DNA of 64,000 bases, taken from NCBI GenBank assembly GCA_964016885.1, contig OZ024740.1, positions 111,600,001-111,664,000 on the forward strand, in the 5' to 3' direction. Source of the stretch: Eledone cirrhosa (lineage: Eukaryota). This document shows, one piece after another, positions 1-64,000 of the stretch. Position 1 is the stretch's first letter; every line of letters begins with the position of its first letter. The notes under the pieces are model-generated. The model searched no databases. It was not told where the DNA came from and was given only the letters and a program-made list of their open reading frames with translations. Position numbers and translations under genes: made by a program.

Positions 1-175
1 GTTATAAATATTTGTTGTATTTCCAACAAATTAAATATCCCCTCTACTTATATATATATATAGAGAGATATGCAGCAGTTATATTTAATTTGTTAGGATT
101 CCAACAAACTTAAAAGTTTATAACTGATATAGAGCACTCAACAATTTACTGGAGTAAATATTCAATATATTAATA

Positions 176-357
176 GTTTCTACTTTAGGCACAAGGCCAA
201 CAATTACCCAGTGCATTACTGGTACTTTATTTTATCGACCCCGTAAGGATGCAAGGCAAAGTCAGCCTCGGTGGGATTTGAACTCAGATCGTAAGGGGAC
301 GTAACTATGCTGGAAAGCATGGCGTCCGTCCCTCTACCGATACTGCCAATCCACCCC
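176..357 (-). mobile_element. tRNA-derived SINE
   Basis: Reverse complement of the SINE at 21273-21456. Flanked by a 17-bp direct repeat TATTCAATATATTAATA (159-175 and 358-374), interpreted as the TSD. Confidence 0.9.
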
Positions 358-403
358 TATTCAATATATTAATAAATGGAAACTATGTTTATAAAACCAT
401 ATT

Positions 404-468
404 TATTTTATTATATATATTTCAAGGGCAACCAAGGCAGTCTTGGTGCGCTTTCATCAGATAAAATA
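404..468 (-). ncRNA. Type I hammerhead ribozyme (PLE-type)
   Basis: Minus strand reads TATTTTAT-CTGATGA-AAGCGCACCAAG(actgc)CTTGGTTGCCCTT-GAAA-TATATATA-ATAAAATA. This gives helix I, the CUGANGA core, helix II, GAAA and a palindromic helix III with an AUA cleavage triplet. Confidence 0.7.
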
Positions 469-548
469 CAAAATTTGTTTTATAAATAGTGACATAACTG
501 TCAAGGTTGTTTTCCACGGTTATGTCACTATTTATAAAACAAATTTTG

Positions 549-613
549 TATTTTATCTGAGGAAAGCGCACCAAGACTGCCTTGGTTGCCCCTGAAATAT
601 ATATAATAAAATA
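549..613 (+). ncRNA. Type I hammerhead ribozyme (PLE-type), inverted partner of 404-468
   Basis: TATTTTAT-CTGAGGA-helix II-GAAA-TATATATA-ATAAAATA. Confidence 0.65.
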
Positions 614-670
614 ATTATGGTTTTATAAATATAGTTTCCATTTATTAATATATTGTATATATATATACAT

Positions 671-1118
671 CAATTATATTAATAAATGGAAACTATATTT
701 ATAAAACCATATCTATTCTATTATATATATTTCAAGGGTACCAAAACTTTGGTACGTTCTCATCAGATAATATACAAAGTTTGTTTTATAAATATTGACA
801 TATCCAGGAAAGAGATCTTAATGGTTCAAGTTTTTCCTGCATAGTTAAACTTAAATAAACTTGAACCGTTAAGATCTCCTTCCTGTATCTGTCAATATTT
901 ATAAAAGAAACTTTGTATTTTATCTGATGCTGATGAGAGCGTACCAAAGTTCTGGTACCCTTGAAATATATATAATAGAATAAATATGGTTTTATAAATA
1001 TAGTTTCCATTTATTAATATCATTGATATTATACGCCAGAAAGCTGTCGAGTGCTTTGAATCAGTTATAAATATATATATTTGTTGAATTACCAACAAAT
1101 TAAATATCCCTTCTGCTT
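671..1118. mobile_element. Foldback family A, copy 2 (hammerhead in each arm, one-sided tail)
   Basis: Palindrome at 672-1025 homologous to copy 1. CTGATGA...GAAA cores at about 714-778 (-) and 916-982 (+; 6-nt CTGATG duplication). Tail at 1025-1115 runs into (CA)/(TA)n. Confidence 0.7.
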
Positions 1119-1126
1119 ATATGTAT

Positions 1127-1190
<64 letters not shown>

Positions 1191-2096
1191 GTGTGTATAT
1201 ATTTGTATGTATGTATGTATGTATGTATATCTACCAATGCATGATTTTCCTCTCGAACAAAGAAACACGACACATGAATTATCACTCTAAAATAGTTGTG
1301 AATAAATCGAGACATTAACCATTGAAGCGGGAAAAAGTGTTACGAGGTTAATATGGTTGGGAATGAAGGTTTGATTTGACGGCGAGGTGTTGCGTTTGAC
1401 GGACGGGGAAATTCAAGCAGGACAGCCTAAGCCAAGATAACCAAATAGTTTCAAAATCATGCGCTAAATGGAAATAACATCAATTGTTTTGGCAAAGGCG
1501 AATTAGACATAATGTGATTGTTGATGTAACAGCGGTTCTCAACTTTATATCCGACGATTCCTGGCTGATCCACAAAAGTAGAACTGAAGGTTTGTTAGTT
1601 AAATTCAAATGTTCAAGTACACATAGTATTCACATAGTATTAGGTATACAAGAATAAACATTTGACTATGTTTATTGTTATTATCACTGTAGAATAATCT
1701 AAGAGGGAAGTAATTGTAGCGGGAGATGGGTTCATGGGAAACATTTATTTAGCAGTAAATAAAAGGGGCACTTGGGAGAGAAGATTTGGGGAACCACTAA
1801 TATAACATATACAGAGACTTGGTCTTGATTAATAGTACTGACCAATTGGTGCAAGATCTCTGTGATGTATTCTTGTAGTTTGTGATAGTTATTGAAGAAA
1901 TAATATGAGGGGAGGATTCTGATTATGTGTATCCCACTTCTAAATGTATGAAAGAATTAATGGCTTTTGATAAGCATCCGTAGCAAGGTGTTTTGAGGTC
2001 ACATGTTAGTTTATGGTAGAGACCTAATTCAACAAGGAGCTTTCTTTCTATTCTTTTTTATCTGCAACTCTCTCTCTTTCTCTCTCTCTCTCTTTC

Positions 2097-2183
<87 letters not shown>

Positions 2184-2191
2184 CTCCCTGT

Positions 2192-2232
<41 letters not shown>

Positions 2233-2404
2233 TGTGTATGTATGTATATCCATTCCTCTCAGCATGCACTATTCTTCCCACACTCACGTGCCAATACGCA
2301 CAGATGTATTTTATCGCTCACACGCAACCTTTCTCTTTCACTCTTTCTCTCTCTCTCTCGCTCTTTCTCACGCCCCCCCCCCCTCTCTAGGTGTTGCTTT
2401 AATA

Positions 2405-2559
2405 ATTGTTTCTACTTTTGGCTCAAGGCCAACAATTTTCCCAGTACGTTACTGGTACTTTATTTTATCGACCCCATAAGGATGAAAGGCAAAGTTAACC
2501 TCGGCGGGATTTGAAAAGCATGGCGCCAGAGCCTCTACCGATACTGCCAATCCACCACC
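2405..2559 (-). mobile_element. tRNA-derived SINE (internally deleted)
   Basis: Shares the body GGTACTTTATTTTATCGACCCC..AAGGATGAAAGGCAAAG with the other copies. Flanked by the direct repeat CTAGGTGTTGCT(T/A)TAATAAT at ~2387 and ~2560. Confidence 0.85.
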
Positions 2560-2580
2560 CTAGGTGTTGCTATAATAATG

Positions 2581-2765
2581 ATTGCTACTACAGGCACGAG
2601 GCTAGCAATTTGGGGGAGGGTAAAGTCGATTAAATCGACCCGAGTGCATTACTGGTACTTTATTTTATCAACCTCGTAAGAAAGAAAGGCAAAGCTAACC
2701 TCAACCGGACTTGAACGCAGAAGGTAAAGGGCTATAACTCTATGACGCTCTACCGATTCTGCCAA
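2581..2765 (-). mobile_element. tRNA-derived SINE, diverged copy
   Basis: Same SINE body and CTACCGATTCTGCCAA head as neighbouring copies. Confidence 0.75.
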
Positions 2766-4724
2766 GGTTGTGATAAAAATATAATAGCAACTAGTCATCA
2801 GTGACATATTTCTTTAGTAGAAATCCCACAAAAGTTTATAGCATTGAAACAACATTCCGCTGACCCATTTTATTACATGTCATTAACATCTCTATCAACA
2901 GACTCTCCAGGCGTGACCAACACCACCTTAACATAAACATCAACATCGCTTCAACATTAACATCACCAATAACCAACCCTCCCGGCATGACCACATTGAT
3001 TCCAACATCAACAGAATCCCTTTTCAAGCTATAACTAACACATTGACATCAGCATCCACATAAACTACCCTTGCAGTCGTGACCACATTACATTAACATT
3101 AATTGATATCAACAAAAAGAATTCGGATAACATAAATATAATCTCACAAATACTCAGCTTTGCGTGCAATTGATTGGATCAACCCCAGTAAATCAGTATT
3201 TGTTTCTTCGAAATCAGAAAGATAACTCGAAAGATTGGTCTTATATTCTTTATTCTTCTGCCACAGGTTTCATTCATTATATTACGACCATGCTGGGGCA
3301 CGGCATTCCAAAAGTTAGTCAATTATATCAACCCCAATACCTATTCCAGTATTTATTCAATCGTTCTGTTTGAATGTACTGGTTCACACCCCACGTAGAT
3401 ATAAACTATAGAGGACATATCCGTTGGGATGATACCGTATATCTAAATCTAATATCTACCTAAGCATGCATCAAAGATCTGGGTTCTTCTGATTCTTTAA
3501 ACCGTAATTCCTTGTGAAACAAAACAGTCTAGCTACAAAGTACTTTTAAACTTGAAGATATGGTAGAAAACACTTGTTCAGGTTACCACGTACTAGGATC
3601 ACGTGGCTGCAAAATTCTTAACCACATTGCTACGCTGGCAACATTTGAACGGACCTATCATGAATGGCATTCCAATCTTGATTTCCTCTCGCTGAGAACT
3701 CGATTGCTGCCAATTTAAATAATAGCATTGCCTAATTTCTGCATATGGTGGTTCCATTCGGAATACTGCCGGCTGATCGGAATCGTAAAAGTTTGTGCAC
3801 CAGTCCGGGTATCTCTAATTTTCTCCGCACACGAAGTCGTTTTCTTCAATGATTAACGTACGAATGTATATTCTAATCAGTTGGGTTTGTATTTTAATAA
3901 TACAGAGTTAATTAAATTATTGAGTGAGTCAGAAAACGAGCGAAGCTGTATCTATTCTATTCGATAAGCTTCGTTTTATATATATATGTGTATATATATA
4001 TATATATATATTATACTAACCAACAGATTTTTATTATTTAAAACAGCTGCGTTTAATTGAAGGACTATTCATTTGTTCTTTTTTTAACAGAAGAAGATTA
4101 CGTTAGCTTGCAATGATGTAATTTTCACACTATCGAAGATCTAAAACAAAAGCTCATGACAGAAACACATGTCCCATTAGCCAGCATATGAAATATCTCT
4201 CTACCGCTTAAAGCATACAAAAGTGTGATAAAAAATATTGCAACACATCGCGTGATACTTTCCGGTAATGCCCGCCACGGATATAAAGAAAAGGAAAACG
4301 TACAAAATACAAAACTAAATATATGAAATACTAAATAAATAAACTGATGTAATAAAATTCTTCCCTTGAGATCGAGTTTTAATTATTCTGATTGCTCCTT
4401 CGTTTTATCTTCGTGAGATGGTCGGAGGGGGGGGGGGGTTATTTAATTAAAGCCGTGAATTGGCAAAGTCGTTAAAGCGTGGGAGGGAATATCTCGTGGT
4501 ATTTGATTCGGTTATCTAGCATTCTGAGTTCAAACCACACCGAGGCCAGATTTGGCTTTCATTATTTCGGGATCGATAAATAAAATATGATTTATGAGCT
4601 TCTTTCCTTTCTTTGGCCCGCCCCCCTCAATGTCGGAATCGACTACACTTCATCATTTCGGGAGTCGATAAAATACAGTAACCTGTCCAAGAGTTGTGGA
4701 GGGGTTGCTATATGTGAATGTATC

Positions 4725-4795
<71 letters not shown>

Positions 4796-4799
<4 letters not shown>

Positions 4800-5540
4800 A
4801 AAAGAATCAAACGAAATTTCATTTCTCACTCTTAGTACGGCTGATACCTAAATATAAGTATGTATACGTGCGTACATATATGTGTACAGACGCACAGTAG
4901 TATGTATATATATATTTATACATGCAAACATATATATATATGTACGTATGGGTTTATCGAACATTTATTATAATGTTCGGTTTGTTTGTAAACAAACAGC
5001 CCGAATTACGCCGTACGGGCTCGGCAACCAACGTCGCCCTTTTGTTCAACACTGACACAAGAACGATGTACTAGTTTCAAGCTTATTATCTATCGTCAGC
5101 ATCGAATACCTTTCTGTCAAATGATTGAACGTCTGAAAGTATATACTTTCTTTATGCCGTTAATATGCATAAGGCAAGTATATACTTTCAGACGTTCAAT
5201 CATCTGACAGAATGGTATACGATGTTGACGATAGCTAATAAGGTTGAAAGTAGTACATCGTTCCTGTGTCAGTGTTGAACAAAAGGGCGACGATGGTTGC
5301 CGAGCACTGTACGGCGTAATTCGGGCTGTTTGTTTACAAACAAACCGAACACTTATTATAATGTTCGGTTTGTTTGTAAATAAACATCCCGGATCACGCC
5401 GTACAGTGCTCGGCAAACATCGTTATAATAAATGTTCGGTAAACCCATACGTACATATATATATGTGTGCATGTATGTATATATATATACATACTACTGT
5501 GCATCTGTACACATATATGTATGTACGTATACATACTTAT
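4796..5540. mobile_element. Foldback family B element (inverted pLTR-like) between (TA)n and (TG)n
   Basis: Palindrome from ~4855 to 5540 centred near 5165, with a one-sided extension at 4796-4855. A homologous copy lies at 9740-10380. Arms contain a hammerhead core. Confidence 0.7.
5064..5104 (-). ncRNA. Minimal type I hammerhead ribozyme
   Basis: Minus strand reads CGATG-CTGACGA-TAGAT(aata)AGCTT-GAAAC-TA-GTA-CATCG. Helix I is CGATG/CATCG and helix III is the palindrome ACTAGT. The partner arm (5220-5260) has core mutations. Confidence 0.6.
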
Positions 5541-5592
5541 ATATATATATATATACGTATGTGTGTATGTAGGTGTGTGTGTGTATGTGTGT

Positions 5593-5679
<87 letters not shown>

Positions 5680-6257
5680 GTGTGTTTGTATCCGTGACTA
5701 TATAAATATTTGTGTCTATGTTTATGTCCCGTAAATTAGCGTGTCGACAAAAAGGGATCGATAAAATATCAGACATGAAATATTATTCCTAGGGTTTATA
5801 TGGTCGACGGAAAGTCATTTCAAGCATGGCCACATTCTTGTAAAGAAAACCAATAAAAAAATAAAAGAATTTGAATTCATGTTATATAATTGTATTATCA
5901 TCCATCAATCAGAAAGACAAAGTGAGTGCAAACTAAGGTCATGTTGACATCCAACCTTATTAGCTAGAGAGATTTATAAAACACCAGCTTGACGTTTTCC
6001 GTACGAAGCAACTTAGAGACAAAAAAATGTTTAAGAGTAATTTTAAGAGGTCTTACGGTCATCAACAATTTAATACTTCAGGTGACAAGACAAAATCTGT
6101 ACAATTTAAAATATTTTACATGCATTTTACGTTCGTTATTTTTATGTATTATATTTTATTTTATTTATATTGTGTTTTTTAAAATAATACTTAGATACAT
6201 AAATAAATAAATGTATATACGTATGAACAAAAAAGTTAAAGAAAAATATATATGTCC

Positions 6258-6309
<52 letters not shown>

Positions 6310-6322
6310 TTATAGACTAACA

Positions 6323-6358
<36 letters not shown>

Positions 6359-6376
6359 TGTATGTATGTATATATG

Positions 6377-6448
<72 letters not shown>

Positions 6449-6737
6449 CGTGTGTGTGTATGTATGTATATATATATATATATACTGTATATATACACAC
6501 ATAATAATAATTAGAAAATACGACAGAAAATTAAAAGCAAAAATATATTTGTTGCGGGCTACAAATAGTTTAAAACCCTTTAAAAGTTTAGGGAAATTCA
6601 TTCAAAATAAGTACATAACGTGTCTGCTTTTATTTTAATTTGAAATCAGAGAGAAAACGTAGGGGTCCATCGTTTAGATATTTTAATTAGAATAAAATGG
6701 AATACTTTCCGCAGGCATGTAAAACCCGTCCTCCTTT

Positions 6738-6804
<67 letters not shown>

Positions 6805-7244
6805 GCTACTACTAATACTACTGCTGCTGCTGCAGCTACTACTACTACTACAAACTTTGCTTGAGTTGTTGCTGTTAGTGTGACACTAGTCAGATTAATA
6901 GAATGAGTCTAGGGCTCGATTCCATATCATATGAATTACAAATACTCTTTGGAAAGGGATGGATGTCACTACTTCACATCGTTTTGCTATAAAAAAAATA
7001 TATATATAATAACACTTCACCATAAAGCAAAACAATGATTCATCGTTAAAATAATTACGCTACAGACGGTTATGTTAGGGATGACGATCAGCATTATCAT
7101 CACTCTCATCATAACCATCATTATACAGACACTTATACATACACACAGATATCGCACACACACAGACTTATACATACACACAGATATCGCACACACACAA
7201 ACATACACACACACACATATACCTTCTTTCTTCTTCTTCGCCAC

Positions 7245-7730
7245 TTATTCCTGAGAGATTCGTGGGGCAAATTCATCAAACAATCCTTCTAACGGGTCTT
7301 GTCAGAAGCAATCGTCTCCAACTGATCCGGTTGGATTCCCAAGTGAGACCAGCGAAGCTCATGGATGTTAACCAGATATCTTGCTCAGGGTCTACTCCTG
7401 GGTCGTCTGCCTGCTGGTTTTGTCCGTAAAATCTGTCCGGCGATCCCTACCTGAGACATTCTAACCACATTCCCATAGTATCGGAGCAGTGATCTCTCAA
7501 TTCGGAGAAGTAGCGGCTCTATCTAGAGGGACACACTGATCTCTGAGCTACGCACTCATGGAGTAACGTTATTCAAAGGCCCTTCGGAGGACCCTATTTC
7601 GGCCGCTTGTATTCGCGATCGTATTCTTTCGGTCATTACCCTAGATTCATGACCATAGGTAATGGTTGGCACGATTATCGAAATGAGGATAACGAGTTTA
7701 TCTTTTACGTCTACCGCTCTTCTGGTTACT
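7245..7730 (-). mobile_element. RTE-clade LINE 3' fragment (decayed ORF2 C-terminus)
   Basis: Translation contains IIVPTITYGHESRVMTERIRSRIQAAEI and, further on, EPLLLRIERSLLRYYGNVVRM...GRRPRSRP, typical post-RT RTE motifs. Stops and frameshifts are present. Confidence 0.8.
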
Positions 7731-7736
7731 AAATGC

Positions 7737-7815
<79 letters not shown>

Positions 7816-7869
7816 AACACACACACAAACACAAACACAAACACACACACACACACACACACATACACA

Positions 7870-8877
7870 CATAACCCACACAAAACTCTCCATACCCTAC
7901 TCCCAGCTCCTCCGTCTTCGTTGGTTCTGTAACCAGGACCCCAATTTCGAAACCCACTGCCATCACATGGCATCCCGCTTAATCAAGTGTGGATATCCTC
8001 CCACCCTAATCAAAGCTGCTCTCACTCGTACCCGTGAAACCGACCGTACCACAGCCCTCTCAGACCCCCAGCACCCTCCCAACACTCGCCTTCCTTTCCC
8101 TCTCATCTACCACCTCATCACCCTACCTCTCCGGCGACATATTCTCCGTTCCTTCAGCATCCTTTCTTCGGACCCTGTCACTTCTCGCTATTTTCCTAAC
8201 CCACCTATCACAGCATTAAAATGCGCCCGTAATATCCGCGACCTATATTTCCTTTTCCTCCTCTCCTACGACTCCAGTCGGCTCTCATCCTTGTTCTCAT
8301 CCCCTCTGTAACACCTGTCCTTTCATTTCCAACCTCACCACTCTCATAGGCCCCAACGGTTCATTCCGTATCCGACACTACTTCACTTATACCTCCACCA
8401 ACGTTGTCTATGCCCTCTGGTTTTCTGTGTGGGTCCTTATACATCGGACAAACGGGACGCCGTTTGGCGGACCATTTTGCTGAACATTTGAGATACATAC
8501 GACTCTATATGGATACTCACGTCGCCCGTCATTTCCGTTCCCCAGGTCATTCTTCCCTACATGTCTCAGTCCTTGGTGTCCTTTTACATCACGGATCACA
8601 GGCCTCGCGCACCAGGACTGAGCAGAGTCTAAATTTCCGCCTTAGGTCCTGTTTCCTTCATGGTCTCAACTCCATTCTCCCCAATGTGTTTAATACTACA
8701 CATATGTTCGTGCTTAGTACTCTACCCGTCACGTTTACCCCGTCCGTTATCATACACGCGCTTGTTCATTCACCCCTAGATTCTCATGGCTCTCTTATTA
8801 TCAGAACCATATACTCTTACAGCTGATACAAACCAACAAAATACACATACACGTCGCTCTGTATACGCACACACACA

Positions 8878-8952
<75 letters not shown>

Positions 8953-9360
8953 TTATTAACATATTTTTGCTCACAGCTTTATACTTACAAACACACACTC
9001 ACACACTTTTACTTACATACACGCACACATGCCCTCTTAGCTTCGTACGAACGTATAATAACACACACGCACGCGCATATGTACGCGCAACGTATAGCTC
9101 TATATACAAAACTTTTTTTTCAATTTCAGGTAGAGGCGCAACATCATACACTTTTCTAAAAAAAAGTATATCATACACAAAACGCAAAGATATGGCAACA
9201 TGAATGAACCTGTTATTTTTCTCTAAAAACATTTTTTTTCGATTCCGACCTGCCCGTCCCTTGAATCCTTTTAATTTATCATTCTTGTTTCTTCTGAAGG
9301 ACTAACGTCTGAAACGTTAAGACCATCTCTGTGTTGTTATTACTGTTTACCTTTTACGTA
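7870..9360 (+). mobile_element. Penelope-like element, 5'-truncated (RT C-terminus plus GIY-YIG endonuclease; Neptune-like), inserted in (CA)n
   Basis: SIPYSQLLRLR...CGYP...FPLIYH...ARNIRDL, then CNTC...TSTNVVY..CGSLYIGQTGRRLADHFAEH...VARHF...LHGLN, with frameshifts. Degenerate hammerhead CTGAAGGACTAACGTCTGAAAC at 9294-9315. Confidence 0.85.
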
Positions 9361-9384
9361 CATATATCTAAAAGTCTAAAGTCT

Positions 9385-9651
9385 GTCTTAAGCCAGAAGG
9401 CTCATTTGGCCGGTGCTTATCCCGGTTTCATGGCGTGAAGCGACTGAGAGTACAAGACTGCCCGTGGACAGAGCGCCAGGCCATCGCAGGGTTAAACCTC
9501 CAGCTATTGCTGGTAATCATTTTCAGCTGAGTATACTGGAGCAACGTGAAATGAAGTGTTTTGCTCAAGAGCACAACACGCAACCCAGGAATCGAACCCA
9601 CGACATTATGATCGTAAGTTCGACACACTTACCACTAGGCCACGTGCCTCC
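9385..9651 (-). mobile_element. tRNA-derived SINE with CORE-like domain (second SINE family)
   Basis: Minus strand has A box TGGCCTAGTGG and B box GGTTCGATTCC, followed by the CORE-like block GTGCTCTTGAGCAAAACACTT. Confidence 0.75.
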
Positions 9652-9668
9652 ACTATATACATATATAC

Positions 9669-9724
<56 letters not shown>

Positions 9725-9739
9725 GTGTGTGTGTGTGTG

Positions 9740-10375
9740 TGTGTGCGCATGTGTATATATATATATACATACTACTGTACGTCTGTATACATATATGCAT
9801 GTACGCATACATACATACATACTTGCATTTAAGTAAGTGCCGTACTAAGAGTGAGAAATGAAATTTCGTTTCATTCTATTCCATTTATCCATTCTATTCC
9901 ATTTATCGTTTTCGGTGCGCCGGCCGACTGAACTCACTCGATATGAAAATTAGACTGTTCAACCGTTAATATGCATAAGGAAAGTATATACTTTCAGACG
10001 TTCAACCATCTGACGATAGCTAATAAGCTTGAAACTAGTACATCGTTCCTGTGTCAGTGTTGAACAAAAAGGTGACGTGGTTGCCTAAACACTGTACGGC
10101 GTAATTCGGGCTGTTTGTTTGTTTACAAACAAACAAACCGAGCATTATAATAAATGTATATACTGCTAAAACACTTCCGGTCAAGCACTCCCTAGCTTCC
10201 GGCCACCGCACACCACGCCATACCCACACGCCCCCCTGACCTCAAGGATCAATTCCCCCTCGTCCTTCTGCATATGATACAAACAAACAAACCGAGCATT
10301 ATAATAAATGTTCGGTAAACCGATACGTGCATATATATATGTGTGTATATATATACATACTACTGTACGTCTGTA

Positions 10376-10380
<5 letters not shown>
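9740..10380 (+). mobile_element. Family B element in tandem (permuted) arrangement
   Basis: 9740-9885 matches the end and extension of the 4796-5540 element. 9963-10380 matches its right arm, including CTGACGA...GAAACTAGTAC at ~10010-10040. Confidence 0.6.
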
Positions 10381-10469
<89 letters not shown>

Positions 10470-10947
10470 CACACACACACATACATACATATTGCTTATG
10501 CTGAACTCCATGTTTTTGTTGATTTTTTTCGGAATGTTTTGACTGGTGTTTCTTGTAAACATATTTTTGTCTCATCCCGGCATCACTAGCGTGCGTCCAC
10601 GTGTGTTTTGTTATTTCAACTCTATACGCTGTTCGCTTGCCTGCTTTTAATTCCCCTCTGGCATTTTAGCAGGGCCTTTTAGTTAACGTGTTGAGCACTA
10701 CTGAAGATCGACCCCAACCGTGACTAACCCCACTGAAAAGTTTCGTGAAATAATATTTTAAGACTATATAGTGCATTTGTAGTTTTCCCCAAATTGACGG
10801 TTAAATATTTTTTCTTGATTATAAGATTTTATTACTTATCCCAAATCTTACGTTAAACATTTTTCATCTTAATGTTATAGTCAGTTATATGTCTGAATTA
10901 TTGTTGGTTGTTGGCTTTTGGCTTACATTAATTTCTCTATTTTCATT

Positions 10948-11241
<294 letters not shown>

Positions 11242-11329
11242 AGACAGGAATGGAATATTCTGGTTAGTCTAACGAAACGATCGTAAATCAATTAAATGAT
11301 TTAATATAAATCCACGTTAATCTTTATTC

Positions 11330-11391
<62 letters not shown>

Positions 11392-11436
11392 TCATCATGG
11401 ATTCAGAGTCGGGAACTAACTGTTAAATATACATAT

Positions 11437-11531
<95 letters not shown>

Positions 11532-11556
11532 AATGAGGTAATTATATTGTATTGTT

Positions 11557-11594
<38 letters not shown>

Positions 11595-11741
11595 TATTTT
11601 CCGTTGTGTTGTAATATAAATATTACACACAGTAGATTATCAGCTCACGTAGAGTTTGCTCGACGGTTCCAGTTGTAGTTCCAAAAGTAATCCGGAGAAA
11701 AATAGAAAGATTTGAATGGATACAGTTTAGTTGAAAGGAAT

Positions 11742-11858
11742 TTATTGACACGTGTTTCTATAACAGTTACATAACCTAAAACAGCTATCTACAAACTTTT
11801 AGTTATGCAGACATTCAATATTTCAATGTTATTATTTACTGTCATTTCATCAGAATAA
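11742..11858 (-). ncRNA. Type I hammerhead ribozyme with extended helix II (3' pLTR, sense to the ORF)
   Basis: TTATT-CTGATGA-AATGACAGT..~70 nt..ACTGTTATA-GAAAC-ACGT-GTC-AATAA. Confidence 0.75.
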
Positions 11859-12424
11859 TATTACTGAGGACCTATTTAGTTTTTATAGAGAATATTAGGA
11901 GGGAGGGGTGAAGTTGTTAGAAGAATAGTTGAAGGAGTGGTTTTTCGATAGCAGTGAGAATTCTTGGTGGCAGTGAGTAATTAGATTCCCATCTGTTGTT
12001 TTGACATTTTTTATAGAATATATTATTGGTTATTTTTCTAAATCTATAGAAGGATTAGAGATAGTAAAGATATGCGTGGTTGGTTTTGTGTTTGCACTTA
12101 ATTAACATTCAGACTTAAATTTTTCTTTCAAGTGTACGTATCCTTTCACCCACGCATTCACACACAAATATATTTGGACACCTCTACAAAATACATATAC
12201 TCACAATTCACATATTCATACTTACATATATATACACATGCATACACATATATATACACACATGTATTCATATACATACATACGCGCTCATGTGTATACA
12301 TTTTCATACTCAACTTATCTTTATATACACACGTATAGACACACTCATATATACATACATACTCTAGTCCATGTGTACACACATACACATACTTACACAT
12401 CCATATACACATATATACATACAT

Positions 12425-12507
<83 letters not shown>

Positions 12508-12828
12508 CATATATACATACACATACATATACACACATATACATACATATATATATATAAGCACTTTAATACATGAATACACTTACATCTAACTATACAC
12601 ATCAAACATATATATATATTTACTTATTTATATACATTTTCACATATATATACATACTTATGGACGTTTTTAGACACATTCATTATCGCATATTTGTACC
12701 TATTCTCATCAGCATATCTTTTCATTATTAGTATGGTAATTTAAGGTTATTAATATATGTTGAGAAGAGATTGTTTTTATATTTTTCTAACTAGATTAAG
12801 GTTTATATAGTTGGGGGATGTCCCTCTT

Positions 12829-13540
12829 TTATGTAATATTCGGCTTGTAGTGGGAAAAAAGGGTTTTAGTTCTGTGACGGCAGAATAATGTTCGTTCAAT
12901 TCTGTTATTCAGCAGTTTCTTCTTGTGTGTGATTATGTAATAAATCTCAAGATTACACAATTTGCAGAAATTTTGGCTCCTGGAAAAGCTTTGGGTTTTA
13001 GCTAATTTTTCCCATTTTAGGGTAAACTTTTGGCCGCTATCCCTGAGCGTCCAAGCTTTTTCTGCTAAAGTTGTTACATTTCTTTGGCTCTGGTGTTTTA
13101 TTGAGTAAGAATGCCTATACAATCGAGATTTAAACGATGTTGCCGTTGATCCCACGTAATACCACTCGTTGCCTCCGGATTTAATGGTACACTTATAAAT
13201 AATATTTTTTTCCAGGCAGTTATTGCCGAGGGGGCAGTTGTCAGGATAGGTGCAGTTACAGTTGTGTACGTTGGGTTTTCTCTGGAGTAGTATTGCGGAC
13301 GAACTTAGGTGTGGTTTATTTATGTTCTGTAGTGTATTGTCTACTGTTTTTTTTTGTGTTCTTTGTACTTAAGTTCTTAGTGTTTTCGTTTAACCTTCTA
13401 GTATTGATCTTTTTTATGTGTTGTTCAAGGTTTAACGCTGTAGAGTATGACAGTCTTATAGTGGTAGGGTTTAGGATTTTGTGGTATTTGTGTGATGTGG
13501 GAAAATGTCTTTTAATTATTTTAAAGAAGAGTACTGGTAA
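12829..13540 (-). pseudogene. PLE ORF C-terminus: linker and GIY-YIG endonuclease
   Basis: HFPTSHKYHKILNPTTIRLSYS...CNCTYPDNCPLGNNCLEKNIIYKC...YYVGSTATSFKSRLYRH...CKLCNLE...LNNRIE...CRH. One frameshift near the poly-T run at ~13350. Confidence 0.85.
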
Positions 13541-13900
13541 AAAACCCTTTTTTCCCACTACAAGCCGAATATTACATAAAAGAGGGACATCCCCCAACTA
13601 TATAAACCTTAATCTAGTTAGAAAAATATAAAAACAATCTCTTCTCAACATATATTAATAACCTTAAATTACCATACTAATAATGAAAAGATATGCTGAT
13701 GAGAATAGGTACAAATATGCGATAATGAATGTGTCTAAAAACGTCCATAAGTATGTATATATATGTGAAAATGTATATAAATAAGTAAATATATATATAT
13801 GTTTGATGTGTATAGTTAGATGTAAGTGTATTCATGTATTAAAGTGCTTATATATATATATGTATGTATATGTGTGTATATGTATGTGTATGTATATATG

Positions 13901-13993
<93 letters not shown>

Positions 13994-14559
13994 ATGTATG
14001 TATATATGTGTATATGGATGTGTAAGTATGTGTATGTGTGTACACATGGACTAGAGTATGTATGTATATATGAGTGTGTCTATACGTGTGTATATAAAGA
14101 TAAGTTGAGTATGAAAATGTATACACATGAGCGCGTATGTATGTATATGAATACATGTGTGTATATATATGTGTATGCATGTGTATATATATGTAAGTAT
14201 GAATATGTGAATTGTGAGTATATGTATTTTGTAGAGGTGTCCAAATATATTTGTGTGTGAATGCGTGGGTGAAAGGATACGTACACTTGAAAGAAAAATT
14301 TAAGTCTGAATGTTAATTAAGTGCAAACACAAAACCAACCACGCATATCTTTACTATCTCTAATCCTTCTATAGATTTAGAAAAATAACCAATAATATAT
14401 TCTATAAAAAATGTCAAAACAACAGATGGGAATCTAATTACTCACTGCCACCAAGAATTCTCACTGCTATCGAAAAACCACTCCTTCAACTATTCTTCTA
14501 ACAACTTCACCCCTCCCTCCTAATATTCTCTATAAAAACTAAATAGGTCCTCAGTAATA

Positions 14560-14676
14560 TTATTCTGATGAAATGACAGTAAATAATAACATTGAAATAT
14601 TGAATGTCTGCATAACTAAAAGTTTGTAGATAGCTGTTTTAGGTTATGTAACTGTTATAGAAACACGTGTCAATAA
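14560..14676 (+). ncRNA. Inverted copy of the same hammerhead ribozyme
   Basis: The same motif on the plus strand in the right arm. Confidence 0.75.
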
Positions 14677-14759
14677 ATTCCTTTCAACTAAACTGTATCC
14701 ATTCAAATCTTTCTATATATATATATATATATATGAGGAACTGCTTTGTTTTTATTTAG

Positions 14760-15371
14760 TACTATCCGAATTACCCGTGCCTTGCTGCGTTTCATAAATT
14801 TTTTTTTTTAAGAAAATGATGGTTGATTTTAAAACAGTGATATAATTTATGGAGAAAAACCCTGCATTTCAATATTACTCAATGTAAAATGTAATGCATG
14901 AAAAATGGAAAACTTTTTTTTTTTTTTTTGTAATATATGAAATCAAAATTACATTATTAAATCTTATTTTGTTTCTTGTAAATCATTTTTTTGAAAATAT
15001 CAATTCAAAACTTGATCATTACATTTTTGTGTAAAGCATTATTTTATTTGGGGTTACAACATTTTTCCCTATAGGGGTTTAACCCCATTAGTGTACCTTA
15101 ATATTATTGAAATTTGCTGAAATTTTGTGAATAGGCATCATAACTTGTCGTTTACCTATGGTTTAAATTTCATATGAGTCGAAGGGAAAATTTATCAGCT
15201 GGGGTTTGTGCCCCCGGGAAACCCTTTGATTTAAATGAAATATACTTATCAAAGTACCATGAACAATGTAGTTTCAGAATATATATGGTTATGGGGGTCT
15301 ATCTCCAAAATCATAGGAGTTCGTGAACAAACAAACCCACAGACAGGAACTACAACTTTATATATATAGAC
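14760..15371. mobile_element. Probable non-autonomous Helitron/Helentron-like element
   Basis: Begins TACTA..TTACCCGTGCCTTGCTGCG and ends ACAGACAGG..AACTTTATATATATAGA, resembling HINE/Lep1-type termini. No coding sequence. Confidence 0.45.
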
Positions 15372-15664
15372 GTGTGTGAAACGGTTTGTTGGTTAGTGTG
15401 AGTTTCAGTATTTAATACAATGAGACTAGCAGGAAGAGAAATTAATATATAGATTTATAAAGGGGAAAGTAGGTGGAGAAAAAGAAAGACATAGATAGAG
15501 AAAATAAGAGAGAAAGAAGAATAGTTAGATTGATGCAATCAGATGAATAGAGAGAAATGGAGAGAATTGGTAAGATTTGGAGAGTAAATTAGAGATTGTT
15601 AGAGTGAGATTTGAAAATAGTGAACGTAAGAGACAAGAATATTAGAGATATATAGAAATTGAAG

Positions 15665-15767
15665 ATGGTGATGATGATGATGATGATAATGATGGTAAGA
15701 ATGATGATGATGATGGTGATGATAATGGTGATAATGATGATGATGGTGAGAATGATGACGATGTTGG

Positions 15768-15808
<41 letters not shown>

Positions 15809-15824
15809 GTGATGATGGTGATGG

Positions 15825-15871
<47 letters not shown>

Positions 15872-15967
15872 GTGGTGATGGTGAGAATGATGGTGATGAT
15901 GATGATGATGATGATGGTGGTGGTGATGGTGAGAATGATGATGATGATGGTGATGATAATGGTGAGA

Positions 15968-16009
<42 letters not shown>

Positions 16010-16010
16010 A
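15665..16010. repeat. (ATG)n microsatellite
   Basis: Imperfect GAT/GGT trinucleotide run. Confidence 0.95.
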
Positions 16011-16284
16011 AGAGGAGGGTGGTGATGGGATGGTGATAGTGATTAGAAAGGTGATGAGGGTGATGAGGTAGAGGTGGATTTGAAAGGGAGTGTAAATGAT
16101 TGCAAGAGGGGTGCGTCGGTCGGTTGGCAAGGAATTTAATACGAAGCAAATCCTTGAATTTTAAAGAAATTTGAATTTTGTCGAATGCAGGGATCTTTGA
16201 CAGTTTGAAGTGGATTTGTCGACAGGAAGTCCAGAGCAACTATCATGGATGAGTGGCACCGATGATTCTTAAATTCTTTGGATG

Positions 16285-16360
<76 letters not shown>

Positions 16361-16464
16361 CCCTCTCTCTCTCCCCTCTCTCTCTCTAGTTTGTACTTAG
16401 GATTATATATGTATATATGTGCTATTTATATGTATGTATGCATATATATATATATATATGTATG

Positions 16465-16507
<43 letters not shown>

Positions 16508-16889
16508 CATAAATGTTTGTGTTTACATATATACATATATATATATATATATATACAATAGTACAGCATATTCGAAGTTCAATCAGCAGCCAAGCCAACG
16601 AATGCCTTCAGCAGTGCCGCCAAGCACTCGACGAGGAATAGACCTCAGAGTAATAACACACAATTTAAAGGGCTTTGAAAATTGAAAATAGCAACCGCTA
16701 ATTCAGCCGCGTGATCTATAGCAACGAAAGAACTTGCTAGTGAGAAAAGGAAATGCACACATACACACACATACACACACACATATATATACATATAAAA
16801 ATATACATACATACATATATGCACATATCTGTATATATATATATATATATATGTATCTCTCTCTCTCTCTCTTTATATATATATATATT

Positions 16890-16930
<41 letters not shown>

Positions 16931-17584
16931 GGGGGGGGGAGAGAGAGAGAGAGAGAGGGGGAGGGAGAGAGAGAGAGAGAAGCAGAGTAGCAAGCTTCAA
17001 CCAGACTGCGAAGTAGCTGTAAATCGACCAGAGGATAAAAATCACATAATTCAGTGAAAGTGAAATACACTTTTAAAAATTTGCGAATATTATTGAACAA
17101 AATATTTTCTCTTTTTTTATTTGACTCCTTTTATTTTTTATTGTTTAATCGGGGAGACGAAGGCAATGCTTATGACCCTTTCAGGGTCTCAAGAACTGGT
17201 GTGACGGTGGGAGGAAGATGCCCTGAAACCGTACAACTGAACTGCTTGGTTGCAATAGAGTTGACGCTGCTAAATGCACCCGTTGACAAGGTGGTGGTGT
17301 TGTTGAACGACGAATCAAGTCTCCCTCCCATGTAGGCGTAGACGGAATATGAGTTCAAAACACAAAATGTCGGACAGTATATACCAAAAGGTGTCTCATT
17401 TGACGCTCGAGACTCCCACTCTGCAATTTTTATTTATTTTACCGACCCCGGAAGAATGAAACGTTATATGGAGCTTGGCAGGATTTGAACCCAAAACACA
17501 GAGAACTAACACAAATACCACGATGTATTTTATCCTCTCTAACATCCCAGCCAATTTACTACCTATTCCTTTACTATTAGTATG

Positions 17585-17770
17585 TCAGAATGGCACAGTT
17601 GTTAGAACGTCGGATAGAATACTTTATGGTATTTGTTCCAGCTCTCTGCTCTCGGAGTTCAAATCCCGCCGAGGTCAACTTTACCATTCATTCTTTCGAG
17701 GTCGATAAAATAAAATACCAGTAATACACTGGGATAATTGCTGGCCTTGTGCCAAAAGTAGAAACAATTA
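17585..17770 (+). mobile_element. tRNA-derived SINE, diverged
   Basis: B box GAGTTCAAATCCCGCCGAGGTCAAC, body TCGATAAAATAAAATACCAG, 3' end GGCCTTGTGCCAAAAGTAGAAAC. Confidence 0.8.
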
Positions 17771-19460
17771 TGTTAGGGTCATAGTTATTACTAAATCAGA
17801 GCTATTCATAAGTTATAATTCTTGCTACATCATAGCAATTACAATGTCACATCTATTATCAAGTTATGCCGATGGCAATATCACAGCTATTACTATCACC
17901 TGGCTTATTATTTAGTTATGTCTCAGCTATTGTAATGCCGCGGTTATCAGCTATTGTAATGCCGCGGGTATCAGAGCTATCGCAATGTCACATTTGATAC
18001 CATGTAAAAGCAATTATATCACTTCTACTACTAAGTCGTATCAGTTATCATACTAATTGCATTGTCACTGTTATTGCAGTATCAGAACTACTATAATATT
18101 ATGTCCTATTTCATAATATTTGTATATCGGACCTATCAAAACAAAACGTCACATCTATTTACCATGCTATCGCTATTCTAAAGTTATGATTATTCCAATT
18201 TCTCTTACTATTACCAAAGCTATTATACTGTCACATCTATCACTATGTCATAAATATTGTAATGTTACAGCTATGATAGTTTTTTTTTTTCAAAAGCTCA
18301 CATCTGTTAACATTGCTATCGCTATTATAACGTCACCACTATTTCTATTACCAGATATCTTGCAAAGTCACATCTGTACGATGACATAGCTGTTGTAATG
18401 TCACAGTTATTACTAATATCATATTGAATTAATATATCAAAGCTGTTATGTCATAATTATTGCGATGTCATAACTATAGAAACCTCACATTAATTCCCAT
18501 TGTGTACACAACTATTACAATATCAGAGCTATTAAAATAACATGTCATATGTTTTAGCCATGCTACCACTATTCTAAAGTCACAGTTATTATTACTATCG
18601 GAAATATTGTACTGTCATTACTATTACTAAATCTAAGTTCAAATGATCTGAGTTCAAATCCCGCCGAGGTTGACTTTGCCTTTCATCCTTACGGGGTCGA
18701 TAAAATAAAGTACCAGTAATGCACTGGGTAATTGCTGGCCTTGTGCCTAAAGTAGAAACAATTACTATTACTAAATCAAAACTAATATGTCACATATGTT
18801 ACTATGGCTTACAAATAACAATATCACAATTATTATTATATCAGACTTATTAATATGTCATAATTACTGCCATGTCATAGCTATTGCAATCCTACATCTC
18901 TTGTAATTTGCTATTAATAGTAGAGGTTACAGCTGTCAACCATGCTATTGCTATTGTAAAATCACAACTATTAATATTATCAGAGCTATTGTAATGTTAC
19001 ATCTATACACATCCCATAGGTATTGTAATGTTATATCTATTACAGAATCGTAGATATTTTAATGACACAGCTATTATAAGGATCAGTCAGAGCTTTGGGA
19101 ATGGCGCATCTGTTCCCATGTTATATATATATATATTGTAACGTCGCAATTATTACTGTTATTAGAGTTATGTGACATGTAACATTGATAGAGTAATTTA
19201 ACATAAGTACAACCAAGCTATTACTATTGTACAATCACAGCTATTACTACTATCATCAGAGGTATGTCAAGAATGTATCATTGACAGAGTGAGTCACATA
19301 TGTACCGTGTCATAACCATGTTATCATTATTATAAAATCACTAGCTATTACTGTTATCAGAATTATGTCATATGTGTCATTTACAGAGCAATGGCACATA
19401 TGTACCGTGTCATAACTATGCTTTCACTATTATAAAATCACAAGCTATTAAAATATCACT
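17770..19460. repeat. Old degenerate minisatellite region
   Basis: The motifs AATGTCACATCTATTAC and ATCAGAGCTATTG recur throughout. Confidence 0.6.
18634..18760 (+). mobile_element. 5'-truncated tRNA-derived SINE
   Basis: Nearly identical to 21341-21456. 17-bp TSD ATTACTATTACTAAATC at 18617-18633 and 18761-18777. Confidence 0.9.
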
Positions 19461-19900
19461 TCATTTACAAAAAGCTCATAATTTCAAAAATACGAGTTAT
19501 TGACAAACCACTTGAAACAAGTTTGACTGGCAGAAGCAAAAGAAAACTAACTGACGATATTAGAGTGTGTGAAAAGCTAAAATGTAAATTCTAAATTGTG
19601 GAGTGGTTTGGTGCTCCTTAGTCCTTGTTCTAGAGTGTTTATGACTACACGTCGCTCGGTCATATAGGAGGCAACCAGGTCGGACTTCCTTCCGTTTAGT
19701 GTTCGCTATGGTGACCACTTCAAGTCCAGGAGGGTGTGGTGGGGATGTTTGGTAGAGTGGTGGACCGAGGAAGCGAGAAGAGTAAGCATTTTATATTGGA
19801 ATCGATTAGCAGTGGAAGGGTGTGTTGTTTCATAGCACGTCACTGAGAGGGGAATACATACATATATACATAAGCACACTAAACATATATGTGTATATAT

Positions 19901-19998
<98 letters not shown>

Positions 19999-20133
19999 AT
20001 ATATACACATATATGGTGGTGATGACTGCGTTGATGGTGGTTTCGTGTTGGTAGAGTTGGTGTTGTTGAGAACGATGGTAAAGGAACTGATGAATGGTAC
20101 TGAAAAGTGGGGTAGTGGTACTGAAGAAAATTT

Positions 20134-20184
<51 letters not shown>

Positions 20185-20221
20185 ATAGTAGTAGTAGTAG
20201 TAGTAATAGTAGTAGTAGTAG

Positions 20222-20256
<35 letters not shown>

Positions 20257-20855
20257 CATCTTCTTACTGTTGTTGCTATTGATGTTGTTGTTGGACCAAC
20301 ATTGTTTCCAGCAACTAGTGTTCCAGATGTTTGCCCAGCGAGACAAGTTGCTGAGCATGCCACAGACACGTGTACCGTTAACGTAGTTCTCAGGGAGACT
20401 CTAAGTGACATAGGGCATGACAATAATGGCCCTTTGAATTACATATGTAAATAATTTTTGTCAGTTTAGTGGACTGGCGCAAAGTTGGTTCATTTAACTA
20501 TTATTTATAGCAATCGACACACATTACAGTTACTTTCTGTGAAGGGGATTCTCACATTTTCAAATTTCAAATCTCCCAACACTTCAATAACTCATAAGAT
20601 TTGTTTACTTGCGGCTACGTTGTAGCCCCAAGCTGTATAGTATAGGATACTAAAATGGAAGGAAATATCAGTTGGCCTCTTAGCGTAAGGGTAACATACT
20701 CGCACGATATTCGAGAGTGTCGGAGCTCCTCCCTCCAAGGCGCCTCGAGCCACTTCTTTCCGTCGCTAGGGGCGTTTTACTAGAATTCCTTAAGTCTTAT
20801 TTATAACGATCGATTGTTATTACAGTTATTTTCTCCAGGTTTTCTCTATATATAC

Positions 20856-20918
<63 letters not shown>

Positions 20919-21272
20919 CGTGTGTGCGTGTGTGCGTGTGTGTGTGCGCGCGCGCGCGTGTGTGTATAGGTATATATATGTATGCAAAAATTTAGCGGAA
21001 AGAATAAATAAAACAACACAGTAAAATAAAGAAATGTATTAGTTTAACACATGATATAGTGGGAAAATAATATTTACCTTTCGGATACTAGTCCTTCATC
21101 AGAATATAGAATTAAAAATAAAAGAGGAAATAGAAGAATAGAGATTGAGGAGATGTAGGAACGATAGGAACGAAAAAAAAAACACGTGCGTATTTCAGGG
21201 ATATTATATATAAATATGATGGCTGCCCCTCGTTATCGAGTAAGGCCATTGCACGATATACCATTATTAATA

Positions 21273-21456
21273 GGCGGTGGATTGGCAGTATCGGTAGAGG
21301 GTCGGACGCCATGCTTTCCAGCATAGTTACGTCCCTTTACGATCTGAGTTCAAATCCCGCCGAGGTTGACTTTGCCTTTCATCCTTACGGGGTCGATAAA
21401 ATAAAGTACCAGTAATGCACTGGGTAATTGCTGGCCTTGTGCCAAAAGTAGAAACA
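21273..21456 (+). mobile_element. Full-length tRNA-derived SINE
   Basis: A box TGGCAGTATCGG, B box GAGTTCAAATCC, central GCCTTTCATCCTTACGGGGTCGATAAAATAAAGTACC. TSD-like ATTAATAG on both sides. Confidence 0.9.
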
Positions 21457-21611
21457 ATTAATAGTTATTAATTAATTCTATCGTGCAATGCCTGTACGTG
21501 AAGATATTTTTTAAAGTGAGGAAAGACTGTGCACTGAGCCAATCTCACTCTCTGAGCGATAGTAGCTCTAACCCGAAAAGAAGAAAATATCGACTTCATC
21601 GGTAACTACTG

Positions 21612-22013
21612 AGCCGTAGGTTTTATATCGGAGTTATCCCAGTTTACTAAGTTGCCTTCTAGAAGAATGCTCTGGCAAAGAATAGGTCCTTCTCTCCCAG
21701 TCGTTTAACCGTGCGATCGGGTGTCCAACCCGACTATTTCTGTGTCCCCGCACATATACATACACATGCACCCATGTATATACACATATACATACACATG
21801 TACATGTGTATATACATATTTACACATGTATGTATATGTGTATATACATGGGTGCATGTGTATGCATATGTGCGGGGACATAGAAATAGTCGGGCTGGAC
21901 ACCCGATCGCACGGTTAAACTATTAGGAGTGAAGGACCCCTAGCCTTTGTCAGGGCATTCTTCTAGAAGCCAACTCAGGAAACTGGGATAACTTCGATAT
22001 AAAACCTGATGGC
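21612..22013. mobile_element. Foldback/MITE-like palindromic element
   Basis: ~190-bp inverted arms, e.g. GTTTAACCGTGCGATCGGGTGTCCA versus TGGACACCCGATCGCACGGTTAAAC. Confidence 0.7.
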
Positions 22014-22291
22014 CGTTGAATCTTATGAGTTCTTCCGCCCTTTGTCAGGTTTTGTTGTTTGTCCTGCGGGGTGTCCAAAATCACCCTCCTCACCAAGTAA
22101 AATTAGTGGGGGTTGCCGGTTTAGTCGCCGACGACCCGACCATGCGACAGGTTGTACTGGCTTACATGTTAAGTGTAAGAGTGATCCGATCATTTGTGTG
22201 TGTGTGTGCGTGTGTGTGTGCGCGCGCGCGAGCGTGTGTGTCTATATGTATATATATGTATGCAAAAATATATATATATATATAAACACAA

Positions 22292-22328
<37 letters not shown>

Positions 22329-22336
22329 AGCACACA

Positions 22337-22386
<50 letters not shown>

Positions 22387-22390
<4 letters not shown>

Positions 22391-24688
22391 GCGAAATCTG
22401 TCAACGCCTTGAACCTTGAGTGACACCTAAAGGTCAAACTCTAGGTCACCACCCTCTTGGTGTGAACAGGTTCATGCGTGGGCTATCCCCTTAAGGTGGG
22501 AGACAGAAAGCGACAGGTATATAAAACCTGTATCATCCTACAGAAATACAGACAGATCGGAGCACTACGATACAGACCAGCTATGTAAGGATTCACCGCT
22601 ATCTAGAGGCCACAGTGGTCTACAGTTAATTACAGACCATTCAGAGGTCTACAGATCATTACTTTCTTTCTCTCCTGGTCGCAGACTAAACCAGACTCAC
22701 GACGAGAACTACTACCACGGACTGCATCCGCCAACAAACTTTATCTGGTCGCTCGCTGTTTTCACATCAACAACAAAATAACATTGTCAACCTCCTCAAC
22801 CCGTGGTAACTTGATTATTGTACTTTTTTACTCGAGTGAAGTAAACCATTATATATAAACTAAATCAGCCTTTCTTGTTGTTATATCAAACAACTCTGTT
22901 AAACCATCTAACTATTTCTTACTAATTATACTCTTCGTTAAATTGATGACCCGACGTTAAAAAAAATGTTTAAATAATACGAAGTACTATTTTAAAAAAA
23001 GAAAAACCACACGCAGCCTTTTTGATCTGATCATGGCTTCTTTTGCCAATATCAACAACTTTCTCTTATCAAGCTTCTCATCTATATTCTACGATATGAT
23101 AAAACTTCACTTTTTTAAATTATTCACCACAAACTTCCATTCTACGGAGTATTTACAGTAATTCCGCTTTTTTTTTCGATTCATTACCAAACACTTCACC
23201 ACTTGCTTCGTAATCTCAACAACAGCAGACAATACTACTAGCTTCCTAGCAAGAAAACGATCACATAAAGAAGAGAAAACTGAACTTTTTGTAAAGAACA
23301 ATTATATAAATATTTTTTTTTTTTACAGGTTATATATGAACGTTCATTTTATTTTTTTTTATTTGTTTCACTATATTATATGCCTGTATCAACATACACG
23401 TTTTGCATCAAACACACATCCTTTTCTTTGTCACACACCAACATGTTTTTGTCTATGGTATATTCTGGATTCGGTTGGGTCTCAGCAAGATCACTTTTCA
23501 ACTGGTCGAGGTATGGCAACAGCTATTAAACACATGAGAAACTCACCCACGGGTACTACTTGCTTTGACTCACTCAAGCACGCAACTCAAAATTGCACTC
23601 AATCATGTCATAGCATAAACCTCGACTCACTGGAAAAGCATCTTACGTATGATAATACATCGAGATTATATTGGTCGAGGTACGACAACAGCTATTAAAC
23701 ACATGAGAATCAAACCACAGTTACTACTCGCTTGGACTCACTCAAGCACGCAATTCAAAATTGAACACACTCATTTCATAGAATAAACCTCGTCTCACGG
23801 GAAGAGAATCTTACGTATGATGATACATCGAGAGAAATAGACCTCTGTGTTATCATATCGTAATCCGATACCGTAACCCAACATCCATCCATACACAACA
23901 GTTCGAAATACATGATCACAACTTTGTATATTTACAGTTTCTTCTAAATGTTACACACACACACATGCATACACAGTTATACGATTTTTTTTTTCTCTCT
24001 CCAAATTTCTATACACTCGAAGTGCGGGCGCAGTACCAACATTTTGTGTGTTTCGGGACACGCTTCTAGAATCAGATTCGCTAACCCTTTTATAATCGAT
24101 CGCTGCTCCTGCATCAATTTGGGTAGGGAACTAAAGTAGCGAGATGTCCACACCTTGAACCTTGGGTGACACCTAAAGGTCAAACTCTAGGTCACCACCC
24201 TTTTGGTGTGAACAGGTTCATGCGTGGGCTATCCCCTTAAGGTGGGAGACAGAAAGCGACAGGTATATAAAACCTGTATCATCCTACAGAAATACAGACA
24301 GATCGGAGCACTACGATACAGACCAGCTATGTAAGGATTCACCGCTATCTAGAGGCCACAGTGGTCTACAGTTAATTACAGACCATTCAGAGGTCTACAG
24401 ATCATTACTTTCTTTCTCTCCTGGTCGCAGACTAAACCAGACTCACGACGAGAACTACTACCACGGACTGCATCCGCCAACAAACTTTATCTGGTCGCTC
24501 GCTGTTTTCACATCAACAACAAAATAACATTGTCAACCTCCTCAACCAATGGTAACTTGATTATTGTACTTTTTGACTCGAATGAAGTAAACCATTATAT
24601 ATAAACTAAATCAGCCTTTCTTGTTATTATATCTAACAACTCTGTTATAATCATTCATCTAACAACTGAAAATCACCCTTCGTTAAAT
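22387..24688 (+). mobile_element. Non-autonomous Gypsy-type LTR element (two ~555-bp LTRs, 1.2-kb non-coding interior) in (TA)n
   Basis: Near-identical direct repeats at 22387-22942 and 24135-24688. PBS-like TGATGACCCGACGT (tRNA-Trp type) follows LTR1. Purine tract GGGTAGGGAAC precedes LTR2. Confidence 0.85.
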
Positions 24689-24889
24689 ATATATATATAT
24701 ATAATAAAAAGTTACAGTATCGTAAAGGAGGATAGAAAGAGGAGGTATAAAGAGATGCGATACAGAGTATTACATGCCAAAACGGGTACATACATAGTAA
24801 GAAGTTCGCTAGAAGCCGAAGTGTATGATTAAGTTATATCTGTATAAATACAAAGTTTTTTCAAACGAGACTGCAAATAGATGGCTTCT

Positions 24890-24962
24890 GGAAGAAGAAG
24901 AAGAAGAAGAAGAAGAAGAAGAAGAAGAAGAAGAAGAAGAAGAAGAAGAAGAAGAAGAAGAA
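24890..24962. repeat. (AAG)n microsatellite
   Basis: Perfect AAG run. Confidence 0.95.
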
Positions 24963-25443
24963 TTTGCCTATAGATTGGGAAAATAATAAACATCACTAAT
25001 CGATTTTAAGATTCCATTAAAACCTCATCAGACGACGTGCATCTTCTTCTTCTTCTTCTTCTTCTTGCGTAATAGAACTGTTGCTGCCCCATGTTGTCGC
25101 TGTACACTTGATCGATGGAGGTCTCAGAGTTCAGTGGTAGTTCCCAGAACCCACTGAAGGAGGTCGACAACTTGGGCTGCAACAGTGAGTTTATGTACAA
25201 TAATTTCCTTGACATGTCATGAGGTGGCACAGTCACTGTTGGAATTCCCAGAGCAAGAACTGAAATTATTTGGGCACGTTCTGCTTTTTCTGTCCACAAT
25301 ATTGTATAAAAGAATAAGGGTCTCACACATGTCCATATATATTGGATTACTTAAAAACCTATAGATCATTTTTTTTAGTAGAGAAGATAATAGATTAATG
25401 TAGAAAGTAGAGAAAGAGAGGGAGAGAGACAGATAGATAGGTA

Positions 25444-25535
25444 TATTCTTTATTTGCCACAGGGGCGTACACAAATGGGACATTACAAGACATGACGGGG
25501 GGGGGGGTTACATAAAATCTTTAACAATAATGGAT
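25444..25535 (-). mobile_element. Tx1 element E0: ~90-bp 3'-terminal stub in (GATA)n
   Basis: TTCTTTATTTGCCACAGGGGCG..GGGACA..ACAA matches the 3' ends of E1-E6. GATA repeats lie on both sides. Confidence 0.7.
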
Positions 25536-25575
25536 GTATAGGTAGATAGATAGATAGATAGATAGATAGATGGAG

Positions 25576-25658
<83 letters not shown>

Positions 25659-25772
25659 GACAGACAGATAGACAAACAGACTATACCCGCATACAAAATT
25701 AAATACATACACATACGTATACATACACATACACAAAATATGCCAAATCTACATACACACACGCACAGAAAC

Positions 25773-25806
<34 letters not shown>

Positions 25807-26054
25807 TTGAGTGTGTGTAAAGAGGTCAAACATTGGAGGGCAGAGGAATCAAGTTGTTTATATAACAACAGAAAAAACGAACATGGCCAATTAACATAGA
25901 TATACTCACTATTACACATAAATACAAACACATGCAAATACGCACACACTTACACAGACTGTCCCATATAGATACATACGCATATATTCCTCCTCCCTGA
26001 TACATATACACATTAATAATAAATACAAACAAATAGAGATCTAGATATATTTTT

Positions 26055-26093
<39 letters not shown>

Positions 26094-26096
26094 CAT

Positions 26097-26140
<44 letters not shown>

Positions 26141-26219
26141 ATAATAATAAATTTGAAGACTAAAATCCAAAGAGGGCTCGATAAGGATAAATATATATCA
26201 AATATATAAGAACCGTATA

Positions 26220-26284
<65 letters not shown>

Positions 26285-26307
26285 GTATATATATATATGT
26301 ATATATA

Positions 26308-26363
<56 letters not shown>

Positions 26364-27413
26364 CATATATGTATACATATTCATGTATTCATATATATAG
26401 ATGTATATATGTGTGTGTGTGTGTGTGTCTGTGTGTGTGTGTGTGTGTCTTCATTTTTGCGACAAGTCATCCTCACTCTTCCCCTTTTTGTAGATGTCAA
26501 GTCCTCTTGTCTAGGAGACATGTTGTCAGTTCAGAAAGGCAACAAACCTTACACACCAGGGAACTCCCTGAAAACTGGTGGACCTTTTTTTCCGGTAGAA
26601 AAGCAATCTGTTCCAATATGTAGCTAATTACTTGGTTGCAGGAACAGAGTGGGGGATGAGTGAGTATGTGAAAGTGAGGAGGTTAAAGAGAGGAAGGGGT
26701 GCGGGTAGATTGACAGTGACTGAGGGAAAGAGGTTAAGAAACAGTGAGAAATAGTAGGAGTGAAAAGGAGAGAGAGAGAGAAAGGCAAAGTAATATAGTA
26801 AAAGAGAGAAGGAGGATGCGGTAGAAATATATGTGTGTGTATATGTGTCTGTCTGTATTTGTGCTTGCGTGTGCCACCTATACTTTTATATATATACTCA
26901 TACATACATTCATACTTTCATACATACATACATACATACATACATACATGCATGCATACATAAATGCATACATATAAACCTACATGCATACATACATACA
27001 TACAAACATACATACAGGGTGTCCCAAAATATCTATATACACTTTTATTAGAATGCTGTTGAAGTGTGAATACATTTTTTGGGACGCCTTGTATGTACGC
27101 ACAGAGCGCAAGGGAGAAATCGACAGCTAAACAGACAGACAGAAAGGCAGACAGACAGGCAGATATATAGATAGATTTCTTTATTAGCCACAAGGGCGCA
27201 ACAAGAAAGGGGACAATACAAAGACATGCCGGGGATTTTACATACAGTCGTGTAAAAAATATAAAAACAAACAATTTCAACAATCGAAATCCCCAATAGG
27301 GGGAGGGGAGACGTTACAAATGGGTTGTTTAATACCCCGTCGATAGAACAACCCTCAACTCAAGGAGCGTGTTGTGCAAGTGCTCCTTTCTTCCCTTTGC
27401 TCTCTTCCTCAAC

Positions 27414-30400
27414 CTACAGGCTTATAAACAGAGAAGGCCCAATCGCTCGGGCCATTTTCGCTTCATTCACCCACCTTTCAGTAAATTTACTGGGGTGCAG
27501 TGCCTCTCTCTCCACCCTGATTCTCCTTCTAAAGTGATACTTAAAGAATGGAATCAATTGTTGTCCGGAGAGAAAGGCATCTGTCTTCAGTCCTCTCAAC
27601 CTCGTCCACCATATGACTTCTTTCACCATAGCCACAGAGGAAAACCGCCTCTCTTTCGTTTTTGAAAGAGTCTGGCGGTTTGATCCTTACTATGGACTCG
27701 GCAGTCAACTGTATTTGTCCCATACGCGACAGCAGTTGTTCTGCATAGTTCCACAGGTCGCTTACGCCCGGGCAGTGTACAATTGCGTGCAGAACTGTTT
27801 CAATGTCCTGCGCACATCTTGGACACGTCCTCTTGGAAGGATCCCTGCCAGGGCGTCCGTGCCTGTAGATCTTGTCACGAACCGGTAGAGCTCCTCGGTA
27901 GCACTGCCAGGCCAGGGACCTCTGGAAGTTGTCCATAGGTCCCGGGCGGAAAGTCCTACCAAACATACTGGTGAGCTCATCGTCTTCGACGCCCAGAGTC
28001 TCTCCGAGCACATCGTCGCCCTTGTAACGTACAATCCCTCTATAGAATGTCGAAGTGGAGTCTCCACTGATTGCTGCGCCCGCTTGCCAGAGGACTGTGA
28101 GCGCCTGAGCGCATTCAATGTGCCAGGCGCCCATCGTTTTCGGTCTTTTCTTCACCCAGGACTGCAGCTCCGTTAGCGAGACGAGCTGTGGGAAAGCCTG
28201 TCTCACAAACGGTGCCCACACCGGTTGGGGGTCGGTGAGGAATACCTGGAGATGCCGCAGCCTCAGCGCATATTTGCGCATCATCAGCCACGGCATTCCC
28301 AGCCCTCCGTTGGAAGGGTGCTGACAGCAGACGGATCTCCTCACCAGCGGAGCCTGCTTCTTCCACAGAAACTGGAAGAGCATGCGTTCCATCTTGGCGA
28401 GGTGTTCACGGGGACAAGGCACGACAGTCAAGCGGTGGTAGATGACGGACGCTATGAAAGTGTTCGCCACCTCCGCTCGACCTTTCAAGGAGAGTTTGCA
28501 CTCTGCCCACTTCTGAGTGAGTGCAAACACCTTGGCCGTGACCTCGTTCCAGTTTTTTTCCACCTGGAGGTCTGGACCGAACCAGACCGCGAGCAATTTC
28601 ACCGGTCCGTCCGTCCAGCGTCCAACGACGCTGTCGGATGTCATCGGTTTGCCTCTCCACGTACCGAGTTGCAAACCGACAGACTTGTCTGGGTTTAGTT
28701 TTGCTCCCGTCAGCGTTTCGTATTCTTTCAGTATGTTGCCGATCACCCCGATTTCCGAGGTGCTCGACACCATTACTGTCACGTCGTCGGCATAAGCCGA
28801 CGCCGCTTTGCGCAGTCCCGGTTCTAGGGGGATGCCCTGCAACAGCTCCAATTTCCGCAGTAGTGGCTCTAGAGTCAATACATACAGAATGGAGGAGAGA
28901 GGGCATCCCTGTCGAATGGAACGCGTGATTGCGAACGGCTCCGATAGGTAGCCGTTCACCTTGACCCTCGAGCAGATGCTGGTGTGCATCGCCTCGATCC
29001 ATCCTCTGAACACGGGACCGAAACCGGCCGCCTTGAGAACCGCTTCCAAGTATCGATGGTCGACCCTATCGAATGCCTTAGACTGATCCAAGTTGATCAG
29101 AGCCCCACCGAAGCCGGGTTTACTACCCACCCTCTCTATGATGTATCGCATGAGGTGGAGGTTGTCGTGTATGGACCTGGTCGGGATTGCACACGTTTGC
29201 GCTTTCCCTACCAGGTTCTCGACGACAAGCGCCAACCTCGTCGCTAGCACCTTGGCCAAAATCTTTAACTCTGTGCTGAGCAGAGTTATGGGCCTGAAGT
29301 TGTTAATTTCGTACCCCTTGTTCTCGTCTTTCCTGATCAGCGTTACTACGCCCTTGCCTGCAGAACTGGGAATTCTCCCGTTCTGCTGCCAATTGCAGTA
29401 GACGGCTTCGAGGACGCCAGAGAACAAGTCCGGCATGCCTATGTAAAATTCGTAGGGTAGACCATCTAGACCGGGTGACTTGCGTTTCCCGCAGCGGCCC
29501 AGAGCGTCCCGTATCTCAGTGTCCGTGATCGGTCTTTCGCAGAACTCGGCGTCCGTGTTCGAGAGACGCGGCAGGCCGTCGAGGTATGAACTAAAGTCCA
29601 TTGTCCCGTTCGGCTCACCGTCGTTCTGCTCAAACAGTCGCGCAAAGTGCCGCTGAAAGGCCGCGCACATTTGCTTGGGGTCAAGTAGCACGCGTCCGTT
29701 TTGGTCTTTCAAAGACCGAATCGTGGACTTGTTGCCACTTTTTGCCTCCGCCACTCGGGCCCAGCTGACAGCTTTCGCTCCTTCGTTTCCTAGAGCACGT
29801 GTTTTGCTTCTGACCACGCAGCCTTCGTGTTTCGCATCGAAGAACTGGTCCAGTGCCGTTCTCGACGCTAACACTCTAGCCGCGTTGCCACTTCTAAGTG
29901 CCTCCTCTACCTTGGCTACTAGTTCTCTTTCTATTCTGTTTTTCTCTAAGGCTAACTCTCTGCTATACCATATCGATTCTATTCTAATTGCTTTCTTGAG
30001 AGAGTACCACCATCTATTGTTGACGATGGCTCCCGTTAACTGTTGCTTGACTAGTTTACTTATCCGTTCACTGTAAGCTTTACGTGCCGGCAACGACACG
30101 TTCAGCTTCCAGTATCCGGGACCCTGTCTATGTATTCTATCACGGTTGACTAAGTAGACGACTAACTTGTGATCTGAACAGGCAACCATGTGCATTCGTG
30201 GACAGCTTAACATATCCTTGTCCCTTTCTCTAATGAAGAACCTATCTAAATACGATCTAGATGTCCCACTGCGGTTTACCCACGTCCACTGTGGTGCAGT
30301 CGGGAAATCCAGTCGATACCTATCGGCCAGTTGGAATTGGCCGATTAAAGTTTTGAGGCTGTTGCACCCCTCTCTACTGGGACATGCTCCCACATAGTCC

Positions 30401-30853
30401 CATCGTGCATCTAGGATACCATTCCAGTCCCCCACTAAAAGTAAGGAGCGAGACGTTCCTAGAAAAGACTGTAGACGCTTAAAGAAATCTGGCCGTGATC
30501 TGATTGCCTGGTCGGGGCATAAACGGCCACCAGTCTGAAGGCTCCACCTCCAATACTGTTCGCGTCTAGGACTACCAGTCTACCCTCCGTGTCCAAGTGT
30601 ACTTGCTGTACTTCGACGTCCAGGTTCTTCTGAAACATGACAACCACTCCCCCTCCACCTCCTGGCTGACAGAGAGATGCGTAGATCTCAAAGTCATCGA
30701 AAGTGGGGGTTAGTTGCTGCCTGTTGTGAATCCTGGACTCAGTGATGGCTTTTAATCTATACCGTGTGATCTAAGGTCGTTTAAAAGTTGGCCTTGTTTC
30801 GAGGGCATCCCTAGGCCACGCACATTCACGGTTCCAACTCGTAAACCAGCCAT
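27414..30853 (-). pseudogene. E1 ORF2: APE endonuclease, reverse transcriptase and C-terminal Zn finger (frameshifted)
   Basis: GDWNG, SRSYLDRF, SDHKLV, GPGYWKLN, KSPGLDG, NFRPITLL, LDQSKAFDRV, RQGCPLS, AYADD, CPRC...HAIVHC; ends GPSLFISL*. Confidence 0.95.
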
Positions 30854-30898
30854 GTTGGTGAAGAAAAGTTGGAGAAAAAGGACGAAAGGTGCACTTAC
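27414..30898 (-). other. Putative GT-AG intron spanning all of E1 ORF2 (3485 nt)
   Basis: Donor AAAG|GTAAGT overlaps the ORF1 stop. Acceptor CCTTCTCTGTTTATAAGCCTGTAG|G is the ORF2 stop. Both are conserved in the other copies. Confidence 0.55.
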
Positions 30899-32772
30899 CT
30901 TTTCGTTTCCTGGAGATCGGGTTGTTCAATCTCCATTTGGGTGCTGGATGGGGTGTTGGGTGGGGTGGGGAAACCTTTCAACAGGACGCGGTTGATGGGT
31001 TTGTGGCAGGGGTTGCCCACGTCCAGTGAAAATTTAATTTTCAGGTCTTTATAGGTTTCCATAGAAACCCTTATAAGTTTAAGGTGTGGAGACGATTCTG
31101 CCTTGACGAAAGTTTTGCCCTCCGTCTCCACCTTGGGGTTTTGGGAGATGACCTCCATCAAACTCTTGTTGTTTGTGTTGATGTATGCGTATTGTTGTTT
31201 GTGTTTTTGTTGTATTGTTTTAGTTTGTTGTTCATCCGGGAGTTTTCTTTTTATGGTGGGTGCTTGTGTTTGGGGTGGTGTTGGTGCTGGTTTTGCTGAT
31301 AGGGGGATGTTTGACTGTGGTGTTGTTTGTGTTGTTGTTTGTGTCTGTGGTTGTGTGTTGGTGTTGGTGATTGGAGTTTTGGGGGTTTTGTGGTGTCTCT
31401 TTTTTTGTTTTTTGGATTTCCGCGGTTCTCCCTCTTCTTCACTTAAAGAAGGAGAAGCAGCTTCATCCGTCGATGAATAATCATCGTCAGGTGTGTGGGG
31501 TAAGGGTATGTTGTGTGGTGGTGGTGGTGTTTCGGTATGTGTGTTTGTGGTAGTGTTTGATGGAGTGGGATGGAGTGGGGATGTGTTCTTCAGGGGTGTT
31601 GTCTCTGTTTTTTCTGTTGTTGTTGGTTGAGTGCCTGTTTGTTTTGGTGTGGTTGCTCGTTTCGTCTGCCGTTGTACTTGTGGTGGTGGTGGTGGTTGTT
31701 TTGGTGTTGGTGTTGGTAATAGCGTTTTTTTTATGATGTTGCTGTTGTGTGTTTGTGGACAAGAGGCTTTTAGGTGAGATGTGCTACCACAGCGAAAGCA
31801 GTGAAATTTTCTTCCTTCTACCGAAATGTTTATTTTGTTGTCATTATCAATAACGACTCTTTCGGGTATTTTGGAGATTCACTCCGGTTTCATTTGCAAC
31901 AGAATCTCCAAATCGGTGCCCGTCCACCTTTGTCGAATGGATTTTCGTATCGAAAGTATTATGTCTGTTTCTGGCTCTACGAAGCCAGCCAAGATCCACC
32001 AGATGTTAATGCTTGGAGGTATGTTTTTTATTTTTATTTTTTGTGTCCTTTTCCCCATGTATGTAGGGAAAAAGGTGTATGCTTTTGACACTATTGGTGT
32101 CACAGAGTTTTTTTGGGCCAGTGCCTCGCTTTTAAACAGTACGGAAACACTTCCGTACTGTCTTCCTCGCTGGAGAAAATCGACATTTCCTAGAATCTCC
32201 TTGAAAGAATCTTCTATATCTGACTGATTAACAAATGTCGGTTTTCTTGACGAATTTGACACAGTCCTAAAAGTGACTGATCGGCGGTTTGTGTCTTCCT
32301 TTATTTCAAGGGGTGAGTTAATTCTAAACCCACCTCTTTCTTCGAAAGTTACAAATGTTCTCCCTTGCTGGAGCATATCTCTTGCGTTGGAGATATCAAG
32401 ATTTATAAAATCTTGTTTCTTGTTGACTGTGTCAGCAAAAGACATTTTCTTTTTTTGTGTGATGTTGTTGTTAATAATGATGTTATCGTTGTTGGAAATT
32501 TTATGTGTAGATGTATCTGTAGAGTTGTTGATGTCTTTTTCATGTGTATGTATGTCAATGGGTTTTTTTGCCGTGTTTTCCCGTGTGTTATTGTCATTTT
32601 TCTCCGCTTCGGCGGTAGAAATTGTAACATTTTCAAATGTTGATATATTTTTTTCTTTTGTGACAGTATCTATGGCAACGTCCATAGCAGCAGAAGCAGA
32701 TATAACGTTAATATCTGCCTCTTTCTCTCTCTTTTCTCTATTAACGTTCTCCAGCGTTCTAGTGTTGCTCAA
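30895..32772 (-). pseudogene. E1 ORF1 (RRM-like region and CCHC zinc knuckle), disrupted
   Basis: Knuckle CFRCGSTSHLKASC at ~31759-31800. Premature TGA at 31879. The C-terminal block KPINRVLLK is shared with E5 and E6. Start codon appears to be ATG mutated to TTG. Confidence 0.85.
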
Positions 32773-32890
32773 GATTTTTTTACTTTGTAAAATTTGATAT
32801 TTTAAAACAAACTTTTAAATAAAATTTTCGCCCCTACAGGGGCGAAAAATGGGATTACCACCCAGCTGACAATTCAGCTTGGGGGTTAAT

Positions 32891-32959
32891 CTACAAAGTG
32901 TTGTATTTTTTTCAAACAATTAGATCGGTTTTTTGCATAGAAATTAACAAAAAACTTAC
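32891..32959 (-). other. Putative 69-nt 5' UTR intron of E1
   Basis: CCG|GTAAGTTTTTTG...CTAAT...CACTTTGTAG|. The same position and near-identical length occur in E5. Confidence 0.6.
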
Positions 32960-32990
32960 CGGCGATATTCCACACGTTAGACAGAAAGAG

Positions 32991-33027
<37 letters not shown>

Positions 33028-33029
33028 TA

Positions 33030-34824
33030 TTTCTTTATTAGCCACAGGGGCACAAAAGAAGGGGACAAATACAAAGGGGGAAGTTTACATACAATAAAAA
33101 CGTGTAAAATGTTATCACAGATGGAATTTAAAAGTTAGTCGATTTTCCCCAATAGAGGGAGACAGTTTATATGGGTAACACATACCCCCGAAAAAAATGT
33201 GCAACCCTCATCTCCAGGAGTACGAAGAGCTTGTACTCCTTTCCTCTCCTCCTCCTTTTCCTCAATCTACAGGCTGATATAGAGAGAAGGCCCATTCACT
33301 CGGGCCATTCTCGCCACTTTCACCCACCTTTCATAAAACTTGCTGGGGTACAGCACCTCTCTCTCCATCCTGATTCTTCTTCCAAAGTGGTATTTGAAAA
33401 AAAGAATCAGTTGTTGGCCGGAGAGAAAGGTGTCTGACCTCAGCCCTTTCAACCTTGTCCACCATACAACCTCTTTCGCCATAGCTATCACACAAAGGAA
33501 AACCGCCTCTCCTTCGTTTTTGAAGGAGGGTGGCGGTTTGATCATGAAAATGGACTCGGTGGTCAACTGGATTGGTCCCACCCGCGACAATAGTCGTTCT
33601 ACATATCCCCACAGGTCAGTGACGCCCGGGCAGTGTATGAATGTGTGCACGACGGTTTCTTCGTCTCGCACGCACCTCGGACAGATCTTTTTTGCAGGGT
33701 CCCTGCCCGGGCGCCCATGTCTGTAGAGCTTGTCTCGAACTGGTAGAGCTCCTCGGTAGCACTGCCAGGCCAGGGACTTTTGGAAGTTGTCCATCGGTCC
33801 CGGGCGGAAGGTCCTACCGAACAGACTGGCCAGTTCATCTTCCTCCACGCCTAGAGTTTCACCGAGCGCGTCGTCGCACTTGCTGCGGACCAACCCTCTA
33901 TAGAATGACGAAGTGGAGTCTCCACTGACCGCCGGGTCCGCCTGCCAGAGGGCTGTGAGCGCCTGAGCACATTCGATGTGCCAGTCGCCCATTTTCCTCG
34001 GTCTCTGCTTGACCCAGGACTGCAGCTCGGTCAGTGAGACGAGTCGTGGGAAGGCTCGCCTCACGAACGGGGCCCACACCGGTTGTCCGGTGAGGAATAC
34101 GTAGAGATGCCGCAGCCTGAGCGCGTGTTTGCGCATCGTCAACCACGGCATCCCCAGCCCTCCGTTAGAAGGGTGTTGGCAGCAGATGGATCTTCTTACC
34201 AAAGGAGCCCGCCTCTTCCAAAGGAATCGGAAGAGGGCGCGCTCCATTTTGGCGAGCGTTTTGGCTGGACAAGGCACGACGGTCAAGCGGTAGTAGATGG
34301 CGGACGCTATAAAAGTGTTCGCCACCTCCGCTCGACCTTTCAAGGATAGTTTGCACTCGGCCCACTTCTGGGTGAGTGCAAACACCTTGGCCGTCACTTC
34401 GTTCCAGTTCTTCTCCACCTGGAGGTCCGGACCAAACCAGACCCCGAGCAGCTTTACCGGTCCTTCCGTCCAGCGTCCGACGACGCCATCGGAAGGCATC
34501 GGTCTGCCTCTCCACGATCCGAGTTGCAAACCGATGGACTTGTCCCGGTTCAGCTTCGCTCCTGTGAGACTTTCGTATTCCTTTAGTAAGGTGCCGACTT
34601 TCTCGATTTGCGAGGCGCTCGACACCATTACTGTCACGTCGTCGGCCTAGGCCGACGCCGCTTTCCGCAGTCCCGGTTCCAGAGGGATGCCCTGCAATAG
34701 CTCCAGCTTCCGCAGTAGTGGCTCGAGAGTCAGTACGTACAGAAGGGAGGAGAGAGGGCATCCCTGTCGAATGGATCGCGTAATATGGAACGGCTCCGAG
34801 AGGTAACCGTTCACCTTGACCCTT
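33030..34824 (-). mobile_element. Tx1 element E2, 5'-truncated within RT
   Basis: ORF2 C-terminal 456 aa ending GPSLYISL* at 33267. YADD tyrosine mutated to TAG (~34648-34650). (GATA)n on both sides. Confidence 0.95.
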
Positions 34825-34868
<44 letters not shown>

Positions 34869-34870
34869 TA

Positions 34871-36182
34871 TTTCTTTTATTTGCCACTAGGGCATCAAAA
34901 GTGGGACAAGTACAAAGGGGGGAGTTTACACAAAAAGGCGTCCTCAATAAGGAGGAGGCAATAACAAAATATAAAAATAAAATAAGATATAACAAAAAAT
35001 AAAATTTTTAACAAAATCCTCAATAGAGAGGAGGCGCCTTGGGGGGTCGCACACACCCCCGAAAAAGGTGTGCAACCCTTCTCCTCAGGAGCACAGAGAA
35101 GGGGTGCTCCCTTGGTCTTTCATCTTCCTCACCTATAGTCTGATGTAGAGTGAAGGCCCATTCACACGGGCCATTCTCGCCACTTTCACCCATCTTTCAT
35201 AGAAACGGCTGGGGTGCAGCACCTCTCTCTCCATCCTGATCCTTCTTCCGAAATGATATCGGAAGAAACGGACCAGTTGTTGGCCAGAGAGAAAGGTGCC
35301 CGACCTCAGTCCTTTCAGACGCGTCCACCATACAACCTCTTTCGCCATGGCTATTACGCACAGAAACACCGCCTCTGCTTCATCTTTGAAGGGGGGAGGC
35401 GGCTTGATCATTACAATAGACTCGGTGGTCAACCGGATCGGTCCCACCCTTGACAGCAGTTGTTCGACATAGCCCCACAGATCGGCTACGCCCGAGCAGT
35501 GTACTAATGCGTGTGCAACGGTTTCCTCGTCGCACACGCATCTGGGACAGATCTTTTTGGCGGGGTCCCTACCCGGGCGCCCGTGTCTGTAGAGCCTTTC
35601 TCGAACGGGTAAAGCCCCTCGGTAGCACTGCCAGGCCAGGGACTTCTGGAAGTTGTCCATAGGTCCCGGGCTGAATGTCCTACCGAACAGGCTGGCCAGT
35701 TCGTCCTCCTCCATGTCTAGGGCTTCTCCGAGGGCGTCGTCGCACCTGCTGCGCACCAGCCCTCTATAGAATGTTGCGGTGGAGTCTCCACTGATAACCG
35801 GATCCGCCTGCCAGAGGGCGGTGAGCGCCTGGGCACACTCAGTGTGCCAGGCGCCCAGTTTTCTCGGTCTTTGCTTGACCCAGGATTGCAGCTCGGTGAG
35901 TGGGACGAGTCTGGGAAAGGTTCGTCTCACAAACGAGGCCCACACCGGTTGTCCGGTGAGGAATACGTAGAGGTGCCGTAGCCTTAATGCGTGTTTACGC
36001 ATCATTTGCCACGGCATCCCCAGCCCTCCTTTCGAAGGGTGTTGACAGCAGATGGATCTCCTCACCATAGGAGCCCGCCTCTTCCAAAGGAATTGGAAGA
36101 GCGCGCGCTCCATCTTGGTGAGGGTTTCCCTTGGGCAGGGCACTACGGTCAGGCGGTAGTAGATGACGGACGCTATGTAGGT
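34871..36182 (-). mobile_element. Tx1 element E3, 5'-truncated
   Basis: Open ORF2 C-terminus ending GPSLYIRL* at 35133. (GATA)n on both sides. Confidence 0.95.
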
Positions 36183-36249
<67 letters not shown>

Positions 36250-36256
36250 GGATAGA

Positions 36257-39200
36257 TTTCTTTATTTGCCACAAGGGCGCACAAGTAAAGGGGACAATAC
36301 AAGGACATATGCCGGGAATTTTACATACAATCGTGCAAAAAAAGCTTTTTAAAACAAAGAAATTCAACGATCGAAATCCCCAATAGGGGGAGGGGAGACG
36401 TTACAAATGGGTTGTTTAATACCCCGTCGATAGAACAACCCTCAACTTCAGGAGCGTGTTGTGCAAGTGCTCCCTTCTTCCTTTTGCTCTCTTCTTTAAC
36501 CTACAGGCTTATAAACAGAGAAGGCCCATTCACTCGGGCCATTTTCGCTTCATTCACCCACCTTTCAGTAAATTTACTGGGGTGCAGTGCCTCTTTCTCC
36601 ACTCTGATTTTTATTCTAAAGTGATACTTAAAGAGGGGAATTAATTGTTCTCCGGAGACAAAGGCATCTGTCCATTGCCACTGTACAGAGGAAAACCGCC
36701 TCTCTTTCGTTATGAAAGGGGCTGGTGTTTGATCCTTACTATGGACTCGGCAGTCAACTGGATTTGTCCCATACGCGACAGCAGTTGTTCTGCATAGTTC
36801 CACAGGTCGCTTACGCCCGGGCAGTGTACAATTGCGTGCAAGGTGGTTTCAATGTCCTGCTCGCATTGTGGACGCGTCCTCTTGGAAGCGTCCGTCCCTG
36901 TAAATTTTATCTCGAACGGATAGAGCTCCTCGGTAGCACTGCCAGGCCAGGGACCTCTGGAAGTTGTCCATAGGTCTCGGGCGGAAAGTCCTACCGAACA
37001 GACTGGTGAGCTCGTCGTCTTCGACGCCTAGAGTCTCCCCGGGAACGCCGTCGCACTTGTAAAGTGCTAACCCTCTCAAGAATGTCGAAGTGGAGTCTCC
37101 TCTGATTGCTGTGCCCGCTTGACAGAGGACTGTGAGCGCCTGGGCGCATTCAATGTGCCAGGCGCCCATCTTCTTCGGTCTTCGCTTGACCCAGGACTGC
37201 AGCTCCGTCAGCGAGAAAAGTTGTGGGAAAGCGGCCTGTCTCACAAACGGTGCGAACACCGGTTGGTCGGTGAGGAATACCTGAAGATGCCGTAGCCTCA
37301 GCGCATGTTTGCGCATCATTAGCCACGGCATGCCCAGCCCTCCTTTGGAAGGGTGTTGACAGCAGACGGATCTCCTCACCAGTGGAGCCTGCTTCTTCCA
37401 CAGGAACTGGAAAAGCATGCGTTCCATCTTGGTGAGGTATTCACGGGGACAAGGTACGACAGTCAAGCGGTAGTAGATGACGGACGCTATGAAAGTGTTC
37501 GCCACCTCCGCTAGACCTTTTAAAGACAGTTTGCACTCTGCCAACTTCTGGGTGAGCGCAAATACCTTGGCCATGACCTCGTTCCAGTTTTTCTCCACCT
37601 GGAGGTTTTGACCGAACCAGACCCCGAGCAATTTCACCGGTCCTTCCGTCCAGCGTCCCACGACGCTGTCGGATGGCATCGGTTTGCCTCTCCATGTTCC
37701 GAGCTGCAAACCGACAGACTTGTCCAGGTTCAATTTTGCTCCTGTGAAACTTTCGTATTCCTGTAGTAGGTTGCCGATTACCTCGATTTCCGAGGTTTTC
37801 GACACCATTACAGTCCCGGTTCTAAAGGGATGCCCTGCAAAAGCTCCAACTTCCGCAGTAGTGGCTCTATAGTCAATACGTACAGAATAGTGGAGATAGA
37901 GAGCATCCCTGTCGAATGGAACGCGTGATTGCGAACGGCTCCGATAGGTAGCCGTTCACCTTGACCTTCGAGCAGATGCTGGTGTGCATCGCCTTGATCC
38001 AGCCTCTGAAAACGGGACCGAAACCGGCCGCCTTGAGAACCGCTTCCACGTATCGATGGTCGACCCAATCGAATGCCTTAGACTGATCTAAATTGATCAG
38101 AGCCCCACCGAAGCCGGGTTTATACCCACCCTCTCTATGGTGTATCGCATGAGGTGGAGGTTGTCGTGTATGGACCTGGTCGGGATTGCACATGTTTGCG
38201 CTTTCCCTACCAGGTTTTCGACAACAAGCGCCCACTTCGTTGCTAGCACCTTGGCCAAAATCTTTAACTCTGCGTTGAACAGTTTTATGGACCTGAAATT
38301 GTTTATTTCGTCCCCCTTGTTCTTGTCTTTCCTGATCAGCGTTACTACGCCCTTGCCTGCAGAACTGCGAATTGTCCCGTTCTGCTGCCAATTGCAATAG
38401 ACGGCTTCGAGGACGCCAGAGAACAAGTCCAGCATGCCTATGTAAAACTCATAGGGCAGACCATCTAGACCGGGTGATTTGCGTTTCCGGCAGCGGCCCA
38501 GAGCGCCCCGTATCTCAGTGGCTGTGATCGGTCTTTCGCAGAACTCGGCGTCCATGCTCGAGAGACGCGGCAGGCCGTCGAAGTATGAACCAAAGTTCAT
38601 TGCCCCGTTCGGTGCACCGCCCTTCTGCTCAAACATTTGCGCAAAGTGCCGTTGAAAGGCCTCGCATATCTGCCTGGGGTCAAGTAGCACGCGTCCGGTT
38701 TGGTCTTTCAAAGACCGAATCGTGGACTTGTTGCCACTTTTCGCTTCCACCACTCGGGCCCAGCTAACAGCTTTTTCTCCCTCGTTTCCTAGAGCACATG
38801 ATTTATTTATGACCACGCAGCCTTCGTGTTTCGCGTCGTAGAACTGGTCCAGTGCCGTTCTCGATGCTAGCACTCTAGCCGCGTTGCCACTCCTAAGCGC
38901 CTCTTCTACTTTGGCTTCTAGTTCTGTTTCTGATTTGTTTTTCTCTAAAGCTAATTCTCTGCTAAACCCTATCGATTCTACTCTAATTCCTCTCTTGAGA
39001 GAGTACCACCATCTATTGTTGACGATGGCTCCCGTCAACTCTTGCTCAACTAATCTACGTATCCGTTCACTGTAGGCTTTTCGTGACGGCAACGGCACGT
39101 TCAGCTTCCAGTATCCGGGTCCTTGTCTATGTATTCTATCACGGTTGACTATGCAGACGACTAGTTTGTGATCTGAATAGGCAACCATGTGCATTTGTGG

Positions 39201-40566
39201 ACAGCTTAACATCTCCTTGTCCTTTTCTCTAATGAAAAACCTATCTAGATACGATTTAAATGTCCCGCTGCGGTTTGCCCACGTCCACTGTGATGCAGTT
39301 GGAAAATCTAGTCGATATCTATCGGCCAGTTGTAATTGGCCGATTAGATTTTTGAGGCTGTTGCACAATCCTTAACTGGGACATACTCCAACATAGTCCC
39401 ATCGTGCATCTAGGATACCATTCCAGTCCCCCACTAAAAGCAAGGAGCGAGACGTTCCCAGAAAAGACTCCAGACGCTTAAAGAAGTCTGGCCCCGATCA
39501 GATTGCCCGATCAGGGTATAAACGGCCACCAGTCTGAAGACTCCACCTCCAATACTGTTCACTTCTAGGACCACCAGTCTATCCTCCGGGTCCAAGTGTA
39601 CCTGCTGTACTTCGAGATCCAGGTTTTACCGAAACATGACAGTCACTCCCCCTCCACCTCCCGGCTGACAGAGAGATGCGTAGATCTCAAAGTCATTGAA
39701 GATGGGGGTTAGTTGCTGCCTGTTGTGGATCCTGGACTCGGTGATGGCTATTACATCTATACCGTGTGACCTAAGGTCGTTTAAAAGTTGGCCTTGTTTC
39801 CAGGGCATCCCTAGGCCACGCACATTCACGCTTCCCAATCGTAAGTCAGCCATGTTGGTGGAGAAGAATTGTCAAAAAGGACGAAAAGGTTCACTTACCT
39901 TTTCGTTTCCTGGAGATCGGGTTGTTCAATCTCCATATCAGTTCTGGTGTAGGTGCTGAGTGGGGTGGGGAAACATTTCAACAGGACACGGTTTATTGGT
40001 TTTTGGCAGGGGTTGCCAACGTCCTGTGAAAACTTTTCTTTCAAGGTCTGATAGCTCTCTATCGAAACCCTTATTAGTTTTAGGTGTGGTTGAGAGTTTG
40101 CTTCTACAAAATTTTCCCTCAGTTTCTACTTTAGTGTCTTGGGAGATTACCTCCATTAGGTTTTTGTTATTTGTGTTAATGTATGTGTATTGTTGTTTGT
40201 GTTAATGTATGTGTATTGTTGTTTGTGTTAATGTATGTGTATTGTTGTTTGTTGTTTTGTTGTGTTGTTTTGGTTTTGTTGTTCATTTTGAAGTTTTCTT
40301 TTTATGGTGGGCATTTGTGTTTGGGGTGGTGTTGGTGTTTGTTTTGCTGGTAGGGGGTTTGATTGTGGTTGTGTTTGTGTTGTTATTTGTGTTGGTGATT
40401 GTTGTATTTGTGGCTTTGTGGTGTCTCTTTTTTTGTTTTTGTTTTTGATTTACGAGGCTCTCCTTCATCTTCACTTGGGGATGGAGAAGTAGCCTCGTCT
40501 GGTGATGAATCGTCATCAGGGGCGTGTGGGAAAGGTATGTTGTGTGGTGATGGTGTGTTTGTGTGT
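36257..40566 (-). mobile_element. Tx1 element E4 (E1 subfamily), truncated within ORF1
   Basis: Decayed ORF2 from 39853 to 36501 with frameshifts and a deletion over YADD. ORF1 3' part at 39895-40566. (GATA)n on both sides. Confidence 0.95.
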
Positions 40567-40624
<58 letters not shown>

Positions 40625-40625
40625 C

Positions 40626-40664
<39 letters not shown>

Positions 40665-40716
40665 CAGAAGATAGATGGGTAGGTAGATATATAGATAGAC
40701 AGACAGATAGGTAGCG

Positions 40717-40786
<70 letters not shown>

Positions 40787-40815
40787 ACAGTTAGATAGAT
40801 AGATAGATAGATAGA
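40567..40815. repeat. (GATA)n tract
   Basis: Long imperfect GATA run abutting the E4 5' junction. Confidence 0.95.
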
Positions 40816-41161
40816 TTAGTATAAGGAGAGTTGTCATTTAATGAAAGAAGACTTTAGGGTTGTGACTTAATAAAATAGGGAATAGGAAGAGGATGCCCAA
40901 GACATTGAATATCCTTTCAATTTGAAGTTAATTCTATTACTTTATTTGTCAGTGATGCTGATTTTGTTGTTGTTATTGTTGTTGTTGGTGGTTGTCTTGA
41001 TAATATTGTTGTTACTGTCGCAGTTACTGCTGTTGTAGTTGCTGTTGTTGTTGTTGTTGTAGATACTGCTGCTGTTGTTGTCGTTGTTGTTGTAGATACT
41101 GCTGCTGTTGATGTTGTTGTTGTTGTTGTTGTTGTAGATAGTGCTGTTGTTGTTTTTGCCG

Positions 41162-41201
<40 letters not shown>

Positions 41202-41280
41202 AGTTAGTGATGTTTAGTTGTTGTTGTTGTTGTTGTAGTTACTGCTGTTGTTGTTGTTGTTGTTGATGATGATGGTTACT

Positions 41281-43130
41281 GTTATAATAATGTTATAATA
41301 ATGTTATAATAATGTTATAATAATGTTATAATAATGTTATAATAATGTTATAATAATGTTATAATGATGTTATAATAATGTTATAATAATGTTATAATAA
41401 TGTTATAATAATGTTATAATAATGTTATAATAATGTTATAATAATGTTATAATAATGTTATAATGATGTTATAATAATGTTATAATGATGTTATAATAAT
41501 GTTATAATAATGTTATAATAATGTTATAATAATGTTATAATAATGTTATAATGATGTTATAATTGTGTTATAATAATGTTATAATAATGTTATAATGATG
41601 TTATAATTGTGTTATAATAATGTTATAATAATGTTATAATAATGTTATAATGATGTTATAATAATGTTATAATAATGTTATAATGATGTTATACTAATGT
41701 TATAATGATGTTATAATTGTATTATAATAATGTTATAATAATGTTATAATAATGTTATAATAATGTTATAATAATGTTATAATGATGTTATAATAATGTT
41801 ATAATAATGTTATAATAATGTTATAATAATGTTATAATGATGTTATAATAATGTTATAATAATGTTATAATAATGTTATAATAATGTTATAATAATGTTA
41901 TAATAATGTTATAATAATGTTATAATGATGTTATAATAATGTTATAATAATGTTATAATGATGTTATAATAATGTTATAATAATGTTATAATAATGTTAT
42001 AATAATGTTATAATAATGTTATAATGATGTTATAATAATGTTATAATAATGTTATAATAATGTTATAATAATGTTATAATAATGTTATAATAATGTTATA
42101 ATAATGTTATAATGATGTTATAATAATGTTATAATGATGTTATAATAATGTTATAATGATGTTATAATAATGTTATAATAATGTTATAATAATGTTATAA
42201 TAATGTTATAATAATGTTATAATAATGTTATAATGATGTTATACTAATGTTATAATGATGTTATAATAATGTTATAATAATGTTATAATGATGTTATAGT
42301 AATGTTATAATTATGTTATAATGATGTTATAATAATGTTATAATAATGTTATAATAATGTTATAATAATGTTATAATAATGTTATAATGATGTTATAATA
42401 ATGTTATAATTATGTTATAATGATGTTATAATAATGTTATAATAATGTTATAATAATGTTATAATAATGTTATATTAATGTTATAATAGTGTTATAATAA
42501 TGTTATAATAATGTTATAATGATGTTTTAATAATGTTATAATAATGTTATAATAATGTTATGATGATGTTATAATAATGTTATAATTATGTTATAATGAT
42601 ATTATAATAATGTTATAATAATGTTATAATAATGTTATAATAATGTTATAATAATGTTATAATGATGTTATAATAATGTTATAATTATGTTATAATGATG
42701 TTATAATAATGTTATAATAATGTTATAATAATATTATAATAATGTTATAATGATATTATAATAATGTTATAATAATGTTATAATAATGTTATAATAATGT
42801 TATAATAATGTTATAATGATGTTACAATAATGTTATAATAATGTTATAATAATGTTATAATGATGTTATAACAATGTTATAATAATGTTATAATAATGTT
42901 ATAATAATGTTATAATGATGTTATAATGATGTTATAATAATGTTATAATAATGTTAAATGATGTTATAATGATGTTATAATGATGTTATAATAATGTTAT
43001 AATCATTTTATAATAATGTTATAATAATGTTATAATAATGTTATAATGATGTTATAATAATGTTATAATAATGTTATAATAATGTTATAATAATGTTATA
43101 ATAATGTTATAATAATGTTATAATAATGTT
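41281..43130. repeat. 11-bp minisatellite (GTTATAATAAT / GTTATAATGAT), ~168 units
   Basis: Highly homogeneous tandem array. Confidence 0.95.
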
Positions 43131-43149
43131 ACAAGGGCAACAATAATAA

Positions 43150-43368
43150 TGATTTCTAGTATAGGCACAAGGTCAGTAATTTGGGGGAAGGGGAAAGTCG
43201 ATTAAATATGCTCTAGTACGTTACTGGTACTTTATTTTATCGTCCCCGTAAGGATGAAAGGCAAAGTTAACCTTGGCGGGATTTGAACTCAGACCATAAA
43301 AGGAACATAACTCTATGCTGCAAAGCATGGTGTCCGACTTTCTACCGATTATGCCTATCCTCCGCCCT
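43150..43368 (-). mobile_element. tRNA-derived SINE
   Basis: Reverse-orientation body AAGGATGAAAGGCAAAGTTAACCTTGGCGGGATTTGAACTCAG. Confidence 0.85.
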
Positions 43369-43484
43369 CGATAATGTTATGATGATGTTATGAAAATTAT
43401 TATTATTATTATTAACATTAGTAGTAGTAGTTATTGTTGTATTAGCAGCAGCAGCAGTAGTAGTAGTAGCAGCAACAACATCAT

Positions 43485-43555
<71 letters not shown>

Positions 43556-43944
43556 CCACCGTTGCATACATTTCTTTCCTCTATTTTTCATCATTACATC
43601 TGATATTTTGGTGGTGGGAGCCTGATAATCAATCTGCTTCTCATCGTTATCATCATTACCATCATCATTACCATCATCAGCACCACCACCATTAGCATCC
43701 GCACCATCCCAACGACCACCATCTCCACCACCACCATCAACACGACGTTGTCATTGTTGTTGATATTACCGTTGAAGGCATACGAAGGCCATAGGCTCTA
43801 CTGCATCCTCCACAGCAAATCAATAAAAAAACACATCGTTTTAGATATGTTTATGTTATTGTTGTAGCTGTTTTTATTGTTGTATTGTTGTTGTTGCTGT
43901 TGTAATGAAATACCGTCATTACTTCATTCTATTGACATACCCAT

Positions 43945-44595
<651 letters not shown>

Positions 44596-45173
44596 CCTGA
44601 AGATATTGAAAGATCGGGGATCACAAATGAATACAAATGGTTCCCCTGGGTTCGGCAAAGCAACGGAATGATGGAGGAGGAAGAGAAGAATTTAGGGTAA
44701 ATGATGAAGAAGAAAGATGGGTGGGGAATAGCGTGCGAGAACCAACAGAGTAGGGGTCCGAAAGAAGAAGTTGTTGGGTGGGGTGGCAGAAAATCTGACG
44801 TCTAAAGGAAGGAAACGTTCATCAGTAAATTAATAGGGTTGCCCCACCTATCAAACCTTTCGACTCTGCTCATTACACGGTCATAATTCATTTATTTAGA
44901 GACGCCATATTAATTTGTTATGTATGGCTCTCTTGATACCGGATTAAATGGCATACTGACTGACTTCAACATTGTATTACATTTAATGTAAGGCTGTGAA
45001 TTGGAAGGTTCGGTGGTGAAAAGATTTAAACGTGATTTTTGCTCCGGCTCTGACTCTGCTCTCTGAATTCAAATCATGCACAGGCTGGTCGGTTTTCCTT
45101 CCGTCTTTTTGGCTCGATAATTGATATATAATATGGAGGAGGTGGGCGTAAAAATATGCTAGAGCATGTTTGT

Positions 45174-45397
45174 TTAACCATTTAGCATTCATATTACTCT
45201 GTGTTTACTATTGTATTTCACAGAAAGGGCATTATTTTAGATAACTATCTCACATAATATCGAATCTACGAGATTTTATATTCATTTTGAGAACAATAAC
45301 TTAACATCAGTTTGAGCTGTCGGTTACAACCGGTTTGAACAGAAGACGGTGAGAGAATTCTGGCTGGGTATGGTTGGTTTAAACACTAAAGGGTTAA
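45174..45397. mobile_element. TTAA-flanked (piggyBac-type) MITE
   Basis: TTAA-CCATTTAGCATT...AACACTAAAGGG-TTAA. The duplicated flank at ~45620-45640 has the empty site with a single TTAA. Confidence 0.7.
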
Positions 45398-45704
45398 ACT
45401 TTTTGCGCTTTGAAATAAAATCCTACAATGGTCAACTTGATTTTCATAATTTTCAGATTGTTTGGTGAAGTATGAATACAGGAAAATGGATTTGTGCCGG
45501 CTCTGTCTCTCTGCTCCCTGAATTCAAATAATGCAGATGTTAGTCAATTTTGAATTTCTTCCTTTTTGGCTCGATAATTCATATATAATATAGTGAAGAA
45601 GCAGGTAAAATATGTTAGAGCTTGTTTGTTTAAACTTTCCGCGCTTTGAAATAGAATCCTGCAGCAGTCAACTTCGGTTTTTATAATTTTGAGATTGTTT
45701 AGGG

Positions 45705-45920
45705 AAGTGACTTGGCAGTATCGGTAGAGGGTCGGACGCCAAGCTTTGCAGCATAGAGTTACGGCCCTTTATGATCTGAGTTCAAATCCTGCCGAGGTTA
45801 AGTTTGCCTTTCATCCTTACGAGGTCAATGAAATAAAGTGCCAATCACGCACTGGGATCGATTTAATCGATTTCCCCCTCCCCTCAAAAATTGCTGGCTT
45901 TGTGCCTATATAAGAAACCA
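45705..45920 (+). mobile_element. tRNA-derived SINE
   Basis: Head TGGCAGTATCGGTAGAGGGTCGGACGCC and a B box. Flanking direct repeat ATAATTTTGAGAT(T/A)GTTTAG. Confidence 0.85.
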
Positions 45921-46470
45921 TAATTTTGAGATAGTTTAGTAAAGTATGAATAAAAGAAAAAGAATTTGAGAAAATTTTAAAACAACGGAAAATATACCTT
46001 GGGATATTTTTTCAAACTTTTGGTCAACTAATGTTGGGTTTCATCCTTTCCAAGACGACAAAATATATAGCAGGATTCGAAAGAAAGTGAACATATATTG
46101 CAGTATTCGTTCTGGATATCTGCGCTGAAAATTACTAATGTTACAGAGGATGTTGCAGAAAGTAGGAGTTGTGGCAGAACTCTATATAAACATGAAACAC
46201 GGCCTTTCATAATTTCGGTGTCAATAATATATATATTTATATATAATATATATATGGGATAACAAGTTATCGTTATAGGTAATCCACTTTGAGGTAGTCC
46301 AGTTAGAGTACTCCGTGTTGTGGATAGTTTTAACGTGTGGCTTAGTTTGACTCAACAAGACGCTTCCATAGTGATGTAGCGAGTTCGTCGTAATTTCTAT
46401 GCAGGTTATACTTGGAGTAATAATAATTAAAGAAAGAAGAGTAACATGGTTGGCTGTACAATAAGGGCTT

Positions 46471-46596
46471 TATTCACAGTGCTGACAATTGTTTCGTTGA
46501 TCTGGTGGGTCTAGAGTTCGCTAATCGCTTGCTACTGCGTCAATCGATCTCCAATACTTTGTTTACAACCAGTCAATACATCAGAGCGCGTGGATA
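46471..46596 (-). ncRNA. Degenerate hammerhead with extended helix II in a probable pLTR remnant
   Basis: GCT-CTGATGT-ATTGACTGGT...ACCAGATCAAC-GAAAC-AATT-GTC-AGC, with one core substitution. Confidence 0.45.
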
Positions 46597-47036
46597 TGAG
46601 AATAATACACAAGGCATGGCTTTTAAAGAAGAGTGGTGTTAAACCAAAACAATAACATCAATAACAAAAGGGAGTGTATAGAGATTTATAGTTCTATGGT
46701 GTGTATGTGTGTCTGTGTGTGTAAATATAATGTGTACGGCGGGATTAGCTTCGCGTTTCAACCTTATGGATTCCATAAAATAAAGCTCCAGTAGAGCACA
46801 GGGAACAATTTAATGGGATTTTCCTCTTCCTTTCTAATTGCTGGCCTTGTGCCAAATGCAGAAACAATTAATTATATATATATAATATGTATATTATTAT
46901 ACAAGAAGAGGTTATGAGTAATCTGTATCGTGAAGGGTTTTAACGTACGGCGTTGTTTGACTCAACAAGAATTTTCCTTAGTTATTGCGTACGGTGGCCG
47001 ATTTCGGACAGTTCGTAGGTAAGTAGTTCCTGGAGT

Positions 47037-47123
<87 letters not shown>

Positions 47124-47220
47124 CAAAGGAATTGTGGTAAGGAACCAGATGGACCATAACTCACCAGAGTACTCAATACTTAGGGTAGTAGAGTGGGAAA
47201 TAGCAAAAAGTACTTTTTCC

Positions 47221-47285
<65 letters not shown>

Positions 47286-47319
47286 ATCTATGTATGTATG
47301 TATGTGTGTGTGCGTGCGT

Positions 47320-47382
<63 letters not shown>

Positions 47383-47638
47383 TAAAAATAAATCAATATA
47401 TGCACACATATACAGAGATACATAAGGTTCACATACAAACACCCACTTTCGTACACTTTCGTACGATCATACATATATACATACCGAGGTAAATGCATTG
47501 ACACAAAATATATTCTCGGGGTATTTCTATTTAGGTATGGGTTTAATATATATATATATATATATAAATATATATATATGTGTGTGTATATATATGTATA
47601 TATATTTATATATATATATGTGTGTGTATATATATACA

Positions 47639-47671
<33 letters not shown>

Positions 47672-48078
47672 GCGCACGCGTATATATATATGACATGTCA
47701 ATGAAGGGGACAAGAGATGCGTGACTTTACATGCGATTATTTACAAAATTCCTTGATACAAACTGAAATAATGAGGAAGGCTTGGACACTTGAATGTATA
47801 TTAACCCTTTAAAATATTTTCTGGGATTTCCTCATTTGTTTCCGAGGAATTCCGATCACAACCTGACCTGACATGTCAAAAAATATCTATATCCCTACCA
47901 CGGGTCATTAGTGTCTATTGCCTATTGCTTACTGCTTATAGCCTACCTATCCACCCTGACAGACAGGGGAACAGACATGAAAAAAGCAACATTTAATGCC
48001 TCGGGCGAATGTCATCGAATGAATATTTGCCACAAATAACTACTGCTTGAACACACACCTACATTTACACAGGAGCAG

Positions 48079-48134
<56 letters not shown>

Positions 48135-48669
48135 TCAGACACACGCACACACAAACTTACATAACAAGCCCTATAATAGAGTCTCCAGTCAATGCCTCGT
48201 TATGTGGCCTGAAGCATGACATATGCATTTATTTTTGTGTGTATATACATGTATATATGTTTGGTATGTACCTATGTGTGTGTAATGAGTTTTTTGCAGT
48301 TATTGACATCTACGGAAATACATGTCATGGCGAAAATTCTGCAATTCACCGTCGCTTTTACTTAGCATTTTTTTCTGTTACATGTTGTACCAGTTTGTTC
48401 ATACATACATACATATATATATATGTGTGTGTGTGTGTGGTGTGTGTCCATATCCGGTGGTGAAGTGACAGTATTATTAAAAGGACGCATTGAATGCTTT
48501 GCGGACTTTATTCCGATTCTCGGACATCTGTGTTCAAATCTCACTGTGCTCAATCTAGCCTTTCATCCATTTAGGGTCGATAAAGAAAGTACCAGCTCAA
48601 TAATATCGTCGATTCTTTCCCTCCTTTTCTCTTTCTCTCTATCTTTCTCTCTGTCTGTCCCACTTCTCC

Positions 48670-48751
<82 letters not shown>

Positions 48752-49259
48752 CTCTCTCTCTCTCTCCATACATTGGCTTTGCCAGGTTTAACTGTCCAAG
48801 ATACACTATATATAATGGCAGCGTCCCCGTGACTCCATAAGGGGGTCCAAAGCATGGCATATATTTGTTTGTGTGTATTTATGCGTATTGATGACGAGCC
48901 ATCTATGTAAGCAATGTATGCAGTGCCCAATTAAAAAACTATAAATATTATTTATCAGATATGAAGACTACATTACAAACTTGCCAATTCAAGTCATGGG
49001 TTTCAATGTACACGTCACTAAATAGTTAATATTTTGTAGAATTTCGCCAAATTGTTGACCCCGAATATACTTCGCCGATGAGATCTAAGTTGTTTTCACC
49101 AACTTTACCAGTGTTACTTCTAAAACTGTTCAAATTATTTTGGATCAACAGGGACCCGCTTGATTCTCTGGATTTCAACGCACCCGAAGAAAAATTTCGG
49201 TCTTGAAACTGCGAGGGAAATTTCACTTGCATAAAGTTTTTCCAATAATAATATTTAGC

Positions 49260-49329
<70 letters not shown>

Positions 49330-49370
49330 ATTCACAAACTATATATATGTATATATATATATATATATAT

Positions 49371-49807
49371 ATCAATAATATTAATAAATGGAAACTATCT
49401 TTATAAAACCATATTTATTTTATTATATATATTTCAAGGGTACCAAAATTTTGGCACGCCCTCATCAGATAAAATACAAAAATTGTTTTACAGACAGTGA
49501 CATATTCAAAAACAAGAACTCATCGTTTTAAGTTCTGTTTGAATAGAACTTAAATAGAACTTAAAACGATAAGATCTTGTTTTTAAACATGTCACTATCT
49601 GTAAACCAACTTTTGTATTTTATCAGATGAGTGCGTGCCAAAATGTTGGTATCCTTGAAATATATATAATAAAATAAATATGATTTTATAAACATAGTTT
49701 CCATTTATTAATATTATTGATATTATACTCCAGAAGAATACTGTAGAGTGCTTCGAATCTGTAATAAATAAATTTGTTGAATAGCCAACAAATTAAATAA
49801 CTCTTTG

Positions 49808-49810
<3 letters not shown>
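49371..49810. mobile_element. Foldback family A, copy 3, in (TA)n
   Basis: Palindrome at 49372-49720 plus tail. Intact CTGATGA...GAAA core on the minus arm (~49416-49476); CAGATGA on the plus arm. Confidence 0.75.
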
Positions 49811-49900
<90 letters not shown>

Positions 49901-49976
49901 GGGAGAGGAAATGGTGTATATATATTATCAAATGAGTCTATGGACATACTTTATCGTATATATATATATATATATA

Positions 49977-50711
49977 TAAAACATGGGGAGAAAGAACAAA
50001 ACTGCGTGGTTGCACATGGGTTACATATTATAAAATTAGCCCCTCATCAGTGATTTGCCAACCATCATTGGTATTTCATCGCATTAAAAATCAAATACCT
50101 CAGGTTGGTGCGAGCAATAACTAAAATAAGCTATTGGGACAAGTGAATCGCGTAAAGCGAGTGAGACAAGTAAACAACATAGAAGGAAAAGCAAACCGAA
50201 GGTAGGAAAAAAGCAAGCAGCATGATGATTATTCGATTAGCATAATCTGGGTGAATTTCATGAGCGGTCAGAAAACAGACCGTCCGACGTGAATGAGATG
50301 TGAGAAAGAAAGAATCCCACTATTAACGAAAGGGAGGAAGTGAGAAGGGGAGAAACAGAGAGTGAGTGAGTGGAAGTGCGAGGAAGAGGTCAGTCGAGAG
50401 AAAGTGTAACTGACAGAGGGGGCGAAAGAAGGTGAGAGAAACAGAGAGAACGGGGGAGCAGAAAGAGAGAAACAAACAATCGCAGTCGAGGTAAATATGT
50501 ATAAAAAACATGGGAAGAAAGAAGAAAACTGCGTGGTTGCACAGGGGTTACATATTATAAAATTAGTCCCTCATCAGTGATTTGCCAACCGTCATTGGTA
50601 TTTCATCGCATTAAAAATCATATATCTCAGGTTGGTGCGAGCAATAACTAAAATAAGCTATTGGGACAAGTGAATCGCGTAAAGCGAGTGAGACAAGTAA
50701 ACAACATAGAA

Positions 50712-50712
<1 letters not shown>
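49977..50712. mobile_element. Short element with ~208-bp direct terminal repeats in (TA)n (pLTR/retrozyme- or TRIM-like)
   Basis: 49977-50185 and 50503-50712 are near-identical. Each has a minus-strand CTGATGA-GGG..CCC stem but lacks an intact GAAA. Confidence 0.6.
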
Positions 50713-50791
<79 letters not shown>

Positions 50792-51820
50792 ATTTGTATT
50801 AATCTCCCGAGTCGTACAATGAACCTGTTAATAATTCTATTGACATATTAATTGCATAAGTGTATTTTAAAAACTGCCTGGTTGAGTGCTTATTCCATTT
50901 GTGCTATCTATGCAATTTTTTGCATGATATACACATACTGAATTCATTTGCCAAAATCTGGGGTTTTTTCCCCTTGTGAATTACACATGTGCTTTTACAA
51001 AGTTCTACGTCATTCACAAAGTTGGTGCAGAGCAAAATACCTATTGATAACGTGATATTCCTTGTTCGATCATTATGCTAAAAGCTTATAGTTTTAAGCA
51101 GACAGTATTATTGATTTAGGTGTCATAGAAACTCTGCATATGGATTATACCATCAATTCCATTGGGTCCAGGTCTGTTTTTATCATTTATTTTGTTTGAC
51201 CTGTTTAGCTTGATTTGTTTTTTGGCTTAGGTGGTTAATGCCTTCTTGACCACTTTTCCAGTTTGTATGGCGTTTTAACATATTGTTTAGCTCTAGTTTT
51301 TAACTGTTGGAGCGCTTGCCAGCATAACTACGATTTTGCGTTTCGTTGCATTTATATTTATATGTATATATATATATATATTTTATATACATATAAATAA
51401 ATAAATATATATATATATATATATATACTTAGGTATATGTGTGCATGTATCTGCTATTATTTGTTTGTACTCCAAACACCGTTGAGAGAAAAAGGGCTAA
51501 AGTGAACGGCTATTTCTAGCGACCCCTTTTGCTTGCCAACAGTCCATTTATTACTTCCCTTCTTGTGAACCAGGTGATAGTTTTCACTTCCGAAAGAGAC
51601 TACGATCACAGATACTCACTCAAAATTTATCCCGGTAAGAGAAGGTTCCCTGAGGAGTCCTATCTCCCGAGTCTGTATACTAAAATATTAGAGTGTTATT
51701 CGGCTGGCCATGTAGGATGAAACTGCTGTAGGAACAAAGAAGTTTTGAGGTAACATTTTTTTTTGTCTTATTTACTTTACTTTACCGACTATTAATTATA
51801 TATATATATACGTGTGGTTT

Positions 51821-51888
<68 letters not shown>

Positions 51889-51900
51889 TGTGTCTGTGCC

Positions 51901-51934
<34 letters not shown>

Positions 51935-52212
51935 CATGTGTACAAACTACTCAATTTTCTGTTATTGGGTATCTTTATAAACATAATGTACAATAGAAAC
52001 AATAAACATACGAGTGAATAATATATTCAAAGAATGTGAGTTCAAACAGCGCAGATAATCTTCTACATTTTCTTGTTCGTCTTCTCTTTCAGTATTCATT
52101 AAACTTTTCAGTACCATATTTTTAATGAAAGATATTACCAATCTGTTTTAAGTAATTTTTATAATAATCAAGAATTTGGATTGATAGAGAAACTTTCTGA
52201 CTATTATTCTAG

Positions 52213-52425
52213 ATTAGCAGTATCGATAGAGCGTTGGACATACTTTGCAATATAGAGTTGCGGCCCTTTACGTTCTGAGTTCAAATCCCGCTGAAGTTAG
52301 CTTTGCATTTCATCCTTACGCGGGTCGATAAAATAAGCACCAGTAATGCACTGGGGTCGATTTAATTGAATCGACGAACACTCGCCTCCCAAAACTTTGC
52401 TGGCCTTGTGCCTATACTATAAATC
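52213..52425 (+). mobile_element. tRNA-derived SINE
   Basis: B box GAGTTCAAATCC and body TTTCATCCTTACGCGGGTCGATAAAATAAG. Confidence 0.8.
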
Positions 52426-53674
52426 ATTATTAATCTAGTATTTGGATCATGAGTTATCAAAGGGCCTTTCATGAGATTATCATGGCAGGTTTTTAGATAG
52501 ATATAATACGGTTTCAGGCGTGTCGGTATCAAAAGGCTTAAGAAATAATCCTCTATACAAGAGATGTTGTCCACTTATCACTGACCAGTCCTCTCTCATC
52601 ATTACCTCCTATTTATATCTAAGACAAGAATATCCCTAAATCTAACAATGCATTTAGCTAGATCTTCATAAGCTTGGGATATGTGTGTCTTCCATAGTGT
52701 TACAGCTACAGCAAAATAGAATTCTGTAGCCCTATATGGGTGTGCAAATATGTATGTGTGTGTGTGTGTGTGTGTGTGCTTGTTTGTGTGCATCTGTGTG
52801 AATGTGTGTGCGTATGCTTTTGTTTGTGTGCGTGTGTATGTGTGTGTTTTTGTTTGAGTGCACGTGAGTGTGTGCGTGCGCGTGTGTTTATGTGTGTGTA
52901 TCTGAATGTGCGATTTAGAGGAGTGGTCAGTAAAATGTTTGTTTGTGTGCGTGTGCATATGCCCTTGTGAGTGTGTTAGTGTGTGTATGTTAATGTGTGT
53001 GTGTGTGTGAGTGTGTGAATATATATGTTTGTGGGTGTATGCGAGTGTGTGATTTAAAAGAGTGGTCAGTAATGTTTGTTCGTTTCAAAGCATGTCTTAT
53101 CAAAGTGAATCTCTGTGAACGTGAAATGCTATTACCGGTGTTCTCTCTTGTAATTAACTGTCGTTATTCTTGTTATGTTTTATATTTAGCTACATATGTT
53201 TTCTGAAACGTGAACATCAAATGTAATGCCATGAAGATAGTGATGTCCAGCATTCTCCTCTTTTGCCATTGCTTCTGTTAATGTCCAGACGTCATTACTC
53301 CTGAACAGAACTGCTTCGAAGTTTAACTCTTCTGTTAATGTTCCTACTACTGTCCAAACCTCATTATAATGCAACAAAACCGTTTCGATATCTGTCCATA
53401 CCACACTACTGTACAACAGATCTTTTTCCATGCCTCTCATTGTCCACATCTCACTACTATACAACAGAACTATCTCAATATGTGTTATAGCCCTCATCTC
53501 ATTACGATACGAGATAATTTTCAGAGAATCTACGTGAGATTTCAAATAGTGTACATCAACTAAATTTTACTTACCGTAGAATCGAACTTCTTAACCATTT
53601 AGCCATGCCAGGGACAAATCATTAGACGAATCGATGGATAGATAGAAAGGTAGATAGATAGATAGATAGATATG

Positions 53675-56600
53675 TTTCTTTATTAGACACAAAAGAAGGG
53701 GACAAATACAAAGAGGGAAGTTTACATACAATAAAAACGTGTAAAATACTATCACAAATGCAATTTAAAAATTAATCGATTTTCCCCAATAGGGGGAGAC
53801 ATTACATATGGGTAACACATACCTCCGAAAAAAAATGTGCAACCCTTATCTCCAGGAGTAGGAAGAGTGAGATCCCCTTTCCTCTCTTCCTCTTTTTCCA
53901 CAACCTACAGGCTGATATAGAGAGAAGGCCCATTCACTCGGGCCATTCTCGCCACTTTCACCCACCTTTCATAAAACTTGCTGGGGTACAGCACCTCTCT
54001 CTCAATCCTGATTCTTCTTCCAAAGTGGAATTTGAAAAAAAGAATCAGTTGTTGGCCGGAGAGAAAGGTGTCTGACCTCAGCCCTTTTAACCTCGTCCAC
54101 CATACAACCTCTTTTGCCATAGCTATCACACAAAGGAAAACTGCCTCTCCTTCGTTTTTGAAGGAGGGTGGCGGTTTGATAATGACAATGGACTCGGTGG
54201 TAAACCGCATTGGTCCCACCCGCGACAATAGTCGTTCTACATACCCCCACAGGTCGGTTACGCCCGGGCAGTGTACGAATGTGTGCGCAACGGTTTCTTT
54301 GTCTCGCACGCATCTCAGACAGATCTTTTTCGAAGGGTCCCTGCCCGAGCGCCCATGTCTGTAGAGCTTGTCTCCTGTGCCAGTCACCTATTTTCCTCGA
54401 TCTTTGCTTGACCCAGGACAGCAGCTCGGTCAGCGAGACGAGTCGTGGGGAGGCTCGCCTCACGAAGGGGGTTCACACCGGTTGTCCGGTGAGGAATACG
54501 TGGAGGTGCGCAGCCTGAGCGCGTGTTTGCACATCGTCAGCCACGGCATCCCCAGCCCTCCGTTTGAAGGGTGTTGGCAGCAGATGGATCTTCTCACCAA
54601 AGGAGCTCGTTTCTCCCAAAGGAATTGGAAGAGCGCGCGCTCCATTTTGGTGAGGGTTTTGACTGGACAAGGCACCATGTTCAAGCGGTAGTAGATGACG
54701 GACGCTATAAAAGTGTTCGCCACCCCCGCTCGACCTTTCAAGGATAGTTTGCACTCGGCCCACTCCTGGATGAGCGCAAACACCTTGGCCAAAACCTCGT
54801 TCCAGTTCTTCTCCACCTGGAGGTCTTGACCAAACCAGACCCGAGCAGCTTCACCGGTCCTTCGGTCCAGCGTCCGACGACGCCATCGGAAGGCATCGGT
54901 TTGCCTCTCCACGATCCGAGTTGCAAACCGAAGGGCTTGTCCCGGTTCAGCTTCGCTCCTGTGAACCTTTCGTATTCCTACAGTAAGGTGCCAACTTCCT
55001 CGATTTGCGAGGTGCTCGACACCATTACTGTCGTGTCGTTGGCATACGCCGAATCCGCTTTCCACAGTCCCGGTTCTAGAGGGATGCCCTGCAATAGCTC
55101 CAACTTCCTTAGTAGTAGCTCGAGAGTCAGTACTTACAGAAGGGAGAAGAGAGGGAATAACTGTCGAAGGGATCGCGTGATATGGAACGGCTCCGAGAAG
55201 TAGCCGTTCACCTTGACCCTTGAGCAGATGTTGCTGTTGTGCCTTGGAGCAATCCAGCCCCTGAACACGAGTCCGAAGCCTGCCGCTTCGAGCACCGCAT
55301 CCAGGTAACGATGGTCAACCCTATCGAAAGCCTTAAACTGATCCAAGTTGATCAGGGCCACACCGAAGCCGGGTTTAGACCCTACCCTCTCTATGATGTA
55401 TCGCATGAGGTGGAGGTTGTTGTGTTTGGACCTGGTCGGGATTGCGCATGTCTGCGCTTCTCCCACCAGGTTTTCGACGACAAGAGCCAGCCTCTTTGCC
55501 AACACCTTGGCCAAAATCTATAACTCTGTGTTTAGCAGAGTTATGGGCCGGAAGTTGCCTATGTCATCCCCCTTATACTCGTCCTTCCTGACTAGTGTGA
55601 CTATGCCCCTGGTCACAGAACTGGGAATACTCCCGTTCTGTTGCCAGTTGCAGTAGATCGTTTCCAGGAGACCGGAAAACAAGTCCGGCATCGCTACGTA
55701 AAATTTGTAGAGTACACCGTCGAGACCTGGAGATTTGCGTTTGCCGCATTGGCTCAGCGCGTCCCCTATCTCAGCGGCTGAGATCGGCGTTTCGCAGAAA
55801 TTCGCCTCGATGTCCGAGAGTCGCGGTAGGTCGTCGAAGTATGGACCGAAATCCATAGACCCTCCCGGCGCGCCGCCCTGCCCGAACAGCTGAGCAAAGT
55901 GCCGCTGAAAGGCCGCGCACATCTGCTTCGGTTCACGTATCACGCGTCCGTCTTGGTCCTTCAAAGACAGAATCGTTGACTTGTTGCCACTTTTCGCCTC
56001 CGTCACTCGGGCCCAGCTAATAGCTTTGGCTCCCTCGTTACCCAGAGCACGTATTTTGCTTCTGATAACGCAGCCCTCGTGCTTTGCGTCGAAGAACTGG
56101 TCCCAGCCCGTTCTCGTTGCTAGCACGCTGGCAACGTTGCCACTTCTAATTGCCTCTTCTACTTTATCTACCAGTTCCTTCTCTGTCCTATTTCTATCTA
56201 ACGCTAATTTTTTACTAAAAACTAACGAGTCTAATCTAACTGCCCTCTTGAGCGAGTACCACCATCTGTTGTTGACAATGGCCCCTGTCAAGTGCTGTTT
56301 AACTAAAGTGCTAATCCGTCTATGGTAGGCTTTGCATGTCGGTAACGACAAGTTCAGCTTCCAGTAGCCGGGTCCTTGTCTATGGGTTCTATCAAGGTTG
56401 ACCATGCAGGTCACTAGTTTGTGATCTGAATAGGCAACCATGAACATTTGTGGACAGCTTAACATATCCCTATCCTTATTTCTAACTAGAACCCTATCTA
56501 GTTACGATCTAGATGTTCCGCTAACATTAGTCCACGTCCACAGTGGCACAGTCGGAAAATCTAGTCGATATCTATCGGCCAGGTCAAATCGGCCGATTAA

Positions 56601-58738
56601 CTGTTTGAGGCTGTTACACCCCTCTTTATCGGGACATGCTCCCACATAGTCCCAACGTGCATCTAGGAATCCATTCCAGTCCCCCACTAAAAGCAAGGAG
56701 CGGGAAGTTCCCAGAAAAGTCTCTAGACGTTTGAAGAAGTCTGGCTGCGGTGTCCCGGACGGGGCATATGCGGCCACCAGCCTGAAAAGGCTCCACGTTC
56801 AGTACCGCGAACGTCTAGGACCACCAGTCGACCCCCCGGGTCCAGATGTACAGTCTGTGTTACGAGGTCCAGGTGTTTCCGCAGCAAAACGGCAACCCCA
56901 CCCCCACCTCCCCCTTGACAGTGAGATGCGTAGATCTCAAAGAAGGGGGCCAGCTGTCGCTCGCTGTGGATCCTGGACTCGCAAATGGCTACTACATCCT
57001 TACTGTGCGACCTGGGGTCGTTTAAGAGTTTGCCCTGTTTCCAGGGCATCCTCAGGTCGCGTACATGCCCACATCCAACTCTTATATTGTCTATGTTGGT
57101 GCTGAAAAGTTAAAAGAAGAGGAAAAGAAATCACTCACATCTTTGTCTCCTGAGGACCAGGCTGCACGATTTCCATGGGGGTGTTGGAGGGGTTGTCTGG
57201 GTGGGTGGTGGTTTCCAGCGGGGTGGGGGCGGAGGTGTTTGGTGGGGAGGGGGTGTCTGGTGGGATGGGGGTGTCTGGGATGGGGAGACATTTGAGTAGG
57301 ACGCGGTTAAGTGGTTTCACGCAGGAATTCCCCACGTCCTTTTCAAATGTTTCTTTTAGGGACCTATAAGTTTGTATAGAGACCCTAATCAGTTTTAGGT
57401 TCGGTTTTTTTATTATTTTTATTAGAGTTTGCGAAAGTTTTCCCTTCGGTTATCACCGAAGGGTTGTTCGTGATGGTCTCCATTAGTGTTTTGTTTTCAG
57501 TGTTTATGTATGTGTAAATGAAATTTTCTTGTGCTATATTTGTGTTTGTCTGTAATTCTTATGTGTGCTTTCGTTTTGTTGTAGGCATTTTGGTTTCAGG
57601 AGTTGGGTTTTTGTTTGTGATGATTTTGTTGTTTGTGTTGGTGGTTGTATGTTTGTGGTAGTGTTTGCTGGTTTTTTTGTTTTTGTGGTGCCTTTTTTTT
57701 CTTTTCGAGCGATAGGGTTCTCCTTCGTCTTCACTGGGTGATGACGAGATAGCCTCATCTGTTGTATCTTCTGCGTGATTGAGGAGGGTATGTCTTGGGG
57801 AGCTGTTGTGTTTGTGGGTGTTTTTGCAGTGGTTTGAGGTGGAGTGGGGTCGAGTGGGACTGTGCTTGCGGTTTGGTTTGTTGTTCTTGTTTTGGTTATG
57901 TTTGTGTTTTTGTTGTTGTTGTTGTTGTTGTGGTGGTTGTGTTGTTGTTTTGGGTGTTGGCAGTAGTGCCTCTTTTTTTGCAGCTAGTTGCGGACAGTAA
58001 GCCTTCAGGTGACCACTGCTTAAACAGTGGTAACATGAAGGCCGCCTACCCTCAACAGAAATGTTTATGTATGAATTCCCATCCAGAGGCACACGTTGGG
58101 GTATTTTAGCTATCCGTTCTGGCCTCATTTGGACCGGAACTTCCAGGCTTGTGCCATTGAATGTGCCTCTGGAGGACTTTCCCACCGAAATGATGGTGTC
58201 TTCATCGAAATCGATGAAGCCAGTCAAAATCCACCAGACGTTTATGTTTTAGTGTAATGTTTGAAATTTTAATTTTCTGGGTTATTTTTCCCATATATGT
58301 GGGGGGAAAAAGGTGTAAAGGGGCGATACAATTGGCGACACAGAATATTTTTGTGCCGTCAATTGGTCTTTCATCAGCACCGAAATGCTTTCGAAAAGTT
58401 TACCTTTTTGGATGAAGGCAATATCCTTCATTCAATTCTTCACAACCAGTTCAATTTCGTTTTGGGATAATTGCACTGGTTTTTTAGACGAATTTGAAAC
58501 TGTCCTAAAAATTATTGTTTTCAGGATAGTTTCTTTGCGTAACTGTTGAGAAGTGATGCTGAAAGCACCACTCTCACCAAAAGTTACGTACTGTTTTGCA
58601 TCGCTTAACATTTCCCTAGCATTGGAAATGTCAAGGTATGTGAACAGTTCCGTCTTTTGGGCGGTTTGAGCAAAGGAAATATTTTCATGTTCGTGGAGTT
58701 GTTCGTGTTGCTGTTGTTGTTGGTGGTGTTGTTGTTAT

Positions 58739-58775
<37 letters not shown>

Positions 58776-59180
58776 CTGGTTGGTGTTGTTTAAATTTTCG
58801 ATGTTATTGGTGTTGGTGTAGTCAACGTCCGACATCATGTTTACGAGTCTCTCAAAACTGACGACATTTTCAACGTCTTTCAATGAGGTGGTGAGAGGAG
58901 ATGACTGCGAGCTTAACACTCTTACCGCTTCTCCACCACTTCTAGTACTGGACGCGGCGTCCATGACTTAATGCAAAATTTTGTTTACAATTTTTCACCG
59001 AAAAAATTTTTTTCAAACGAAAATTTCACCCTAGGGAGGGGTGTAGATGAGTTGGCCCACCGTCTGAAGGTCCAGACGTGGGGTCAAGCTATAAAATAGT
59101 ATCAAATTTAACAATAAATGTTTGATTTCTTATGTAGAAAATCAACAAAAACTTACCAGCGAACTGGCGCACGTCTATCG
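53675..59180 (-). mobile_element. Tx1 element E5, full length but decayed (E2 subfamily)
   Basis: ORF1 58964-57135 with knuckle CYHCLSSGHLKAYC. ORF2 57094-53905 with ATG mutated to ATA, frameshifts and an internal deletion near 54376. GATA repeats on both sides. Confidence 0.95.
59089..59156 (-). other. Putative 68-nt 5' UTR intron of E5
   Basis: CTG|GTAAGTTTTTG...ACTATTTTATAG|, positionally homologous to the E1 intron. Confidence 0.6.
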
Positions 59181-59417
59181 AGATGAGATATAGATAGATA
59201 TATTTCTTTATTTACCATAAAGGCATAAAAAGAAGGGACAAATACAAAGGGGGAGTTTACATATAATCGAGTAAAAAGGGTGTAACATGAAAATAATCGA
59301 AAATAACCTCAAAAGGGAGGGGACGTGATGGGGGTTGCACACACCCCCGAAAAAGTGTGCAATCCTTTGCCCGGGAAGCACATGGAGAAGGTGCTCCCCT
59401 CTCCTTTACTTCTTTAC

Positions 59418-62400
59418 CTACAGGATGGTATACAGAGAAGGCCCATTTACACGAGCCATTCTCGCCACTATCACCCACCTTTTATAAAACTGCCTGTGGC
59501 CAAGCACCTCTCTCTCTCAATTCTTATCCTTCTTCCGAAGTGATATCGGAAGAAGTAGACCAGACTATGGCCAGAGAGGAAGTTGCCTGACCTCAGACCT
59601 TTCAATCGTGTCCACCAAACAACCTCTTTCAACATGGCTATTACGCACAGAAAAACCGCCTTTGCTTCCTTTGTGAAGAGGGGAGGCGGTTTGATTGTCA
59701 TCACGGACTCGGCGGTCAATTTAATCGGCGCCACCCGCGACAGCAGTCGTTCGGCGTAGCCCCACAGATCAGCCACGCCCGGGCATTGCACCAATGCGTG
59801 CGCAACGGTTTCTTCGTGACGCACGCATCTAGGGCAAATCTTTTTTGAGGGATCCCTGCCCGGGCGCCCGTGTCTGTAGAGCCTCTCTCGAACGGGTAGA
59901 GCCCCCCGGTAGCACTGCCAGGCCAGTGACTTCTGGAAGTTGTCCATTGGTCCTGGGCCGAAAGTCCTACCGAACAGGCTGGCCAGTTCGTCTTCTTCCA
60001 TGTCCAGCGACTCTCCAAGGGTGTCATCGTCCCTGCTAGCCACCAGCCCTCTATAGAATGATGAGGTGGATTCTCCACCGATGGCCTGGCCCGCTTGCCA
60101 GAGAGCCCTGAGCGCCTGAGCACACTCAGTGTGCCAGTCTCCCAGTTTTCCGGATCTTTGCTTGACCCAGGACTGTAGCTCGGTGAGCGAGACGAGTCTC
60201 GGAAAGGCTCGTTTCACGAACGGAGCCAACACCGGTTGACCAGTGAGGAATACCTGTAGGTGCCGTAGCCTTAATGCGTGCCTACGCATCATCAACCACG
60301 GCATCACCAGCCCTCCTTTCAAAGGTTGTTGGCAGCAGATGGATCTTCTCACCATAGGAGGGCGCTTCTTCCAAAGAAATTGGAAGAGCAAGCGTTCCAT
60401 GGTGGTGAGTGTTTCCTTAGGGCAAGGCACGACAGTCAGGCGGTAGTAAGTGACGGACGCTATGTAAATGTTCGCCACCTCCGCCCGGCCTTTTAGGGAC
60501 AGCTTACACTTGGCCCATTTCTGGTTAGTGCAAACACCTTGTTCGTAACCTCGTTCCAGTTCTTTTCCACCTGGAGGTCCGGTCCAAACCAGACCCCAAG
60601 CAACTTTACCGGGCCCTCCGTCCAGTGTCCAACGACACCGTCAGGAGGCATCGGTCTGCCTCTCCACGTTCCGAGTTGCAGCCCGATGGATTTTTCCCGG
60701 TTCAGTTTCGCTCCTGACAACCTTTCGTACTCCTCCAGTAAGGTACCGATCGCCTCGATCTCCGAGTCGGTCGATACCATTACTGTTACGTCATCGGCGT
60801 AGGCCGACACCGCTTTACTCAATCCTGGTTCCAGGGGGATACCCTGCAACAACTCCAACTTCCTCAGTAAAGGCTCGAGAGTCAATACGTACAGAAGGGA
60901 GGAGAGAGGGCACCCCTGTCGAATGGATCGTGTGATTTCGAACGGCTTCGAAAGGTAGCCGTTCACCTTGATCCTAGAACAGATATGGTTGCTATGTAAG
61001 GCAGTGATCCAGCCTCTGAAAACAGGACCGAACCCAGCCGCCGCTAGCTCCGCATCCAGGTAACCATGGTCGACCCTATCGAAGGCCTTAGACTGATCCA
61101 AGTTGATCAGGGCCTCACCGAAGCCGGGTTTGTTGCCAACCCTCTCTATGATGTATCGCATGAGGTGGAGGTTATCGTGAATGGACCTGGATGGGATAGC
61201 ACATGTCTGCGCATCTCCCACCAGGCCACCCACGACAAGCGCCAACCTCTTTGCTAACACCTTGGCCAAAATCTTTAACTCTGTGTTTAGCAGGGTTATG
61301 GGCCGAAAATTATTTATACTATCTCCCTTGTTCTTGTCCTTCCTCACCAGCGTGACTACGCCCTTGGCTACAGAACAAGGAATTCTCCCGTTCTGCTGCC
61401 AATTGCAGTAGACCGCTTCGAGGAGTTCGGAGAAGAAGACCGGCATTGCTAAATAAAGTTCGTAAGGTATACCATCGAGACCTGGAGATTTGCGTCTGCT
61501 GCATTGGCTCAGCGCATCTCCGATCTCATCAGCCGAGATTGGCCCCTCGCAGGACTCTGCCTCTTCGCTCGAGAGACGCGGCAGGCCGTCGAGGTATGGA
61601 CCGAAATCCACGCCCCCGCCCGGACCCTCGCCTCCTCCGAACAATCGGGCAAAGTGCCTTTGAAAGGCCTCGCACATCTGCTTAGGCTCCCGGATCACCC
61701 GTCCATCTTCGTCTTGCAACGACCGGATGGTGGATCGATTTCCACTCTTAGCTTCTGTCACGCGGGCCCAGCCAACGGCTTTGGCCCCCTCATTATCTAG
61801 AGCACGTATTTTACTTCGAATGACGCAGCCTTCGTGCTTTGCATCGCAAAGCTGGTTCAAGGCCGTCCTCGATGCCAGCACTCTGGCCACATCTTCGCTC
61901 TTGATTGCCTCTTCTAATTTACCTGTTAATTCTTTCTCGTTTCTATTCCTATCGGCAGCTAACATCTTGCTATAACTTATTGATTCTGTTCTAATCTCTC
62001 TTTTGAGAGATGCCCACCATCGGTTGTTGACGATTGCACCCGTCAACCTCTCCTTAACTAATCTGCTAATCCGGTTTCTGTAAGTCTCTTTTGCCGGTAA
62101 AGACAAATTAAGTTTCCAGTAACCGGGACCCTGTTTATGTGTTTTCTCGAGATTGACTACGCAGGTCACTAATTTGTGATCCGTGTAGCCAACCGTGCGC
62201 ATTTCTGGACAGCTTAATATGTCCCTATCCTTACTTCTAACTAAGAATCTATCTAAGTACGATCTAGATTGACCACTGTGGTTTCTCCAAGTCCAGGTAG
62301 GCACAGTTGGAAAATCTAGTCGATATCTATCGACCAAGTTAAAACGGTCGAGTAACCCCTTGAGGATGTTACACCCCCCTCTATTAGGACATGCTCCTGC

Positions 62401-62856
62401 ATAGTCCCAACGTGCATCTAGGATGTCATTCCAATCCCCCGCTAGAAGCAGGGAACGCGACGTTCCCAGAAAAGTCTCCAAACGCTGGAAGAAGACGGGC
62501 CGTTCAGATCCGAAAGGGGAGTAGACGGCGACCAGTCTCAAGGCCGCACTTTCACTACTGCCAACGTCTAGCACCAACAAACGACCCTCCGGGTCCGAGT
62601 GCACAACCTGTACGGCAAGACCCAAGTGTTTTTGCAGCAGTACGACAACCCCACCCCCACCTCCAGGCTGACAGAGAGATGCATGCACCTCAAAGTCATC
62701 GAAGGTGGGGGCCAGCTGCCGCACGACGCTGATTCGAGTCTCACAGATAACCATTACATTTATACTACATGACCTGAGGTCATTTAGAAGCTTTGCTTGC
62801 TTCCAAGTTGAGCCCAGGCCACGTGCATTCAAACATCCTACTCTTAACACATCCAT
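59418..62856 (-). pseudogene. E6 ORF2 (APE + RT + Zn finger), nearly intact
   Basis: 787-aa open segment from MDVLRVGCLNARGL through AYADD. Frameshifts near 60515 and 59495. Ends GPSLYTIL*. Confidence 0.95.
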
Positions 62857-62889
62857 GTGGGCGGCAGAGCCAAAGGAGAGTGTAGAGAC

Positions 62890-64000
62890 CTACCTTTCCG
62901 CTTCCCGGGGTTCGGGTTGCACGGCTTCCATGGGGTCGGGGGTGTTGGGTGAAGGGGTGTCTTGTGGTGGTGTGGGGTCGTCAGTGTGTGGTGGGGTTGG
63001 GGTGTTTGGAGTTGTGTTGGGGAGGGAAAGGGGGGGGAAGCTTTTTAGTAGGACGCGGTTTATGGGTTTGACAGAGGGTGGTCCTACGTCCTCCTTAAAA
63101 TCCTTTTTTAGTTTTTGGTAGATGTTCATTGGGATCTTTATTAATTTTAAATGTGGGTAGTTTTCTGAAGAAACAAAGTTTACACCTTCGGTTTGTACCG
63201 AAGGATTATTGTATATGAGTTCATTTAATTTATTATTGTTTCTGTTGATGTAAGTATAGTGTAATGTCTTTTTTTCGGATGGTGTGAGTGTTTCGAAGAG
63301 GGGAGGGCAGGTTTGGTTTTGTTTGTTGCTGGAGGGGTGTTTTCTGTTTTGTTGGATTGTGTTGAGATTTGGGTGGGGGTTGTTTGGCCTTGTGTGTTTT
63401 GCACATGTTTTCCTTTTTTTCTTTTAATCTGTCTGAAGGACTCCGTTTCTTCCTCCGAATTCGTTGGGTTATCTTCAGTGTTGGAGGGAAGAGGTATGTT
63501 TGCTGGTAATGTTTCCGTGTTGGTTTTCTTTGTGGGGGAGATGGATGTCACTATGTTAGACTGTGTTGTGTGTTGTGTCTGCGGTGGTTGTGTTGTTTTA
63601 TTGAGTGAGAGGTTGGGTGGGCCTGTATTTTGTTTTGGGGTAATGTTTTGTGACTGTTTGTGTTGTGGTGGTGATGTGGTTTTACTGAGGGACGGGTTGG
63701 GTGGGACTGAGTTTTGTTGTTTGTTTATCTGTTGTGGTGGTGGTGGTGGAGCTGGTGTTGGTAGCAGGGTTTTCTTTTTGTTGAGTTGGGGACAAGCGGC
63801 CTTCAGGTGCCCTCTGCCTGCACAGATATGGCAGGACGGCCTTCTCCCCTCCACGCTAATGTTTATATACCCGTGGTCCTCTAATAGGATTCTGTCGGGT
63901 ATTTGGGCGATGCGTTCAGGCTTCATTTGCACTACCAGCTCTATACCTGTTCCACTGAACGCATTGCCTGTGGTTTTCCCAATGGAAATCACGTTGTCAT
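62890..64000 (-). pseudogene. E6 ORF1 C-terminal part
   Basis: INISVEGRRPSCHICAGRGHLKAACP knuckle, a P/T/Q-rich linker and the KPINRVLLK block. One interruption near 63225. Confidence 0.85.

Follow-up and report, generated by a model that had tools for sequence, protein, structure and literature searches.

A conserved U1-type splice donor is present at the end of ORF1 in a clade of LINEs of Tx1 type in Eledone cirrhosa, six copies of which (E1 to E6) lie on the minus strand of the window, the 64,000-nucleotide stretch of DNA analysed here. Selection on this donor at the ORF1/ORF2 boundary suggests that the clade needs U1 for something. Skipping of ORF2 by splicing and docking of U1 without regular splicing are about evenly balanced as explanations. 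The skipping reading itself, in which the donor would bind U1 and some transcripts would be spliced to an AG in the ORF2 stop or shortly upstream of it, giving an ORF1-only mRNA, has close to an even chance.

The six copies are APE-RT-zinc-finger non-LTR elements (Pfam) whose 3' ends carry AATAAA followed by (TCTA)n, and they represent only four lineages, A (E1, E4), the B group (E2 of family B2, E5 of B1 type), D (E3) and C (E6). E1 (27176..32985) is a full-length family A element with ORF1 from 32685, ORF2 from 30853 and the poly(A) signal at 27180..27185 before the TCTA repeat, and it carries a stop within ORF1, an early ORF2 stop and a frameshift near 27630. The 5'-truncated copies are E2 (33030..34826, ORF2 stop ending at 33267), E3 (34872..36183, ORF2 stop ending at 35133) and E4 (36257..40560, family A, donor G at 39898, ORF2 stop ending at 36501). 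E5 (53675..59190) has a 5' UTR donor with its G at 59156, an ORF1-end donor with its G at 57138 and an ORF2 stop ending at 53905, and E6 (59203..64000), with its donor G at 62893 and its ORF2 stop ending at 59418, has its 5' end about 1 kb outside the window. At the ORF1 end of family A, at least 40 copies were 99-100% identical; thousands of near-identical young copies are present in the genome.

The elements belong to the L1 superfamily by their ORF2, which combines an APE endonuclease, an RT and a zinc finger at the C-terminus, by their lack of LTRs and by 5' truncation, and the best PDB match of ORF2 was human L1 ORF2p (E 5e-51), with R2 behind. Tx1 elements have an ORF1 with an RRM-like region and a CCHC knuckle, and the ORF1 here agrees with this in having one CCHC at residue 345; its Atlas matches were zf-CCHC clusters, including a ZCCHC3-RBD cluster at 0.89 that serves as a lead only, and a Pfam search with the broken ORF1 of the window gave no match. 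A target preference as in Tx1 elements was also observed, since copies end in TCTA/TATC repeats, are mostly flanked by them and nest in one another's tails. The Tx1-type label is an assignment by architecture: no named Tx1 protein was among the matches of the protein homologue searches. Protein matches included Argonauta hians. The ORF1p search gave no match at E<=0.001, and no relative was found among viral contigs. Two ORFs, an APE-RT-zinc-finger ORF2, one CCHC knuckle in ORF1 and microsatellite insertion are shared with Kibi, Koshi and Keno as described in part of PMC4494074, but the targets differ, being in the present elements (TATC)n and, for families F and K, (TTA)n.

The ORF1-end donor of E1, AG|GTAAGT (30893..30900, minus strand), lies in phase 2 with the ORF1 stop at +2..+4. 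The four donor contexts at the end of ORF1, the six TAG ends of ORF2 and the implied introns of 3485, 3398, 3234 and 3476 nt reported in the initial annotation were all confirmed on the minus strand. Scored with generic weights, the donor ranked first of 298 GTs in the family A representative, and among the 271-321 GTs of each representative it was first in 12 of 15 and second in the other 3. In the profile of 14 families, G at -1, G at +1, T at +2, G at +5 and T at +6 were found in 14/14 and A at -2 in 13/14, so that the conservation of GT at +1/+2 and +5/+6 noticed in the window copies extends to all 14 families and exceeds chance; the T at -1 in E5 belongs to the window copy, its family having G. 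Outside this core, at -3 and from +7 onward, conservation fell to 6-11 of 14 families, and four-fold sites were invariant in just 43 of 210 cases. GTRRGT was present in 95 of the 100 first-listed of 5,418 copies (counted by eye, GT not being required in the search), and the 5 exceptions were singletons.

The donor was maintained in three reading phases, with four independent shifts on the tree: in phase 2 the stop lies at +2..+4, in phase 1 (B2, F, F2) at +6..+8, and in phase 0 (G, H) ORF1 reads through the donor. In relatives with 40% ORF2 identity, AAG|GTAAGT directly follows the ORF1 stop in 72/72 matches (overlapping loci); at the ORF2 end these relatives carry another donor, with a strong acceptor lying 242-263 nt downstream of it. 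Among the relatives, family R6 is without the ORF1-end donor, and a 27% relative adjoins U1 snRNA genes. The invariant core, its survival through four frameshifts and its recurrence after the ORF1 stop in the 40%-identical relatives argue that the donor is selected at the RNA level and is not tied to the stop codon. The "stop-to-stop design" first proposed is not supported, since the donor is kept in three phases and after the stop in relatives, and family K ends ORF2 in TAA (7/7 copies seen).

For the acceptor, a site at the ORF2 stop or 7 nt before it is plausible and is weaker than the donor. In E1 the candidates (27414..27423, minus strand) are the AAG ending at 27421 and the ORF2 stop TAG ending at 27414, and the alternative upstream AG already noticed was found in 5 of the 6 window copies. 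In 6 of 14 representatives no acceptor downstream of the donor scored better than the AG of the ORF2 stop. Two-fold purine synonymous sites were fixed in at least 13 of the 14 families in 27 of 58 cases; the AG is therefore no more conserved than ordinary synonymous sites, and the conservation of the TAG is not significant. The pyrimidine tract codes for a G-x-x-L-x-hydrophobic C-terminus that is also found in 40-60% homologues, and it is weak in F, F2 and G (ranks 17, 8 and 13). The earlier reading of TAG and tract as a conserved signal is thus not borne out beyond chance by conservation alone. The branch point had been described as weak, and no clear one was found. A further acceptor immediately precedes the ORF2 ATG and scores strongly in the B families, F2 and G. 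It was rejected as a general design, since it lies only 30-39 nt from the donor and A, C, D, H and K lack it.

In the Eledone cirrhosa elements the ORF1 stop would be lost on splicing and would have to come from the 3' exon, a point that the initial annotation missed. When the ORF1 frame was joined after the ORF2 TAG, 11 of 13 families reached a stop within 3 codons in their own phase, compared with 7 of 26 in other phases (permutation p 0.009), and with lineages merged the count was 7/8 (p 0.02). This phase-matched test is post hoc, loses strength when only 1 codon is allowed (permutation p 0.085) and comes to about 1 in 16 if only the four phase shifts are counted. The two misses (A and B1/B3) have an in-frame AG at -7, and the chimeric family X, in phase 1, has no early stop after the TAG. 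A conserved acceptor that would give a terminated product is therefore only a candidate feature of the families, and at the stop it is absent in family K (TAA).

Splicing could also leave traces in genomic copies. Five genome-wide junction patterns, covering both candidate AGs in families other than H and K, yielded no ORF2-deleted retrocopy (results of 0, 0, 0 and 1 chance match inside ORF2), and two patterns listing the sequence after the donor yielded none among 53 and 14 copies with an altered donor; searches for unspliced copies, with 2,650 and 5,418 matches, served as positive controls. Precise removal of ORF2 of the SpIRE or HAL1 kind was thus not seen in genomic copies, a negative outcome for one of the tests set by the initial annotation. 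Among the 53 copies without T at +2, 16 have a B-type ORF1 that breaks off exactly at the donor and continues, after a CAG, into a D-type element; in 3 more it is joined to another CAG 75 nt further up. Such chimeras fit splicing of read-through RNA across tandem elements, and retrocopies joined exactly at the donor to CAG sites suggest that the donor is sometimes spliced. Microhomology of at least 2 nt was found at 22 of 32 ordinary junctions, so that an AG beyond the joint of the chimeras says little when taken alone. Of 111 junction calls, about 45 came from one insertion in the B1 reference copy and were discounted by eye. In one further locus (L329) the donor, lacking one base, is joined to a TAG within ORF2, some 125 nt downstream.

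Contigs of three runs of unrecorded kind (X4, X1 and X2) aligned to E1 did not include the proposed joint among 15 of 259 joints listed, which speaks neither for nor against it. The X4/X1 contig-depth ratio over ORF1 exceeded that over ORF2, but it was not used, since parts cannot be ranked by contig depth.

The proposed skipping of ORF2 has in its favour a selected donor with signs of use and a plausible acceptor, and has against it that no ORF2-deleted copy was found. U1 is likely to bind the ORF1-end donor; part of the RNA would then be spliced to the AG at, or just before, the ORF2 stop, the 3' exon would replace the lost ORF1 stop in the predicted ORF1-only mRNA, and unspliced RNA would produce ORF2p and serve as template. 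Spliced RNA may escape copying because ORF2p acts in cis and because a conserved hairpin upstream of the acceptor would leave with the intron. The entire 3' UTR would remain in a spliced RNA, and Tx1 elements are reported to be the likely trans-mobilisers of SINEs (PMC4494074, in part), so the zero retrocopies count against an abundant germline product. The motif may instead be a rarely spliced docking site for U1 that protects full-length RNA, by suppressing cleavage at internal poly(A) signals or by making an intronless RNA resemble a normal Pol II transcript, and in that case the ORF2-stop AG would be incidental; we regard this as possible, though on the unlikely side. It accounts for the zero ORF2-deleted copies, family K and the weak tracts, and it agrees with the donor-like hexamer near the start of every family with its 5' end seen and with the AATAAA counts, which for 14 of 15 representatives are 2-5 in the 2.2 kb that precede the donor, versus 0-2 in ORF2. 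According to the available parts of the sources, U1 also blocks premature termination in Arabidopsis EVD (PMC5580714), and human L1 retains functional donors unused by most transcripts (PMC5860796). The poly(A) signals, however, lie upstream of the ORF1-end donor, not downstream, and docking leaves unexplained both the phase-matched early stops and the paired donor and strong acceptor in the 3' UTR of the relatives.

Regular splicing to acceptors other than the ORF2 stop, inside ORF2, in a tandem neighbour or in host exons, is improbable. The only genomic donor junctions do go to CAGs in another element's ORF1, together with the imperfect junction of L329, but retrocopies can record only products that keep ORF2, and no alternative acceptor ranks highly across families. 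Least credible, and very improbable, is that the motifs merely follow from a terminal Arg codon, a purine after the stop, hydrophobic codons at the C-terminus and shared ancestry. Constraint on the protein does produce a conserved sequence resembling a donor at Arg-Trp-Val near the ORF2 end, and it largely accounts for the pyrimidine tract, so that this reading may still apply to the acceptor. For the donor it is largely refuted, since the motif at the ORF1 end is kept in three frames, and in the 40% relatives even beyond the ORF, with its -2..+6 profile.

In the usual view, a LINE makes its two proteins from a single unspliced RNA. Drosophila copia makes a spliced gag RNA. HAL1 elements are ORF1-only and exist as DNA; unlike them, no ORF1-only copy was found here. 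The closest parallel is the shGAG RNA of the plant Ty1/copia element EVD, which shares a conserved U1-type donor closing the structural ORF; in the part of PMC5580714 available, splicing supplies a stop and leads to excess structural protein, and U1 also protects the full-length RNA. EVD is an LTR element in which gag and pol share one ORF, the intron is short and termination is premature, unlike the bicistronic LINE studied here, which would lose all of ORF2 and keep its normal 3' end. Human L1 is likewise a LINE with conserved functional donors, and its RNA is described in part of PMC5860796 as mostly unspliced, with cis preference and rare spliced retrocopies (SpIREs) that keep ORF2; the splicing events start in the 5' UTR, are called detrimental and concern about 2% of full-length copies, and that part reports no donor at the ORF1/ORF2 boundary, unlike the elements here. 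SpORF2 is another human L1 splicing product (PMC2896524, in part). Drosophila TART resembles the present elements in having splice sites in a non-LTR element, but its introns are in antisense RNA (PMC1636488, in part).

Conserved splice sites in Tx1 elements were not reported in any source that the literature search found, and a splice-made messenger for the first gene only, known for plant LTR elements, was not found in print for LINEs. Skipping of ORF2, if true, would mean that a LINE achieves ORF1p excess much as retroviruses or copia do, and would offer a handle for tissue control; docking only, if true, would be a case of a mobile RNA without introns that is protected by splice signals. 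A wider view, that this LINE clade has regulated splicing as an expression design, with ORF2 removal, a template signal in the intron that would restrict copying to unspliced RNA, tandem splicing that gives new chimeric families and retained 5' and 3' UTR introns in relatives, is tentative and somewhat short of an even chance.

In E1 the 5' UTR hexamer GTAAGT, with a U-rich tail, lies at 32954..32959 (minus strand), about 25 nt from the element start. In the A-D group the hexamer occupies one of two alternative places, and B2 and C have lost the first and have the second. A specific hairpin pairing the pyrimidine tract with the purine-rich stretch round the stop was not supported, being missing from the consensus fold and exceeding 95% of shuffles in only about 4 of 15 sequences. 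A predicted 5-bp hairpin in the last ORF2 codons (27436..27453, minus strand), inside the proposed intron, keeps its pairs in 15/15 sequences with only one-sided (wobble) changes. After the purine-rich stretch, a 3' UTR stem-loop (27362..27388, minus strand) includes one pair in which both partners have changed in 4 of 15 sequences.

The six copies in the window are non-LTR elements in which endonuclease, reverse transcriptase and zinc-finger domains were found, and their closest named homologues are Argonauta hians proteins (60-67%), which makes an octopod host probable. They end in AATAAA followed by a TCTA repeat and sit nested in one another's tails, in a 3.0-Gb host genome rich in microsatellites. 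Their assignment to Tx1 is provisional, being made on architecture and target preference rather than on a tree including named references. The elements form a large, young radiation; 5,418 genomic copies retain the ORF1 end and ORF2 start, and open ORF2 frames of 1,150 codons were observed in many copies. From the fetched copies, 93 elements were sorted into 14 families, with families K, N and O represented by one full copy each in the family tables. Between the main lineages, ORF2 identity was 65-86% and four-fold-site distance 0.24-0.50 for the pairs listed.

Families F and K begin beside (TTA)n, not (TATC)n (5' flanks of L279 and L286), which suggests a target switch inside the clade. In family H, ATA replaces the ORF2 ATG in 4/4 copies (L287, L292-L294) and overlaps the ORF1 stop, and ORF2 may be translated without an AUG. 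A minisatellite (11-bp unit, 168 copies, 93% match, 41280-43131) lies directly upstream of copy E4, and a simple-repeat-rich inverted duplication of ~500 nt (12106-12655 and 13753-14312) gives an identical translation on opposite strands.

The initial annotation had described four donor contexts at the ORF1 end, six ORF2 ends at TAG and the implied lengths of introns spanning ORF2, all of which agree with the window sequence. When scored with generic metazoan weights, not fitted to the species, the ORF1-end GT was the top donor in 12 of 15 representative copies and the second in the other three, among 271-321 GTs per copy. Positions -1G, +1G, +2T, +5G and +6T were invariant over the 14 families and -2A was kept in 13, whereas the flanks (-3, and +7 onward) were kept in only 6-11. 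Since ORF2 four-fold sites were invariant in 43 of 210 cases, the probability that the three donor positions free of stop-codon constraint are all kept by chance is about 1 in 100 (hand arithmetic). GTRRGT was present in 95 of the 100 copies listed (of 5,418, from a search without a GT requirement), and the five exceptions were singletons. The donor lies in phase 2 relative to the ORF1 stop in A, B1, B1a, B3, C, D, K, N and O; B2, F and F2 have it in phase 1, while in G and H it is in phase 0 and ORF1 reads through it. Four independent shifts are implied on the tree. By this comparison of families, the donor motif is independent of the ORF1 stop, and the stop-to-stop coincidence proposed initially becomes an ancestral state and no rule, as the donor is kept in three phases and ORF2 of family K ends in TAA (7/7 copies). 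Selection on the ORF1-end donor is considered very probable.

The acceptor is less secure than the donor. Downstream of the donor, the AG of the ORF2 stop was the best acceptor in 6 of 14 representatives, ranked 2-17 in seven and was absent in K. Conservation of the stop G (13/14 families) is ordinary, because 27 of 58 two-fold purine sites are equally kept, and the pyrimidine tract codes for a C-terminal pattern common to 40-60% homologues. As splicing would delete the ORF1 stop, the following exon must provide one. The joined ORF1 frame stopped within three codons in its own phase in 11/13 families versus 7/26 in the other phases (permutation p 0.009), and in 7/8 merged lineages (p 0.02; p 0.085 at a one-codon threshold), in a post hoc test on related lineages that left out K, whose stop lacks an AG, as well as individual copies carrying private frameshifts. 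In the misses (A, B1/B3), the AG 7 nt upstream would join in frame to the final ORF2 codons. The test favours a putative junction between the ORF1 donor and the ORF2 stop. In the inter-ORF spacer of B, F2 and G copies (e.g. L098), a strong acceptor-like site was observed 30-39 nt past the donor and immediately ahead of the ORF2 ATG; paired with the 5' UTR donor it could yield an ORF2-only RNA in these families.

Altered donors (exon end intact, +2 not T) gave 53 matches, which were sorted by eye into 30 point changes or small insertions, including 12 B2-like copies in shifted register, 3 small deletions and a remainder of joined copies. In 16 of these, a B-type ORF1 end stops precisely at the donor boundary and continues into a D-type element, where the entry site follows CAG in D; in three the partner site is another CAG, 75 nt further upstream, and one falls one base short of the donor, joining a TAG ~125 nt on within ORF2. 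The B/D chimeras (L363-L374; G000:C1:267912418 and others) comprise at least 16 copies plus three second-round copies, possibly a splice-born new family. Read-through RNA over tandem neighbours could be spliced at the donor, and the chimeras copied because ORF2 is retained. Template switching may also have produced such junctions. Of 32 background junctions in unselected loci, 1 was GT-AG compatible, but 22 showed microhomology of at least 2 nt, so an AG at a chimera junction proves little alone. With a background of ~66 junctions in 631 kb, four of them duplications (a reference artefact discounted), two duplication-type events at the donor position are roughly 50 times expectation by a post hoc hand estimate. 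The donor thus seems, from these genomic junctions, to be used, and splicing at least rarely is probable.

Precisely ORF2-deleted genomic copies, which the initial annotation had named as a check, were not found in the assembly: exact junction patterns, covering families other than H and K and missing diverged copies, gave 0, 0 and 0 matches and one chance match inside ORF2, while gap-pattern positive controls gave 2,650 and 5,418, and no ORF2-deleted copy occurred among 53 + 14 altered-donor copies. Cis preference (PMC5860796) can explain this absence. Trans-mobilisation of SINEs by Tx1 elements is, however, reported as likely (PMC4494074), and the missing copies therefore speak against an abundant germline product, unless the intron contains a signal needed for copying. 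A hairpin in the final ORF2 codons, kept in 15/15 sequences with wobble changes only, is a candidate for such a signal. Regular skipping of ORF2, from the donor to the ORF2-stop region, is left in near balance.

The main rival, U1 docking at the donor without regular splicing, is judged somewhat less likely. Wherever the 5' end of a family is visible, a donor-like hexamer is likewise present near the element start, with turnover between two places (G copies are truncated; K has a weaker GTGAGC); it has a U-rich tail and lies 20-75 nt from the start (minus strand 32954-32959 and 59151-59156; 5' ends of L091-L297), and in B2 and C the first site is lost and another lies ~35 nt further on. Donor-like hexamers have a frequency of about one per 2 kb on each strand of the window. 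Two to five AATAAA also lie upstream of the ORF1-end donor in 14/15 representatives. In Arabidopsis EVD, a single donor serves both roles (PMC5580714), so splicing and U1 docking need not exclude one another. Regular splicing of the donor to other acceptors is improbable, and a by-product origin of the motifs is more improbable still.

HAL1 and Drosophila copia splicing serve as comparison systems. No LINE reported to have a conserved ORF1/ORF2-boundary donor or to skip ORF2 was found in the literature searched, most subscription papers, Repbase reports and supplements lying outside its coverage; an Octopus vulgaris survey describes 13 recently active L1-Tx1 families, with no mention of 'splic' in its accessible part (PMC13282606).

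In relatives with 40% ORF2 identity, AAG|GTAAGT stands straight behind the ORF1 stop in 72/72 matches (overlapping loci from a single source); the donor was absent in one array family (L147), and the 27-29% relatives L141 and L185 were without any strong form. The ORF2 end there has a second donor, and the strong acceptor that follows it after 242-263 nt is an obvious one for the ORF1 donor to share. No spliced copies were seen in the arrays examined. These contigs (L147-L183, L187, L191), catalogued under an uncultured Arenicella MAG, consist of LINE units of 6.4-6.8 kb arrayed head to tail, evidently animal DNA within a bacterial genome collection. In the array elements, pairs of donor and acceptor resembling introns occur in the 3' UTR, in two families also in the 5' UTR, and the ORF1-end donor is preceded by a strong acceptor at a distance of 146 nt. 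A relative with 27% identity sits between U1 snRNA genes (L185:3036-3199 and 9961-10137) and is possibly a U1-targeting Tx1 family.
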